64,000 nt of DNA, taken from NCBI GenBank assembly GCA_963764165.1, contig CAVXRD010000001.1, positions 480,001 through 544,000 on the forward strand. The letters run 5' to 3'. Of this stretch, positions 1-64,000 are shown piece by piece. The notes beneath the pieces are model-generated. The model had not been told where the DNA came from. It did no database searches and saw nothing but the letters and a program-made list of their open reading frames with translations. Position numbers and translations under genes: made by a program. Position 1 is the stretch's first letter. Every line of letters starts with the position of its first letter. This DNA comes from an uncultured Verrucomicrobiae bacterium. GTDB lineage: Bacteria; Verrucomicrobiota; Verrucomicrobiia; Limisphaerales; Palsa-1400.

Positions 1-1847
1 TTTCCCCAGTACGCCCATATACACGTGTTCGTTCCGCTCAAAACCGGCAACCGAACCCAAACGGTCGACGTGCCGGCAGTGTTCCATTGATTAATCTCAT
101 GCGGAATGACCGTCAGGCCGCCAGCATCCGTGAATCGCAAATCGCCACCGGTCGCTGAGGCGAACGTTGAATATGAAAATCCCGCCAGGCCGTTGCTGAA
201 TTCCATCAAGGCCGGAAAATTTCCCAGCGCCTCAGCGCGGTTATAACCAGGAAATGTGATCCTCATTCGGCAGGCATAGTTCGTCGTTGCCAAACCTGCC
301 GTGCTTAGCGGATTCGCGGCAGGAGCCCAAACTTGGGCGCTCGCGTTGCTGGCGAAGAACGACACATAGTAATTCGTTCCGGCCAGCAAGTTGGTCAACA
401 AGACCGAATAGGTCGTCGGATTGAAGTTTGTATTGATGGCAACCACCATGCTGGATTCCCAACTCGCGGGGTTCTGCCCGCCATTCTGCCGCCCCCAATA
501 CACCGATACCGTCGCATCGTCATCGCCGTAAACGCCTTGCGCGAGCGAGGCGGAAGCAGAAGCGATTGTTTCGGATAGAAGGCTGACGTTTGCGTTCGTC
601 AGCGTGAGATTCACCGGGGCCGCCAGTGGCGAGTTCAGCATCGGTGACACAAGCGCCGAATACTGCGTGTCCGTGGGCAAAGCTCCTGTGGACTCGTTAA
701 ACTGCGCCACCATGAGTTTGGCCGCGTTCAGGAAATACTGGTGCAGATAGTAACACGGCGCTTTTGTATCGGTTGGGCTTATGAGATAATAGTTAGTCCC
801 TCCCGCCGAAGGCGTCTGGTTGTTGTACATCTCCCAAAAAAGTATGAAAGGCAGGCATTGTCCTCCGTAATTCCAACCGAGCAGACGTTGGATGTAGGAA
901 CGCGTCACCGGCTCTTGGGCGGCAGGCGTTTCATAACCCCAGCCATACTCGCCGATCCACAACCGCTCACCCTGAACGACCGGCGCTTTGTTGGTCGGAA
1001 TGTGTGACTGGATGTAGTTTAGCGTCGTGTACAAATCCGAACTGCTCAGATTCTGCGCATCGTAGGATGAGTACGAAACATAATCCAGATTCGTCACGTA
1101 AGGAATGACGTCATTAATGACGCGCTCGTTATTGGTCGGTCCATTCAGCATCGCATCGCGCACGCGGTTGCACTCGGAATAATTGTAAACGAAGACGTTT
1201 GTGTGGGCCGTGGCGTTCTTTGCATCATCAACCGCCTTCTGCCGGTTGTTCAGCCAGCCGATCATTCCCGAGATCGTCGCAGCCGACGGATTCGTGGCCC
1301 ACGCCGTCCCGTTTACGGTAACGCTCAAGTAGCCATCCCCTTCCCAATGACCAAGGTAAAACGTCTTGCCGGAATTGTTATAGTTGGTCAGAAGGTAGCA
1401 CGTAAGTTGATACATTTCCGTATAATCCACCGCTCCCTGGGTGGCATTATACCCGCCGCCCCACCACTCATCGGAATTTCCGAATGGATACTCCCAAATG
1501 ATGAAATGGCGAAATGGCATGTCCAGCACTTGTTTGTAGGATGGCTCATCGCGCGCCTCGGTGATCAAGTTGGTTACATTTGATGGCAGCGTGACGCCCG
1601 CCTGATAGGCGGAGTCACTCCCCATGTAGAACTTAATGACGTCACTCCCCATGTTGGTGATCGCCTCAGCGGTTTCAACAAGCACCGTGTTGGTTGTGAA
1701 ATGGTACAGCCCTGCGAAGGTCTCCGTTCCGACACGAATGTTGTAGCCATCCACTGCCGGAATGGCGAGAGTGGCCGCCAGGCCGGACGCAGCCGCCACC
1801 GCCCAGGCGCCCAAAATAAGAGGCATTTTCATCCAATTTTGATACAA
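1..1847 (-). CDS. Secreted protein with an N-terminal clan GH-A-like TIM-barrel domain and a DUF2341-like domain; runs off the left edge
   Basis: Not in the ORF track because it is open-ended. Manual translation: TTG at 1847 (AAGGAGG upstream) or ATG at 1832, MKMPLILGAWAVAAASGLAATLA (signal peptide), motifs YLGHWEGD, WIGEYG, FWEMYNN; last segment RITFPGYNRAEALGNFPAL..GGDLRFTD..IPHEINQWN..STVWVRLPVL..IWAYWG matches the DUF2341-like block of the neighbouring gene. Confidence 0.85.
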   Translation of the reverse strand, partial: MYQNWMKMPLILGAWAVAAASGLAATLAIPAVDGYNIRVGTETFAGLYHFTTNTVLVETAEAITNMGSDVIKFYMGSDSAYQAGVTLPSNVTNLITEARDEPSYKQVLDMPFRHFIIWEYPFGNSDEWWGGGYNATQGAVDYTEMYQLTCYLLTNYNNSGKTFYLGHWEGDGYLSVTVNGTAWATNPSAATISGMIGWLNNRQKAVDDAKNATAHTNVFVYNYSECNRVRDAMLNGPTNNERVINDVIPYVTNLDYVSYSSYDAQNLSSSDLYTTLNYIQSHIPTNKAPVVQGERLWIGEYGWGYETPAAQEPVTRSYIQRLLGWNYGGQCLPFILFWEMYNNQTPSAGGTNYYLISPTDTKAPCYYLHQYFLNAAKLMVAQFNESTGALPTDTQYSALVSPMLNSPLAAPVNLTLTNANVSLLSETIASASASLAQGVYGDDDATVSVYWGRQNGGQNPASWESSMVVAINTNFNPTTYSVLLTNLLAGTNYYVSFFASNASAQVWAPAANPLSTAGLATTNYACRMRITFPGYNRAEALGNFPALMEFSNGLAGFSYSTFASATGGDLRFTDAGGLTVIPHEINQWNTAGTSTVWVRLPVLSGTNTCIWAYWG

Positions 1848-1934
1848 AATTTGCCTCCTTAGCAATCGAGGCGTGCGCCATGCTTAGACGGACGCCTGGT
1901 TGCAATTATTCAGAAACTCTCCGGGCTGCTATTC

Positions 1935-4900
1935 CTACTTGCCCTGCAAGCGGTAGAAATGACTTCCAGCCGCGGCGGGCACGGTCTGCTGCCAGACGCC
2001 ATTTGTCATAATGGCGGTTGTGTTGGTTACAGGGGTCCAGCTTGCGGGTGCGGCCAGACTCGTTGTCGTCTCCAGAGTGAACGCTCCATCCCCGGTCGGC
2101 CATGTAAACTCATAGCCGCCCGCGTACGGCGCGATAGTCAGGGTCGGCTGGAGATTGACCGATGAGTAACTTAAAAATGAGCTTTCATACATATTCAAAT
2201 ACGTCGTCGCAATCCAGTTGCTGGACGCAATGCCAGATTGGACACGCGCTTCGTCGATGGTGCCGTTGAAATAGAACACCGGGTCAAGGAATGCGCCCAG
2301 ATTCAGTTGGTTCGTCAATCCAAACGTCGGCACTGCTGCACCCTTGTCGTTATAGACTCCATCCACATACAGCTCAGCAATGGAGTTGACCTGATCCCAC
2401 GTGGTGGCCAGCAAATGCCACTGGGCGACCGGCACTGTTCCGGCCGCGCTAAATGGATCAGCGCCCCCGCCAGCGCCGTTGCCGCTGTCGAAGTGGACGG
2501 CGCCGTCGCTCGTGTTGTAAGTATTGACGAACAACGAGAAGCCGTTGTTGCCATAACCGCCATGCGCGTTGGCCCAGACGGTTTGAATGTTCGCGGCGGT
2601 TGCACTCAAATAAACCCACGCATACGTCGTGAATTGATTGCTGAGCGTGACAACGCCGGGTGTGATGAAGTCGGATGTCCCGTTGAAATCCTCCCCATGA
2701 CCTACAATTCCAGTCGCCTGGACTGGCGCCACGCCGTTGGTGGCCGGATATTGGCCCGTGCTATCGGCATAGGGGAACCCGCTCTCTTTCAAGTGGTAGA
2801 CAACTTCGTAATCGGCATTTAGCCAGACATTGGTGGATCCAGGGGATTCGTCGGTATCGTTAGACTTGCCCCAATACGCCCAAATGTTCGTTCCGTTGAG
2901 CACAGGCACCCGCACCCAGATCGTGGAAATGCCGTTGTTGTTCCATTCATCAATTTCGAATGGCAGAACTCCCGTCCCGCTGGCATCGGTGAATCGCAAG
3001 TCGGAGCCATTGGTTGCCAACTGCGAATAGGAAAACCCGGGGATTTCCGAGGGATTCAAGGTAATCAGCGCGGGAAAGTTGGTCAGCGGCTGGCCAGTGT
3101 ATCCCGGGAAGCCTATTCTTACGCGATACGCATAGCTGGATGGCGTCAACTGCGGAACCGGCACGCCAATTACCGTAGCGGTGCTGCTGACCGCGGGAAC
3201 GCCATTGGCTTGCGATGCCGTGGCGGAATTTGTAATCGTGACGTAGTAACTATTTGTCCCCGCCAGAGCGGTGAATGTATAGCTGGAATTGGTCGCTCCA
3301 GCCACAGCATTGCCATCGGCATACCATTGGTAGCTGAAAGGCGCCGTGCCAGAGACGATCACAGCAAAGGTGATCGAATCCAATCCAGAATACAGCTCCA
3401 CCGTCTGCTGAAGAGGCGAGATGTCCTGAACGATTTGCGGCGGCCCGAGCGCCACGCTCAAATATGGGTAATCACTCACAGTTCCATAAGCGTTCGACAC
3501 CGTGATGGTGTACTGCCCCTGTGAACTCGCCTGCACATTTGAAATCACCAGCGTGGGATTGGTGGAGACCAGATTATTATTGGGATCAAACCAACTGTAG
3601 GAGAGCGGCGCTGTCCCGGTTGCCACGACCGTGAATTCAGCAGTGGATCCGACGTTGGTCGTTTCATTTTGCGGGGTCAAAGACTCGATGATCGGCGCAA
3701 CGCCTGAGGCGAAGTAATGATTTTGAACCTGGGCCGGAGTCAGGGCATAGTTGTAAACGGCCACCTCGTCTATGGCTCCAAAAAATTGGTTGTCGTATTG
3801 CGACCCAAGACTTTCCTGGCGCGCGCCGATCGTCAACGGCTGGGTCGAAGTCAGCACGCCGCTTTTGACAGGTATGTTTCCGGTGCCCGCATTGGTTCCA
3901 TCAATATAGATATGCACATGCCCGTTTGCTTCATCGCACACTCCAACGACATGGTGCCACTCGCCGTCCGTCTGTGGCGCGAAAGTGCTAGTGGCGCTTT
4001 CGGAAGTGCCGCCGGCATCGCGAACGTAAAACCGCAGGTCGTGGGCCGGGTCGCTGCCCCCGCAATCGAGGGCGAATTCCTCGCCGCCGTTACCATAGCC
4101 GATGGAAATGATTCCGCTGTCACTAGAAACACCATATGCCTGCAGCCAGCATTCGACGGAGAACTCGGCGCTTACGTTGGTAGGCGCGGCAAAATTCACA
4201 TTGGTGGGCACCCAGCCGACGTAACTATTGTTGGCACTCACAATGCCAAATACTGGCGCCGCCCCTTCTGTCGGGTCCGTTGTGGTGTCGTAGGGGGCGG
4301 CGTCGGCCAAGGCCACATTCGTGTATATGCCATTGTATCCACCGACATAGTCAAAGGCAGTGTCGCCTGAACTTTCGTCCAGCCGCCAGAATGCCATGGG
4401 GCCATCCTCCAGCACCGCCACTGGATACGGCGCGGTGGGATCCGGCAAAATCGTCACCGTGATTGGACCCGTGGAGGTTGAACCTGCGACATTGGATGCC
4501 GTTCCGACGTAGGTGGCGCCCGCTTGAACATTCGTGATCCGATAGGTTCCATTGGTGGATACGACGACTCCGTTTGAAGTCCACGAGTAAGCAATCGGAA
4601 CGGCGCCTACCGCCCCGATCGTCAGCGACGGGCTGGATCCGGCATAGACCATGATGTTGGCTTGCGATTCATTCACGAAGGTTGGCGCTCCGTAAATGTA
4701 GACTTGAACCACCGAGCTTGTAGCGGGCGCGCCGAATCCGTTGGCGGCAACAAAATACCAGCTTCCACTGGCGTTCGTGAGCACTGAACTGTAAGACAGA
4801 ATTGCATTCGTTTGGCCAGATACGGGCACAAAGCTCGAACTGCCAGGAGCCTCCTGATACCATTGATACGAGATGGGCTGCGAACCGCCAACGATACCTG

Positions 4901-6698
4901 AAGCCGCAATCGGCGAGCCTTGATTATTTGTGACACCCACTGGCTGGACTCGAATGTAGGGCGGCACTTCAGCCGTATTGAACAGGGACTGAATTTCAGC
5001 CGCAGTCAGCGCATTTGTCCAGAAAGCCACGTGAGCCACCTGGCCGTCGAAATCACGGATAGTGTTGGCGGAACCCCAGCTTGCGTAAGTGTATTCCGAA
5101 TCCCCGCCCAGCAGTAGATCATTGACATTTCCGGCGATTTTAATGCCGTTTGTGTTCGAGGCTGTGACAGCCAGCGCCCCGTCAAGATACATATACTCGT
5201 TGGTGCCATCGCTCACACCAGCAACCATGTGCCAGTGGCCGTCATTAAAAGCCCAGCCGTTCGTGGCAACGGCAGCCGCGGTCGTGAACTGCAACTCGGG
5301 CCCCGGCCCTGGATTAAAGTGGTTTTCCGCCGCGACTTGCCCCAGCGCAAGCCGGTACGAGCTGTCGCCGTGCCCCACCATCTCTTGGAAGCGCCCAGGC
5401 GCATCGGCAATATTGCCTCGGAACCATGTGACAAGTGTCAATGGAACCGCATTGGAAGGGTTCAGGGCCGCGGGCAAACTGCCGCCTCCCACGTCCACCG
5501 CCCCAAACCAGCCGTTGATGGCGACGCTGGTGCTGGAACCGCCAAAGCCGCCGTAACCGGGACCCGCCGCGCCAGGGCTGGTGCCCGGCTGATACACGCC
5601 GTTCGCCGCCGCGCCGATCGTTCCGTAGTTTGTAGCCGCGGGAAACGTGCGGGCGGGATAGCCGGCGTTAGTTTGATAAACGGGATCGTTTAACCGATAG
5701 TAAAAGCCGGGATTATCCGCCAGAACGGACGCTGGGTAGTTTGCTCCAAACGTGGAATTTGTGCCGTAAGCCGTTTGATAGTGGTTTAGAATGCTGCTCT
5801 GTGGCAATACTTCGTTGTAGATGGCGACATCGCCTATCGTCCCCTTGAATCCGTTGCCATAGGAGGCGGAAGGTTCGCTGCCAGAACCGATCATCAGCGG
5901 CGTGCTGGGATCCGGGACAAATGGCTTGCCGTCCTTGCTTATGATGTTCAGAGTGCTTACCAGGTTGCCGTTCGTGTATAACGCTTCGGTGGTGCCATCA
6001 AAGGTCGCAACAACATGGATCCACTCGTTTAGCCCCACCCAGCCGTAAGTGTGGCTTGAGTCCAGTTCATGACCCTTGCTTTCGGCGTTGGTTCCATTGC
6101 ATATGAAAAAGAAGTAGTTTTGATAGCTTCCGAGCTCAACGCCGGACCACCCAAGCCCAGTGCCGCCGTAGAACGGATTGTTTGTGTTCGGGCCCCCGTA
6201 ATTCACCGTCGAAAAACCGCCCTGCCCAACGATATCGAACAGGCCGTTGTTCGTGCTGGCGAACTTCACCCATGCCTCTATTGAGAATGGCGGGGTCAGC
6301 GTCAAATTTGTGTTGATCGCGCCATTCGCCGTGCGAGGCACAATAACGTACTGCCCCGGCTGACCGGCGCATACCATGCCGACGCTATTATCGAACGGCG
6401 CAGTGACAGCGGGCGCCTGCGCAATGTTATTCGTAATATACCACGTCGTGCCGGACGGTTGGTACCAGGCGCCGTAATAACCGTTCGCCTGCCCGCCAAG
6501 AGTTCCGAGATTGACAGCGATATTGCTGAACGCAAAAGCAGACGGCGGAGGAACCGTTTCGTTTAAGGGCCAGTAACCAGCCGGACTCAAATTCGTTACT
6601 GCCTGAAAGTAGGGACTCGAAGGCTGGGCTTGGGCTGCCGAATTAACGGCCAGCGCCGCAATGATGGCGGCGGAACGGGTGAGCGTGTTTCTTGGCAT
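1935..6698 (-). CDS. Large secreted LamG/ConA-like + Ig-like + DUF2341 domain protein (1587 aa) with C-terminal FYRL domain
   Basis: Signal peptide; about four LamG-type blocks (WIHVVATFDG, WHMVAGVSDG, WHHVVGVCD, IDEARV); Ig I-set-like blocks (PLSYQW); DUF2341-like DLRFTD..FEIDEWN..WAYWG. Confidence 0.9.
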   Translation of the reverse strand: MPRNTLTRSAAIIAALAVNSAAQAQPSSPYFQAVTNLSPAGYWPLNETVPPPSAFAFSNIAVNLGTLGGQANGYYGAWYQPSGTTWYITNNIAQAPAVTAPFDNSVGMVCAGQPGQYVIVPRTANGAINTNLTLTPPFSIEAWVKFASTNNGLFDIVGQGGFSTVNYGGPNTNNPFYGGTGLGWSGVELGSYQNYFFFICNGTNAESKGHELDSSHTYGWVGLNEWIHVVATFDGTTEALYTNGNLVSTLNIISKDGKPFVPDPSTPLMIGSGSEPSASYGNGFKGTIGDVAIYNEVLPQSSILNHYQTAYGTNSTFGANYPASVLADNPGFYYRLNDPVYQTNAGYPARTFPAATNYGTIGAAANGVYQPGTSPGAAGPGYGGFGGSSTSVAINGWFGAVDVGGGSLPAALNPSNAVPLTLVTWFRGNIADAPGRFQEMVGHGDSSYRLALGQVAAENHFNPGPGPELQFTTAAAVATNGWAFNDGHWHMVAGVSDGTNEYMYLDGALAVTASNTNGIKIAGNVNDLLLGGDSEYTYASWGSANTIRDFDGQVAHVAFWTNALTAAEIQSLFNTAEVPPYIRVQPVGVTNNQGSPIAASGIVGGSQPISYQWYQEAPGSSSFVPVSGQTNAILSYSSVLTNASGSWYFVAANGFGAPATSSVVQVYIYGAPTFVNESQANIMVYAGSSPSLTIGAVGAVPIAYSWTSNGVVVSTNGTYRITNVQAGATYVGTASNVAGSTSTGPITVTILPDPTAPYPVAVLEDGPMAFWRLDESSGDTAFDYVGGYNGIYTNVALADAAPYDTTTDPTEGAAPVFGIVSANNSYVGWVPTNVNFAAPTNVSAEFSVECWLQAYGVSSDSGIISIGYGNGGEEFALDCGGSDPAHDLRFYVRDAGGTSESATSTFAPQTDGEWHHVVGVCDEANGHVHIYIDGTNAGTGNIPVKSGVLTSTQPLTIGARQESLGSQYDNQFFGAIDEVAVYNYALTPAQVQNHYFASGVAPIIESLTPQNETTNVGSTAEFTVVATGTAPLSYSWFDPNNNLVSTNPTLVISNVQASSQGQYTITVSNAYGTVSDYPYLSVALGPPQIVQDISPLQQTVELYSGLDSITFAVIVSGTAPFSYQWYADGNAVAGATNSSYTFTALAGTNSYYVTITNSATASQANGVPAVSSTATVIGVPVPQLTPSSYAYRVRIGFPGYTGQPLTNFPALITLNPSEIPGFSYSQLATNGSDLRFTDASGTGVLPFEIDEWNNNGISTIWVRVPVLNGTNIWAYWGKSNDTDESPGSTNVWLNADYEVVYHLKESGFPYADSTGQYPATNGVAPVQATGIVGHGEDFNGTSDFITPGVVTLSNQFTTYAWVYLSATAANIQTVWANAHGGYGNNGFSLFVNTYNTSDGAVHFDSGNGAGGGADPFSAAGTVPVAQWHLLATTWDQVNSIAELYVDGVYNDKGAAVPTFGLTNQLNLGAFLDPVFYFNGTIDEARVQSGIASSNWIATTYLNMYESSFLSYSSVNLQPTLTIAPYAGGYEFTWPTGDGAFTLETTTSLAAPASWTPVTNTTAIMTNGVWQQTVPAAAGSHFYRLQGK

Positions 6699-7065
6699 AG
6701 TGTTTGAACGTGTTGACTAAAATGCTTAATTGTATTGACACTGAGTGATTGATTCCTCTTATGACAGCTAACCTATACGATTCGATATTAAGGGTGACAA
6801 GTTAAAATAGCCGCCTGGAATTCGATTTAACCTCACCGACACAATTACCGGCATATTCCTGGCAGATGTCGTCATATAAGCTATTCCCGGGCAGCAAAGA
6901 CAATTCGTCTCAACAATACCCTGCCCGGGCATTTCTTTGCTGTGGTGCCGGAAAATCTCGCAGGTCGGGCGGGAAAAGTCCATTATATTCTTGCCTGACT
7001 CACCCTGTTTGCAGCCTAAGACTTCCCCTTACGAAGGCCTCAAGGAATTTACGAGTGGAAACAAA

Positions 7066-7260
7066 ATAAAATCCTCCGCGTCATGCGGCCATGGGCCTTG
7101 GCGGCGAATGAAAACGCAAACCAGACGCTAATATTTTTGCAGAGCTGTTCCAGCGCGGCGGCTGCTTGCGTATCGCCCTTCCCCGCGGCCAGCACCGTCG
7201 TCCAATGCGTGGTGGTGAAAAGAGAAGCTTCACTAGCCGGCGCGGATAGCTCCGGCCCAT
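7066..7260 (-). pseudogene. Degenerate ECF sigma factor fragment, paralogue of 15152..15913
   Basis: FTTTHWTTVLAAGKGDTQAAAALEQLCK, then a one-base frameshift at about 7135 into Y*RLVCVFIRRQGPWPHDAEDF, aligning with FSTTLWTVV...ALEHLCRIYWRPVYAFIRRRGASPHDAEDL of the intact gene. No further similarity seen. Confidence 0.85.
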
Positions 7261-7497
7261 CTGCGCTCTTCCGCGAAAGGTCGTTGGTTTTTAAAGCGGC
7301 TGCCGGGGTAAACAAAACTGCCCCCTGTGGTCAGCCATTTTCAAAGCACGTTCCATCGCGCGGAAAACGAAGCCGGCCTCTTTTCCATAGCTCCTGAGTT
7401 ATCGATCAAATTATCCGCCTTTTCGCGGGGTCATTAGCCTGCACCTGCGGCCAAAGCAGTTCGCAAATGTCCTCAGCCGTGACAATCCCGTTGAGAC

Positions 7498-7647
7498 GGG
7501 TAGTGCGACCGTCTCGGTCGCCTCCAGTCGGCGCCCCGCCGACTGGCTCTGGCGGAAAATGTGGATTCACCTTTCGGTGATCTATCAAAAGCGTAAGGTG
7601 TCTTCGGCGGGACGCCGAAGAAGGCGGTCGAGACGACCGCGCTCCCC
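7498..7647. repeat. REPIN-like element: two inverted double-hairpin REP units around a central hairpin
   Basis: GGGTAGTGCGACCGTCTCGGTCGCCTCCAGTCGGCGCCCCGCCGACTGG (7498-7546); opposite strand GGGGAGCGCGGTCGTCTCGACCGCCTTCTTCGGCGTCCCGCCGAAGA (7601-7647); central TCACCTTTCGGTGA. Confidence 0.75.
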
Positions 7648-7670
7648 AATTTCAGCTGCATTGTTACGGC

Positions 7671-10600
7671 TCAGGGAGTTGAGAAAAAGTAAAAGCGATC
7701 CGGGTAATTCACAGCGTTCGTGTCAGTGAACTGCCACATGCCGCTGGCATCTATGTTGTTGTTTGTGAAAATCGGCTCCCAAAGGCTGGGTTCCGCCAGA
7801 TTGGTTGTGGCCCACAGGCGGGCGCTGCTGCCTGGCAATCCGGTCAAATTCAGCGTAATGCTTCCGTCGGAGTTCCGCGCAGGGTTGGAGAGCAATGGAG
7901 CGATTAGGGTGAGCGTGGCCACGCCGCTGGTCGCGCTGCCATAAAGATTGGTGACGGTGACCGAATAAATTCCTGCTTGCTGTACGCGAATATTCGGCAG
8001 GGTCAACGTCTCGAGGAACGGCCCTTCCACGGGGTTGGTTTGATTGAAATACCATTGGAATGAGGCCGGATACGGGCTGAGGACGCCAACGTTGAACTGC
8101 ACTGTCCCGCCGACCAGTGCGGTTTGACTCAGCGGCCCGAAGTTCGTAATAACCGGGTAGCAATTTGTCAGGACTTGGACTGTTGTTGTTTGGACGTAAG
8201 GAGAGCCGGGATTAGCGCCGGATGCCGTGGACCCAGTGTAATTATTGACGGAAACGGTAACGGTGTATGTGCCAGCCTCGCCGTATTGCTTTTCGAATAT
8301 AGTTTCGGGCTGGGTGAAAATCGAAGGCGTCGTTCCGTCGCCCCAGTCGACCGTCCCGCTCGCTGAGGTGACCGTGACCACGCCGGGATTGGGATTTACC
8401 ACCACGTCGAATGTCATCGGTTCGCCCGTGCAACCCAGATTGTTGAACGTCGCCGGAACGAAGTAAGATTGGTTGATCGTCGCCGTAGCGGCGCCGGTGG
8501 TTGTGGTTGAATGGCCGTCGAAACTGCCGCCTCCAACGAGCGGAAAGGTTCCCGAGCCGCCGGCAAGGGCGTAGCCAAAGGTGCGCGCGTGATTGTCAAA
8601 ATACGGTCCCCATTGGATGGCGCCGGTCGCTCCATTCCATAATCCGTCCGCGGAAATGGCGGTTGGCATTACGCCCGGCGGCAACACCTCGGTAACGGTA
8701 TAACAATTCACACTTCCTTGCGGTGTCGCAGCTATGGCCACAGACGGGAAAAGCGTGCCATTGCCTGACACGGTTCTGGCCAGCGAGAGCGAATTGGTGG
8801 ATAGGGCCGCATACTCTCCCACGGCGGACGAACTGGGCAGATAACCGGGCCGGAATGCCGCCACGCGCAACGTCGTTTGGGTGTAAAAGGTCAGAGCACT
8901 GGTGTAGAGCGCGCTGGTTTTCGTGGGCACCGTGCCGTCCGTTGTATAATAGATTGCGGCCTCGGGATCAGGCGATGAGATCGTCACCGTCACTGGGAGG
9001 TTGGATGCGGTGGGGGGTAAAAGAATCGGGACGGTTTCTTGCGAGGGCGCGGCGGGCACCGTGTAAGATGAGGAGGATGCAACGGTGACATTCATGATCG
9101 ACTGGCTGCTGACGCCGTCGGCGCTCAGCGTCAATTGCACCGGATAAGTTCCCGGCAGGCCCGTTCCTTGGAAACTGAGACTTTGCCCGTTGACGCCAAA
9201 GAATGGCCCCCAATAGATCGCGTTGTCGCCAGCCACGTAGCTGCCGCCGTCCGAAATGCTGGTCGCGCCCAGGCCTGCGGGCAATGTCGCCGTTACTGCA
9301 ACACAGCTCGCATTGGTCGCCGGAACAAGCCCAAGAGTCACCATTGGCGCCAACGGATTGCTGAAATTCACGCTTGCGGTGAGCGTGGCGTCGGGCGGCG
9401 CGGCTGGCGGCCCGTAAACCGCGACGCTGGCCGAACTAGGGAGGCAGTTGCTGGCAAAAGCGACCGCCCGAATCAGGCTGGCCACTGTGATCGGAAAGGG
9501 CTCGGCATAAAGGAAAGAGTTTGGCGAGCCTTGCGCGGGCAACGATCCATCCAGCGTAAAATAAATCGCGGCATTGGGTGTGGCATCGGTGATTGTGACC
9601 ACGACCGGCACATTGCTGCCGCTGCCAGGGGAAAAGACGGGCGGACTGGCCTGCGTCGGCGGCGTGGACACGCTGTTGGTTGCCTCGGCGGCAATGGTTA
9701 CGTTGGTAATGAGTTGCTCCGAACCAACGCCATCCACACTCCACGAGAATTGGACCGGGTAAGTTCCCGGCGCGCCGACCGCCTGATAACTCAACACCTG
9801 CGCGTTGGTCCCGAAAAATGGACCCCACAAAATAGCGCTGCCGTAAAGACTCCCTCCGCCAGAAATGCTCGTGGCTGACAGCCCCGGCGGCAATGTTTCC
9901 GTGACCGCCAGGCAAGCCGCGTTGGTGCCGGGCACCGCCATGATGGTGACGACTGGCGCGACGGATGCATTAGCATTGATTCCAATATCAACTTGCGCAT
10001 TCGGGAGCGCCGCCGACGGACCATAAACGGCAACACTGGCGGAACTGGGCAGGTAGTTGCTGGCAAACGCAACTGCGCGAATTAGGATCGGGGCCGTTAT
10101 GGAAACGGGATTGGTGTAGAGGATCGAGGCTGGGGAGCTTTGCGTGGGCAACGTGCCGTCCAGCGTGTAATAGATAATAGCATTGGTCACCGCGTTGGTG
10201 ATCGAAACTAGGACTGGAACATTGGAGCCGCTGCCAGGCGTGAAAACCGGCAAGGGCAGCTGCAATGGCGCTGAGGGCGCGGTGATAGGCCCCGTGGTTT
10301 CGAGAATGGTGACCAGAGTTGGGCCCGGAGAAAAGTACCAGGCGCCATCCATCCATGCTCCTCCGCTGACGGGATAACTGGCTGGCAAGCCCTTCAGGCG
10401 GTAGCTGACATTGGTGGCGGCAGTGCTGAAATAGGGCCCCCAACGAATGGCGTTGATAGCCGGCAGCCAAACGCCATCGCCGCTGACGGCGACGGCGGTG
10501 GCGGGAGCGGGAATGGTCTCTTCAATGCTAAAACACGAAACGCCCGCAACCCCCGAAACAGCAATTGTCACCAGCGGTTCGTTGGGAATGTCACTGACGA

Positions 10601-10700
10601 AGGAACGCACGTAGGAAGCCGGAGGGACATTCGTCTGCGCCGAGGCGGCCAGCGCGCTGAAGAGCGCGAGGCATAACGTGGACAGTGTGAATGTTTTCAC
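7671..10700 (-). CDS. Secreted scaffold-like protein: four WGP[YF]F beta-sandwich modules alternating with three CHB_HEX_C/Fn3-associated domains, then PKD-like, Ig-like and C-terminal FY domains
   Basis: GTG start with GAGGAGG RBS; signal peptide; repeats IYYTLDG/IYFTLDG/IYYTTDG and WGPYF/WGPFF/WGPFF/WGPYF; DWGDG PKD motif; ends TTNLAEPSLW...DRFYFFSTP. No catalytic motif seen. Confidence 0.9.
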   Translation of the reverse strand: MKTFTLSTLCLALFSALAASAQTNVPPASYVRSFVSDIPNEPLVTIAVSGVAGVSCFSIEETIPAPATAVAVSGDGVWLPAINAIRWGPYFSTAATNVSYRLKGLPASYPVSGGAWMDGAWYFSPGPTLVTILETTGPITAPSAPLQLPLPVFTPGSGSNVPVLVSITNAVTNAIIYYTLDGTLPTQSSPASILYTNPVSITAPILIRAVAFASNYLPSSASVAVYGPSAALPNAQVDIGINANASVAPVVTIMAVPGTNAACLAVTETLPPGLSATSISGGGSLYGSAILWGPFFGTNAQVLSYQAVGAPGTYPVQFSWSVDGVGSEQLITNVTIAAEATNSVSTPPTQASPPVFSPGSGSNVPVVVTITDATPNAAIYFTLDGSLPAQGSPNSFLYAEPFPITVASLIRAVAFASNCLPSSASVAVYGPPAAPPDATLTASVNFSNPLAPMVTLGLVPATNASCVAVTATLPAGLGATSISDGGSYVAGDNAIYWGPFFGVNGQSLSFQGTGLPGTYPVQLTLSADGVSSQSIMNVTVASSSSYTVPAAPSQETVPILLPPTASNLPVTVTISSPDPEAAIYYTTDGTVPTKTSALYTSALTFYTQTTLRVAAFRPGYLPSSSAVGEYAALSTNSLSLARTVSGNGTLFPSVAIAATPQGSVNCYTVTEVLPPGVMPTAISADGLWNGATGAIQWGPYFDNHARTFGYALAGGSGTFPLVGGGSFDGHSTTTTGAATATINQSYFVPATFNNLGCTGEPMTFDVVVNPNPGVVTVTSASGTVDWGDGTTPSIFTQPETIFEKQYGEAGTYTVTVSVNNYTGSTASGANPGSPYVQTTTVQVLTNCYPVITNFGPLSQTALVGGTVQFNVGVLSPYPASFQWYFNQTNPVEGPFLETLTLPNIRVQQAGIYSVTVTNLYGSATSGVATLTLIAPLLSNPARNSDGSITLNLTGLPGSSARLWATTNLAEPSLWEPIFTNNNIDASGMWQFTDTNAVNYPDRFYFFSTP

Positions 10701-10733
10701 CAGAGATCCTCCTCGTAAGAAGGTTGGAGGTTC

Positions 10734-13217
10734 TTAAGGTTGGATCTTCCAATTCACGGGACGGGTGCTGCCGTCGTTGTAATAGGCGCCCCCGTTCGTC
10801 ATCAGGAAACCAGCTCGTGTCACATAATTTGCCGGGATGGGATTCGGCGGCGCGTTGCTCCAGCCCTGGCCGCTTTTCCATGCGGCGGCGTAAGCGGCGA
10901 ATTCGCCCGCCGTGATGGTCCACGCCTGGTTGGTGTCCGCCGGATGAAACACATTGGTGGTCAATTCGTAGCAGCCCATGTCTACTGAGGCGTTGGCTAG
11001 CCGAGGATTGCCGTCAAGGTCGTTCGCGGGCAATGAGGGGGCATTTGCGGTTCCGGCGCCCCAGCAAAGCGATGTGCTCGGAAAATGGAAATCTCCGGCC
11101 ACTGGATTGAAGAATTGGGGTGAGACATCCACATTGCTCTGAGCGATGGTCCAAACCCCATACGAACTGTCGTAGTCGTTGCATTCCAGTTCGCTGGGCG
11201 AGCCGCCGCCTGTGAGATAAACGTCAGACCCCGCCCCGCTGGCGGACGAATTGCCCCAGATGATGTTATTGAAAACGTAAAACGCCTGCGTGCCGCTAGT
11301 TTGGGTGTTCTGGATGGCGAGCCCGCCGCCGCCGCCGGCGGAGGTGTTGCCGAAGAGGGTGTTGTTGATCACGTAAATCATGGACGACGCTAAGGAAGGC
11401 GCCACATAAATACCGCCTCCTTCGTAACTGGCGCCCGACTGACTATTGTTGACGATCAAGTTATCGGTGATGGTGGCATCGTCGGTATTCGCGTAAATCG
11501 CGCCCCCTCCGTAAGCGGATGAATTCCGTTGAAATGTGTTGCCGATAATGGTTGGCTCTCCCTCATCGACACAAATAGCCCCCCCCGAACCGCCGCAAGT
11601 ATTCCCTGTAAATCTATTGGCGGTGACCAGCAGCGCAGGAACGCCGTAAGCGTAAATGGCCCCGCCTTGGTTATTGCATTGATTTGCGTCAAACGAATTG
11701 TTGGAAATCGTCAACGTCGAGCCAGCCACCTCCAGCGCGCCATGATAAACGCTTGTGTTGCCCGTGAAAGTGTTCCCGCTCACAAGGCCATAATCTGCGC
11801 TAAGCTCTGCCGCACCCGGCGGGGCATAGGATGTGTTCCAAGTCGAATTGTCGAGAAAGGCATTATTTGTCACAAACAATGTCGAGGCGGATGCGCTCAA
11901 TCCGCCACCGTAAATCGAGCTGTTTTCATAAAAAGTGTTGCCCGTTATAACGGCCGTGCCTTGATAGCCCGTCGAGACAGCCGCGCCCCCAGAGTAAGTG
12001 TTCGAGGTAAACAAGTTGCTGATGAGATTGAGCGCAGCGCTGGCGGAGAGATTCGCCCCTTCAGCGTTGGCTGTCAAGACATTATTCATCACGCTAATGA
12101 AACTGGGGCCATTGGCATAGATGCCATAATCGGCATTACTCTGGGCGATCACATTCGATACGGTCAAAATCGCACTGGCGACAACGGCTAAACCGTGCCC
12201 GTAGTTCCCTGAGAAAGTTGAGTTCTCAATGACATTGGTTCCAGTCACTCCGGTGATATAAATTCCGGTTCCATCGTTGCCATTGGGTTGCTTGCCAATG
12301 GCCGTGCAGTTGGAAATCACCGTGTATAACCCCGAGGTGATTTCCAACCCCATCCCTTCGCTATTTGAGAGGACAAGGAATTGGCAGTTGGTCACAGTGA
12401 TCGTTCCGCCGCTGCTGGCGCCGATGCGCAAGGCGCCGATTTGGCTGTTTCCACAATTACGCACGAAGGTCATGCCGGAAACGGTCACGTCGCCCGAGCT
12501 TCCAGTGCAGGTGATATTGAGGTCGCGTCCCCCGGCCGCCCCATCGAGCGTAATGGCGGGATTGGTCACACTCGGCTCCGGCATCAGCGTCAAACTGGTA
12601 TTGGCGGCGCTGTTGTAGTTGAAATTGCCCGTATAATACCCGTTGGCCAGATAAATGGTGTTATTCGCTCCGTTGTTGGCCGCTTCTGTCAGCGCGTTCT
12701 GCAAGTCCTGGGCGGTGACGACGTGAATACCGGTGGACGCCTGCCACGACCCAGAATCGTCATCGTCAATTTGCCCATACACTTCCGTCCAGAACCGATT
12801 GATATGCCCGCTCCCTACAGCAGCGTCCTCGCCTAGCTCGATTACGTAATCGGTTCCTCCGTTGTTGGGCGTGTCGGTGGCTTGCACTAACATGGAGGTG
12901 ATCTGCTGAGAATTCCAGGTGAATTGGCCCGAATAAGTTGCCCACCCGTAGAACGCATCATCGCCAATCTCGGCCGAAGGATAGCTGAGCGTCCCGTTGA
13001 TGGGAGTGGTAACCTGGATGGATATGATGTCCGCGGCTGATCCACCGCCTAGAGGGGAGACTGGCGCATCGAGAATGATTTTGCCGGAGAATCCAGGCTT
13101 GCCGCCGACCCAGTCATATTCGTAGTTGCCGCCCAGCACAGGAAGGGAAGCACCAACCAGCAAAACTCCCATGGTCACTGCATGAGTTTTCCAGCGGGAA
13201 CAGGTCAATGGTTTCAT
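10734..13217 (-). CDS. Secreted right-handed beta-helix protein (Pmp-like GGAI/FxxN repeats, choice-of-anchor-Q-like block) ending in an EF-hand/dockerin-like module
   Basis: Signal peptide; repeated GGAI/GGGI and NxFxxN motifs; DLDGNPR..VDMGCYE; terminal HPADTNQAWTITAGE...PNPIPANYVTRAG. Confidence 0.88.
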   Translation of the reverse strand: MKPLTCSRWKTHAVTMGVLLVGASLPVLGGNYEYDWVGGKPGFSGKIILDAPVSPLGGGSAADIISIQVTTPINGTLSYPSAEIGDDAFYGWATYSGQFTWNSQQITSMLVQATDTPNNGGTDYVIELGEDAAVGSGHINRFWTEVYGQIDDDDSGSWQASTGIHVVTAQDLQNALTEAANNGANNTIYLANGYYTGNFNYNSAANTSLTLMPEPSVTNPAITLDGAAGGRDLNITCTGSSGDVTVSGMTFVRNCGNSQIGALRIGASSGGTITVTNCQFLVLSNSEGMGLEITSGLYTVISNCTAIGKQPNGNDGTGIYITGVTGTNVIENSTFSGNYGHGLAVVASAILTVSNVIAQSNADYGIYANGPSFISVMNNVLTANAEGANLSASAALNLISNLFTSNTYSGGAAVSTGYQGTAVITGNTFYENSSIYGGGLSASASTLFVTNNAFLDNSTWNTSYAPPGAAELSADYGLVSGNTFTGNTSVYHGALEVAGSTLTISNNSFDANQCNNQGGAIYAYGVPALLVTANRFTGNTCGGSGGAICVDEGEPTIIGNTFQRNSSAYGGGAIYANTDDATITDNLIVNNSQSGASYEGGGIYVAPSLASSMIYVINNTLFGNTSAGGGGGLAIQNTQTSGTQAFYVFNNIIWGNSSASGAGSDVYLTGGGSPSELECNDYDSSYGVWTIAQSNVDVSPQFFNPVAGDFHFPSTSLCWGAGTANAPSLPANDLDGNPRLANASVDMGCYELTTNVFHPADTNQAWTITAGEFAAYAAAWKSGQGWSNAPPNPIPANYVTRAGFLMTNGGAYYNDGSTRPVNWKIQP

Positions 13218-13252
13218 AATTCGTTGTTCGTTGAATTTGATCGGTCACTTAC

Positions 13253-13281
13253 TTCTAAAGCGTCAGCTCAACGCAGTTACA
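13253..13281 (-). promoter_or_regulatory. Putative ECF-sigma promoter TGTAAC-N16-TTTAGAA
   Basis: Minus strand TGTAACtgcgttgagctgacgcTTTAGAA, 35 nt before the ATG at 13217; same boxes and spacing upstream of the kinase gene. Confidence 0.65.
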
Positions 13282-13365
13282 ATTTATTTTGAAACCGGTC
13301 ATTTTTCCCGAGCTTTGGAGAGAATCGGGAGACGACGACTGCGGCGGGGCCGTTGACGCCCTCCA

Positions 13366-15084
13366 TCAGGGATGGTTCGATTTTTTGGAAGAAAAGCCGT
13401 CGGCGTTCATGGAAAGGCCCGGCACGTTTGTTAATTGTTTGGACCAATTTTCCTTAACAAAGCCATTGAAAGGCGCCAAGCCTATGTAGGCAGACCATCC
13501 TCCGACAGAATTGTAAATGGCCAATTCCAATTTTCTGGGGACACCTGCGCGAAAGGATATTCGGTTCGTCGGGTAGAAGCCGAAGCCTGATCCTGCCAGA
13601 AATTGATCATCCACGAAGAGGCTGTGCCCGTCGTCGCCCGAAATGACAACATCTATGTCCCTATCCACGCTGGACTCAACCCACGTTGTAAGTATTTGGT
13701 ATCCCGTGTTTCCACCGGGGTCAAAAATGTCAGGCCCCTCATCGCTGATCGGGCTGGTCTGGCCCTTGCATTCGCGTGGCGAAGTATAACCGCGGAACAC
13801 TGCTCCCGCGTATTCACCGGGCGAAGTTGGAAAGTAGCTTGTGCCTTTTGGCTGTCTTTCAATCAGTTCCGAGTATCGCCATGCGCCAACGGGTGAAGAG
13901 GTAAAGAACGCGTTCTGCGGCGGTCGATGATGCGCCTCATAGGCCCATAATGGAATCAGAACGGCCAGAACCACCGCCAACACCAGCGCGGCATCCACCA
14001 AACGCCGACGATGCCGCGAGACCGCTCGTGAATACATATACCAGACGCTTGCCTGGGCGGCCTTCACCGGCCTGGAAGTCAGAAATCGATCCAAGTCATC
14101 AGCCAGGTCGGCGGCGCTTTGGTAACGCTGGCTGCGATCCTTGTAGAGCGATTTCAGCACAACGCGATCCAAATCGCCACGGAGAGATGGCACCCGGCTG
14201 GATGGGCGCGAGGGCTCTTTCTCGCGAATCGTGCGAAGGATTTCATCGAGCGCAGCTTGCCGAAGTTCGCCCGCATCGAACGGCGGTGCGCCAGTCAGCA
14301 ATTCATAGAGCAGAATTCCCAGCGAATAAACATCGCTCCGCCCGTCCACCTCGCGGAGGCCCAACCCGGCTTGCTCCGGGCTCATGTAGGCGGGCGTGCC
14401 AAGGAATTGCTCGAAGGCGGTGAAATACGTCTTGTCCGTCAAGGGCTGGTCGGACACAGCCTTGGCAATGCCAAAATCAATGATTTTCGGGGTGGCGCCT
14501 TGCTCGTTGGACGAAACGAGAATATTGGACGGCTTCAAATCCCGATGAACGATGCCTTTTTGATGGGCGTGCTGGACAGCCGCGCACACTTGCATGAAAA
14601 GAGCGATCCGTTGGCGCACGTCGAGCTTCTGCGTGTCGCAATAACTGGTGATCTTCTGGCCTTGCACCCATTCCATGACGAAGTAAGGACGCCCGGAGTC
14701 CGTCGCGCCGGCATCAAAAACCTTGGCGATGCCCGGATGGTCCATGCGCGCCAGCGCCTGTTTCTCGGCCGCGAATCGAGCCACCACGGCTTTGGTATCC
14801 ATTCCCAATTTGATGATCTTCAGAGCCACGTTTCGCCGAATAGGCTCCCGCTGGCTTGCCAGATAAACTGTTCCGCAGCCGCCTTCGCCCAATTTCCCGA
14901 GCAATTGATAGGGACCGATCCAGCCGCCGATTTCTTCCGCCACTGCGGCTGGCTGGGAAGGCGGAACCGGCTGTTCAGAATCAAGCTCCAGCGCAAATTC
15001 CAACAGGCAATGCAGGCAATGCCCGCGAGGTGCTCCCGGAGACACGCCTCTGCCGCAACGAGTGCATTTCTGGACATCGGCCAT
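13366..15084 (-). CDS. Membrane Ser/Thr protein kinase (Hanks type) with N-terminal CxxC..CxxC and C-terminal PA14-like extracytoplasmic domain
   Basis: LGEGGCGTVY, VALK, HRDLKPSN, DFG, GTPAYMSPE, SDVYSLG; one TM helix (AALVLAVVLAVLIPLW); GDDGHSLFVDD. Confidence 0.95.
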   Translation of the reverse strand: MADVQKCTRCGRGVSPGAPRGHCLHCLLEFALELDSEQPVPPSQPAAVAEEIGGWIGPYQLLGKLGEGGCGTVYLASQREPIRRNVALKIIKLGMDTKAVVARFAAEKQALARMDHPGIAKVFDAGATDSGRPYFVMEWVQGQKITSYCDTQKLDVRQRIALFMQVCAAVQHAHQKGIVHRDLKPSNILVSSNEQGATPKIIDFGIAKAVSDQPLTDKTYFTAFEQFLGTPAYMSPEQAGLGLREVDGRSDVYSLGILLYELLTGAPPFDAGELRQAALDEILRTIREKEPSRPSSRVPSLRGDLDRVVLKSLYKDRSQRYQSAADLADDLDRFLTSRPVKAAQASVWYMYSRAVSRHRRRLVDAALVLAVVLAVLIPLWAYEAHHRPPQNAFFTSSPVGAWRYSELIERQPKGTSYFPTSPGEYAGAVFRGYTSPRECKGQTSPISDEGPDIFDPGGNTGYQILTTWVESSVDRDIDVVISGDDGHSLFVDDQFLAGSGFGFYPTNRISFRAGVPRKLELAIYNSVGGWSAYIGLAPFNGFVKENWSKQLTNVPGLSMNADGFSSKKSNHP

Positions 15085-15092
15085 ATGAATTG

Positions 15093-15121
15093 TTCTAAAC
15101 CAACAAACCAGCGTGGTTACA
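15093..15121 (-). promoter_or_regulatory. Putative ECF-sigma promoter TGTAAC-N16-TTTAGAA
   Basis: Minus strand TGTAACcacgctggtttgttggTTTAGAA, ending 8 nt before the kinase ATG. Confidence 0.65.
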
Positions 15122-15151
15122 AAAAAACTGGCTCCGCCGATGCGCTCAGCG

Positions 15152-15913
15152 CTAGTCGGAAATCGAGGCGAAGAGATGGCGCACTTCGTCGTCCACCTCG
15201 GCCCGCGTCACCACGGTTTGAGCGACTTCCGTTCTCAATATTTCTCCAAACCGGCGGCGCAGACGATGCAAAGCGACCTTGACGTTTCCGGCGCTCATGC
15301 CGAGCGCGGAGGCGGCGTGAGCGCTCTTCTCCGCGGTCAGTTCCTGGGTCAACCACGGCTCAAGGGCTGCAAAAAGTTTCTGTTTCCCGGATTCTTCATA
15401 TTCGGCCTTCAATTGAGCCATGACCCGCTCCACTAGGACGATGGCCCAGCCGCAGTCAAATTGCGCCTCCGGCGTCATTCCCTCCGCGGTTTCCCGCGCG
15501 AAGACGGCTTCCGCGTCGTCCAGCGAGATAATTTCGCATTGACCGCCGCGTTTGAGCCTCTGGTGCCGTGCATGCTCATTATTGAGAAAATTTGCCAGTG
15601 CCGCCAAAAGGAAGGTCCTGAATTTGCCCTTTTGCTTTTCCGCTTTTTTGATGCCGTCATACTCGAGGAAACTGGAGAAAAAGCCTTGGGTCAAATCCTC
15701 GGCATCGTGCGGAGAAGCTCCGCGCCGTCGGATAAACGCGTAGACAGGCCTCCAATAAATCCTGCACAGGTGCTCCAAAGCTCGCCCCGCCTCTTGCGCG
15801 TCGCCGGAACGGACGGTCAGAACTACGGTCCAGAGGGTGGTAGAGAAGGCTGGGCCATGCTCGGTTAAGGGCTTTCTGGCTTCGGGCAATGTAGGTTCTC
15901 CCCACTGTTTCAT
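15152..15913 (-). CDS. ECF-type RNA polymerase sigma-70 factor
   Basis: YWRPVYAFIRRRG..DAEDLTQGFF (region 2), GKFRTFLL, LGMSAGNVKVALHRLRRR (region 4). Confidence 0.93.
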   Translation of the reverse strand: MKQWGEPTLPEARKPLTEHGPAFSTTLWTVVLTVRSGDAQEAGRALEHLCRIYWRPVYAFIRRRGASPHDAEDLTQGFFSSFLEYDGIKKAEKQKGKFRTFLLAALANFLNNEHARHQRLKRGGQCEIISLDDAEAVFARETAEGMTPEAQFDCGWAIVLVERVMAQLKAEYEESGKQKLFAALEPWLTQELTAEKSAHAASALGMSAGNVKVALHRLRRRFGEILRTEVAQTVVTRAEVDDEVRHLFASISD

Positions 15914-16090
15914 TCCGTGCGCGCAATTTTACCGCGCTACGGGACGATGTAAACAGAATATCAAGGCAAATGGGATCATTCGCGCTTTTTTCGGCAGTTC
16001 CAGGGTTTCAAATTAAATTTCTCTGCCTTTTGAAATCTGGTTTGAGCATATTTCGCGGATGCTGCTAGGGTTGCAATATGCTCGCGCCAA

Positions 16091-17188
16091 ATGAATAAGC
16101 GATTTCGCATCGTGTGGACTTTGTCCGCGGGATGGCTGCTCGCGGTCGCAGCAGACGCCGCTCAGATTCATTTTGATTTCACCAAAACTCCGCCGGGGCA
16201 GACACCGGCTGGTTTTTTCAGCCTCGCGACCGGTCATGCTGCGGCTTCGATTTGGCGGGTGCGCGAAGACGCGGTGCCGCCAACCATTGCGCCGTTGACG
16301 GAGAAAGCGCGCGAAGAAACCGCCACGCAATCCGTTCTCGCGCCGGCGGCCGGAAGCTCGGGCCCGGGAGACTTTTCCGTCCTCCTCTACACCAACGAGG
16401 TGTTTTCTGAATTCGTATTGACGGCGCGGATGAAAATCTCCAGCGGCGAGGCGGGCGTGGTGCTGCGGGCGCAGGATGCGAATAATTATTATGTCGTACG
16501 CGCCAGCACGGAGGGAAATTTGCTTTGGTATCGGGTCGTCGGCGGGAAGGCTTATGACATGCTTGGCGTGGGTGTGCGGCTGCCGTTTCCGCCAGACGTG
16601 TGGCAGGAATTAAAGGTGGAATGCGCCGGGAATCAAACGCGCTGTTATCTGAATGGCAAACTGGTTATTCCTCCGGCCAAGGCCGGCGCGCCGACCAACG
16701 ACCTTGCTGTCAATGATACAACGTTCGCGCGCGGGAAAATCGGTTTCTGGCGGCGCGGCGATGCGAAGTGCGCCTTCGCCGGCGCGCGCGTGCAATACAT
16801 GCCTAAAGTCCCCTTTGCCGAGACGGTGGTGGCGGACATCAGGGAGAAATATCCGCGCCTGCTTGGCCTGAAAATTTACGCCAACAAGGAATCGAACGCG
16901 CCCGTCATCATCGCCGATTTGCATGGCGAAGGGGTTGGGAGCGCGGGCGCAAAATACGAGGAGGATGTGATCCAAAAAGGCGTGATGTATTATCTGCCGG
17001 ATGGCAAAGCGGTGGAAGTGACAATGCCGCTGCGGGATCGCAATGGAGAGGTCGCCGCCGCATTGAAAACGCGCATGACCACTTTCCCCGGCGAGTCGAG
17101 GGACAACGCCATCGCCCGAGCCACGGTGATCCGAAAAGCTATTGAGCAGCGCATGAAGACGCTGCAAGATAGCTTGATGGAGCAATGA
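16091..17188 (+). CDS. Exported protein with a DUF1080-like/ConA beta-sandwich and a C-terminal PDC/Cache-like domain
   Basis: Signal peptide; AGVVLRAQDANNYY..WQELKVEC.G..CYLNG..GKIG; tail EVTMPLRDRNGEVAAAL. Confidence 0.7.
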   Translation: MNKRFRIVWTLSAGWLLAVAADAAQIHFDFTKTPPGQTPAGFFSLATGHAAASIWRVREDAVPPTIAPLTEKAREETATQSVLAPAAGSSGPGDFSVLLYTNEVFSEFVLTARMKISSGEAGVVLRAQDANNYYVVRASTEGNLLWYRVVGGKAYDMLGVGVRLPFPPDVWQELKVECAGNQTRCYLNGKLVIPPAKAGAPTNDLAVNDTTFARGKIGFWRRGDAKCAFAGARVQYMPKVPFAETVVADIREKYPRLLGLKIYANKESNAPVIIADLHGEGVGSAGAKYEEDVIQKGVMYYLPDGKAVEVTMPLRDRNGEVAAALKTRMTTFPGESRDNAIARATVIRKAIEQRMKTLQDSLMEQ

Positions 17189-17200
17189 AGAGGGGAAATA

Positions 17201-17531
17201 TTTAATCAGGAACGGCCGAACTCAGGAAAGAGGCTGAAGGTGATTTCATGCGGATTCATTATTCGCGGCCATTCGACTGAAGCACTGTCAAACTGATGCG
17301 GCAGGGTGAGGCTCCCGCCAAGCCTCTTCGGAAATAGGGATGGCTCGGCGGGAGGCCCCAACCAAATGATTTGGTGAGAAGCGCCAATGAATCAAAGATG
17401 AAATGCGGGTCGCGTGTCGCGCTCGGCGCCCTCGCCGAGCGCTTCCCCGGACAGTTCATTGGCAGCCTCGCCCCGCCAAGTTCAGCGGAATTTGCGGCCT
17501 CTTTTCCTGAGTTCGGTCGTTCCTGATTAAA
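17201..17531. mobile_element. MITE-like element with 29-bp terminal inverted repeats and a nested REP hairpin
   Basis: TTTAATCAGGAACGGCCGAACTCAGGAAA (17201-17229) versus its reverse complement at 17503-17531 (28/29); a third end at 48259-48287; nested GAGGCTCCCGCCAAGCC...GGCTCGGCGGGAGGCC within 17300-17363. Confidence 0.7.
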
Positions 17532-17544
17532 AAAATTTCCGATT

Positions 17545-18216
17545 TCAGCGTGTGGGAGCACCCTCGCTCAATCGCGTGTGAATTATTTCCAGGATTTTCG
17601 CGCAGGTTTGATCGGAGGTGAGGCCGGAATTATTAATGACAACAGCGCCGAGCGCAATCATCAGCGGCGCTTCGGCGCGCTGGCTGTCGCGCTGGTCGCG
17701 GGCGGCCAGATTTTCGTTCAGCCCCTCGGCGGCGCGGCGTTTGGACCGCTCATCAAGGTGCGCGTCGAGGTAAAATTTGAAATCCGTCTCGGGAAAAACA
17801 TTCGTGCCAATGTCGCGGCCTTCCATCACCAGATTCCCGAAAGCGATGCACTCGCGCTGTTTCTCCTTCATCCATTTCCGAACCGCCGGCACGGCGGCGG
17901 CATGCGAAACGGCTTCGCTCACCGCGCCTGTGCGAATTTCCTTTTCTGGAAAATATCCGTCCACCAAAAGCCGGACTTTTCCGTCGATGCAATCGAGCTT
18001 CGTCTTCCAATGGCGGCAAACGGCGGCAACGGCTTTGGGATCATGGACATCTGTTTTTTTCTGCAAGCAATGCCAGGCCAGCGTGCGGTACATCGCGCCT
18101 GTATCCACGTAAACGTAGCCGAGCGCCTTGGCCACCATGCGCGCATTGGTGCTTTTGCCGCTGGCGCTGGTGCCGTCGATGGCGATGATGATGGGCGAGG
18201 GTTTGGAATGGCTCAT
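17545..18216 (-). CDS. cmk: Cytidylate kinase
   Basis: IAIDGTSASGKST, VDTGAMYR, VMEGRDIGT; follows aroA. Confidence 0.96.
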   Translation of the reverse strand: MSHSKPSPIIIAIDGTSASGKSTNARMVAKALGYVYVDTGAMYRTLAWHCLQKKTDVHDPKAVAAVCRHWKTKLDCIDGKVRLLVDGYFPEKEIRTGAVSEAVSHAAAVPAVRKWMKEKQRECIAFGNLVMEGRDIGTNVFPETDFKFYLDAHLDERSKRRAAEGLNENLAARDQRDSQRAEAPLMIALGAVVINNSGLTSDQTCAKILEIIHTRLSEGAPTR

Positions 18217-18221
18217 GCCGC

Positions 18222-19505
18222 TTAATCCGCAAAAAGGTCTTCACCGCTCAGAATCCGGCCTGAGCGCGGGTCAAGAATCGTCGCGCCCAGCCCCGATGGA
18301 GCTGGCGCCGCGAGCTTCTGGAAAAAATTTGGGAATGTCTTTTTCACGCAGGACGGATTTTTGATGCGGATGCCTTCCGTTTTCAATCCAACGGTGGCGA
18401 AACACATCGCCATCCGATGATCGTTGTAGGTTTCGATCTCCGCGCCGCGCATCTTTCCCGCTGCCGGAAAAACAGTCAAGTCATCCTTCTCCTCAATCAC
18501 CATCGCGCCGCATTTGGTGAGCTCGGCTTTGAGGGCGGCGACACGCTCGCATTCCTGCACACGCAGACTTTGGAGGTCGCGGAACTTTGCCGGGGCATTG
18601 CCGAAAGGTGCCACCGCGATGGCCGTCATGATGCTGTCGCCCAATTCGCGGCGTCGCGAAACTTCCGCGGGCAGCGGGAGAAACTTCGGAAAGGCCGCGT
18701 CAATCTGCCAGTCCGAGTTCGGGAACGCCGCCACTTCAATGCGCTCGCCGTTCTTGCGCGGCATCAGCCAATTCGCCGCGTAAAAATAACTGGCGCTCGA
18801 AGCATCCGGCTCAATTTGAAATTCACCGCCGTTCTTCGGAAATGCGGAGATAAGCTGCCGCGTCATCGCCACGTAGGGCGCTTCCTCCTCCGATTCGCCG
18901 TCCAGTTCAATTTTCCATTTCCCCTGGCTTGCGCACAGGAGAAGGGCCGAGGCAAATTGCGAGCTTTCCGAAATATCCACATGGCAGCTTCCCGCTTTTG
19001 GCCCCGCGCCGTGAATGTCCGCCGGCAACCGGTCATTCGGGGAATCAATGCGATAGCCAAGCGTGCGCAAGGCGGCGAAGAGCGCGGCTTGCGGGCGCTC
19101 GTGCATCCGCGCCGTGCCGTGCAGCCGAAAAACGCCGCGGCCCAAACACACGAAAGCCGCCAGAAACCGCGCGGCGGTCCCGGCATTGCCGACGAAGAGC
19201 GAAAGCGGATGATCGACGGCGCCGCCATTCAATTCGCGGACGCCCAACCCTGTCAAACGAATGGTGCGATTGCAAAATTCGTTCGTGTCCGCCTCCAATT
19301 CAATTGACAGCCCCAGCTCCCGCAGCGCCGCCGTCATGATTTGCGTGTCCTCGCTCCAGAGCGCGCCGCGCAAGGTCACGGCTCCATTGGCGAGCGCCGC
19401 GAGGATGAGGGCCCGATTGGTGATGCTCTTTGAGCCAGGCACCGTGACGACTGCCGATACTGGCGCAGCCAGCGGCACGATCTCAATGATCTCGGGCAAT
19501 GGCAT
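18222..19505 (-). CDS. aroA: 3-phosphoshikimate 1-carboxyvinyltransferase (EPSP synthase)
   Basis: PGSKSITNR, GNAGTAARF, SSQFAS, RVQECER, DHRMAM, KTFP. Confidence 0.96.
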   Translation of the reverse strand: MPLPEIIEIVPLAAPVSAVVTVPGSKSITNRALILAALANGAVTLRGALWSEDTQIMTAALRELGLSIELEADTNEFCNRTIRLTGLGVRELNGGAVDHPLSLFVGNAGTAARFLAAFVCLGRGVFRLHGTARMHERPQAALFAALRTLGYRIDSPNDRLPADIHGAGPKAGSCHVDISESSQFASALLLCASQGKWKIELDGESEEEAPYVAMTRQLISAFPKNGGEFQIEPDASSASYFYAANWLMPRKNGERIEVAAFPNSDWQIDAAFPKFLPLPAEVSRRRELGDSIMTAIAVAPFGNAPAKFRDLQSLRVQECERVAALKAELTKCGAMVIEEKDDLTVFPAAGKMRGAEIETYNDHRMAMCFATVGLKTEGIRIKNPSCVKKTFPNFFQKLAAPAPSGLGATILDPRSGRILSGEDLFAD

Positions 19506-19515
19506 GGCGCGCGGA

Positions 19516-20397
19516 CTATTCGGCCGGGGATGTGGAGATGGCGCGCCAGTCGTCGCGGCGCTGCTTGGCTTTGGCGAAAAATTCCTCGATGGCGGTCACG
19601 TCCTGGCGTTCGAGCGCAATCTGAAATTCCTGCAAATCCTCGATAAAAACGCCGAGAACGCGGGCCAGATTGTGCCGGTTTGCCAGCGCAATATCGCGCC
19701 ACATTTCCGCCGAGCCCGAGGCGATGCGCGTGGTGTCGCGAAATCCATTGGCGCACACAAGCGCCTGCTCCTTCGGATGGACCGGGCTCAAGATGTAATT
19801 GGCCAATTCCGCCGCGACGACGTGCGGCAAGTGGCTCGACCGGCTGACAAGGTCATCGTGAACTTCCGGCGTCAGGCGCAGCGGACGCCCGCCGACCGAT
19901 TTCCAAAATTCCTCGACTTGACTGATCGCGCCCGCCGTCGAAAAACGGCCGGGAGTGACGAGGCAGACCGCGTTTTCAAATAAATCCGCCCTCGCCGCCG
20001 CCACGCCGGATTTTTCCGAGCCGGCCATCGGATGGCTGCCGATAAATTCCGCGCCGACCTGGCGCGCGATCGGCTCCAGCTCCCGCACCACCGTTCCTTT
20101 GACACTGCCAACATCGGTGACAATCGCGCCGCGTTTCAGGAAGGCTTGAATTTGGTCCAGCAGCCCGGCCATTTGGGCCAGCGGCGTGCAGAGAATCACC
20201 AAATCCGCCCCGGTGACGGCCTCCTTGGCGTCCTTGGTCACGATATCGGCGATTCCGAGGGCGCGGCATTCCTCCAAAGAGGAATCGCGCCGAACGAAGG
20301 CCGAAATCCGAGCGGCCAACTGGCGTTGTCTGATGGCGAGAGCCAGGGAACCGCCCAGCAAGCCCGCACCGATGACACTGATGTTATTCCAGCGCAT
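19516..20397 (-). CDS. tyrA: Prephenate/arogenate dehydrogenase
   Basis: GAGLLGGS, TDVGSVK, HPMAGSE, HD..SHLPH, GFRDTTRIA. Confidence 0.95.
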   Translation of the reverse strand: MRWNNISVIGAGLLGGSLALAIRQRQLAARISAFVRRDSSLEECRALGIADIVTKDAKEAVTGADLVILCTPLAQMAGLLDQIQAFLKRGAIVTDVGSVKGTVVRELEPIARQVGAEFIGSHPMAGSEKSGVAAARADLFENAVCLVTPGRFSTAGAISQVEEFWKSVGGRPLRLTPEVHDDLVSRSSHLPHVVAAELANYILSPVHPKEQALVCANGFRDTTRIASGSAEMWRDIALANRHNLARVLGVFIEDLQEFQIALERQDVTAIEEFFAKAKQRRDDWRAISTSPAE

Positions 20398-20517
20398 TGA
20401 TCCCCGTGAGGGTACGCCATTCTCCCGTCAAGTCGAACGGAATTTTTGAAGCAGCTTCGCACTCGCCTGGTTCTGGCGAAGCTCCAAGCAGGACTCGTTC
20501 TTAATTTTGGCCTAAAG

Positions 20518-20700
20518 AATCACGGATGGGATCACGCATCGCCAATGGCCCGCCAGAAGGAAAGAAGCTTCGCGCAGAAAAGATGAGCGCGCGGAGCAAA
20601 TCCCCCTCCACTGAAAGCGGATGGGCGGCAGAATTCTTCATGCGGGCTTGCCGCCAAAGCGCCGTCGGCGCTCCATCGGCGGCCCCGCCAATCCGTGATT
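20518..20700. repeat. Small intergenic element bounded by a 10-bp inverted repeat, sharing a 41-bp block with 52566..52606
   Basis: AATCACGGAT (20518-27) / ATCCGTGATT (20691-700); 20559-20599 matches 52566-52606 at 36/41. Confidence 0.55.
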
Positions 20701-21031
20701 ACGCCTCTTTCGGGATTAATTCAGCAGCCAGAATGGCGGCCTTTTGCCCCGAAACCCGAATTTTCAATTTGCGGCGCAGGTAGGTGTCCTCGCGATTGAA
20801 GCTCTGAAAGCTCAGCAAGTGGCCCTGCGCCTCCCAGCGCGTCGACTTTTCACCCAAGGCCCGCAAGAACTCGAGGTCCACCGCGAAAAGATCCCGCTTA
20901 AAAATGCGGATTATCGGCGCGAAGAGCTTGGCGTGCGGGTAAAGGCACTCTTGCAGCGCTTTATTTTCATATTCTGATTCGGGACAGCCAAATTTTTCAC
21001 AAAAACGCGCTCGGAAATTTTGGTTTATCAC
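20699..21031 (-). CDS. Small hypothetical protein (about 110 aa)
   Basis: Protein-like 3' part of ORF 20699..21193 (NFRARFCEKFGCP...LYPHA...LRRKLKIRVSGQK); GTG at 21031 preferred as start. Confidence 0.6.
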   Translation of the reverse strand: MINQNFRARFCEKFGCPESEYENKALQECLYPHAKLFAPIIRIFKRDLFAVDLEFLRALGEKSTRWEAQGHLLSFQSFNREDTYLRRKLKIRVSGQKAAILAAELIPKEA

Positions 21032-21514
21032 TGTACACGGTATCCAAGTTGCCAACCCTGATTCAGCAAGGCGACATGTTTTTCCACAAAACATCGCAGT
21101 TTGCAACGATTGCTCAAGCCGTTGCACTTGACAGAACCGGGAAGGATTACAAAATACGGCTCCAAACTTTTCAACAGCCGGATAGCTGCGCACAGCCTTG
21201 AAAAAAGCCGAATTGAGTTCGATCGACCGGGATTTGCAATGGCTGCCTTGGTTTCAGGCCCCCCATCGCCGCGAAAACAATGAAAGGCTTTTCTCGATCT
21301 GTCAAGAGCCAAAGTGTTAAACATAAGACACATCCACAAGGAGCTCTTTCCGGGTGCAATATAACATCCCACCGCGGGCAAAGCCCGCATGGGTCATTTG
21401 CCTACCCCAAAAACTCAGGTTTTCCCGCAGCCCCGATTCATCTGAAATATCCGTAGCTCTTTCGGGGGAGACGCGATTGCACCGGCCCCTAAATTCGGCG
21501 ATACAATTTCAACG

Positions 21515-24500
21515 TTGAAGCTGAAAAGGATTAACAAATCTCGCGCGCTTGGGCCACTGATTCCCAGCCAGCCACGAATATATTCCGCTCCGCCGGTGGA
21601 TGGAGAGGATATTCGCCAAGATGGCGCGGCCAACGACGGAGCCCCCGCAAAAATCGTCGGCATAGGCGCCTCCGCGGGAGGCTTGGAGGCGTTTACCGAA
21701 CTGCTGCGTCATTTGCCTATCGATGCGGGTGTCGCCTATGTTTTGGTCCAGCATCTTGATCCCACCCATCCGAGCCTTCTTTCCGAATTGCTGGGAAAAG
21801 CCACCACCCTTCCCGTCCGCGAGGTAAAGGAAGGGACGGCGGTGATGGGGAACAACATTTATGTCATCCCGCCAAATTGCGATTTGGCCATCCGCAGCGG
21901 CGTGCTGAAGTTGTCACCGCGCGAAAGAGGCGCAGGGCCCGCGCGCTCGATTGATTCGTTTCTCAAGTCGCTGGCTGAGGACCAGGGCGAGCGGGCCATT
22001 GGCGTGATTTTGTCCGGCGCGGGCTCCGACGGTTCGCAGGGGTTGAAGGCGATCAAAGAGGCGGGCGGAATCACCTTCGCCCAGGACGACCGGTCCGCCA
22101 AGTACGACAGCATGCCGCGAAGCGCGCTGAGCACGGGATGTGTGGATTTCGTGCTGCCGCCGCAAAAGATCGCGGAAGAAATCGCCCGGATTATTTTAAG
22201 GCCTGACGCCTCAAAGGGCCGCGCGGCGGCCAACGCCAAAACGCGGCGGTCTTCTCCGCGGATGAATTCGCGGGCATCCGGCCCGATGGCCAACTTCCCA
22301 CCCGCGCCGGAGGATGCGAATCTGCGGAAGCTTTTCCAGATGCTTCGCGCCAAGACGGCGGTCGATTTCGGCTACTACAAGCCAAACACCATTCGCCGCC
22401 GCCTAGCCCGGCGGATGGGTCTGTGCAAGGTCGCCAATATCGAAGGTTATCTGAAATTCATCCGGGACAATCCGCCGGAGTTGGAGGCGTTGCATCGCGA
22501 TTTTCTGATCAACGTCACAAACTTTTTCAGGAATCCGCGAGTGTTCGAGACGCTGAAGCGCCGTGTTTTCCCAAAACTCATCAAGAATTACACGGGGGCG
22601 GATCCGCTGCGCTTTTGGGTGGCCGGCTGCTCGACCGGCCAGGAGGCCTACTCGATGGCCATGGCTTACGCGGAATTCGCCGAGCAGGCCGCGACGGCCG
22701 TGAACGTGCAGATTTTCGCCACGGATGTAAACGCGGCGGTGTTGGACCAGGCGCGCTCGGGCCGGTACTCAACAGCGATGCTGGAGGGCGTCTCCGAAAC
22801 GCGCCGGCAAAAGTTCTTTTTCAAGGAGGACGGCCATTTCCGTGTCAGCAAGCCCATCCGCGACATGGTGGTTTTCGCGCAGCAGAACCTTTTGCTTGAC
22901 CCCCCCTTCACACGCGTCGACCTGGTGAGCTGCCGGAATGTTTTGATCTATCTCGATTCGGCGATCCAGCAGAAGATCATCCCGACCTTCCATTACGCCC
23001 TCAAGCCAAACGGCTATTTGCTTTTGGGAACGTCGGAGTCCGCGGCGTCATTTCATACGTTATTTGACTCGATTGAAAAAGCGCACCGGGTTTACCTTAA
23101 AAAACCTGCCTCGACGTGGCTCTATTTCGACCGCCCCCCGTCTGTTCCCTCTTTGAACCGGACGACCGCCAACACGCCGACCACCATCACGCGCGAAGAG
23201 TTCAGTTTGCTGGATGCGCAAAAGGAGGCCGACCGCGTGCTGCTTTCAAGCTACACGCCAGCCAGCGTCTTGATCAATGACGCGGGGGATGTCCTGCAAT
23301 TTCGCGGCCCGGCCGACCGGTTTCTCCACGTGCCCTCCGGCAAAGCGTCGTTTCAATTGCCGAAAATGGTGGGCGAAACGCTGGCCGCCCCGCTGGAGCG
23401 CGCCATCAAAAAAGCCCGCGCCGAATCACGCACCGCCCTCGAACGCGACGTTCCCTTCGACAAGAAAAAATCATTGCTCGATATCGAGGTCGTGCCGCTG
23501 CGGAATCTGCGGGCCAAATGCTTCTTGGTAATTTTCCGCCCCATCCCAGCCCGGCTCAAGGCGTTGCGAGTCCTTCCTGAATTGAAGGGCGCGCGGGCGG
23601 CGGACGCGAAAACTCTCCGGCAAGTGGCGGAATTGAAGCATGATCTGCTGGAATCGCGCGAGCGCTACAACGCGTTGCAGGAGGAACACGAGACTTCCAC
23701 CGAGGAATTGCAGGCTTCCAACGAGGAAGTCCAATCCGCCAACGAGGAATTGCAGAGCCTCAACGAGGAATTGGAAACCTCGAATGAGGAGCTGGAGTCC
23801 GCCAACGAGGAACTGACCACTCTCAACGAGGAATTGGCCACCCGCAACACCGAGTTGCGCGAGAGCGAGCAGCGTTTGCGCGAACAGGCGCAATTGCTGG
23901 AAATGGCCCCCATCCTCGCCCGGTCCGCGAAGGATCGGATTATTTTCTGGAGCCGCGGCGCGGAAAAAATGTACGGATTCTCGTCTGACGACGCCGTCGG
24001 ACAAATCGCCCACATTCTCCTCGGCACTGAATTTCCGCAGCCGATTGAAAAGATCCAAAGCGAACTGCTCCGGCACGGCCATTGGGAAGGCGAGGTCAGG
24101 CATCGCCGCAAGGATGGCCACGTTATTTCGGTCGCGACGCAATGGGTCGTCCAGCACGATGAGCAGAACAAGGTGCGCGCGGTTTTGGAGGTCAACACAG
24201 ACATTACCGACCGCATCGAGGCCGAACAAAATCTGGCGAGAACGGAACAGTTCAATCGCAGCATTCTCAAATCAAGCCCCGACTGCATCACGGTGCTGGA
24301 CTTGGACGGCCGCATGATTTTCAGCAACCCGCCGGACCCGTCGCACGATTTCCCGGACTTCAAGAGTTGCGGCGAGCGTTATTGGCCAGGCTGCTGGCTT
24401 GGTGTGGCAAGAGAACCCGCGGATCTGGCTTACCGCGAAGGGCTGGCCGGAAAACGATCCCATTTCGAAGCGCAATATCCAACCGCCAAGGGCGTGATGA

Positions 24501-25882
24501 AATGGTGGGATGTCGTCATTGGCCCCATTCTCGGCCTGAATGGAAAGCCGGAAAAACTCCTGTGCGTGGCGCGCGACATCACCGAGCACAAGCTGGTGGA
24601 AATGGCGACCGTCGAACGCAGCAAGCGCGCCGCTCTTCGCGCCGAGATCGCCCTGCAAGTAGCCAGCACTGGCCCGCTGAACGAATCGCTGCAGCGCGTC
24701 ACCGACGCTCTGGTGCAGCGCCTTGGACTCTCCTTTGCCCGAATCTGGACTTTGGCGGACGGCGCGGAAGAATTGGAATTGCGCGCCAGCGCGGGAATGT
24801 ACACGCATCTGGACGGCGCGCATTCTCGCATCAAGCTTGGCCAGAAAAAAATCGGACGCATTGCTTCCACCCGCCAGCCGGTGGTGACCAACGATGTCCA
24901 GCACGACAACGAAATTTCAGACCGCGAATGGGCCAAGCGCGAACGCATGATCGCGTTTGCCGGCTTCCCGATGATTGTGAACGACCGGGTCGTCGGAGTC
25001 CTCGGAGTATTCAGCCGCCATGCCATGCCAGAGGCGTCGGTATTGGAATTGAACTTTTCCGCCGAAGCGGTGGGCCAGTTGATTCAACGAAAACAGGCTG
25101 AACAATCCTTGCGCAACGCAGAGGAGCAATTGCGCGATTACGCCTCGAACCTGGAACGAAAAGTCCGCGAGCGCACCGCCTCGCTGCAGGAGGTCATTTC
25201 GCAGTTGGAGGAATTTTCCTACAGCGTGTCGCACGATTTGCGGGCGCCGCTCCGGGCCATGCAGGGCTATGCCACGGCGATCCTGGAGGATTACGGGGAG
25301 CGCATGAATCAACCCGGCAAGGCGCACTTGGATCGCATTATCCGCAACGCCTCGCGCATGGATCGTTTGATCCAGGATATCCTTACTTACAGCAGGCTGG
25401 GCCGGCAGGACATCCGCCTCAACGCCGTGCCGCTGGCGCAGATGGTGGAGGAAGTCATTCAGCACCGGCCGGAAATCAATTCGCTGGGCGTCGACATTAA
25501 GGTTGGGGAAATTCACGATACCGTGCTGTGCCATGAGCCATCGCTCGCCCAGGCCATTTTCAATTTGTTGAGCAATGCCATCAAGTTCGTGGCTCCCGGC
25601 ACCAAGCCGGAGCCGCGCATTTGGGCCGAGCGGCGCGACAAGCACGTCCGCCTCTGGGTGCAGGACAATGGCATTGGCATCAAGCCGGAGTATCAGAGCC
25701 GCCTGTTTGGCGTCTTCGAGCGCATCCACCCGGATACGAAATACGAGGGGACCGGCATCGGTTTGGCCATCGTTCGGAAAGCCGTCGAACGAATGAATGG
25801 CAAGGTTGGCGTGGAATCCGACGGCATCAATGGCAGCAAATTCTGGATAGAAATTCCTGCCGCAGAGAACGGCGAATCATGA
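21515..25882 (+). CDS. CheB-CheR fusion sensor histidine kinase (CheB, CheR, PAS, coiled coil, PAS, PAS, GAF, HisKA, HATPase)
   Basis: GASAGG, VQH and GAGSDG (CheB triad); WVAGCSTGQE, ATD, SCRNVLIY (CheR); EELQ.SNEE heptads; SHDLRAPL; NAIKF, DNGIG, GTGIGL. Confidence 0.95.
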   Translation: MKLKRINKSRALGPLIPSQPRIYSAPPVDGEDIRQDGAANDGAPAKIVGIGASAGGLEAFTELLRHLPIDAGVAYVLVQHLDPTHPSLLSELLGKATTLPVREVKEGTAVMGNNIYVIPPNCDLAIRSGVLKLSPRERGAGPARSIDSFLKSLAEDQGERAIGVILSGAGSDGSQGLKAIKEAGGITFAQDDRSAKYDSMPRSALSTGCVDFVLPPQKIAEEIARIILRPDASKGRAAANAKTRRSSPRMNSRASGPMANFPPAPEDANLRKLFQMLRAKTAVDFGYYKPNTIRRRLARRMGLCKVANIEGYLKFIRDNPPELEALHRDFLINVTNFFRNPRVFETLKRRVFPKLIKNYTGADPLRFWVAGCSTGQEAYSMAMAYAEFAEQAATAVNVQIFATDVNAAVLDQARSGRYSTAMLEGVSETRRQKFFFKEDGHFRVSKPIRDMVVFAQQNLLLDPPFTRVDLVSCRNVLIYLDSAIQQKIIPTFHYALKPNGYLLLGTSESAASFHTLFDSIEKAHRVYLKKPASTWLYFDRPPSVPSLNRTTANTPTTITREEFSLLDAQKEADRVLLSSYTPASVLINDAGDVLQFRGPADRFLHVPSGKASFQLPKMVGETLAAPLERAIKKARAESRTALERDVPFDKKKSLLDIEVVPLRNLRAKCFLVIFRPIPARLKALRVLPELKGARAADAKTLRQVAELKHDLLESRERYNALQEEHETSTEELQASNEEVQSANEELQSLNEELETSNEELESANEELTTLNEELATRNTELRESEQRLREQAQLLEMAPILARSAKDRIIFWSRGAEKMYGFSSDDAVGQIAHILLGTEFPQPIEKIQSELLRHGHWEGEVRHRRKDGHVISVATQWVVQHDEQNKVRAVLEVNTDITDRIEAEQNLARTEQFNRSILKSSPDCITVLDLDGRMIFSNPPDPSHDFPDFKSCGERYWPGCWLGVAREPADLAYREGLAGKRSHFEAQYPTAKGVMKWWDVVIGPILGLNGKPEKLLCVARDITEHKLVEMATVERSKRAALRAEIALQVASTGPLNESLQRVTDALVQRLGLSFARIWTLADGAEELELRASAGMYTHLDGAHSRIKLGQKKIGRIASTRQPVVTNDVQHDNEISDREWAKRERMIAFAGFPMIVNDRVVGVLGVFSRHAMPEASVLELNFSAEAVGQLIQRKQAEQSLRNAEEQLRDYASNLERKVRERTASLQEVISQLEEFSYSVSHDLRAPLRAMQGYATAILEDYGERMNQPGKAHLDRIIRNASRMDRLIQDILTYSRLGRQDIRLNAVPLAQMVEEVIQHRPEINSLGVDIKVGEIHDTVLCHEPSLAQAIFNLLSNAIKFVAPGTKPEPRIWAERRDKHVRLWVQDNGIGIKPEYQSRLFGVFERIHPDTKYEGTGIGLAIVRKAVERMNGKVGVESDGINGSKFWIEIPAAENGES

Positions 25883-26334
25883 AAACGACAGAAACCCAAT
25901 TGCTGCTTGTGGAGGACAATGAGGACGATGTGTTCCTCATGCAGCGCGCCTTCGAAAAAAGCAAACTGACACTCCCCATGCGCGTCATTTGCGACGGCCA
26001 GGAAGCGCTCGATTTCCTCAAGGGCGCGGGCCAGTATTCTGACCGGCACGAGTATCCTCTTCCCGCCGCCATCTTTCTCGATCTCAAACTGCCCTACATT
26101 CATGGCTTCGAGATTCTAAAATGGATTCGCCAGGATGCCGCCACTCGCAACATTCCAGTTTATGTTCTGACCTCCTCCCTGGAGGAACGCGACCGGCGTC
26201 AGGCCATCGAACTGGGGGCGCAGGATTACCTCGTCAAGCCTCCCAGCGCGCAGATGCTCGTCAGCGTCGCGGCCCTGCTGGGCATTCCGGGCGCGGCTTC
26301 GGTCCCGATGCCTTCGAGCGTGGTGGCGGCATAA
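25879..26334 (+). CDS. Single-domain response regulator
   Basis: ATGA overlap with the kinase stop; LLVEDNEDD, FLDLKLP, VLTSS, YLVKP. Confidence 0.93.
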   Translation: MKTTETQLLLVEDNEDDVFLMQRAFEKSKLTLPMRVICDGQEALDFLKGAGQYSDRHEYPLPAAIFLDLKLPYIHGFEILKWIRQDAATRNIPVYVLTSSLEERDRRQAIELGAQDYLVKPPSAQMLVSVAALLGIPGAASVPMPSSVVAA

Positions 26335-26339
26335 GTTAA

Positions 26340-26364
26340 GGCAGGGACGCCTCGGCGAGGCGTC
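26340..26364. repeat. REP hairpin between convergent genes
   Basis: GGCAGGGACGCCTCGGCGAGGCGTC; same family as 57132-57155 and 57268-57294. Confidence 0.7.
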
Positions 26365-26385
26365 TTCGCCTTCAAGAGCACACGG

Positions 26386-27468
26386 TCATCGCGCGTTTGG
26401 CCGGCTCGGGCTTTCCGCCGGCTCGATAGTCAATTCTAATTTCTCCGTGCCGCGCAATATCCCTAGCGGCGATTTCACGCCAATCTCCCTCCCCATCAAC
26501 GCTCGTTGAAGATCGTCAATGCTGGCGAGCGGCTGGCCTTTGAACGAAACGAGCGTGTCGCCCTCCCGCAAGCCGCTGACGGCAGCCGGGCTGCCCGGCT
26601 CAACGCCGAGCACGAGCACGCCGCTGGGCGAACCGAGCCGGTGAAAGCGGGCGATTCTCGGATGTATCGCCGCAGTCTGCCCCATCACGCCAATCCAGCT
26701 CCGCCGCAGCCGGCCCTCTTTGATCAGCCAAGCCGCGACCAATTCCGCCGTGTTGCTGGCAATCGCAAAACAGATTCCCTGCGCGGGCAGGATAATCGCC
26801 GTATTCACGCCGATGACTTCGCCCCGCGAATTCACCAGCGGGCCACCAGAGTTGCCGGGGTTTAAGGCCGCATCCGTTTGCACAATGTTGTCAATCAAGC
26901 GTCCCGATTGGCTCCTCATGGAGCGCCCCAGCGCGCTGACGACTCCCGCCGTCAGGGTCTGCTGAAATCCAAACGGGCTGCCAATGGCAATCGCGATCTG
27001 GCCCACCCGCAATTTTCGCGAGTCGCCAAACTTTACGAAAGAAAGCCCTGGGGCGTTGATGCGAATCACGGCCAGGTCGGATTCAGGATCGTCGCCGACC
27101 AATTCCGCCGGGAAGACTCGCGTGTCCGCCAGCGTCACCTCCATGCGCTCCGCGCCATGCACGACATGGCTGTTGGTGACGATGTAGCCGTCCGGCGCGA
27201 CGATGAAGCCGGAGCCGCCGGATTCCTGGCGTCCCCCTTGTTGCGGCGCGTTGGAGTTGGCCCCCGCGGAACGCCCCACGCGAATGTTGACCACCGCCCG
27301 GCTGACGCTGGCGGCCACGCCGCTGACCGTTTGTGAATACACGTCGAGCAATTCGCCATCGTCGACTGATTCGGGGAGACTCGCGCTTTTTTCCGGGGTC
27401 GCCGGTTCGACCACGAGCGGCGCTTCCGCCACTCCCCTCCCGCCTTGATATATTCTTCTTATCTTCAT
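26386..27468 (-). CDS. HtrA/DegP-family trypsin-like serine protease with one PDZ domain
   Basis: GSGFI, TNSHVV, DLAVI, TDAALNPGNSGGPL; C-terminal PDZ (GSPAAVSGLREGD). No signal peptide evident. Confidence 0.93.
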   Translation of the reverse strand: MKIRRIYQGGRGVAEAPLVVEPATPEKSASLPESVDDGELLDVYSQTVSGVAASVSRAVVNIRVGRSAGANSNAPQQGGRQESGGSGFIVAPDGYIVTNSHVVHGAERMEVTLADTRVFPAELVGDDPESDLAVIRINAPGLSFVKFGDSRKLRVGQIAIAIGSPFGFQQTLTAGVVSALGRSMRSQSGRLIDNIVQTDAALNPGNSGGPLVNSRGEVIGVNTAIILPAQGICFAIASNTAELVAAWLIKEGRLRRSWIGVMGQTAAIHPRIARFHRLGSPSGVLVLGVEPGSPAAVSGLREGDTLVSFKGQPLASIDDLQRALMGREIGVKSPLGILRGTEKLELTIEPAESPSRPNAR

Positions 27469-27599
27469 AATAACTGACGCAATATCTGACAGCGCGAACT
27501 TATTTCAACCAGAGTCAGGGGTGCGTCGTTTACCGTGCCGAAGCCTCAGAGATGGATCCTTCGCTGCCTTTGTTTTGCTTCTGTTATATAATCTCCAAA

Positions 27600-27705
27600 A
27601 AGGGGCAACATCCGCTACACTGTTGATTATAAGACATTTAAGGGGCAACATTGCCGCTACAAACCCGCTACAAACCCGCTACAGACCCGCTACAGACCCG
27701 CTACA
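27600..27705. repeat. Tandem 11-bp-period repeat array
   Basis: CCGCTACA at 27654, 27665, 27676, 27687, 27698 and 27612; AAGGGGCAACAT at 27600 and 27640. Confidence 0.9.
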
Positions 27706-27787
27706 TTTGGTCCGGCTGGAGCCACTTGAATGAAATAGGGTGGTTCCCATCGCATCCCAAGGCTTTCATCGCGGAAGCCTCTGAGCT

Positions 27788-28111
27788 GAGAGCGTGTCTT
27801 GAAAATACCTTGGGAAAGGGATTGCGAGCGCGGCCGGGCGGATGGCGAGGCAGCCCGCAAAGCGGGCAGCTATTAATTTGTTCTGACTCGAAGAAGGAGA
27901 ATATCCCTCGTGGATCTTCGACTGAGGAGCAACGACCTGTCCTCCGTTGCCATGGCGAAGGAGGAAGCCAGCCGCCCCGCCCCGCCCCGGCGGGCTGCCT
28001 TGCCAGAAGCCCGCCCCAAGCCAGCGCGCCCAACCCCTATTTATGAGATGGATTCTAGCAAATCGAGGCTGCCGCCGAGCCACCTTCGGCGTACGGCTCG
28101 GCAGAGGTCTC
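27788..28111. repeat. Nested palindromic (MITE/REP-like) repeat cluster
   Basis: Inverted pair TGGCGAGGCAGCCCGC (27843-58) / GCGGGCTGCCTTGCCA (27990-28005); hairpin TCCTCCGTTGCCATGGCGAAGGAGGA; REP GAGGCTGCCGCCGAGCC..GGCTCGGCAGAGGTCTC (28065-28111) related to 17300-17363. Confidence 0.55.
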
Positions 28112-28418
28112 CAACGGCCCCAACGGATCGTGCGAACGTCCAAGGAACCCACAACATATCGGCGATCCTAGGCAGCCTCTGATAGCTAGCCAACAACATG
28201 CCACATTCTCGTTTAAAAAACTTGACATGCAGCATTAAAGTGGTATCGGTGCTTTCGTAACAGCCAAAGAGTGGGTGTAACACATAACCTGACATGGCGA
28301 TTCCCCCCTGCAACTTGGAATCGGGGTTTTCTTGAAGATTGCATTCTTTCCCAGGGAAAGGGCCTTAATCGGGATCACCGGCAATTGACAATATGGCAAA
28401 TCGATAACTTTTACTCTT

Positions 28419-31349
28419 ATGAGAAATCATGCCTGTTTTGGCTGTCCGGAAAGACTCAACAACAAAGCGATAATTCTGTTAAGCATTTTCATGTTCGGGA
28501 ACATGGGTTTGATCTGTCCGCGATTACTCAGTCAAGTGATTCTATCGCCGAACGCTTATTGGAACGTAACTGATGTTACTCATCAGACCGCGCCGGCCAA
28601 TCTCGGGACATTGCAAGGACCGTTTGGAAGCCCAAATTACAATGGAAGCGGCGTCCCTCCGGCAGTAACCCCGTGGAACTATTCCTATTCTGGCGCCTCA
28701 AGCTCGACAAATGAAACATGGCTCTTGCAGACAAAATTCAACCTGCCCGCCACGTTCGGCTCAGTGTATTTTACTATCGCTTGCGATGATGCCGCCATCA
28801 TTACAATCAACGGAAATCTGGTTGTGGCGGATTTTAATGAACTCGGCACTACATGGACCACGCCACAAGCCATTCCAGGCGGCGTGCTCCATTCCGGGGT
28901 TAATGACCTGGATGTTGTCATTTCCGGAAATGGTAATCTGATTAATAATGGCGACATTCTATTCTGGGAGCCCGGAAGTGACAACAATGACTATTTTGCG
29001 ATGATGCTTTCGAGTCAGGACTGCATGAGCTTTCCAACTGCCGCGATTCAGTCAGCAGATCCGAGCTGCAGCAGTCAACCGCTCACGCTGACCGCGATCA
29101 ATGCGCAGGAAAATCCCGCAGGAACCGGTTGCAGCGGAGCAAGTGTGTCTCAAGTTATGTTTTACGCCAACGACGTGCCGGTCGGACTTGCCACAACAGC
29201 CTCAGGCCCTGGTACTTATACATACACTTGGGCCAATCCGCCGGCAGGTCTGTACAGCATAACGGCTGTAGTCACAGACAGCACCGGTGCGAGCACAACT
29301 TCAGCGCCCGTGACGCAGATTATCGGCGATACGCCAACTGTTTCAATAACTTCTCCGCTCAATCCAGGGAATCAGTACGCTCCTTATGTAGCGTGCAGCT
29401 CATCGCTGCCGATAAGCATTACCGCAAACGCTTCCGAAAACCAGGGCACCTATTGCAATGGCGCGACAATTTCGAGCGTCGCTTATTATGCAAATGGAGA
29501 GCTGATTGGATCTTCAACATCAGCAGGCACGCAATATCAATATAACTGGAGCCCGCCGCCCGGAAATTACACGTTGGTCTCGGTGGCGACAGACACCGCC
29601 GGCGCGTCAGTGCTGTCCTCTCCTGAGGAGGTCGTTGTCAGCGAATCTTTTCCAGTTATTGCATCCTCGATTTCCCCATCGGGGGCTTGCGAGCCCTCGG
29701 GTTTTACGAAAGAGGAATCTGACGACGAATCCCCAGCATGCGACGATGCAACCGTCAGCATTTATCACTGGTACTTCCAGGGAAATTACTTCACCACTAC
29801 AAACCCGGAATCTACGGGCCCTGGAGCGTACAACGCGTATATCATAGGGACTGATACCGACGGAGATATTGCGACGTCGACCCCGACGGCTATTACCATA
29901 GGAAATTTCCCGGAAACTTCGCTGACCAGTTGGTTTTACAATCCTGGAGGCAACAACAATCTTGTCACTGCCGGGTTGCAAAGTCCGGTATACGGCACTG
30001 AATTCTTTAGTCCTACAAGCATCCCTTTGAGCTGCCAGGTACAGGAAGTGGTAAATTGCAATCCTAGTGAGCCACCCACCCTTTCGAGCGTCAGTTTTCA
30101 AATTACCAATAACGTTTCTGGAGCACATGAGGGAACGGTGCCGGTTCCTGCTTCGGAGTTCACGGTACCGGACCCTTCTTTCCCGAAAGTGTATTCGGCA
30201 TCAGGGTCTTGGGAACCCAGTGCGCTGCCTCCAGGAATTTATTCGGTTGCGGCCACAGCGGCGGATAGCGCAGGTAATCCCTGTGAGACGTCGCTTCCGA
30301 CGGAGTTCATTGTTGAAGGAGCGATCGCCTCCGGAACGATGCCCGCTGATGTATACGCGCAGACGGCAACACTGCTTACAAATGGGAATCTGCTAATTGT
30401 CGGCGGCAACAGTTCTACAACCGGCATCCAGTCAAAATCTGAAGCGGAGTCAATTTTATCGGGAACCTTCGCTCCATACGCGCCTGTTATCCCACGTGCA
30501 TATCATACGGCGACTTTGCTGACAAACGGGCAGGTGCTCATTGCCGGCGGCCTGGGAACCAATGGCCCACTTTCCAGTTCACAGCAGTCTACCAATTCCA
30601 ACTGGTCGACGGTCGGCTCACTCCAAACTGCGCGGTATTCGCACACTGCGACGCTGCTGACGAATGGCCAGGTGCTGGTAGCGGGAGGGATTGGGGCCGC
30701 GGGCACGGCGCTTCCCAGCTGGGAACTTTACTTGCCGGGGGTCAGAGGATGGAATTCCATTGATAGCCTAGGGCCCATGAACCAACCGCGCTACTGTCAC
30801 ACAGCGACATTGCTTCCCGACGGCCAGGTGTTAGTGGCTGGAGGGGAGGACGGTGGCCCCCTTCCCAATGCGGAGCTTTTCAACGTCGCGACCGGGACGT
30901 GGACTGTGACTGGATCGCTTCAGAACGCTCGTTATAGCCATACGGCAACGTTGCTTCCCAACGGAATGGTGCTTGTCGCTGGAGGATATGGCGCAACCGG
31001 AGCGGTTGACATCGCCGAATTGTACAACCCGGCGACCGGGCAGTGGTCCGCGACAGGTTCAATGGTTACCGGAAGATATTACCACACCGCAACATTGTTG
31101 GATGACGGGGCGGTGCTCGTTACCGGCGGACTTTCTGGGACTACGCTATCGCACACCGAATTGAGCAGCATGGAAATATACGACCCCAACACCGGACTTT
31201 GGGGGAGCTTCGGGCAAATGACCCTCGCTCGAGCGCAACATACCGCAACGTTAGGACCATTGTCGGACCGTGGTGTTGTAATCATTACAGGAGGCTGGAA
31301 CGGACCAAAAAAAGTGTCGCAATCGAGCACCGAGCTAATTTTCCCGTAG
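28419..31349 (+). CDS. Secreted protein with a beta-sandwich domain, bacterial Ig-like domains and a C-terminal Kelch propeller
   Basis: Six to seven RYxHTATLLxNGxVLVAGG-type repeats; VxFYAN..YTYTW.NPPAG.Y.ITAV Ig modules. Start codon uncertain. Confidence 0.88.
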   Translation: MRNHACFGCPERLNNKAIILLSIFMFGNMGLICPRLLSQVILSPNAYWNVTDVTHQTAPANLGTLQGPFGSPNYNGSGVPPAVTPWNYSYSGASSSTNETWLLQTKFNLPATFGSVYFTIACDDAAIITINGNLVVADFNELGTTWTTPQAIPGGVLHSGVNDLDVVISGNGNLINNGDILFWEPGSDNNDYFAMMLSSQDCMSFPTAAIQSADPSCSSQPLTLTAINAQENPAGTGCSGASVSQVMFYANDVPVGLATTASGPGTYTYTWANPPAGLYSITAVVTDSTGASTTSAPVTQIIGDTPTVSITSPLNPGNQYAPYVACSSSLPISITANASENQGTYCNGATISSVAYYANGELIGSSTSAGTQYQYNWSPPPGNYTLVSVATDTAGASVLSSPEEVVVSESFPVIASSISPSGACEPSGFTKEESDDESPACDDATVSIYHWYFQGNYFTTTNPESTGPGAYNAYIIGTDTDGDIATSTPTAITIGNFPETSLTSWFYNPGGNNNLVTAGLQSPVYGTEFFSPTSIPLSCQVQEVVNCNPSEPPTLSSVSFQITNNVSGAHEGTVPVPASEFTVPDPSFPKVYSASGSWEPSALPPGIYSVAATAADSAGNPCETSLPTEFIVEGAIASGTMPADVYAQTATLLTNGNLLIVGGNSSTTGIQSKSEAESILSGTFAPYAPVIPRAYHTATLLTNGQVLIAGGLGTNGPLSSSQQSTNSNWSTVGSLQTARYSHTATLLTNGQVLVAGGIGAAGTALPSWELYLPGVRGWNSIDSLGPMNQPRYCHTATLLPDGQVLVAGGEDGGPLPNAELFNVATGTWTVTGSLQNARYSHTATLLPNGMVLVAGGYGATGAVDIAELYNPATGQWSATGSMVTGRYYHTATLLDDGAVLVTGGLSGTTLSHTELSSMEIYDPNTGLWGSFGQMTLARAQHTATLGPLSDRGVVIITGGWNGPKKVSQSSTELIFP

Positions 31350-31531
31350 CTTTGAACGGCAGCGGAACCGTCGCCAAGCTTTAGTATGGCGATGCTTCCG
31401 AGGAACTATTCATTGGTTCGTTGGAAATGGGCACGAGCACCCCCCGAGGGTCATTGAAGCCACCTGCCGAGCTGGTTCCCGAGGAGAAGGCGCGGGAATC
31501 TCGCCCCGCCGCCCATTCGCGCAATACAACA

Positions 31532-32392
31532 TCAGTAATTGAGCGAGCCGGGATCGGCCGCCGAATGCTGCGCGAACCAAATCCAATCCACGTTGTTGGC
31601 TCCGCCCATGACAAATGGGTCGTGGCCGGTGGCATTGAGCAGCGTGGTGGTTTGCCACTTGTGGATTTGCGCGTGTCCGTCGGCAAACGAGAGCGACAGG
31701 GCATTGATATGGTAAGCGGCGGCGGGCACGTCTGGAAATTCGCCGGTATGACTGTTGATTTCGAGGTAGCCGTCATTGATGCTATACGCATTCTCCTCAC
31801 AAAAGACAAAAGCGTCGGAGGGCGAGGGATGGGTAATGTCCGAATCCTTTGAGTAAAGCAAGGCCGGAGCATCGTCGTTGAAGTTGGCCTTGGCCATGTA
31901 GACGGCGCCCATCTGGCCATTCATGGAATAAGTCCTCAATCGTTGGCCGTTGGCGGAGGGGACAATGTCGGCGGGGCATTTGTAGACGCCAATTTGTCCA
32001 GCGACATAGGGTGCCAGCAGGCCGGACTTGTAAATCGCGATGTTTGTGTTGCCTGGCAAAGCCGATGGGTAAGCCTCATCGCCCGTGGCACTGTCAATCC
32101 AGCTATTGGTGGCGACTCCTGCGCCAGCATATCCGTCGTAGGGCGAGTTGGGCACCAGATAGCCATTGTTGTCGTTTTTATATTCAGCCGCCGCCAATTG
32201 GCATTGCTTGAGGTTGCTAATGCATTGCGATCCCAAGGCCTGCGACTTGGCTTTCGACAGGGCCGGCAGCAGCATTGCGGCGAGAATCGCTATGATGGCA
32301 ATGACGACCAAAAGCTCAATCAGCGTAAAACCCCGACGGAAGTTTCCAATCGTCGCAAGTTTATTCTTGACAGTAATATTTTGTTTTTTCAT
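31532..32392 (-). CDS. Prepilin-type N-methylation domain protein with an H-X9-DG C-terminal motif (DUF1559-like)
   Basis: [45 protein letters not shown]. Confidence 0.95.
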
Positions 32393-32442
32393 TGGGCGGG
32401 CGGAGCTGGAATCAATGACGCAATTGTAGGCCAGTCCTCCTG

Positions 32443-32469
32443 CGCCGGGGCGGCGATGCCGCCCCGGCG
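32443..32469. other. Perfect 12-bp GC hairpin between the LamG and prepilin genes (mRNA stabiliser or partial terminator)
   Basis: CGCCGGGGCGGC-GAT-GCCGCCCCGGCG; no U-tract. Confidence 0.55.
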
Positions 32470-32493
32470 AGGAAGCTGGAATAGGTATTGGCC

Positions 32494-34842
32494 TTACTCA
32501 GGAATGGCCACTTTGTAGAAGAACTGGCTGCTGGTTCCTGGAACCGTGTAAGGCGAAGAAGCGCCGCTTACCGGCGTGAAGGGCTGGGCGAGGTTGGTCG
32601 TCCCGAGCAAAGTTCCAGCGGGATAAGTGAGGACCACTTTTCCTCCGACTTTCGCGTAAGTGAGGGTGGCCTTCCCAAGGTAATGCGATGTAATCTGGGC
32701 TTGTGACAGGGGATAGTTATAAAACGCCACATCACTCACGCCGCCATTGAACCCAAAAAACGCGCCGTCACTGCGCTGGCCGAGCACTTCCGGCTCCGCG
32801 CTCAAGCTTGGGTCGCCGTTAATTCCGTTTGGAACATAGAGGGACGCGGGGCCAGAAGCACTGCCAGCGACTCCGTTGACGTAAAGCTGGATGGTCGTCC
32901 CATTATCCACCAAGACCAGATGGTACCATGAGCCAAGCACCAGCGGAATGTTTGCGTAATCGCTGATAAATGTCGCGGGCGCGCCGGTGTCGTTGAAGGT
33001 CACCAGTGTGAATGCGCTGGCCGGATGCTGGTATATGAGCCAGCCGGACAGGGACGAGCTGAAGTTTGAATTATACATGGACGAGCAGATTGTGCGGAAG
33101 TTGTTTGGATCTTGGGTGGCCGGCTCGAACCAGCCTTCAAATGTCCATGTGCCATAGGGATTGAGTTCCAGGGCGTAAGGAATGTCCACCACGCCACCTT
33201 CGCCGGCCACCGCGGATTGCGGGTCAAACAATCCAACGCCGGTATTTGTCTCTCCCGGAATGCTGGTCGGAATCTGCCAATCTATCGGCCCCAAGGCATT
33301 GTTGTAGGTGCCGTCAAAGCTGCCCACGGCATCAACTGCGTCGGTGGAATTGGTCGGCTCGTCCAAATGGTAGAATGCGACCGGATTATCCGCCGCGACA
33401 ATGGCGCCGTATCCGCTCAAGGGAACAACGACAGGCCTCGGTTGGACCGAGAGGGTGACTGAGTTGCTGTAGGAGGTGAATGGATTGGTCACGAGGACCC
33501 AGTATTGGTTGCCGCCCATGGACAATTGAACATTGGTCAGCCAGAGGGTGTCATTGGTCTGGTTCGTCAATGAGGTAAAACTGACGCCATCCGGACTTTC
33601 GAACCATTGGTAACCGATGGGGAGAGCACCGTTGGCCGCGATGCGAAACGCTGCGTGGCTGCCGACATTATATGTGATGCCCGAATAGGGCGGGGCGATG
33701 ACGTTGATGTCCGTCAGCAGGGTCAACACGTTGGTGACCGAGTTGGTCGCTCCGACCGAGTTGGTAACTCTGACGTAATACGCAGCGTTGTTGTCCGCAG
33801 GGTAGACGGGAACGAACGAATAATCGCTGTTGGTCTGACCGGCGACGGGGCTGCTGTTTTTATACCATTGGTAGGAAAGCGGCTTCGTTCCAGCCACCAG
33901 CGCGCTCAGAGTCACGGGCGTGCCGGAATAGATCGTGGAAGGCAGCGACGGTTCACTCACAAAGCTAGGGGCAGCGAGTGGCGCGGAGATCTCGTTCGTG
34001 CCCACGTTATAATGATGAAGGATTTGAGCGGCCGTCAAAACATTGGTGTAGAACGCGACTTGGCTTACTCCACCCTCGTAGGGCCCGTGGCCCGTCTCTC
34101 CGGGGCCGCCGATTTCTATGTTTGCGGCGCCTGGGTCGGCGAGGTAGCCGGGTAGCGCAGCGGAAGCGTTAGCCTGGCCGTTGACGTAGAAGGTCGCATT
34201 GGTGCCGTCCCAAGTCACTGCCAAGTGGGTCCATTCCAGCAAGGTGACAGCCGCGCCGGCCCCCACAATGGCGACTTCGTTCGAGGTGCGCATGAACACT
34301 TGCCAGGATTGCGGAGATGTTTGCGACTGGTAGAAATTCCAGCCTGAGCCGTTTCCGAAGGTGCCGCTGCCGTAGGGGCCGGAAGCGGCCAGAGGCACGA
34401 TGTAGTCCGGTGTATGCACCGTCGTGGCCAGAACCCAGCATTCAGCCGAAAATGGCGCGCCGGTTAGGCCGTCGCTGTTGACCGGCGCCAAGAGCGGGCT
34501 GGCAGGGAGGGCCACATCTCCGTAATCACCTTCGCCGCCCGAGCCGTAGGTAAATAGAATTGAATTGGTGTCAATGCCCGGCTGGCCGAGCTCCGGCGAA
34601 TTTGAATCATTGAAATTATAGGTGCCGTCAAGGTGATTCGTTGTGGAATCGACGGCGGTGCCGGCCCCCGGCAACTCCTGCAATTGGTAATAAGCCACGG
34701 GATTGTCCGCGAGAACCACCTGGGAGTAATTGGTGGCTTGCGCCACTGCGCTTTGTGTCGCGCCCAGGAAAAGGAGAATCGCCGTCGCCGAGGCGAACAG
34801 GCCCCGCGGAAGCGCACAAGTCGTAAGTTCACGTATTTTCAT
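32494..34842 (-). CDS. Secreted 2x LamG + 2x Ig-like protein with C-terminal FFYKV domain
   Basis: Likely start MKIRELT (34842) with signal peptide; [23 protein letters not shown]; ends [18 protein letters not shown]. Confidence 0.9.
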
Positions 34843-35020
34843 AGTTGAATGCTGGTTTTGATTTGTTGATTTCCACACAGACGCGCGCCGGCACGATTTC
34901 CCCTGACACTTCGCCAAACGCTGAGACGTTTTTATCACAGTCAATCAATAATGCAACAAAAATTATTACAAAATTTTCTTGCGGTCTTTTTCCATCTTAA
35001 ATAACTTCGCAGTCAAGGTT

Positions 35021-36670
35021 ATGAACCGGAACCGCACCCTTAGCCACATCGCATGTCTTCTCGCCCTGTTCGCCGGATTGGCGCGTTCAGAGGCGCAATC
35101 CCCTGCCATTATTCCTCTGCCGCAGAAGATGGAGGTCGGGCATGGCTCGTTTGAAATTGGCGCGGGAACGATGATCGTGGCGGGCAAGGGCGCGGCAGAA
35201 ACCTGCCAATACCTGGCATCCGAGTTAAATCGCCGCGCCGGCGCCTTACTCAAGGTGGCTGGGAACAAAGATGCGGTGGCGAAGGGGAATATAGAATTGA
35301 CGCTGGATGACGCGAATCCGTCTTTGGTCGATGAAGGTTATGTGCTCAGTGTAACGCCTGATTCGGTGACGATTCGCGCCCACGCCGCCGCCGGACTTTT
35401 TTACGGGGCGCAATCACTGCTCCAACTGCTTCCTCTTCCTGAAGCAGGCTCCAAAACGTCCGCCCCAGCCCTGCCCTGCGTCTTCGTGGAAGACCATCCG
35501 CGTTTTCATTGGCGTGGGCTGATGCTGGACGTCTCCCGGCATTTCTTCAACAAAGAGGAAGTCAAACGGCTGCTGGATGAAATGGCATGGCACAAAATGA
35601 ACGTATTCCATTGGCACTTGGTTGATGACCAGGGCTGGCGCATCGAAATCAAAAAATATCCGCGACTCACCGAACTTGGAGCCTGGCGCAAAGCCGTCGG
35701 TTTCGGGCTTGATCCAAAATCTGGAACCGCTTTCGGGCCGGATGGGCGCTACGGCGGATTCTACACGCAGGAAGACATCCGCGAAGTCGTCGCTTACGCT
35801 GCGGCGCGCCATATTACCATAGTGCCGGAAATTGAAATGCCGGGGCACTCTAGCGCCGCCCTGATGGCCTATCCACAATTCAGTTGCACCGGTGGGCCGT
35901 TTTCGGTGGATTTGCCGGGCGGCGTTTTCAACGGCGTTTATTGCGCTGGAAACGAAGCCACCTTTGGATTTGTGGAAGATGTTTTGATCGAGGTGTTCGC
36001 CCTCTTTCCCGGAAAATTCATCCATGTCGGCGGCGACGAAGTTCTTACTGACAATTGGAAGGCGTGCCCAAAATGCCAGGAGCGCATGAAACACGAAGGG
36101 TTCACCAAGGAGATGGAATTGGAGAGTTATTTCATTCGCCGCGTGGAAAAGATCGTCAATGCGCACGGCAAGCGCCTTGTGGGCTGGAGCGAAATTCGCG
36201 AAGGCGGACTGGCGCCCAGCGCGACGGTGATGGATTGGGTCGGCGGCGCTCTCGAAGCGGCTTCAGCCGGGCATGACGTGGTCATGTCGCCCTTGAAGGA
36301 TTGCTATTTCGATCACTATCAATCGCTCAACCAGGCCAAGGAACCGAAAGCCATCGGCGGCTATCTTCCGTTGAAGCAAGTCTACGCCTTCGACCCGATT
36401 CCGACCCATTTGCCCGTCCAATTTGAATCACACATCCTCGGCGGCCAGGCCAATGTTTGGACGGAATACATTCCCAATTTCAAACAGGTCGAATACATGG
36501 TTTTTCCACGCTTGAGCGCCATGGCGGAAGTGGATTGGTCCCCGAAGACTTCTCGGAATTGGGATGATTTTTTGCTGAGGGTCGCCATCGATTGCAAGCG
36601 TCTTGACCAGCTAGGAGTCAACCATCGCGCACTGACCGACGAGCCGCTGGCTCCGGCCCCTGAGCAGTGA
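35021..36670 (+). CDS. Beta-N-acetylhexosaminidase, GH20
   Basis: WRGLMLDVSRHF, HWHLVDDQGW, PEIEMPGH, catalytic HVGGDE; signal peptide from the ATG at 35021. Confidence 0.96.
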   Translation: MNRNRTLSHIACLLALFAGLARSEAQSPAIIPLPQKMEVGHGSFEIGAGTMIVAGKGAAETCQYLASELNRRAGALLKVAGNKDAVAKGNIELTLDDANPSLVDEGYVLSVTPDSVTIRAHAAAGLFYGAQSLLQLLPLPEAGSKTSAPALPCVFVEDHPRFHWRGLMLDVSRHFFNKEEVKRLLDEMAWHKMNVFHWHLVDDQGWRIEIKKYPRLTELGAWRKAVGFGLDPKSGTAFGPDGRYGGFYTQEDIREVVAYAAARHITIVPEIEMPGHSSAALMAYPQFSCTGGPFSVDLPGGVFNGVYCAGNEATFGFVEDVLIEVFALFPGKFIHVGGDEVLTDNWKACPKCQERMKHEGFTKEMELESYFIRRVEKIVNAHGKRLVGWSEIREGGLAPSATVMDWVGGALEAASAGHDVVMSPLKDCYFDHYQSLNQAKEPKAIGGYLPLKQVYAFDPIPTHLPVQFESHILGGQANVWTEYIPNFKQVEYMVFPRLSAMAEVDWSPKTSRNWDDFLLRVAIDCKRLDQLGVNHRALTDEPLAPAPEQ

Positions 36671-36680
36671 AATTCCCGCC

Positions 36681-39600
36681 ATGAAATTGTGGAGACATTC
36701 AATTTGCCTCGCCGCCGCATGGCTGATGGCGGTCTCCAATCTGACAGCGCAAACGGCGGCCACGTCCGAAATAACGTCGCTGCGCCAGTTGAAATCACTG
36801 ACAGCCGAGCAGGCTGCGGCGGGACCGGCTGTTGATGTGAGAGGCGTAGTGGTCTGCCACGACGCGGGCTGGCACCAGCTCTATATTCACGATGGACGCG
36901 AAACGCTGTACTTCAACGCCGATGATTTTTCCGTCCAGCCCAACAAAGGCGATGCCATCGAACTCACCGGCCGCGCGCGCGGCACCAACAGCCTGGAAAA
37001 CGGCAAGCTGGCCATTGTTGGCAAAGCCGCCTTGCCCAAAGCCCAGCCGCTGGAACTTTCGGAATTGGGCCAGGATCACGGCGAGTGGGTGCAAGTGCAA
37101 GGCCGGGTGCTTTCCGCTGAATCAAGCCGCGGGCGCCTCGCCCTCATGCTGAATGAAAAGGGCCAGAATTGCCTCGTTTACATTCTCGGCGGCGCTGTCA
37201 CGAATAATTTCCAGCCGTGGCTCAATTGCCGCGTGCAGGTGCGGGGCATCAATGCCAGCCGCATGGCCGGCGGGCGCCTCGAATCGGGTCTGCTCTTCGC
37301 GCCCGGCCCCGACGAAATCCGAATTCTCGGGCCAGCGGGCATTGAGCCGTCGCAAATTCCAGTCGTTTCCATCCGCAGCCTGCTCAATCGCGAGTTGGGG
37401 TCGTGGACCAACCAATGGGTTCACATCAACGGGCTGGTGGTGTCCTATCGCCGCGGCGAATCCGTAACCGTGAAGGATCCGACCGGTGTCATCCGGGCGC
37501 GCGTCATTCAGTTGACAGAGATGCGCGGCGATGAGCGGGTGGACGTTTGGGGTTTTCTGGAAACCGGCGCTAACGAAACCATTCTCAACAACTCGTATTT
37601 TGAAGTGGCGCAGCCGCCGCCGCAGTCCATCGGCGTGGCGGCTCCGGCGGTTCCGTTGTCGCGTGTCGCGCGGCTTCCTTCGGAATTGACGGAGGTCTCG
37701 GACATCCTGCAATTGCGGCCGGAGGAGGCGGCCCAGCAATTGGCGGTCCGGCTGCATGGCGTGCTCACTTACGCCGATCCCGCATGGCGCAACGGATTTT
37801 TGCAAAACAACGGCGAGGCCATTTACGTCGACATTGATCCGTCGCAAAAATTTGCGCTGCCGGGCCAATGGGTGGAATTGACGGGGCGCACCAGCCCGGG
37901 TGGATTCGCGCCGGAGGTGCTAAGCTCGCAAATCACCGTTCTCGGCGTCACCAATCTGCCGACGCCCGCGCACGTGGATTTGGAGGATTTGGCGAATGGC
38001 CGCTTCGATTCGCACTGGGTGGAGATGGAGGGATTGGTGCGGCGCATGGATGAATTGTCCGACCACGCCAGCCTGAGCCTGATGACGCCCAAGGGGCGAT
38101 TCAAAGCGATCATTCCCGGATTTGAAAACAAACCGCTGCCGACAAATCTTATTGACGCTCTGGTCAGCGTGCGCGGCGCCTGCACGTCGGAATTAAATGT
38201 CCGCCGGCAATTAAGCGGCATCACCCTCCACGTCCCGAGCCTCGAACAAATCAAAGTTCTCGAACCGGCTCCCGCTGACCCATTCGCCATCGCGACGACG
38301 CGGATTGACGCGGTCGAAACCTTTGACCCGGATCGTTTCGCGGGGCGCCGGGTGAAAATTCAAGGCGTTGTCACGCTGCGCATGATCGGCCAGGGATTCA
38401 TGGTGCAGGACAGCTCCGGCGGCATGCGCGTGCTGACGCGGCAGACGAACGAACTCCACCTCGGCGATTTGGTGGAAGTGATCGGCTTCCCCGCCATCGG
38501 CGATTTTTCCCCCTACTTGGAGGAAGCGGCCTACCGCGTCATCGGCACCGGAACGATGCCTGTTCCGAAACCGGTCAAAGCCGACCAGATTCTTCTCCAC
38601 GGCACCAACGACGCGCAAATTGTCAGCATCGACGCGCAGTTGCTGCAAAACGTCCCCCGCTCGGCCAACCCGCAAATGGTTTTGCAGGATGGGCCGATCA
38701 TTTTCACCGCGCAATTGGAGTCGCACGCGCGCCAGCAGGAAGTGCCCGATTTGGAATCCGGATGCCGCCTTCGCTTGACAGGGATTTGCTCCATCCAGGG
38801 CGGCGAAGGCCACGAACCGCAGGCGTTCCGCCTCCTCCTGCGAAATCCGCTTGATGTGCAATTGCTCGAATCGCCGCCGTATTGGACGGCGCGGCGCTCC
38901 TTCATGCTGGCTGGCGGAATGATGCTGGCGGTTTCCGCCACGCTCGGCTGGGTCGCCCTGCTCCGCCGCCAGGTCCGCCAGCAAACCAAAGTCATCCGCC
39001 AAAAACTCGAGGACGAGGCTGCGCTCGAACGGCGGTATCGCGAACTTTTCGAGAACGCCACCGACATGCTTTACACGCACGATCGCGAAGGGCGGATCAC
39101 ATCCATCAACCAGACGGGCGAGCGGCTTTTGCAGCTCCCGCGCAGCGAAGTGCTTGGGCGCAACATCCTCGATTTCCTGGCCGAGGAACAACGCGCCACG
39201 GCCCGCCAATGGCTCGTGCGATTGCACAAGGGCGCGGCCACGCCGAACATCGAATGGGACGTCATTTCCGCCTCGGGCGAGCGCGTGAAATTGGAAATCA
39301 GCGCGCGGGTGATGGCGCGGGACGGCAGCGATTCGGAACTCGAAATTGAAGGGATCGCCCGCGATGTCACCGAGCGCAAGCGTCTTGAGCGCGAGATCAT
39401 CGAAATCAGCAACCGCGAGCAGCGGCGCATCGGGCACGATTTGCATGACGGCGTCTGTCAACAATTGGCGGGAATCGCCTTTCTCATTTCGACACTGGCT
39501 GAGGAATTGGCGGAAGAAGGCGTCCCGCAATCCGTGCAGGCCGAGAAAATCAGCGTGATGATCAATGAGGCCATTGACCAGACGCGCGGCGTGGCGCGCG

Positions 39601-40097
39601 GCTTGTTTCCCGTCCGGCTCGATGAAAAAGGTTTGGTCGCATCGCTGGAAGAATTGGCTGCCAACGCCAGCGAGGTCTACAAAATCGACTGCCGTTTCAT
39701 CGCGAACGGCCCGCCGGTGGCGGTTGAAAACGAGATCGCGCTGCACTTGTATTACATTGTGCTTGAGGCGCTGGCCAACGCGGCCAAGCACAGCAGCGCC
39801 TCCACAGTGGAAATTTCCCTGCAACCTTCCGGCGACCGCTGGCTGCTGACCATCGAGGACGATGGCGTCGGCTTTTCCCTGCCCGCGCAAAACCAGGACG
39901 GGATGGGCGTGCGGATTTTGCATTACCGCGCGCGGGTGATTGGGGCGACTTTGAACTTGCAGAGCCTGCCCGGTTCCGGCACCACCGTGACGTGCCTTTT
40001 TCTGCCCGTGTCGCGAGAATTGCCCCGCGGCGGCGCGCTTCGAGGCCAGCGCCCGGAGAGCAGCCGCGTGGACCATTCGCAACCTGAGCACGCATGA
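36681..40097 (+). CDS. Sensor histidine kinase with a large repeated extracytoplasmic region, TM helix, PAS and HisKA_3
   Basis: Signal peptide; duplicated modules; TM near aa 740; ERRYRELFENA (PAS); EQRRIGHDLHD; NAAKH, DDGVG. Confidence 0.94.
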   Translation: MKLWRHSICLAAAWLMAVSNLTAQTAATSEITSLRQLKSLTAEQAAAGPAVDVRGVVVCHDAGWHQLYIHDGRETLYFNADDFSVQPNKGDAIELTGRARGTNSLENGKLAIVGKAALPKAQPLELSELGQDHGEWVQVQGRVLSAESSRGRLALMLNEKGQNCLVYILGGAVTNNFQPWLNCRVQVRGINASRMAGGRLESGLLFAPGPDEIRILGPAGIEPSQIPVVSIRSLLNRELGSWTNQWVHINGLVVSYRRGESVTVKDPTGVIRARVIQLTEMRGDERVDVWGFLETGANETILNNSYFEVAQPPPQSIGVAAPAVPLSRVARLPSELTEVSDILQLRPEEAAQQLAVRLHGVLTYADPAWRNGFLQNNGEAIYVDIDPSQKFALPGQWVELTGRTSPGGFAPEVLSSQITVLGVTNLPTPAHVDLEDLANGRFDSHWVEMEGLVRRMDELSDHASLSLMTPKGRFKAIIPGFENKPLPTNLIDALVSVRGACTSELNVRRQLSGITLHVPSLEQIKVLEPAPADPFAIATTRIDAVETFDPDRFAGRRVKIQGVVTLRMIGQGFMVQDSSGGMRVLTRQTNELHLGDLVEVIGFPAIGDFSPYLEEAAYRVIGTGTMPVPKPVKADQILLHGTNDAQIVSIDAQLLQNVPRSANPQMVLQDGPIIFTAQLESHARQQEVPDLESGCRLRLTGICSIQGGEGHEPQAFRLLLRNPLDVQLLESPPYWTARRSFMLAGGMMLAVSATLGWVALLRRQVRQQTKVIRQKLEDEAALERRYRELFENATDMLYTHDREGRITSINQTGERLLQLPRSEVLGRNILDFLAEEQRATARQWLVRLHKGAATPNIEWDVISASGERVKLEISARVMARDGSDSELEIEGIARDVTERKRLEREIIEISNREQRRIGHDLHDGVCQQLAGIAFLISTLAEELAEEGVPQSVQAEKISVMINEAIDQTRGVARGLFPVRLDEKGLVASLEELAANASEVYKIDCRFIANGPPVAVENEIALHLYYIVLEALANAAKHSSASTVEISLQPSGDRWLLTIEDDGVGFSLPAQNQDGMGVRILHYRARVIGATLNLQSLPGSGTTVTCLFLPVSRELPRGGALRGQRPESSRVDHSQPEHA

Positions 40098-40765
40098 AAA
40101 AATCGAGCGACAAAAGCCGGATATTAATTGTTGACGATCATCCGCTGTTTTGCGAAGGATTGCGCCGCATGCTTGACCGGCATCCGTCGCTGGAGGTGTG
40201 CGGCCAGGTTCCCGACGCGGTGCAAGCCATGAAAGCCGTGGCGGATTTGAAACCCGACCTCGTTTTGGTGGATATTTCCCTCGAAGGCACTAATGGCATC
40301 GATCTTATCAAAAGCCTCAAGGCCAAATACGAAGACCTGCCGGTGCTGGTGGTTTCGATGCACGACGAATCCCTGTACGCCGAGCGGGCGCTGCGCGCGG
40401 GGGCGCAGGGTTACATCATGAAAAACCAGCCCATCCAAGTTGTGCGAAGCGCGATTTTCAAGGTGCTGGGCGGCGAGATTTTTCTCAGCGAAAAAATGTC
40501 CACTTCCGTCCTGGCGAAGCTGCTGCGCGGAAAGACAGAAGAGACGCCTTCCTCGGTTGATAAATTGAGCGACCGCGAATTGGAGGTTTTCCAAATGCTG
40601 GGCGAAGGTAAATCTTCGAGGCAAATTGCCGAATCCCTCGAATTGACGATTCCAACAATCCATTCCTTCCGCAATCGCATCAAGGAAAAGCTGGATTACA
40701 AAAACTCAACGGAACTCGTGCTGCACGCCATGCAATGGGTGCGCGAGCGGGTCGAACATCCGTAA
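40094..40765 (+). CDS. NarL/LuxR-family response regulator
   Basis: IVDDHP, VDISL, LSDRELEVF HTH; ATGA overlap with the kinase. Confidence 0.95.
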   Translation: MKKSSDKSRILIVDDHPLFCEGLRRMLDRHPSLEVCGQVPDAVQAMKAVADLKPDLVLVDISLEGTNGIDLIKSLKAKYEDLPVLVVSMHDESLYAERALRAGAQGYIMKNQPIQVVRSAIFKVLGGEIFLSEKMSTSVLAKLLRGKTEETPSSVDKLSDRELEVFQMLGEGKSSRQIAESLELTIPTIHSFRNRIKEKLDYKNSTELVLHAMQWVRERVEHP

Positions 40766-42123
40766 TGATGCAGCGAGTTAAGTTGTGGGGGTGGCTTTTG
40801 GGATTCCTCTTCATTGCCACGGCACGGGCGGATTTGTGGGTCACAGGATATTACCCCGGCTATGAATCAATGCCTGTCAGCAATATTGATTTTTCGGCGA
40901 TTACGCATGTCATTCATTTTGCCCTGGTTCCGCAATCGAACGGATCAGTGAGCGGCACCGCAAACGAAATCACCACCGCGGCAGCCTCCAATCTTGTTTC
41001 CGCGGCGCACGCGGCCGGACGAAAAGCGCTCGTGTGCGTGGGCGGTGCGGGAGAAGAAGCCAATTTCCTTGCAGCGACGACCAGCGCAAACATTGGCACT
41101 TTCGTCAACAATATCGTCAACTTCGCGTCGAACAATAATTACGACGGAGTTGATTTGGATTGGGAGCCGTTCGCCTCCTCCGACGAGACGCAATACACAA
41201 ATCTCGTTTACGCCCTGCACAAGGCATTGAACAGACTCCCGTCGCCGAAATTGTTGACAGTCGCGTCGCCGTCCGCGCCTGAATACGGGGACACGCCGGT
41301 GATCTTCTCCATGCTCAGCGCGGTGCAGTCGCAGTTCGATCAGATCAACATCATGACCTACGATATGTCCGGCCCGTATGAAGGCTGGGTGACGTGGTTT
41401 AACTCGCCAATTTATGATGGCGGTTATGCATTTCCGGGCACTTCGGAGGTCGTGCCTTCCATCAATGCCTCGATCAGCAATTTTCTCCAAGCGGGTGTGC
41501 AAAGCTCCAAACTCGGCGTCGGCACGGCCTTTTATGGCGACATTTGGACCGGAGGACCGGGCTTGACTCAACCGCGCCAGGGATGGGCAACAAACACGCC
41601 GACCGTCACACAGGTTAGTTACGCGCAGATCATAAATACCTACTACCAACCAGCTCTTTATCATTGGGATGCGGCTGCTCAGGCCCCGTATCTGGGCATC
41701 ACCAAATCACCCGCGTCAAACGACATTTTCCTCTCCTACGACGACAGCCGATCCAGTCAATCAAAAGTCAGTTTCGCCCGGAATTTGCGTTTGGGTGGAG
41801 TCATGATCTGGGAACTGGCGCAGGATTATTTTCCCACGATGCCAGCCGGGCAAAAGACGCCCCTGGCAAGCGCGATAAAATCGGCTTTGGCCACCCCCGC
41901 ATTTGTGTCCGTTCAGAACAGCAACGGCGCAGTCACCTTTAATTTCACCGCGGCGCCGCTCGGCTTGTACACCGTCGAATGGACGAGCGATCTGGCAGCG
42001 CCGTCGTGGACGGTGCTCGCCAGCAACCTCTCGGGCATCGGCACGAATGTCCAAACCATTCAAGTCACCGACCCGTCGCCCGCAAGTCAGGGCGACCGAT
42101 TTTACCGGGTCCGCACTCCGTAG
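40765..42123 (+). CDS. GH18 chitinase-like hydrolase with C-terminal FYRV domain
   Basis: TAATG overlap with the regulator; signal peptide; DGVDLDWE (DxDxE), MTYD, MIWEL. Confidence 0.93.
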   Translation: MMQRVKLWGWLLGFLFIATARADLWVTGYYPGYESMPVSNIDFSAITHVIHFALVPQSNGSVSGTANEITTAAASNLVSAAHAAGRKALVCVGGAGEEANFLAATTSANIGTFVNNIVNFASNNNYDGVDLDWEPFASSDETQYTNLVYALHKALNRLPSPKLLTVASPSAPEYGDTPVIFSMLSAVQSQFDQINIMTYDMSGPYEGWVTWFNSPIYDGGYAFPGTSEVVPSINASISNFLQAGVQSSKLGVGTAFYGDIWTGGPGLTQPRQGWATNTPTVTQVSYAQIINTYYQPALYHWDAAAQAPYLGITKSPASNDIFLSYDDSRSSQSKVSFARNLRLGGVMIWELAQDYFPTMPAGQKTPLASAIKSALATPAFVSVQNSNGAVTFNFTAAPLGLYTVEWTSDLAAPSWTVLASNLSGIGTNVQTIQVTDPSPASQGDRFYRVRTP

Positions 42124-42195
42124 TGGAGTGTCTCTTAAATCTTGCCGAAGCGCCACCTTTCCACACCGCTCTCCGGCCACGCAAAGTGACTGGGA

Positions 42196-45132
42196 TTAAA
42201 TCTCCGAGTCGAATTTGTAAGTGCCCGAGCCGACCTCAAAAATGGCGTTGTCGTTTTCCTGGCGGAGGAAACGGATTCCCTCAGCTCGCTTGATGCTCTT
42301 GCCGCCCTCGGTGACGTTGGCGGCGTCTTTGGTCGGAACGCAAATGGTGGCGGTGGTGTTGGCGGGGATGGTTACGTTGAGCGCCAGCTTGCTTCCGCTG
42401 AGCTTCCACGAAGTCGCGATGCGGCCGTGGATGGAATCGTATTGGGCCCGCGCCCAGGTCAAACTGTTGGTCAGAATCGCCGGCTTGATCAAGATCGAGG
42501 CAAATCCTGGACTTGCGGGACGAATTCCGCCGACGTATCCGAACAGGTATTCTCCGCATGAGCCGAGAGAATAATGGTTGAACGAATTCATGCCCGGGTC
42601 CTGAAATCCTTTATCCGGCGTCCAGCCATCCCAACGCTCCCATATCGTCGTGGCTCCGTGTTTCACGGAGAATAACCACGAGGGAAACGTATCCTGCGTC
42701 AGCAATTTGCCGGCCGTATCGAGGTAACCGTTGTCCGTCAGCATCGGCAAAAGATAACTGACTCCAATGAAACCGGTGGAGAGATGATTGCTCCTCGATT
42801 GAATGTCATGAGCCAGATATTCCGCCGCTTTAGCCTTCAAATTGTCCGGCAGCAAACCAAACTTGAGCGCCATCGCATAATCCGTCTGCGTATCATCCCG
42901 GATGCGCCCGTCTTCGGCGACGAATTTTTTGACGAAGGCTGCTTTGATATCCTCAAACAGTGAATTATACCTGGCAGCCTCATCTCCCCGGCCCAGCACT
43001 TCGCAGGACTTGGCGAGCAGATGCGTCGAATAAGCAAAGAACGCGGTGCCGATCACGGACTTGGGAGTTTCGACTCCGTTGTTCAGCCAGTCGCCGTAAT
43101 CGTTGCCGCGATCTTTGTCACGTATAAGACCCGTGCTGTGGGCGCGAAGGTATTCGACCCACTTGATCATGTAAGGCAGATTTTTTTCGAGAATGCGTTT
43201 GTCGCCGTAAGCGTCGTAAATCGTCCACGGGCAAATTACGCCCGCATCCCCCCAGGCTGGAACGCTGTTGGCGCCCATGGTGTTGGGACTGACATCACTG
43301 AACGAGCCTTCCAGCGTCTGTCCGTCGTCGACATCAACCATCCACTTCGTGAAAAATCCGGCCACATCGGCGTTGTAGGTGGCGGTGCGAACGAACACTT
43401 GCGCGTCACCCATCCATCCGAGGCGCTCGTCGCGCTGCGGGCAATCGGTCGGGATGCTGATGTAATTTCCGAGCTGGCCCCACTGAATGTTTGACTGAAG
43501 CCGGTTTAAGCGCGGATCGGAGCAGGAAAATTCACCCGTGCGCGGGACGTCCGAGGCGATGACAATTCCCGTCACCGCATCCATCGAAGGCGTGGAGTCC
43601 AAGCCTGTCAACTCCACGTAACGGAATCCGTGAAATGTAAAACGAGGATGCCAGACTTCTGTGCCTTTTCCGCTGCAAATATAGTGGTCCACCGAAGGCG
43701 CGCCGCGGAGATTAGCGACGTAAATGGTTCCGTCGGGATTGAGCATTTCAGCGTGGTGTATGGTGACTCTGGTTCCGGCGGACGCGGAAATTTTCAACCG
43801 GACAAATCCGACCATGTTCTGCCCCATGTCATAAACCCAATGGCCGGGCGCGGATTCCTTCAGCGTCTTCGGCTTCAATTCCGTGATTTCGCGAACCGGC
43901 GGGGAGGCGACGCCATCGAATTCTATTTTCGGCTCTTCCTTAATCGACGAAGGCAGCCACGCGCTTTCATCCAAGCCCGCTTTGTCCCAGCCCGCCATTT
44001 CAGCGCGCGCGTCGTAAGTCTCGCCCTGCATGAAATCGGAGGAAATGATGGGGCTGGTGTGAACCTTCCACGAAGAATCGGTGGCAATGCGCTCGGTCTG
44101 CCCGTCCGCGTAGGTAATTTCCAATTGCGCCATCAATGCCGGAACTTTCCCGAAATACTGAAAGCCGCCATTGCCAATGTGCCCGCTATACCATCCGTCG
44201 CCCAGCATCGCGCCCATGGCGTTGGGGCCGATTTTAAGCATTCCAGTGACATCGTAAGTTTGGTAACGGATGCGCTTGCGATAATCTGTCCAATCCGGCG
44301 CCAAAATAATATCGCCAACCTTCGCTCCGTTGATGTGCATTTCATAGAGCCCCAGCGCTGTCACATAAAGTGTCGCGCTTTTAATCCGCCGTGAAAGGTC
44401 GAATGTCTTGCGAAAGCAAGGAACACGGTCGGCGTCGTCCGGCAGGGTCAGCAATTCATTTTCATTGATTTCCTTGCGCCGCGCCTCGCCCCCGACTGCG
44501 TAGTCGACTTCCAGCGTCTTTTTTTGGTTGGGGGCGGGATCGGGGCCGAGCGCCTTATTGTCCGCCAGCATCACCAGGCGGTTATTCGCGATGTGGCTGG
44601 AAAGCTTGGCTGTCACGTCAGCCCGCATGCCGCCAACTGTTGAACTGTAGACGGCCTTTTGAATGACTAGTTCGCGTCCTGTGGCCGTCGCGAGGGATTC
44701 GCCCGTGATCCATTGAGCATTCCAGTCCGATGGCTGGAGCAATCCCATCTCCCAAAGAGCCGGTTTGCTCCAGTGGCTCGCACTGCCTGTTTGATCCCAT
44801 GCGCGCACTTTCCAGTAGCAATCCTGCCGTGAGGAAAGCGGCCTGCCCCTGTAAACTATCTGCGTCGAGTCCGCCGAAGAAACGATGCCGCTATCCCACA
44901 AATCGCCTTGGTTGGAATTCAGCAGTTTTGGCGAAGATGCAACGAGAATCTGGTAAGCCGATTGCCTTTCGCCCCGGCGATTCGAGGTGATGATCCAGCT
45001 CAATCGCGGCTGAACCGAGTCAATCCCCAGCGGATTGTCCAGGTACTCGCAGCGCAGATTTGCGACATCAGCGGCGAGCAATTTGGTTGCGAGAAGAGTG
45101 AGCGCAATGAAAGTTTGGGAGAGGCGTTTCAT
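42196..45132 (-). CDS. Alpha-L-rhamnosidase, GH78 (978 aa) with a small lectin-like insert; no C-terminal FY domain
   Basis: DMGQNMVG, FTFHGFRY, PTDCPQRDERLGW, GATTIWERW, MNSFNHY; signal peptide. Confidence 0.95.
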   Translation of the reverse strand: MKRLSQTFIALTLLATKLLAADVANLRCEYLDNPLGIDSVQPRLSWIITSNRRGERQSAYQILVASSPKLLNSNQGDLWDSGIVSSADSTQIVYRGRPLSSRQDCYWKVRAWDQTGSASHWSKPALWEMGLLQPSDWNAQWITGESLATATGRELVIQKAVYSSTVGGMRADVTAKLSSHIANNRLVMLADNKALGPDPAPNQKKTLEVDYAVGGEARRKEINENELLTLPDDADRVPCFRKTFDLSRRIKSATLYVTALGLYEMHINGAKVGDIILAPDWTDYRKRIRYQTYDVTGMLKIGPNAMGAMLGDGWYSGHIGNGGFQYFGKVPALMAQLEITYADGQTERIATDSSWKVHTSPIISSDFMQGETYDARAEMAGWDKAGLDESAWLPSSIKEEPKIEFDGVASPPVREITELKPKTLKESAPGHWVYDMGQNMVGFVRLKISASAGTRVTIHHAEMLNPDGTIYVANLRGAPSVDHYICSGKGTEVWHPRFTFHGFRYVELTGLDSTPSMDAVTGIVIASDVPRTGEFSCSDPRLNRLQSNIQWGQLGNYISIPTDCPQRDERLGWMGDAQVFVRTATYNADVAGFFTKWMVDVDDGQTLEGSFSDVSPNTMGANSVPAWGDAGVICPWTIYDAYGDKRILEKNLPYMIKWVEYLRAHSTGLIRDKDRGNDYGDWLNNGVETPKSVIGTAFFAYSTHLLAKSCEVLGRGDEAARYNSLFEDIKAAFVKKFVAEDGRIRDDTQTDYAMALKFGLLPDNLKAKAAEYLAHDIQSRSNHLSTGFIGVSYLLPMLTDNGYLDTAGKLLTQDTFPSWLFSVKHGATTIWERWDGWTPDKGFQDPGMNSFNHYSLGSCGEYLFGYVGGIRPASPGFASILIKPAILTNSLTWARAQYDSIHGRIATSWKLSGSKLALNVTIPANTTATICVPTKDAANVTEGGKSIKRAEGIRFLRQENDNAIFEVGSGTYKFDSEI

Positions 45133-45276
45133 TAAAATGTATCTTTAACTTCCCGCGAGAATGCCATCCAATGTGTGCCCGTCAGCCCTGTCCATCGCGG
45201 CAATTTCTCCCGAGTTCAATATATAGCAGTGCTTAATTGCGTCTCAATTTTAGCCGCAAGCACAGGCGGGGGTCTA

Positions 45277-45316
45277 TCCCTAGATTCGGTGAGTGTCGGT
45301 TAACCGAAATCGGTAG
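45277..45316. promoter_or_regulatory. Candidate tandem regulator boxes upstream of the first GH78
   Basis: Minus strand CTACC-GATTTC-GGTTA and TCACC-GAATCT-AGGGA; similar pair upstream of the second GH78. Confidence 0.4.
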
Positions 45317-45407
45317 GGTGAGGCCGCGAGGCATTTTCATTATTCGCAAGAAGATCGGACTTATAGGACCTATAAGACTTAGGGGACGGCTCGTCATCCC
45401 CTCTGCT

Positions 45408-46136
45408 TTAACTTCCAGTCTGCGATTTGGAGGCCATGTAGCGAATCACGGCTTCCGTCCGCGAGCGCACGTGCATTTTGCTGAAGACATGTTTCAGATG
45501 GCTGCAAACGGTGTCGATGCTCAGGTTAAGCTTGTCAGCTATGATTTTGTTCGAATAGCCCTGGGCCAACAGCAGAAGAATTTGCTCCTCGCGCACCGAA
45601 AGATGCGTCGACTCGTCGCGCACCTGCGCTTTGCGCCGGAACGATTCGATTACGCGGCGGGCGATTTGGCTCGTCATCGGAGCGCCGCCGCCGAGCACAT
45701 CCAGCAATGCCGCGCGCAACTCGGCCGGCTTCGTCCGTTTCAGAAGATAACCATCCGCTCCCGCCTCCAGCGCCAGAAACACCAGTTCCTGATCATCCAT
45801 CGCCGTCAGGATGACGATCTGCGCGGCGGGCAAAAGCGTCTTGATCTTGGAAGTGCATTCGATGCCGGACATGCGCGGCAGGAAAATATCCATCAGCACA
45901 ACGTCCGGCTCTTCTGGCGGAATGACGCGCAGCGCCTCTTCCCCCGTCGCGCAAGCGCAGACGCAGGTGAAATCCTTGAACGAATTAATGAGATGCACCC
46001 AGCTGTCACGCACCTTCGGCTGGTCTTCGACCAATGCGACGCGGATGGGTGTTTTGGGCGCCGCTCCGGCTGCGCCCCTGCCGCCGGCTGGCTTCTCTGC
46101 CGCGGTGGATGGCGGCGCTGAAAGTTTCACAGACAT
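45408..46136 (-). CDS. NarL/LuxR-family response regulator
   Basis: LVEDQ, MDIFLP, GYLLK, LSVREEQIL...SNKIIADKL HTH. Confidence 0.95.
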   Translation of the reverse strand: MSVKLSAPPSTAAEKPAGGRGAAGAAPKTPIRVALVEDQPKVRDSWVHLINSFKDFTCVCACATGEEALRVIPPEEPDVVLMDIFLPRMSGIECTSKIKTLLPAAQIVILTAMDDQELVFLALEAGADGYLLKRTKPAELRAALLDVLGGGAPMTSQIARRVIESFRRKAQVRDESTHLSVREEQILLLLAQGYSNKIIADKLNLSIDTVCSHLKHVFSKMHVRSRTEAVIRYMASKSQTGS

Positions 46137-46142
46137 GATTTT

Positions 46143-47642
46143 TTATAATGCCTTCGTCTCGATGATTGGCTCGGGAGCGGGCTGCACCTTGGCGAAGCGG
46201 CTCCAAAAATATCGCCGCGACTTCTTCAAGGGAAGGCTAAACTGAATCCGGCAGCCTTTTCCCGGCTCGCTGGCAATATCGCACGCCCCGCCCACTTCGC
46301 GAATTCGCTCCGCCATGTTGGTGAACCCGTTGCGGCCCGGTTTGAGGTTCGCCTTGTCGAAGCCGCGCCCGTTGTCGGCGATTTCCACCAATAGTTTCTC
46401 GCCATGAAAGCTGATGCGCAGCGTCAACTCGCTGGCTTCCGAGTATTTGACGGCGTTGTTGAGCGATTCCTTGATTGCCATCAGCAGCGCGCGGCGCACC
46501 GGCAGCGCCAAAACCAGCGATGACATTTCCGGGGCGATATTGAACAGGCACTGAATCTGCGTCGGCTTCAAATATTCCTGCGCGTAACCGCACACGTAGG
46601 ACGAAAAATCGCTGAACGTGTCGTGGCGCGGGCTGACGGCCCAAAGAATTTCGTCCATCGTGGAAAGAACGCCGCGCGCTTCCTCGCAGATGCGGTCGAT
46701 CTGCTGTCGGGTGGTGGAATCGGGCGGCAGTTCGCTCTGGGCGACTTCGCCATGCAGCACCAACTGCGTCATGCGCGACCCGAGATCGTCGTGAATATCG
46801 CGGGCGATGCGGGCGCGCTCGCGCTTGAGCAGCCACTCTTCTTTTCGATGCGTCGACAATTGGGAAATGAGCCGGCCAGTGATGATGAGGGCCACCGCCA
46901 GTATTGATGCCAGCAGGATTTGGAACCATCCCGTTTGCCAGAAATAGAGCTGGATTGGCAAAAGCGTTGGCATGGGATTCACGTTCTCAGGCTTTTCCCA
47001 CCACGGTGTATCTCCTAGAAATCCAACGATGGTCGCGCGCGGCCAATCTTCCGGGGCGACCGTCAATGTTTCCCAATGGCGGCTCCCTTCCGGCACGATG
47101 CGCCATTTTCGGTCCGACCCAATCGTCATCGTTGTTCCGTCGGCGAAATCGATCCGCAAACCAAAAATCATCCCGGCGAAGGAGGAGGAATTGTAGGCGG
47201 TCACGGCGAGTGTGTGCCAGCCGGGCGAAAGCAGCGGCGTGATGTTGTAATCATATAACTCGCGCCACTCCGCGCCATGCCCCAGTTCGCGGCCATCGAG
47301 CATCAACGTGTATTCGTTGTCGGCGGTGACTAACAGCCGCGAGTGGATGATGGCCGACTTGGAAGGGATTTCAAAGGACCTCCATAACCGGCACGTCTGG
47401 CGATCCTGCGTTTTCGAGTCCCAAATCCAGTTGCCGAGGCTGTTGGTCAAATCTTCGGCGCCAGTGGCGGCAACTTTCAGGTTGCGGCTATTGGTTGGCT
47501 GGCCGAATGCCATCAGGCCAAATGCCAAAAGGCTGGCGGCGATCAAAACGAGACGGACCCGAGCCAGCGATTTCTTGGAACAAACCCCGGCGCGAATGAA
47601 TGGGCGCAAACTCAAAGAAGGAATGAAGAAAGTGGAGTCCAT
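46143..47642 (-). CDS. Sensor histidine kinase (HisKA_3) with a CBM67-like extracytoplasmic domain
   Basis: NWIW..TADNEYTL..NITPLL.PG.HTLAV.AYN; TM helix; ERARIARDIHDDLG; NAVKY, DNGRG. Confidence 0.93.
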   Translation of the reverse strand: MDSTFFIPSLSLRPFIRAGVCSKKSLARVRLVLIAASLLAFGLMAFGQPTNSRNLKVAATGAEDLTNSLGNWIWDSKTQDRQTCRLWRSFEIPSKSAIIHSRLLVTADNEYTLMLDGRELGHGAEWRELYDYNITPLLSPGWHTLAVTAYNSSSFAGMIFGLRIDFADGTTMTIGSDRKWRIVPEGSRHWETLTVAPEDWPRATIVGFLGDTPWWEKPENVNPMPTLLPIQLYFWQTGWFQILLASILAVALIITGRLISQLSTHRKEEWLLKRERARIARDIHDDLGSRMTQLVLHGEVAQSELPPDSTTRQQIDRICEEARGVLSTMDEILWAVSPRHDTFSDFSSYVCGYAQEYLKPTQIQCLFNIAPEMSSLVLALPVRRALLMAIKESLNNAVKYSEASELTLRISFHGEKLLVEIADNGRGFDKANLKPGRNGFTNMAERIREVGGACDIASEPGKGCRIQFSLPLKKSRRYFWSRFAKVQPAPEPIIETKAL

Positions 47643-47905
47643 CTGTTGGGCTTACTAGCAGCAATTCATGCCTGAGTCAAACAAGTCTGGCAAATCTCAG
47701 AAAGGGAATGCCGCGGATGGACGCAGATCAACGCAGATAAAAAATTCGCGAACGCGACAAGTGAGATTGCGACTCCGGCCACGGCTCGCAACAAATGGTC
47801 ATCGTAGAGCAGGAAAATAAACCAAAATGCAAATATGCCGCCAGGCCTTCGATCAAACGAAGAACCGCGCCCTGCGCCCGGGTCAGCCCCATGACAATTC
47901 GCTGT

Positions 47906-48258
47906 CATGGGTGCACTTTTACACATCCGCCGCGAAAACGAAAACCTACCAGAGGTTTTTTGGCACGATTTTTGGAGAAAAAATGCGGAAGAGGGTTTTA
48001 AACGCGCCGGGTATACGTTTGAGGCTCAAAAAGACGCAAAGTGTTATAGGGTGATATAGGGTGCAATGCTCTCTTTCCGGCGAAATCCGTTTGGACGGCC
48101 CCAATGACAGGGCAACCAGACTGGGGCGCATGAACATGAAGTGGCGCGCTGCGCTTCTTCCCTCAATATGACCTTGCATATGCATGGACGCACTTTGGCA
48201 CGGACGGCGCGGGATGGAAAACCTACCAGAGTGTTTTCGGCACGATTAATGGGGAAAA
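47906..48258. repeat. Two degenerate direct repeats of about 76 bp
   Basis: 47906-47981 versus 48183-48258, gapless, core GAAAACCTACCAGAG..TTTT.GGCACGATT. Confidence 0.8.
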
Positions 48259-48391
48259 TTTAATCTGGAACGCCCGAACTCAGGAAAAGAACCTGCAGTG
48301 GGTTTCGCGCGCGTCGTTAATCCGGGTCCGCGTTGCGCATTCATTGGTCAATGCTCATTGGACGCCACAATTCAAGATAAGCATCTTGAAA

Positions 48392-48616
48392 TCACGCCGG
48401 CGGGGGCAATGTCGGGGGACGGGACTGTGCTTTGACGAAAGCGAGGGCGCGGCGGCGAATGCCTTCCGTAAACATTTCACGCGAAACACCTGGGGTATTT
48501 TTCAAAGCGTCTTCCAACCGCGCCTCATAATCGGCCTGCCGATGCTGACGCTGCCGGGAGTCGCATTCACCCAAGGCCAGATAAGCCTATATCAGGGCCT
48601 CCAACTCCGGATTCAT
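48392..48616 (-). pseudogene. Small gene with an in-frame TAG at codon 10, coupled to the upstream gene
   Basis: ATGA overlap at 48613-48616; MNPELEALI*AYLALGECD...YEARLEDALK...KAQSRPPTLPPPA; TAG at 48587-48589. Confidence 0.7.
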
Positions 48617-49011
48617 TCAGGAAACACTTTTTGCAGGAGTTCCTCGGCTTGGGCATCGGTGAGTCTGTTGCCATGCCACATGGCGAGGTCGTCTTTGAGC
48701 ATCCGCTGGGTGGCGGCAACCATAGCGGCTATATCCCGATCCGGGAAGGCCGGAGTGCTTGTAGCGGATGACAAGAGTTCGCCAAAGGCAATCATCGTTT
48801 CCAATGTCGCTTTGTGTTTGCGCAGCTCCTCAACTTTGGGGTTCTCAACGAAATGGGTCCATGGGTACATGCGCAGGGGGCTGGCCATGTTCGCCCAGTC
48901 CTCAGCATCGGCGGTTAGTTCCTGGAAAATTCGGCTGGTGGCGCGTTCGATGAAGTTCGGCGGGACGATCAAGGAATCGCTCTCGGTGCTGGGCATGGCG
49001 GCCACGCTCAT
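48613..49011 (-). CDS. Hypothetical helical protein (132 aa)
   Basis: Protein-like composition; its stop overlaps the start of the downstream small gene. Confidence 0.7.
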   Translation of the reverse strand: MSVAAMPSTESDSLIVPPNFIERATSRIFQELTADAEDWANMASPLRMYPWTHFVENPKVEELRKHKATLETMIAFGELLSSATSTPAFPDRDIAAMVAATQRMLKDDLAMWHGNRLTDAQAEELLQKVFPE

Positions 49012-49299
49012 GGCTGCAATTTAGTCCGTTGACGCCCACGAAGCAAGGCGATAAAACGACTGACATCTGCCAGCCATCATGCACAAATCATTGCCACACA
49101 TGTGGTTGGAAATGGGTCCAATGAGAGGACTCGAAAAACCGCATTCCACTTTTGCGGCCACGTATCATCCTTCTGGCGACAAGCGAGATCGCTACTCGGT
49201 CGTTCTTTGGATGGCATTCCCCATCCATCAATGGCAAAGTGCCCCTTTGGTGGAATGAAGAGGGTTTGATTGAATGTAGTGAGGCTCTCAATAATATCA

Positions 49300-49358
49300 G
49301 GGCGGCGACGCAGCACCGCCCTACCTTACTTTGGTAGGGCGGACCTGCGTGTCCGCCC
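49300..49358. repeat. GTAG-type REP doublet
   Basis: GGGCGGCGACGCAGCACCGCCCTACC and GGTAGGGCGGACCTGCGTGTCCGCCC in inverted arrangement. Confidence 0.8.
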
Positions 49359-49599
49359 AAATATTCCCCCCACTTTCAATCACACCCGAATTTAGAATGG
49401 AGACAAAATAAGAGTTGCCGAAAACCCATCTTTAGGTATTGTAGTTTCCAGCATACCTGCCAAGCCTCTGGCGCAAGCCAAGCTCAAATGTGGCGGGTTT
49501 TTTATTGCCACGATTGTGGGGGGCAGCAACTCAAGTGATTGCTGTTGTGGATAGCGCCGCAAAGCCGATGGGCCAGAAGGCGACGCGCCAGACAAAATA

Positions 49600-49663
49600 G
49601 CCGCAGACGGACTCAGATCAACACAGACTAATCAAAAACCTGTGTGAATTTGCGTTCAAGTTG
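49600..49663. repeat. Degenerate periodic repeat element; related copy at 47710..47739
   Basis: GCCGCAGACGGACTCAGATCAACACAGA versus GCCGCGGATGGACGCAGATCAACGCAGA; partial inverted partner CTGTGTGAATTTGCGTTCA. Confidence 0.6.
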
Positions 49664-50065
49664 TTAAAACCCGTATGAATAAGGGGTTTCTTGATGCGAT
49701 GGACGGCCACAGCCAGCGAAACTGTCAGTCAGGCAACAGATAGCAAAACAATTCGCCAATACTGGCCCAGTCGCCCCCAGCAAAGACTGAGGTTGCGCAC
49801 CATGCCATCGGTAAACTTGAGTTTTTGGAAGTTGTGGATGCACGAGACTCTTTACGACAAGGCCACGAAGAAATTTGTCGCACGCCCGTAAATGGGTCGC
49901 AGCTACTATTATGATTGAAAACGGTTGACCTCGTTGGAGAGATTGATTAAGCGTTTGGAGGCAAGTCCACGATTGGTGAAACGACCGCCGCTCCTTTTTT
50001 GGACTGACGAAGCGCTCAATGTCTGTGGGCTACCCGTCTGATCCTAAGTCAATTCGAAGCAACTG

Positions 50066-50845
50066 ATGACTGTGCCGTTTCTCGACGAGCAACTCGTACC
50101 GAAAGACTTGCGAACTAAACAGGTTCTTGCAGGTCTGTTTCTCTCTCGATTTGACAGGGAAGGATTACTTTCACTCGGATTCGCAAGTTTTACCGAAGCC
50201 TTTAATGCTATCGGTTTCGCATTGGGCGCTCGCCCTGCCTCAATCAAAAACTACCGCGACGAATTTGATCCAATCCATTCGTCAAAAAGGAAGGGATGGC
50301 ACAAACGAGCGATGCGCGATTACTGCAAAATTGCGAGCGACAATTACGGAGAGTTGTCGCTAAACGATTTTGCTGCGCTATTGAAATCCTTGATTTACGA
50401 ACGGGGTTCGCTTGATCTCATTACTGAAGAGATTGAATCCGAGGAAGGAAGAGAAAGCTCGTTCGCAAAGCGCCTGATAACGGGTCAGGCAGCGGAAAGA
50501 TACTTTGAAGAGGTTCACCCGACTCTCCCGACGCTGGCGGATTATTCACTGGAGAACGTCACAGATTTCGGGTGCGGTTTTGACTTTCGATTACGAAAAT
50601 CAAAATCGGACGATTTTCTGGCAGTTGAGGTAAAGGGTTTGAACACCGCCCGGGGAGCAATATCTCTCACAGAGAAGGAACACCGTATTGCCGATTTTCT
50701 GTCCTCACGATTTTATTTGTTCGTCGTCCGCAATTTTCGAAAAAAGCCCTTTCACACAATTTACTGCAACCCGTTAAGATCGGAACTTAGATTTTCGCGC
50801 CAAGAGAGGCTAATCACTCAAGTAAATTGGCGGGTTTCGGTTTAA
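50066..50845 (+). CDS. DUF3883 (NOV_C-like) PD-(D/E)XK nuclease-domain protein
   Basis: TGQAAE, GCGFDF, AVEVKG, ISLTEKE, FYLFVV; visibly AT-richer than the flanks. Confidence 0.85.
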   Translation: MTVPFLDEQLVPKDLRTKQVLAGLFLSRFDREGLLSLGFASFTEAFNAIGFALGARPASIKNYRDEFDPIHSSKRKGWHKRAMRDYCKIASDNYGELSLNDFAALLKSLIYERGSLDLITEEIESEEGRESSFAKRLITGQAAERYFEEVHPTLPTLADYSLENVTDFGCGFDFRLRKSKSDDFLAVEVKGLNTARGAISLTEKEHRIADFLSSRFYLFVVRNFRKKPFHTIYCNPLRSELRFSRQERLITQVNWRVSV

Positions 50846-50932
50846 CAAGGGAAAAAAGGCGTCAGACCAACATAATCGCATAATTACACGCGGATTTCGG
50901 AACTCCATTCTTCCAACCTGCGACAGACTGGC

Positions 50933-52330
50933 TCATTTGTTTGACTCAGATAGGCGCGTTACGAACTCATCGATCTCCCTGCCAAGCGCCGGGATTCGCT
51001 GGGTGTAGGCGATCGGATTGTCCCGGATGTGGGATGGGAATATTTTGCTGTCCGCGAATTCCTCGTCGGCGTAGCGCTCGCCCAGGTTGCCGATGATGGC
51101 GATGATGTAATGCCGGAATGGCTTGCCGGGAAGGGATGACACGATGCCCGCGTCTGAGCCGTAGTTGAAGGTCCAGCCTGTCTTGTGGGCGAAATTGACC
51201 TCGGCCCTGGCGTTGGCTTCGCGGATATCCACTCCGTAATCGGTTTCACCCACCACGACGTGGCCGGTGCCTGGATTGATCCAGCGCTCCGAGACGCGCG
51301 AGGGAATGCCGGGGCGAATGTGCGGCTTGCCGGGCATGTTGGCCGTCGTGAGGGCATTGTTGAAGGCTTGATCGGACAGGGTCTTTTTGAGGTAGGCGCG
51401 CGACGAATCGGAAAGAGTTTGCGCGCTCACGGGTTTGCCATCGGCCCCTGTCCACAGCGTGGCCGGGCCGCCGTCGATCAGCCAGAAGAGACGTGCGACG
51501 TCCCAGGCTGTCATGTGAATTTGTCCGGGCGACCAGGTCCGCCCGTCCTTGGGGTTGGTTCCGTTGATTTGCAGGGTGACCAGGTTCATGTCGCGGAACT
51601 CGCGATTGAGCGGTTCGATTTCGTTCTTATCATGAAACATCTTGAGCAGCGCGCTGGTGGCGTGGTTGTCCGACACAGTGAGCATAGGGTCTATCCACTC
51701 GCGAATTTTTCGCGTTTCCGGCGAGGCGCCTTGGACGGCATACGTGTAATCGGAATCGAGGGTAATTTTTCCCGCATCAACCATGCGCATGGCATGGAAG
51801 GCAACCATGATCTTGAACAGCGAGGCGGGATACGGGGCCATGAAACGATAAGGCGCGCCCTGGCGGCCCGGAAGGATGTCGTCGGCTTCCGTCAATGGCG
51901 GGTTGTCCGTCCAGCCTTTGGCGGAAAGCTGGTTGCCGTCGTCCGGGGAGAACGTGCCGCCGTCCGACCGTTCGATGTCCCAGCGAAGGAAGCGGACGGC
52001 GCTTGCGCAGAGGCTTTTATCCAGCGGCACGACCAGGCCGTCGGGATAATCCCGCGAAAGGATCACGTAGGCGCGATCCACCATCTTTCCTGAGGCATCG
52101 AGCTGGATGACGGCCACGTTGACGTTTGGAGGATGCGCGATTTTGCGTCCCGGCTGGCCGAGATGCGCCCTGACAGGCCGGCTCTCATTGCCCGCGCCGA
52201 AGTCAATCACATTTTCAAAATGCGCGGCGCGCACAGCGGCCAGCAGATTGGATTCCAAAGGGGAAAAAGGCTGCGCGCGGGACGTGCAGCAAGCCGCCGT
52301 CATAAAAAGAATGGCGAGACAGAATTTCAT
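50933..52330 (-). CDS. Exported serine hydrolase of the class A beta-lactamase/PBP fold
   Basis: PASLFK (SxxK), SDN, HKTG; signal peptide from MKFCLAIL (52330). Confidence 0.85.
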   Translation of the reverse strand: MKFCLAILFMTAACCTSRAQPFSPLESNLLAAVRAAHFENVIDFGAGNESRPVRAHLGQPGRKIAHPPNVNVAVIQLDASGKMVDRAYVILSRDYPDGLVVPLDKSLCASAVRFLRWDIERSDGGTFSPDDGNQLSAKGWTDNPPLTEADDILPGRQGAPYRFMAPYPASLFKIMVAFHAMRMVDAGKITLDSDYTYAVQGASPETRKIREWIDPMLTVSDNHATSALLKMFHDKNEIEPLNREFRDMNLVTLQINGTNPKDGRTWSPGQIHMTAWDVARLFWLIDGGPATLWTGADGKPVSAQTLSDSSRAYLKKTLSDQAFNNALTTANMPGKPHIRPGIPSRVSERWINPGTGHVVVGETDYGVDIREANARAEVNFAHKTGWTFNYGSDAGIVSSLPGKPFRHYIIAIIGNLGERYADEEFADSKIFPSHIRDNPIAYTQRIPALGREIDEFVTRLSESNK

Positions 52331-52447
52331 TCCGTGGTTGTTACAAAAGACACTCGGCTTAACGCAACACTTTAACCGCAACAATTCGGTTCCCCGACGA
52401 TTTCGGAGGAAAAGCAGTGCCGAATTTGATTCATTTCGGCGAGGAAA

Positions 52448-52606
52448 CTCTGCGCTCTCCGCGCCTCTGCGCGATTGCGTTTAATGCCACGATGAACCAA
52501 ATCAGATTTCCGCACAGATCGTCACTGCTGCTTACCGCGTCCACACGCAGCTTGACCCTCGACTGGGAAAGAATTTTCGCGCAGAGAAGATGAGTGCGCA
52601 GAGCAA
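52448..52606 (+). pseudogene. Repeat-flanked remnant of a GxxExxY-family gene (N-terminal about 25 codons)
   Basis: 52488-52565 reads HDEPNQISAQIVTAAYRVHTQLDPRL, resembling GxxExxY N-termini up to LGPGL; flanked by CTCTGCGCTCTCCGCGCCTCTGCGCG and CGCGCAGAGAAGATGAGTGCGCAGAG in inverted orientation. Confidence 0.6.
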
Positions 52607-52656
52607 CACAACGACAGGTCGCGTTGAGTCTTCCATTTCCAGCCCGCGCGCTCAAA

Positions 52657-52695
52657 TACCATAAACGGGTGAGCAGGCATCACCTGAAATGGTGA
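52657..52695. promoter_or_regulatory. Candidate tandem regulator boxes upstream of the second GH78
   Basis: TACCA-TAAACG-GGTGA and the perfect palindrome TCACC-TGAAAT-GGTGA. Confidence 0.4.
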
Positions 52696-52827
52696 GGTGG
52701 TTTTGGTTGAAGGCACTGAGCAGTGACGGTATATACTTGGGTAAGCTATTGGGAGTTGAGCAAGGCCCAAGGAACGCAAAAAAACGATTCGACGCCCAAT
52801 GCGACTAAACTCTTCCAACGTGCTATT

Positions 52828-55800
52828 TTGAAATCCATTTATCCATTACGCGCGGCCTGCCGTCTTGCCGCGGTTCTTGCATTTTTCGTTCACGCATTTT
52901 TGTTGCAGGCGCAGCAATCCGCGCTCCAACCATTCAATTTGCACTGCGATGCGCGCACCAATCCGATGGGCATCGATGACACGACGCCGACGCTGAGCTG
53001 GCAGTTGCAAAGCGCGCAAACGGGAACCGCCTATCGCGGAATGACACAGACGGCTTACGAGGTTCAAGTCGGCTCGCAGGCCGGCGGTTCGGATTTGTGG
53101 GATAGCGGCATGGTGGCGAGTTCGGATTCGCTCCACGCCTTGTATGGGGGCAAAGCGCTGACGAACAACGAAGTTTGTTATTGGCAGGTGCGCGTTTACG
53201 ACGGCAATGGACTCTCGTCCCCTTGGAGCGCCTCGGCGCAATGGTCGATGGGCCTCATCCACCAAACCAATTGGCTCGCGCAATGGATCGGTTACGACGC
53301 CGCGTATTCCCCCACCTCGCCGCAACTCGCGCCCATCGCCACCTTCAACACCTCGGGGCTGAGCTGGGTGGGATTGCCATCCGGCACCGGCACGCCGGGA
53401 GTCAATCAAGTTTCGCTTCGCAAACAAATTGTCCTGCCCACAAATCAGACGATCACCAACGCGGTGTTTTGCGTTTACGCGGATAACTACTGCATCGCCT
53501 ACGTGAACGGCACGCGGACAACGAACGACGCCGCCCGCTGGGAAGCGACGGCGCTGATGAACGTCACCCCCCTGCTCCACGCGGGCACAAATGTCCTGGG
53601 TCTTTCCGCCACCAATTCTGACCAGGTTCCAGCCACCGTTATCGGGCAGCTCGTTGTGCAATATGCTTCGGGCGCCGTGACGAATATTCCAGTTGATGGC
53701 ACCTGGCAGGCGGCGCAATTGCCGTCGCCGACGTGGACTCAAGTTTCGTTCAACGCCTCGTCGTGGCCGAACGCGAGTGGTGGCAACGGCAATGCCTGGG
53801 GCACGCCGTCGTTGAACGATTTGCCGCGCATGCCGGCGCCGTATTTGCGCAAGGATTTCTCAGTCGGCCAAACGGTCATGCGCGCGACCGTTTTTGTCAC
53901 CGCCCTTGGAACCTACGAATTGCACCTGAATGGCCAGAAGGTTGGCAAGGACGTGCTAGCTCCCGGCTGGACGCAATTTACCAAGCGCGTCTACTACCAG
54001 ACTTACGATGTCACGAGCCTCGTGCAAGCCGGCTCAAACACAATCGGCGCGATTCTGGGTGATGGCTGGTATGCGAGCGATCTCGCCTTCAAGGGCACGC
54101 GCTGCAATTACGGCGGCGTCCCGCGTTTCATGGCGCAGCTTGTTCTCCAACTCGCCGATGGCACCCAGCAAACCATTGTCACCGACAATTCATGGAAAGC
54201 CAGCTACGGGCCAATCCAGTTCGGCGATTTGTTGATGGGCTCCAAATATGATGCGCGTCTGGAAATGCCCGGCTGGGACATGACAAACTTCGTCGACAGC
54301 GCCTGGTCGCCGGTGGCCACTGGAACTGGTGCGGCGGGATTTGGCTACACCAATGTCACGTCGCTAGTGGCGAGTTTCGTCCACAACAACACGCTCAATT
54401 TCACGGTAAACAACACAACCATGGGCGGCGATCCCGATTATGGCGTAGCCAAGGTGCTGGCCTTGACGTATTCGCTGAATGGCATAACTCAAACGGTTCA
54501 ATATGCGGAAAACACTGCGATCTCGCTCGGCGGCAGCGGGCAAACGCTGGTGGTTCTCAGCGCATACTACGGCGGCCCGAATTCCATTCCCGGCAACGGC
54601 GGTTTTCTAATCACCGGCGCCATTACCGAACCGTCCCGCTGTTTTGAGAATATTCCTGCCACGAACATGACCCAGCCAGCGGCGGGATGTTACACGTTTG
54701 ATCTCGGCCAGAACATCGCAGGCTGGGCGCGCATCACCGTTTCCGGGAACGCCGGCGACATCATCACAGTGCGCCACGGCGAAATGCTCAATCCGGGCGG
54801 GCTCATTTACACGGCAAATCTTCGCGGGGCGGAGGCGACGGATACCTACATTCTTTCCAGCAATGGCGTTTCGACGTTCGAGCCGCGCTTCACTTTCCAC
54901 GGATTCCGCTATGTGGAAATCCGCGGTCTTTCGACGCCGCCGACGGTCGCTGCCGTAACTGGGGTGGTTGTTCATTCGGATATGGCGCCGACCGGCAGTT
55001 TCCAGAGTTCCAGCCCGCTGCTAAATCATCTTTACAGCAACATTGTTTGGAGCCACAAAGGAAATTACCTCGAAGTCCCGACCGATTGCCCGCAGCGCGA
55101 CGAGCGCATGGGTTGGACGGGTGACACGGAATTCTTTATCCCGACGGCGGCCTACAACTTCGACATTCAATCGTTTTTCCGCCGCCACATGCTAACGTAT
55201 GACGAAGACAGCATCTACGCTAATGGCTCAATGCCGAACGTTGCCCCGGACCTCAGTGTCGGGACGGCCGGCATCGCATGGAGCGACGCCAGTTGGATTT
55301 GCCCCGACACGATTTATCGCGCATATGGCGACACCAACATCATCGCCGACAACTACGCCGCGATGCAAAGTTACGGCGCGTATCTTTCAAACTACACCTC
55401 GGGCTATACTTTGCCGAGCACGCCCGGTGATTTGGGCGATTGGCTAAACCTCGGCGGGGCGGCTTCAGAACAGGTCATTGACACGGCATTCTATGCCGGT
55501 TACGCGCAAGCGATGTCGGAAATGGCCGGAGCCATCGGGCGCACGAATGACGCCGTTATGTATGCGACGCTGCACAGCAATATCGCCAACGCCTTCGGCA
55601 GTTTCTTCAATTCCAGCGGCGCTTTTTCCGACGGCAGCAGCCAGACGGGTTACGCGCTGGCTTACACCTTCGGCTTGGTTCCCACCAACCTTGCCTCGAA
55701 AATCTCGCAGCAATTTGCGAATTCCATTGCTTCCTACGATTACCATCTGGCGACGGGTTTTATTGGAACGCCGCGGCTTCTGCCGGCCCTGCATCTCGCG

Positions 55801-57105
55801 GGATTGGATAACTTGGCCTACACCGTTTTGCTCCAGCAAACGTATCCGTCGTGGCTCTACCAGGTGACGCTTGGCGCGACAACCATGTGGGAGCGTTGGG
55901 ACGGCTGGACGCCTGCGGCGGGATTTGAGACGCAGACGATGAATTCGTTCAACCACTATTCCTTTGGCGCTGTCGGGCAATATCTCTACGATGCGGTGGG
56001 AGGAATTTCTTCCACCAGCCCAGGATACAAAACGATCCAAATCGCGCCGATACCAGGGAACGGGCTGACATGGGCAGCCACCAGCTACGACTCGGCGCGC
56101 GGAATGATTTCGACGGCGTGGACGAATTTCGGCGGGGAATTAAATCTCGCCGTGACGATCCCGCCAAACACCACGGCGCAAGTCTTGGTGCCGACGATCA
56201 ACACCAACGGCGTCACCGAAAGCGGGATGCCCGCGGGTTCGTCGCCGGGCGTCGCGTATCTTGGCTATTCCAATGGCGCGGCGATGTATGCCGTCGGTTC
56301 GGGAAATTATTTCTTTGTTGCGCCGCAGCAAATCCAGGTGAGCGCGACCGAGACGGACGCCGTCTACGCGGGCGGCAGTTTTCCGCCTTTGCATCCCGGC
56401 GATCTGATCACCAACTCCTCGACAACGGTTGTTTCAAACCAACTCGCGCTCGGCCCGGAAAACGAATTTCCTTACACATACCTGCGCGATGGAAAAATCG
56501 GCGCGCCGAACACGACAAATTACAGCGTTGAAATCAGCGGCGGCTACATCACGTATAATCTCGGTGCAGGTCCCTCAAACGCGGGCTACACCATAACCAA
56601 TCTTACGACTTACACGGCCTGGCGCGACAACGGCCGCGAAGATGCCAATTACAGCGTCCTTTGGTCGCCGGATGGTTCAAATTATTTCACTGCTGCCACA
56701 GTTTCGTATAACCCGTCGCCTTATCCCACTACCAACGGCACGGGCGGCACTGTCACGTCGCTGGCGATGGCGAACTTGACGGGCGTTCGCTATCTCACCT
56801 GGAATTTCTCCGCGGGCCAGCAAAACGGCGGCGTCGGGTATACAGAACTCGCGGCTTACGGCGTTCCAACAGTGCCGTTGCAGCCAGCCACGATCAGCGC
56901 GGCCATGTCGCCCTCGGGAGGGACATTCGTGATGTCGGCCAGCGGGCTTTCCACCGGGCAGACATACGTGCTGCAAGCGACAACGAACCTCGCCAACCCA
57001 TCGTGGGTGGCGCAAACAAATTTCGTCGCGACCCAGGCTTCGATGACAATCACCAATTCCACCAGCGCCAGTTCGCAAATGTTCTACCGGTTGGTCGGCT
57101 ATTGA
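52828..57105 (+). CDS. Modular alpha-L-rhamnosidase, GH78, with CBM67-like and lectin-like inserts, an extra C-terminal domain and a FYRL domain
   Basis: PTDCPQRDERMGW, FTFHGFRY, GATTMWERW, MNSFNHY; TTG at 52828 gives a normal signal peptide (ORF track starts at 52723). Confidence 0.94.
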   Translation: MKSIYPLRAACRLAAVLAFFVHAFLLQAQQSALQPFNLHCDARTNPMGIDDTTPTLSWQLQSAQTGTAYRGMTQTAYEVQVGSQAGGSDLWDSGMVASSDSLHALYGGKALTNNEVCYWQVRVYDGNGLSSPWSASAQWSMGLIHQTNWLAQWIGYDAAYSPTSPQLAPIATFNTSGLSWVGLPSGTGTPGVNQVSLRKQIVLPTNQTITNAVFCVYADNYCIAYVNGTRTTNDAARWEATALMNVTPLLHAGTNVLGLSATNSDQVPATVIGQLVVQYASGAVTNIPVDGTWQAAQLPSPTWTQVSFNASSWPNASGGNGNAWGTPSLNDLPRMPAPYLRKDFSVGQTVMRATVFVTALGTYELHLNGQKVGKDVLAPGWTQFTKRVYYQTYDVTSLVQAGSNTIGAILGDGWYASDLAFKGTRCNYGGVPRFMAQLVLQLADGTQQTIVTDNSWKASYGPIQFGDLLMGSKYDARLEMPGWDMTNFVDSAWSPVATGTGAAGFGYTNVTSLVASFVHNNTLNFTVNNTTMGGDPDYGVAKVLALTYSLNGITQTVQYAENTAISLGGSGQTLVVLSAYYGGPNSIPGNGGFLITGAITEPSRCFENIPATNMTQPAAGCYTFDLGQNIAGWARITVSGNAGDIITVRHGEMLNPGGLIYTANLRGAEATDTYILSSNGVSTFEPRFTFHGFRYVEIRGLSTPPTVAAVTGVVVHSDMAPTGSFQSSSPLLNHLYSNIVWSHKGNYLEVPTDCPQRDERMGWTGDTEFFIPTAAYNFDIQSFFRRHMLTYDEDSIYANGSMPNVAPDLSVGTAGIAWSDASWICPDTIYRAYGDTNIIADNYAAMQSYGAYLSNYTSGYTLPSTPGDLGDWLNLGGAASEQVIDTAFYAGYAQAMSEMAGAIGRTNDAVMYATLHSNIANAFGSFFNSSGAFSDGSSQTGYALAYTFGLVPTNLASKISQQFANSIASYDYHLATGFIGTPRLLPALHLAGLDNLAYTVLLQQTYPSWLYQVTLGATTMWERWDGWTPAAGFETQTMNSFNHYSFGAVGQYLYDAVGGISSTSPGYKTIQIAPIPGNGLTWAATSYDSARGMISTAWTNFGGELNLAVTIPPNTTAQVLVPTINTNGVTESGMPAGSSPGVAYLGYSNGAAMYAVGSGNYFFVAPQQIQVSATETDAVYAGGSFPPLHPGDLITNSSTTVVSNQLALGPENEFPYTYLRDGKIGAPNTTNYSVEISGGYITYNLGAGPSNAGYTITNLTTYTAWRDNGREDANYSVLWSPDGSNYFTAATVSYNPSPYPTTNGTGGTVTSLAMANLTGVRYLTWNFSAGQQNGGVGYTELAAYGVPTVPLQPATISAAMSPSGGTFVMSASGLSTGQTYVLQATTNLANPSWVAQTNFVATQASMTITNSTSASSQMFYRLVGY

Positions 57106-57131
57106 TGCGGTGCGGCGCATGGCCCCGAAAA

Positions 57132-57294
57132 GGTAGCGCCTCGCCGAGGCGTCCGATGCTGTGGCAGCATTCGAGCACGGCCATTTTTTCGAAAGCTGGG
57201 CGCGAAGACTCTTTCGGATTTGCCGGATCTTTGGACGAAATTTTACGCCCGCAAAACTCCACATCCCCGGACGCCTCAGCGAGGCGTCCCTACC
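57132..57294. repeat. REPIN-like inverted REP pair between convergent genes
   Basis: GGTAGCGCCTCGCCGAGGCGTCCG and CGGACGCCTCAGCGAGGCGTCCCTACC. Confidence 0.8.
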
Positions 57295-57313
57295 TCGTTT
57301 CGCTATTATAGGC

Positions 57314-59593
57314 TCACGCGCCTTTAACCACGCCCTTGCGAAATGCGATGAGCCATACACCGCACGCCACGAGTGAGGTCGCGGAGATGACCACTCCGGT
57401 TTCGAAGGCCGCGTCCTTATATATGACATCAACTTCGTGCGCGCCGGCGGGAACTTCGAGCGCCTGAAACGCGTAATTGGCCCGCCACAATGGCGTTTCA
57501 TTTCCATCGACGCGGGCGCGCCAGTTTGGAAAATATGTTTGAGCGATCACCACCATCGCAGGAGTGGCGCTTTGTGTTTTGAAATGGATTGCGTGCGCGG
57601 AGAATTGCGGGAAAAGAATTTCGGAGCCCCCGCCGCCGCTCGCATGCACGGCATTCCGCGCATCGTCCAGCAGGCAGACGAGGCGCGACGAATCGAATTG
57701 GTCGGAAAAAATCGTGGTCAGCGCATTGGCCTCGCTGAGGAAAATTGGCTTTTGACCAGCGGAGATCAACGGGCGCGCTGTCGGTCGATGATTCCATCCA
57801 AAGACATTGGTGGGATTGCCGATTTCGGAAATTCCCAAAAAATCCAGCAGTCCCACGGCGTCGTTGGTTCCAAAATAAACTCCTTTGAAAATATTCAAAT
57901 ACAGAGGCGAATCGAGCGGCGTGAATCCATCAAACTTCGCGGCGTCATCCAGCAAATTAAGGTTCATGAACATCGAGTAGCGGCGGGCCTGGAGATCGTC
58001 ATCGGGATCCTTGGAGCCGTGGTTGAGCATCACCCAAAAGGTCTCTTTGCCCCGCATGGCGCGGGTGGTTCCAGCGCGCATCTCATCACGCCAGCCGAAC
58101 AACTGGCGAACCATGCCCGGCTCGAACTGCCCCACCGACGCCGTCGGGCTTAGGTCCGGCGCGTGCGTCAGCACGTCCATCCAGGCCAGAAAAAGCACGC
58201 CTGCCTGCGCACAGCGTTGTGTCTTCGCGCCGCCAAGCCGGAAGGCGAACGGGATGCAGCCCGCCGTGGCAATCAAGAACACACATCGCAGCCCGGCGTT
58301 GCCGAGAATTGTGCCAAAGTCGTCACCTTGCGGATGCAACTTCTCGAACGCCACCACGGTGGCCACCAGCGCCAGCGCAGCGAACACCAGTCGTTTCGCA
58401 TGATTCCACTCCACGCGCCACTTCTCCGGCTCGGCCTTCGTCAGCCAGACGACTCCAAAGGCCGCCAGCAACGGCAGGGCAAACGTCACCATCATCACAT
58501 ACTTCACTGGGAAGCGAATAAAACCGAGAATGGGAATGAGCTTGACAGCAAATTCCTGGACGAATCCGCCCTCCCCAAACGACATGAGCAACCCGACCGC
58601 CGCCACGCCGGCGAGCAACCGGACGCGGACATCGCGCGAGCGCCACACCGCCAACAGCGCCAATACGACTATGCTGATTCCCACGTAATACGATCCCGTC
58701 CACGGCTGGTTCGCCTGCATGTAAACGCCGTTGTAATTTGGCTGGCAGTGAAACAGCGGCACGAAGTAATTGATCCATCCCGTCAACGGCATCGCGGCGA
58801 TTTGTCCGTAGTCGCTTGTGGCAAAATCGGCGGTTCGATGCGACTGCCCGAGGAACGACACGAACGGAAGCACTTGGGCCATCGCCAGACCCGCGCCGAG
58901 AATCGCCGGAGTGAGGCTTCGCGCGAAAATTTGCCATTGCGCTTTGGGCCGCGCGGCCAAGTCAGCGGCGGCCAGCAATACCGCAATGACTGCTGTTTGG
59001 AGAACTAATTCCGCCCCGCCCGAAAGAAGCTGCAAGCCAACCGCCAGCGCCGCGTAAACAATAAATTTCCCGCCCTCCTCCCGCGCCCGCTCCAGCAACA
59101 GGATAACCCACGGCATCCATCCCATCGCGGCTTCCATATACGGCCACATGACGCCGTACCAGGTGAATCCGTTGAAGGCAAACACCAATCCGGCCAGGGA
59201 TGCTGCAAAACAATTTCCCGTCCAGCGCCGCGTTAGAAAATACATTCCCATTCCGCCAAGAAACATGTGGCCAAGGGAAAACATCCCGAACGACCACGGC
59301 ATTGGGAAGATCACATAAAAAAGCGCGGGCGGATAAAGCGCCATGGTGTTCCATTGGGCCAGGAACGGAATGCCGCAGCTATTGAGCGGATTCCAGAGTG
59401 GAATCTCTCCCCGCCGGATGGACTCGCGCAAATAATATCCAAACGGGTAGGCGAATTGCGAAGCGTCGCCATAACCGAAGGCGCGCCACGCAAGAACGAC
59501 CTTGGGAAAGCTCGCGGCAAGGATTAACGCCAGCAAAATGGCGAACCGCACGGGCGAAAACCAGGCGAGCGCGGATTTCTCGGAAGTCACCAT
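57314..59593 (-). CDS. YfhO-family polytopic membrane protein (GT-C-like glycosyltransferase)
   Basis: GEIPLWNP..GIPFLA..YPP; many TM helices; YFPNWRARVDG..ANYAFQALEVPAGAHEV. Confidence 0.88.
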   Translation of the reverse strand: MVTSEKSALAWFSPVRFAILLALILAASFPKVVLAWRAFGYGDASQFAYPFGYYLRESIRRGEIPLWNPLNSCGIPFLAQWNTMALYPPALFYVIFPMPWSFGMFSLGHMFLGGMGMYFLTRRWTGNCFAASLAGLVFAFNGFTWYGVMWPYMEAAMGWMPWVILLLERAREEGGKFIVYAALAVGLQLLSGGAELVLQTAVIAVLLAAADLAARPKAQWQIFARSLTPAILGAGLAMAQVLPFVSFLGQSHRTADFATSDYGQIAAMPLTGWINYFVPLFHCQPNYNGVYMQANQPWTGSYYVGISIVVLALLAVWRSRDVRVRLLAGVAAVGLLMSFGEGGFVQEFAVKLIPILGFIRFPVKYVMMVTFALPLLAAFGVVWLTKAEPEKWRVEWNHAKRLVFAALALVATVVAFEKLHPQGDDFGTILGNAGLRCVFLIATAGCIPFAFRLGGAKTQRCAQAGVLFLAWMDVLTHAPDLSPTASVGQFEPGMVRQLFGWRDEMRAGTTRAMRGKETFWVMLNHGSKDPDDDLQARRYSMFMNLNLLDDAAKFDGFTPLDSPLYLNIFKGVYFGTNDAVGLLDFLGISEIGNPTNVFGWNHRPTARPLISAGQKPIFLSEANALTTIFSDQFDSSRLVCLLDDARNAVHASGGGGSEILFPQFSAHAIHFKTQSATPAMVVIAQTYFPNWRARVDGNETPLWRANYAFQALEVPAGAHEVDVIYKDAAFETGVVISATSLVACGVWLIAFRKGVVKGA

Positions 59594-61185
59594 AAATGAA
59601 CCGGGTATTCCCACACCCAGTCTCCTTCTTTTTCGTCGAACATTTTCTTGCCATTAACACCGCCGTCGTCCGTTTCATTCCAGCCCACCGAGTAAAGAAC
59701 GAACTGGCCGTCCTTTGTTAGGTGATATTTATAGGGCTTTCCGGTGATCACATCGTTGGGCACTTGAGACATAAATTTCGGTGTCAACTCGTCCAAGGTC
59801 TCCGGGAATTGCCGGTTGGCCAGGCGGTATCGCTCAAGGGCACAGGCGATGGCGGCTTGGTTGGCGGCTGTCTGCGACGCCGCTGCTCTGATGATCAATT
59901 TGCTTAAAAAATCAAGATTTGCCGACATGGCCCAATGTTGCACGATGGACTTCAACGACAGGCGCTCGGAGGACTCTCGAAATTTTCTGGTTAATCCTGC
60001 GCGGTTCGACGCGTCGATCGCTGGGAAGACCCGTTTCGCAGGCGAATCGAAAATTCCCCGTATTCGAGCGTCAAAAGACTCGCAGTATCCCAGAGTTTCC
60101 AGATCATACCATCCGGAAGGCATGATTTTGCCCACCAGATCAAGTAACTTTTTATGCGAGGTCGGCTGGCCGATGTTGTCGGAATCGCCGATTTCAAGAT
60201 AGTAGAGGTCATCCAACTGGCCGAGACCTGTCTTTCTCAAATGCGCTATTTCACGTATCCCGAATGTGCGCTCCCCTATGATTGGTTGAACGATGTCCGC
60301 GAGAAAATCATATTGTTCCAGACATTTCTGGAGATCCAGCAATTGTGATTCATCCCAATGGTGTTCGGCCAAGCCTTCCCAGATTGGTTGAATCACGATT
60401 TGAAAGTCAAATATACGAACCAAAGAGGAGATGACAACAGGCTCCGTCTTGACGGAATCTGTCAAATAGAGCGCCAGCTTCACATGACTCAGCGCCAAAT
60501 CCGGTTTCCCCGCCGCCAGTTCTGCGCCCGCCAGCAGATTCAGTCGCTGGCAAATTCTTTTGATATTAGCAAGATGGCTGAACAAAATCTGCGCAGGATC
60601 CTCCGCGTCGAAATTGAGGGGAAAACGGCAGGAAGGCCGGGCGCTGGCCGCTTGAAGTTCAGCAAAGGCCTCGTCATCCGGCTTCATTCCTTCCAAGACC
60701 GCCAAAGCGGCAGATCGCCGAGCGTCCGGGTCCGTTTCATCCGACTCAAAATTTTGACCAGCCTTCAGTTCACCAGCCTGGAGCGCAATCCAAGCCTTCT
60801 GCCAGCCTACGAGGTCCAGAAAATGGCGGTGCCCCAGAAAGGATTGGTAATTTGTATGAAAAACATAATCGTCGGCGCGGGCGAAAAGATCGTTGGTAAG
60901 AATGGGTTCCTTGCCTTGAAACAATGATTGAGCGATGGGGGTTTTGGCGAAATTCTCCTCATCGGAGACAGGTTTTGGAACAAGCGAGAGAAAATCTAGC
61001 GTCTCGCCGCGCGCCTCCGCGGCCTTGCGATACCGTTTCCAATCTCGTTGGCCGCGCCAATCCTCCTCGGCGTAAAATGCTCCCGTCAGCACAGCCACAC
61101 CCGCCAGCCACATCAGGGAGCAACGCCACCAAGGCCCTCGAAAGAGCCAGCACGTCCACCGCGGCTGGGGCATGGCAGGTTTCAT
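59587..61185 (-). CDS. Membrane-anchored hypothetical protein with a GspG/pilin-like C-terminal module
   Basis: N-terminal TM helix (YAEEDWRG); ACALERYRLA..FPETLDEL.P..P.D..G.PYKY..LYSVG.N..DDGG..DWVW; 7-bp overlap with the next gene. Confidence 0.8.
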   Translation of the reverse strand: MKPAMPQPRWTCWLFRGPWWRCSLMWLAGVAVLTGAFYAEEDWRGQRDWKRYRKAAEARGETLDFLSLVPKPVSDEENFAKTPIAQSLFQGKEPILTNDLFARADDYVFHTNYQSFLGHRHFLDLVGWQKAWIALQAGELKAGQNFESDETDPDARRSAALAVLEGMKPDDEAFAELQAASARPSCRFPLNFDAEDPAQILFSHLANIKRICQRLNLLAGAELAAGKPDLALSHVKLALYLTDSVKTEPVVISSLVRIFDFQIVIQPIWEGLAEHHWDESQLLDLQKCLEQYDFLADIVQPIIGERTFGIREIAHLRKTGLGQLDDLYYLEIGDSDNIGQPTSHKKLLDLVGKIMPSGWYDLETLGYCESFDARIRGIFDSPAKRVFPAIDASNRAGLTRKFRESSERLSLKSIVQHWAMSANLDFLSKLIIRAAASQTAANQAAIACALERYRLANRQFPETLDELTPKFMSQVPNDVITGKPYKYHLTKDGQFVLYSVGWNETDDGGVNGKKMFDEKEGDWVWEYPVHLW

Positions 61186-61260
61186 CCGTTGTCCGGGGAC
61201 AATAAGCCGGGCCTCAGGTTAGGGCAATGCATCATCTCCCCGGTTCGTGTGCGCGCCTCC

Positions 61261-62502
61261 TTATTTCCCCAACAACAGAATGCACGCAATGAGCGAAATA
61301 GGCATCACCACCAAACCGACTTTTAGGAATTCCCATGCGGAAATCTTCACGCCCTCGCGCCGCAACGCCATCAGCCAGAGAATCGTCGCCAGCGAGCCAG
61401 TCACGGAAAGATTCGGCCCCAAATCCACGCCGATGAGCGTTGAGTTGATGATCCACGATTGCGTTTGCGTTCCGTGGAGCACGTTTCCGCAGATCAAGCC
61501 GACGGGCAGATTGTTCATGACGTTCGAGAGCAGTCCAACGCCGCCAGCCGCCATCATTTTCCCCACTGCGAATTCCTGCTTCTCCAAAAACTTCACGCTT
61601 TGATGGGCCAGGTCCGACACTCCCGCCCCCTGCAACGCTTCAACAATCACAAACAATCCGGCCACCAACGGAATGACGGACCACGAAACTCCCTTCGCGA
61701 TTTTCAGCGGAACGCGGCTGTCGCGCGTGGCGACCAGCGCCGTCGCAACGACGGCGGCGACGCAAGTTGGCGCGCCCAGCGGCCATCCCAGCGCGGATGC
61801 CACCATCAACGACACTGCCGCAAGGACAAGACCGCCCAGGGCCAGCCGGCCTTCCAGCGTTAGCTTCGTCTGGCGAAGCGTCTCGCGAATCGGCTGATGC
61901 AGTCGTTTTCCTGACAGCCAGCGCAGGCAGAAAAATGTCACTATGATCGACACGAGTGACGGGGCGAGGAAGATTTTCATCCACTCCCACAGTCGCGGCA
62001 TGCCCTGGCTGAAAATCACCAGATTGGCGGGGTTGGAAATGGGGAGCACGAAGCTGGCCGCATTCGCAATGAGAGCGCAGCCGAGAAGATGCGGCACAGG
62101 ATCCACTTTCAATCGCCGCACAATTGTCAAAACAGCCGGCGTCAACACAACAGCGGTGGCGTCGTTCGAGAGAAAAATAGTCACCACTGTCCCGGCAAGG
62201 TAAACGAGTAAAAACAAACGCGTCGCGGAATCCCTCGCTTGGCTGGCGGCGATTTCCGCGATCCAATCGAAGACTCCTTTTTCGCGGGCCAGTTCCGACA
62301 GCAGCATCATGCCGGTCAGGAACAGATAAACATCGAGTCCCTTGAGCACCGCGCTTCCGGCTTGCCGGGGAGTGATCAGAGCGCAAAGCAGCAAGACGGC
62401 CGCGCCGCCGCAAGCCCACCAGGCTTCAGCAATGTCGCGCGGGCGGAACAAAACGCAGGCGATGGCCGCCAGCGAGATTATCCAAACCAATCCAGAACTC
62501 AT
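61261..62502 (-). CDS. ArsB/NhaD (ion transporter superfamily) membrane protein
   Basis: LSNDATAVVLTP, ANAASFVLPISNPANL, NNLP, GVDLGPNLSVTGSLATILW. Confidence 0.88.
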   Translation of the reverse strand: MSSGLVWIISLAAIACVLFRPRDIAEAWWACGGAAVLLLCALITPRQAGSAVLKGLDVYLFLTGMMLLSELAREKGVFDWIAEIAASQARDSATRLFLLVYLAGTVVTIFLSNDATAVVLTPAVLTIVRRLKVDPVPHLLGCALIANAASFVLPISNPANLVIFSQGMPRLWEWMKIFLAPSLVSIIVTFFCLRWLSGKRLHQPIRETLRQTKLTLEGRLALGGLVLAAVSLMVASALGWPLGAPTCVAAVVATALVATRDSRVPLKIAKGVSWSVIPLVAGLFVIVEALQGAGVSDLAHQSVKFLEKQEFAVGKMMAAGGVGLLSNVMNNLPVGLICGNVLHGTQTQSWIINSTLIGVDLGPNLSVTGSLATILWLMALRREGVKISAWEFLKVGLVVMPISLIACILLLGK

Positions 62503-62647
62503 TCGCGCTACAAAATATCTCCGCGCTTTCGCCAGCCGCAAGAGTGCCGCACAAATTTCTTTCTCCTTTTGGCAACCGGTTGCAACGACGTTTTGAGCTT
62601 ATCGGCGCCGCGGTGCGCGCGGTCGTCACCGCGGCCGCGATGAATGG

Positions 62648-62810
62648 AAAAAGAATTGAACAGAAGGACACGAAGCACACAAAGAAAAGCAAGAACCGGG
62701 AATTTCCTTTTTCTTGGTTAGCGCCTCAATAAAAACCTGCATCCATAAATAGCGGGAGCCATCGCCTTGCCCTCTTTGAGTCCTTTGTGTCCTTCTGTTC
62801 AATTCTTTTT
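62648..62810. mobile_element. MITE-like element with 38-bp inverted repeats
   Basis: AAAAAGAATTGAACAGAAGGACACGAAGCACACAAAGA (62648-85) versus the reverse complement of 62773-62810, 35/38. Confidence 0.75.
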
Positions 62811-62949
62811 TCCCCTGTAATCCGACATGTCAAAAGCAAACAGACAAGGGCGGCAAAAATTCTGTCTCCACCCCAGCCGCCAGCATCCGTCCTAAATGAC
62901 TTTCTTTCCGCTCGGCCTGCGCGTATTCTTCTTACAGGCATAAGGATTT

Positions 62950-64000
62950 ATGTTTTGCGCTGCCACAGCCGCTCTGATTCGAGCCACCCGCACCTTGGTG
63001 CGCGGAGCCGCTGTTGTCATCTCGCTCGCTCTTGCATTCGGAGCCGCTGCGCAAACCAATAAGACTGGCGCAGATGTTTCCACCAGCGCGCCAGCTTCGA
63101 CGAACGAAGCCACTCTGTCGCTGCAAGTCATCGACGTGGAAACCAGCCAGCCCATTCCCGATGTCAAAATTCGCGCCTGGGTTCACGCCAGCCCGACGGA
63201 CAAGGGCGGCGTCAGCGTCATTCCGGTTCCCAAACCCACCTCCGAGAACTTCTCCTACAGAATCAGCCTGGCCAAGGATGGCTACGTGGGCGAAACCATC
63301 ACCTGGTCAAAAGGTCAAGGGGACAAGTTCACGGATATCCCGACCAATCTAGTCGCCAAGATGGAGAAAGGCGTGTCCATCGGCGGGACTGTCAAGAATG
63401 ACAATGGCGAACCCGTTCCGGGAGCGCGCGTCATTTTCTCCGGCATATCTTCGGCGGAAACCGATGACCGCGCGCGCAGCGTTATTGCTCCCAATTATCA
63501 CGTCGAGCGCACCGATGCCGAGGGCCATTGGCATTACGGCGAGGCGCCGCGCGATTTCGAGCGTTTGACCTTCCGCGTCGTGCATCCTGATTTTTTCCCG
63601 ACCCTTTTCGCGGCCGAGGGCGCGTTGGGCGACACCACCATTAAGATTTTGCCGAAAGCGGATTTTCTGGCCGGAAAGGCGGCGATGATTTTGGGACACG
63701 GCCTGGAATTGCTCGGAAAAGTTGTCGATCCAAACGGGAAACCAATCGCCGATGCCACCGTCACGCGCAATCACGAATGGCGCAATCCCGCCGCCCAGCT
63801 CATGACGGACACCAACGGCGAATTTAAAATTCTCAACCTAAGGCCCGGTGAAATGTATTTGACGGTTCAATCCCCGGGAATGGCCGGTTGGGCACAATTA
63901 TTGACGCTCAGCAATGGGATGCCGGATTTGAAAATTGAACTGGCGCGCGGCAATGTTTTCAATGGCCGCATCGTCGAACCATCCGGCAAACCCGTCATCG
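62950..64000 (+). CDS. Exported protein with carboxypeptidase-regulatory-like (transthyretin-like) domains; runs off the right edge
   Basis: Not in the ORF track. MFCAATAALIRATRTLVRGAAVVISLALAFGAAA signal; IGGTVKNDNGEPVPGARV, GKVVDPNGKPIADATV, TDTNGEF, GRIVEPSGKPV. Confidence 0.85.
   Translation, partial: MFCAATAALIRATRTLVRGAAVVISLALAFGAAAQTNKTGADVSTSAPASTNEATLSLQVIDVETSQPIPDVKIRAWVHASPTDKGGVSVIPVPKPTSENFSYRISLAKDGYVGETITWSKGQGDKFTDIPTNLVAKMEKGVSIGGTVKNDNGEPVPGARVIFSGISSAETDDRARSVIAPNYHVERTDAEGHWHYGEAPRDFERLTFRVVHPDFFPTLFAAEGALGDTTIKILPKADFLAGKAAMILGHGLELLGKVVDPNGKPIADATVTRNHEWRNPAAQLMTDTNGEFKILNLRPGEMYLTVQSPGMAGWAQLLTLSNGMPDLKIELARGNVFNGRIVEPSGKPVI

Follow-up and report, generated by a model that had tools for sequence, protein, structure and literature searches.

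In actinobacteria, O-mannosylation of the PMT type is carried out at the membrane by a GT-C enzyme that modifies Ser and Thr residues of Sec substrates and is coupled to Sec export; we know of no sequon for this system. N-glycosylation by PglB of Campylobacter takes place in the periplasm at the sequon D/E-X-N-X-S/T, with Pro being forbidden beside the Asn. In the Bacteroidota, general O-glycosylation occurs at D-(S/T)-(A/I/L/V/M/T) with a slight preference for Ser, and a 2025 review describes it as the sole known bacterial case of sequon O-glycosylation, with an unknown transferase (PMC12871550). According to two preprints, human TMEM260 is a GT-C O-mannosyltransferase of IPT domains (bioRxiv 10.64898/2026.03.17.711096, 10.64898/2026.09.21.753134; PDB 9rql). 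Its substrate chains are extended and unfolded, and it glycosylates a Thr in their sequon (bioRxiv 10.64898/2026.03.17.711096).

The window analysed here, a 64-kb stretch of the verrucomicrobial genome G000 (7 Mb, 97% complete), encodes several exported proteins in which Thr precedes Asn far more often than it follows it (Table 1). Pooled over 12 exported-type genes, 119 TN and 37 NT pairs were counted at 56.4 expected TN (binomial p = 3e-11), and 9, 5, and 4.8, respectively, over eight cytoplasmic genes. All TN and NT counts of the preceding sequence-only reading were reproduced in our recount, which took the expectation from each protein's own composition. In case of the double-LamG protein the counts refer to the likely start at 34842, the ORF 32494-34944(-) having 18 TN and 1 NT. 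In the histidine kinase (36681-40097, plus strand), all seven TN fall within residues 102-642 and precede the second membrane helix (743-761). Four out of five proposed differences between the GH78 paralogues are visible in the alignment, where DN, KR, GD, and DN of the first correspond to TN of the second; the fifth column has too few aligned rows. GH20 and the first GH78 had been named as exported enzymes without the bias, which is correct but weak evidence either way, since only 0.7 and 2.7 TN are expected. The beta-helix protein is a further unbiased exported protein that was missing from these exceptions, and an exported LamG giant of 3774 aa shows no excess (TN 8, NT 9, expected 10.7).

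Table 1. Features discussed in the text, with observed TN and NT pairs and the TN count expected from composition
Feature	Position	Strand	TN	NT	Expected TN	Remarks
LamG/Ig/DUF2341 exported protein, 1587 aa	1935..6698	-	36	9	11.6	Poisson 7e-9; Pfam Laminin_G_3, Ig_3
CHB_HEX_C/Fn3_assoc/PKD/Ig exported protein, 1009 aa	7671..10700	-	18	0	6.6	Domains from Pfam
Beta-helix exported protein	10734..13217	-	7	13	7.7	Exception without bias; Beta_helix, NosD, faint Chlam_PMP repeat
CheB-CheR-PAS-GAF cytoplasmic kinase	21515..25882	+	2	4	2.4	Control
Kelch/Big exported protein	28419..31349	+	8	1	7.0	Asymmetry without excess
Double-LamG/Ig exported protein, 782 aa	32494..34842	-	17	1	4.9	
GH20 hexosaminidase	34979..36670	+	0	0	0.7	Uninformative exception
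Histidine kinase, periplasmic sensor part, residues 1-742	36681..38906	+	7	0		
Histidine kinase, cytoplasmic PAS/HisKA_3/HATPase part	38964..40097	+	0	0		Internal control; domains from Pfam
First GH78 paralogue	42196..45132	-	1	2	2.7	Exception without bias
Second GH78 alpha-L-rhamnosidase paralogue	52723..57105	+	24	8	9.8	
YfhO-like GT-C membrane protein	57314..59614	-				Candidate set aside; weak PF09586 match
Divergent DUF2723/TMEM260-like membrane protein, 982 aa	G000:C2:413416-416364					Candidate enzyme; outside the window

Genome-wide, crude gene calls of our own (4672 genes) were sorted by an equally crude rule into 1062 signal-peptide proteins and 2286 cytoplasmic-type proteins. The composition-corrected comparison of both sets, which the sequence-only reading had suggested as a check, yielded observed/expected TN ratios of 2.14 and 0.99, respectively. 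The signal-peptide proteins contain 4672 TN and 1753 NT at 2174 expected TN. Among all 400 dipeptides TN ranks first by over-representation, followed by QW with 1.50; NT reaches 0.79 and all other x-N and T-x pairs at most 1.14. Gapped T/N pairs are close to 1, and the effect is thus limited to T immediately before N. TN outnumbers NT in 609 of the 1062 proteins, as opposed to 165 with the reverse relation, and 607 carry the four-residue motif TN-x-nonpolar. The excess is about 2.0 in each T+N composition class, whereas the cytoplasmic-type proteins range from 0.96 to 1.03 across these classes. The TN bias is hence confirmed as real and beyond chance by every measure applied. The suggested wider site [ST]-N holds only weakly (SN 0.97 overall, SN-x-nonpolar 1.25).

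In the signal-peptide proteins the residues next to TN matter. TNP (1.07), TN-x-K and TN-x-R (both 0.7), and TN-x-N (1.1) are not enriched, TN-x-P/V/I/F reach about 3.0, and positions upstream of TN are mildly hydrophobic. TN-x-nonpolar attains 2.76 in exported versus 1.10 in cytoplasmic proteins. For the orthologues of the 1587-aa protein, 26 of 35 TN are kept in G201 (61% identity) and 22 of 28 in G203 (69% identity), i.e., 74-79% site retention, whereas only 2 of 9 and 2 of 7 NT pairs, respectively, are kept. Within TN, N is retained at 89% and T at 80%. Each of 120 database homologues of the double-LamG protein has more TN than NT (1754 versus 271 in total, expected 602), and the commonest substitute for TN is SN. 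Mapping of the sites on an AlphaFold2 model of this protein (pLDDT 88), likewise proposed beforehand, placed 15 out of 17 TN either in loops or where a strand meets a loop, and one inside a strand.

The bias follows compartment and export route. HK-like two-helix proteins have 52 TN and 10 NT in the periplasmic part (expected 22.3) and 22 TN and 17 NT in the tail (expected 19.6); minus one pseudo-membrane giant, the values are 45/10/20.6 and 12/11/14.9. Twin-arginine substrates lack the excess (50 strict proteins, TN 31, NT 43, expected 40.4, ratio 0.77), and 280 matched Sec substrates are biased (TN 434, NT 191, expected 225, ratio 1.93).

TN is almost absent from the two TpsA proteins of two-partner secretion in G000 (TN 0, NT 33, expected 34.4, and TN 1, NT 10, expected 12.4), which were identified by their TPS domain (PF05860, E 1e-22 and 2e-20); directly downstream of the gene of the 2434-aa TpsA, a ShlB + POTRA_2 protein is encoded. 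Five further TpsA of the same order have 2 TN and 17 NT at 31.5 expected TN, amounting to 3 TN seen versus 78 expected order-wide. In several unbiased families, the TN counts of TpsA agree closely with the composition (9/8.1, 6/6.6, 6/5.1, and 7/6.9 seen/expected). TpsA of families f78 and f77 avoid TN as well (0 of 14.9 and 7 of 37.3 expected pairs, respectively), yet both families have no TN excess and lack the candidate enzyme family described below, which counts against our best explanation. Within the literature searched, a near-total purge such as that of TN from TpsA has no precedent as evidence for the consequence of a motif in the periplasm.

Lineage comparisons were based on samples of 80-160 kb per genome. 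TN excess was present in most of the sampled genomes of the order Limisphaerales, with TN/expected over all ORFs spanning 1.29-2.47; the biased genomes at the lower end (G228 1.29, G307 1.30, G249 1.34) overlap with the unbiased G275 (1.29) of another order. GH78 and LamG proteins of other orders, as well as a random sample of their proteins, showed no TN excess. The 28 GH78 homologues from unbiased lineages contain 21 TN and 62 NT at 54 expected TN, and hold AD, AG, TR, PE, AS, and similar pairs at the TN sites of the second GH78. An equal TN/NT ratio in LamG, Ig, and GH78 domains of unrelated phyla had been named as grounds for refutation; the LamG and GH78 homologues of other orders are unbiased, in favour of the original claim. 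As far as sequence comparisons tell, these results support that TN is under selection, restricted to extracytoplasmic sequence, lineage-specific, and not a property of the LamG and GH78 folds. The remaining part of that claim, a glycosylation sequon, is a prediction.

As candidate enzyme we consider a 982-aa membrane protein whose family occurs in 13 of 14 genomes of the order versus none of 106 from other orders of the class; a wider count within the order gave 192 of 201 genomes. Two families without it, f71 (TN 0.53) and f56 (1.17), show no clear excess. Two strongly biased genomes, G207 and G218, have a gene that reads as separate fragments. The link between enzyme and trait rests on few evolutionary events, namely a single gain and the lack of the gene in one or two families, and such a distribution must be common to many other genes.

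The AlphaFold2 model of the 982-aa protein (pLDDT 88) comprises a GT-C membrane fold, a soluble domain, and TPRs, the latter with Pfam matches at residues 700-963. In VIA-align searches with residues 22-614, Pmt4 (Z 17.6, 325 aligned, rmsd 5.3) and Pmt1/2 (Z 17.4) were followed by ALG12 (16.3), AftB (15.9), and ArnT (15.8). The G000 copy does not match PF11028 at E 0.01; orthologues in 12 genomes of the order do (E 1e-6 to 1e-10), PF11028 is precomputed for most of the 120 homologues listed, and some are labelled DUF2723 by NCBI. One G000 paralogue (C4:588331-592245) matches human TMEM260 (9rql, E 2e-15), and hhalign aligned the 982-aa protein with the canonical TMEM260-like paralogue in the TPR part only. 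Where the canonical paralogue has the acidic first-loop motif LEDSGE, no acid is aligned in the 982-aa family, but this loop contains a 'GWDW' with a nearly invariant D65. In G000 and G237, genes for a Glycos_transf_1 (GT-B) and a Glycos_transf_4 protein (WecA-like phosphoglycosyltransferase) are located directly downstream; in G270, the two transferase genes do not follow the 982-aa gene. WecA-type initiators lead to pyrophosphate-linked glycans, as opposed to the monophosphate-linked mannose of PMT and TMEM260, which is a point against the explanation proposed below.

Profile searches of G000 also detected 8 Wzy_C and 14 PMT_2 matches, and none to STT3-family oligosaccharyltransferases (PF02516). 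The YfhO-like GT-C protein of the window was rejected as the enzyme: homologues were not found in the biased genomes G212, G270, G240, G296, and G302, and weak ones occur in the unbiased f78.

We predict from these patterns that T-N-(not Pro)-(nonpolar) is probably the sequon of a periplasmic modification system, most likely glycosylation, acting on unfolded Sec-exported chains. Chains would be modified after Sec export and before folding, when the 982-aa GT-C/TPR protein would read the motif and transfer a sugar or short glycan to Thr, transfer to Asn being less likely. The WecA-like phosphoglycosyltransferase and the GT-B transferase from the downstream genes would assemble the glycan, with a polyprenol as its carrier. 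Selection would then retain TN on the surface loops of the majority of exported proteins and eliminate it from TpsA passengers, because a bulky adduct would block their passage through the TpsB outer-membrane pore. A more far-reaching version, which we put forward tentatively, is that this order of Verrucomicrobiota possesses a second, independent bacterial system of sequon-directed general glycosylation, in which an enzyme of the TMEM260 lineage would mark T-N-x-nonpolar on nearly all Sec-exported proteins; a WecA-like enzyme would initiate the glycan, and the purge from TpsA would be due to the bulk of the adduct.

TN-x-nonpolar could instead be a binding motif by which a periplasmic factor specific to the lineage (a chaperone, a holdase, or one of quality control), maybe the TPR arm of the 982-aa protein itself, grips unfolded Sec substrates, with TpsA avoiding being held back. 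Sec versus Tat, the neighbour rules, and TpsA avoidance are equally well accounted for, and the G000 copy has a long TPR domain and no recognisable acidic first-loop motif. A chaperone motif, however, need not occupy surface loops of the folded protein, nor does it need site-by-site retention at the observed level, and the 982-aa protein has a full GT-C fold and an operon with two sugar-transfer enzymes; we consider this unlikely. Slightly less probable still is another covalent change, either a non-sugar group on Thr (phospho-form or acyl) or a change of Asn (an N-linked glycan by a non-STT3 enzyme, hydroxylation, or a deamidation-based link). In its favour, Pro is barred after N, which holds for N-X-S/T sequons too; pathways with an N-oligosaccharyltransferase include both a WecA-type initiator and a GT-C enzyme; and the N of TN is better kept than the T. 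Against this, STT3/PglB was not found in G000, N-X-S/T is not enriched (1.08 exported, 1.02 cytoplasmic), T is mostly replaced by S, and the candidate is structurally closest to protein O-mannosyltransferases.

A structural preference, with T ending a strand and N opening a turn, reinforced by the abundance of beta-sandwich domains in the exported proteins of this lineage, would agree with the location of TN at strand ends and in loops, with the upstream hydrophobicity, and with the occurrence of Ig-type 'V-T-N' F-strand motifs. It is largely refuted by these data and appears very improbable, as LamG, GH78, and TPS homologues of other orders lack TN>NT, proteins that the same cell exports by Tat or keeps in the cytoplasm are unbiased, the excess is equal in all composition classes and nearly all contexts, and TpsA are almost free of TN. 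An effect at the level of DNA or codon pairs (mutation bias, motif avoidance) can hardly be upheld: ACNAAY slightly exceeds AAYACN in the five other frames (1.09-1.27) and between genes (1.29), but in frame this ratio reaches 2.17, every codon pair except ACT-AAY contributes, and compartment and export route are invisible to DNA processes. As the main cause it is refuted by the in-frame ratio and the compartment dependence; the TN excess is a protein-level effect.

Among known systems, the predicted glycosylation resembles that of Campylobacter PglB in combining a phosphoglycosyltransferase, GT-B enzymes, and a GT-C transferase directed by a sequon. It differs by the lack of an STT3 family protein (PF02516) in G000, where D/E-X-N-X-S/T is not enriched either (0.97 exported, 0.81 cytoplasmic). 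With actinobacterial O-mannosylation it would share a GT-C enzyme acting on Sec substrates at the membrane, and the predicted structure of the candidate matches PMTs best. The predicted order of GT-C core, alpha/beta domain (luminal in human TMEM260), and TPR is the same in TMEM260 and the 982-aa protein, and the preprints describe TMEM260 as sequon-guided with Thr as acceptor and Ser tolerated (bioRxiv 10.64898/2026.03.17.711096, 10.64898/2026.09.21.753134). The sequon of TMEM260 given there, P-x..-G-G-x-x-T, is long and domain-specific with few substrates, whereas the TN site comprises 2-4 residues and is proteome-wide; moreover, the 982-aa candidate is a divergent branch whose operon suggests a pyrophosphate-linked glycan, not polyprenol-phosphate-mannose. 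If the prediction is true, it would provide the first function for bacterial DUF2723/TMEM260-like proteins, a four-residue tag for glycoengineering, and glycoproteomes of abundant soil and freshwater Verrucomicrobia that are predictable from sequence.

Common to the Bacteroidota system are a short sequon, restriction to non-cytoplasmic proteins, coverage of a large part of the exported proteome, a hydrophobic residue downstream, and a phylum- or order-wide occurrence (PMC12871550). Motif and phylum are different, Thr is strongly preferred here, and glycans are proven there, whereas TN is known from sequence alone; D[ST][AILVMT] is not enriched in G000 (0.86 in signal-peptide and 0.97 in cytoplasmic proteins). 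For the Bacteroidota, the review gives no transferase (PMC12871550); the verrucomicrobial one is a candidate. A second case of sequon O-glycosylation would stand apart by its very short, distinct motif and by clean in-genome controls (Sec/Tat, topology, TpsA avoidance), and with a named candidate enzyme and operon the question is directly testable.

A recount of the window, which codes for sensor kinases, some housekeeping functions and a large number of exported proteins that are carbohydrate-active or of LamG/Ig/PKD type, reproduced all counts of Thr-Asn (TN) and of the reversed pair (NT) on which the sequence-only reading had based a candidate glycosylation site in extracytoplasmic proteins. 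Pooled, 12 exported-type genes of the window hold 119 TN and 37 NT, where the composition of the individual proteins predicts 56.4 TN (p = 3e-11; such counts are given below as TN/NT/expected TN), and 8 cytoplasmic genes hold 9/5/4.8. In case of the kinase at 36681, all seven TN are located ahead of the second membrane helix (residues 743-761). A stretch of ~50 nt in the window (see the table of features) has copies of 82-94% identity at dozens of sites, in both orientations and in three of four same-genus genomes searched (G202, G203, and G204), and looks like a dispersed intergenic repeat or a small RNA element.

The source genome G000 (7.0 Mb, 57% G+C, 5 contigs), whose contig C1 holds the window at 480001-544000, has its nearest named relatives by AroA (62-70% identity) among MAGs labelled Limisphaerales, Pedosphaera, and Verrucomicrobia subdivision 3. 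Gene calling with a simple codon-usage score resulted in 4672 genes, and their products were sorted by a crude signal-peptide and hydrophobic-segment rule, in which misassigned proteins dilute contrasts and do not generate them. The genome-wide counts bear out the TN observation and take it much further: the 1062 signal-peptide proteins that have no additional membrane segment contain 4672 TN and 1753 NT, with 2174 TN expected. TN exceeds NT in 609 signal-peptide proteins and the reverse was observed in 165; no other of the 400 dipeptides is as over-represented as TN (2.14, followed by QW with 1.50) or as asymmetric compared to its reverse (4573 vs 1683). The composition-corrected ratio of 2.14 is opposed to 0.96-1.03 in 2286 proteins of ordinary composition without signal peptide, and the excess amounts to 1.9-2.25 in each class of T+N content of the signal-peptide proteins. 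T-Q (0.68), but not Q-T (1348 vs 866), and N-K (0.66) are depleted in the signal-peptide proteins genome-wide, additional dipeptide effects of exported proteins that depend on residue order and are smaller than that of TN. A cytoplasmic kinase in which 17 HAMP repeats are combined with three receiver domains has the reverse asymmetry, probably as a result of the repeat.

The TN excess acts at the protein level. The ratio of the hexamers ACNAAY and AAYACN is 2.17 in frame, while the remaining five frames give 1.09-1.27 and intergenic DNA gives 1.29; a DNA or codon-pair cause was rejected on these grounds, and every Thr and Asn codon contributes except for the pair ACT-AAY. A single amplified domain motif is likewise ruled out, because the excess is present with nearly all neighbours at -1 and +1 and in all composition classes. 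Only T preceding N and only N following T are affected, with 0.97 for SN and ~1 for T-x-N and longer gaps. Relative to composition, T-N-P reaches 1.07, T-N-x-K and T-N-x-R 0.7, T-N-x-N 1.1, T-N-x-G 1.4, and T-N-x-P/V/I/F ~3.0, and H or N ahead of T removes the excess (1.1 and 1.3, respectively). The four-residue form TN[^P][AVILFMWP] is found at 2.76 in signal-peptide proteins vs 1.10 in cytoplasmic proteins, and SN[^P][nonpolar] is slightly raised (1.25 vs 1.01). Known sequons, namely D[ST][AILVMT] (0.86), N[^P][ST] (1.08), and [DE]xNx[ST] (0.97), are not enriched in the signal-peptide proteins of G000.

Within two-helix histidine-kinase-like proteins, the stretch between the helices shows 52/10/22.3 and the tail 22/17/19.6; after subtraction of a single exported giant whose second helix is spurious, the counts are 45/10/20.6 vs 12/11/14.9. 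The value of 1.73 for the tails in an initial topology test was due to the inclusion of exported giants that contain a hydrophobic stretch. Of the export routes, 50 proteins with a strict twin-arginine signal show 31/43/40.4 (0.77), vs 434/191/225 (1.93) for 280 Sec proteins matched for size and composition, and the probability of so low a TN count at the Sec rate is 1e-11. A looser Tat pattern, which gave 2.22, took in Sec giants and was replaced by the strict one. Proteins that enter the periplasm folded therefore do not carry the TN mark.

The sites are conserved. For the 1587-aa protein of the window, 26 of 35 TN are retained in a same-genus orthologue with 61% identity (G201) and 22 of 28 in another with 69%, vs two of nine and two of seven NT, respectively. 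Comparison with G201 shows that 80% of the T within TN are unchanged vs 52% of other T, and 89% of the N within TN vs 56% of other N. All 120 homologues of the LamG protein among the matches listed have more TN than NT (1754/271, expected 602), and SN is the commonest substitute at their lost TN sites. By secondary-structure assignment in a single AlphaFold2 model of this protein (54-row alignment, pLDDT 88), 10 of the 17 TN sites are predicted in coil-coil positions, 5 at strand/loop borders, 1 at a helix end and 1 inside a strand, where strand-strand pairs make up 33% of all positions; in this model, loops or their borders hold 15 of the 17.

A turn preference of the LamG or GH78 fold, which would have produced the same bias in unrelated lineages, does not account for the excess. 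The 28 GH78 homologues from other families of the phylum (21/62/54) carry variable small or polar pairs where the second GH78 of the window has TN. LamG_3 proteins show 191/54/85 in the same family, 64/19/32 in other families of the order (the Limisphaerales lineage of G000), and 99/82/77 in other orders of the class. Around aroA, 59 subdivision-3 loci gave 809/459/565 and 20 loci of other phyla 178/153/171. In a survey that sampled 80-160 kb of each genome, at random or anchored on hits, the separation of the order from others is clear on average and imperfect, the samples being small; G249, G228, and G307 of the order overlap G275 of another order on the all-ORF measure. The signal-peptide subsets of biased genomes range from 1.36 to 2.94. 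G278 (family f80 of another order) was rejected as a biased genome despite its value of 1.84, which is due to one 4984-aa protein (remainder 20:18) that may have been acquired from the TN-using lineage. No other dipeptide prominently marks the exported proteins of unbiased genomes in the 80-kb samples.

TN relative to expectation over all ORFs of sampled genomes, with TN:NT in brackets
Group	Genomes
Same family	G207 1.82 (133:71), G218 1.81 (146:87), G204 1.51 (95:49)
Other families of the order	G240 2.47 (112:36), G296 1.87 (144:63), G237 1.86 (54:19), G270 1.51 (81:35), G249 1.34 (120:78), G302 1.33 (56:45), G307 1.30 (138:81), G228 1.29 (49:27)
Other orders of the class	G254 0.80, G267 0.85, G304 0.93, G153 0.93, G054 1.00, G256 1.05, G060 1.06, G063 0.72, G081 0.78, G275 1.29
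Other classes	G166 0.70, G163 0.78, G197 0.99, G023 1.10

At least six TN are expected in 151 proteins of G000, 13 of which have a ratio below 1.2, among them a cytoplasmic NRPS-like protein, the HAMP-repeat kinase, and a flagellar cap-like protein (8/3/9.7). TN is most strongly depleted in the only two TPS-domain proteins of the genome, i.e., two-partner-secretion exoproteins (TpsA; pooled P = 2e-19). In five further genomes of the order, the TpsA genes show 2/17/31.5, so that order-wide 3 TN were seen vs 78 expected. The N-terminal parts of 27 TpsA of other orders show 68/103/132, and TN is near expectation in families f13, f5, f4, f75, f86, and f88; thus the TPS fold tolerates TN. TN is also scarce in the TpsA of f77 and f78, families without TN excess and without the 982-aa GT-C/TPR family described below; perhaps these proteins are closely related to one another, or the two families may have a related activity that reads TN. 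TpsA traverse the periplasm unfolded and thread a narrow barrel, where a motif would be counterselected if it drew a tight binder or a bulky adduct. An exported beta-helix protein of the window, with a faint match to the Chlamydia-PMP repeat, shows no TN excess and would fit the TpsA pattern if it were an autotransporter-like passenger.

Coordinates of features in G000 and related genomes (positions in the window in its own numbering)
Feature	Location	Length	TN/NT/expected TN	Remark
Repeated ~50-nt stretch	window about 7599-7649			between 6698 and 7671
Beta-helix protein	window 10734-13217		7/13/7.7
LamG protein	window 32494-34842
YfhO-like GT-C	window 57314-59614
YfhO-like GT-C paralogue	G000:C1:856411-858597
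YfhO-like GT-C paralogue	G000:C2:2226462-2228672
HAMP-repeat kinase	G000:C4:671571-679505 (L296)	2644 aa	TN 4, NT 23
First TpsA	G000:C2:2478957-2486261	2434 aa	0/33/34.4	ShlB/POTRA transporter gene downstream
Second TpsA	G000:C2:2197306-2201907	1533 aa	1/10/12.4
f77 TpsA	L301, L309, L312, L315, L316, L320, L321, L326		TN 7, expected 37.3
f78 TpsA	L302-L305		TN 0, expected 14.9
Giant protein of G278	L291 (G278:C4:1-20000), ORF 1490-16445(-)	4984 aa	40/9/14
Divergent GT-C/TPR	G000:C2:413416-416364	982 aa
Divergent GT-C/TPR	G000:C2:776801-779983	1060 aa
TMEM260-like, full length	G000:C4:588331-592245	1304 aa		PF11028 plus TPR
TMEM260-like, short	G000:C1:270583-272064 (L254)	493 aa		PF11028; outside the window
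GT-C/TPR in pieces	G218:C1:200776-203723			intervening stops
GT-C/TPR in pieces	G207:C1:5188502-5191376			intervening stops

Regarding a candidate enzyme, no STT3 was found in G000, which has 8 matches to Wzy_C and 14 to PMT_2. The YfhO-like GT-C of the window (three paralogues in G000 with 37-38% identity; tandem arrays of two or three in the relatives G307, G239, and G283) was rejected, since it is absent from five biased genomes and its distribution does not track the bias. PF11028 (TMEM260-like) matches two genes of G000. The full-length one matches human TMEM260 (9rql) at E 2e-15; its 493-aa paralogue comprises the membrane part only and has LEQSG instead of LEDSGE; it could therefore be truncated or inactive. 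PF11028 as such is no marker of the trait, as it also occurs in the unbiased families f73, f74, f75, f77, f78, f80, f83, and f13; thus only a divergent branch of ~1000 aa, which genomes of the order hold in addition, tracks it. Homologues of its 982-aa member (E <= 1e-10) occur in 13 of 14 genomes of the order vs none of 106 genomes of other orders in a sample of the class, and in 192 of 201 genomes in a sample of the order. The misses are all six genomes of f71, both of f56, and one of f69. In G311 (f71, 95% complete) no homologue was found even at E 0.001, and an 80-kb sample shows 29/44/54.3 (0.53), to which two giant signal-peptide proteins contribute 5/14/13.1 and 5/10/14.4; f56 (G232 and G364, 80 kb) shows 44/37/37.7 (1.17; signal-peptide subset 18/10/12.8). 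That the families of the order lacking the gene are the two lacking a clear TN excess is suggestive, as it amounts to one or two evolutionary events. In the strongly TN-biased G218 and G207 the gene is read in pieces, either due to assembly errors in these long-read MAGs or due to real decay.

The model of the 982-aa protein (51 homologues, pLDDT 88) places the membrane helices in residues 31-450, followed by an alpha/beta domain (457-566) and by helices of TPR type (579-981). Residues 22-614 align to the GT-C enzymes Pmt4 (Z 17.6), Pmt1/2 (17.4), ALG12 (16.3), AftB (15.9), and ArnT (15.8). Only TPR proteins were retrieved by Foldseek with the model and, among the matches listed, by phmmer and the 51-homologue profile against PDB sequences; hhalign with the full-length TMEM260-like paralogue aligned only the TPR region (probability 19%). 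The G000 copy itself has TPR matches only in Pfam; most homologues among the matches listed carry a precomputed PF11028, and NCBI names some of them DUF2723. Directly downstream, with ends overlapping or abutting, genes for a GT-B glycosyltransferase (Glycos_transf_1) and a WecA-like polyprenol-phosphate phosphoglycosyltransferase (Glycos_transf_4) are situated, and upstream a TRAM/tRNA-methyltransferase-like gene. This four-gene order is conserved in G237 and thus present in two of three genomes examined; in the third, G270, the two transferases are not downstream of the GT-C/TPR gene and a GT2 gene is located upstream.

TN-x-nonpolar is selected for in Sec-exported sequence and against in TpsA, the trait is restricted to a clade, and it is co-distributed with a GT-C/TPR gene in a glycan-assembly operon. 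As far as sequence goes, these observations support a putative sequon-directed general protein glycosylation: TN-x-nonpolar would be the sequon, the adduct would be a glycan, and the 982-aa protein would be the putative transferase. Thr is the presumed acceptor because of the S-for-T replacements, the PMT/TMEM260-like fold, and the precedent of TMEM260, which uses a Thr sequon on unfolded chains. It is also possible that Asn of the pair is modified, N being the residue kept even more often than T in the 61% orthologue, or that the added group is not a sugar. A non-covalent reader of TN is possible as well, and the purge from TpsA would fit a tight binder as it fits a bulky adduct.

The purge of TN from two-partner-secretion passengers appears to be a new observation, and no published account of a Verrucomicrobia sequon or of a bacterial DUF2723 was found in the literature searched, where the name DUF2723 occurred in one paper, on human TMEM260. 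For human TMEM260, a Thr in a sequon on unfolded chains is described (bioRxiv 10.64898/2026.03.17.711096), and the domain order reported there is that of the 982-aa model. O-glycosylation in Bacteroidota is presented in a 2025 review (PMC12871550) as the only known bacterial O-glycosylation with a sequon, its transferase being undiscovered; unlike TN, this type of sequon is not raised in the signal-peptide proteins of G000.
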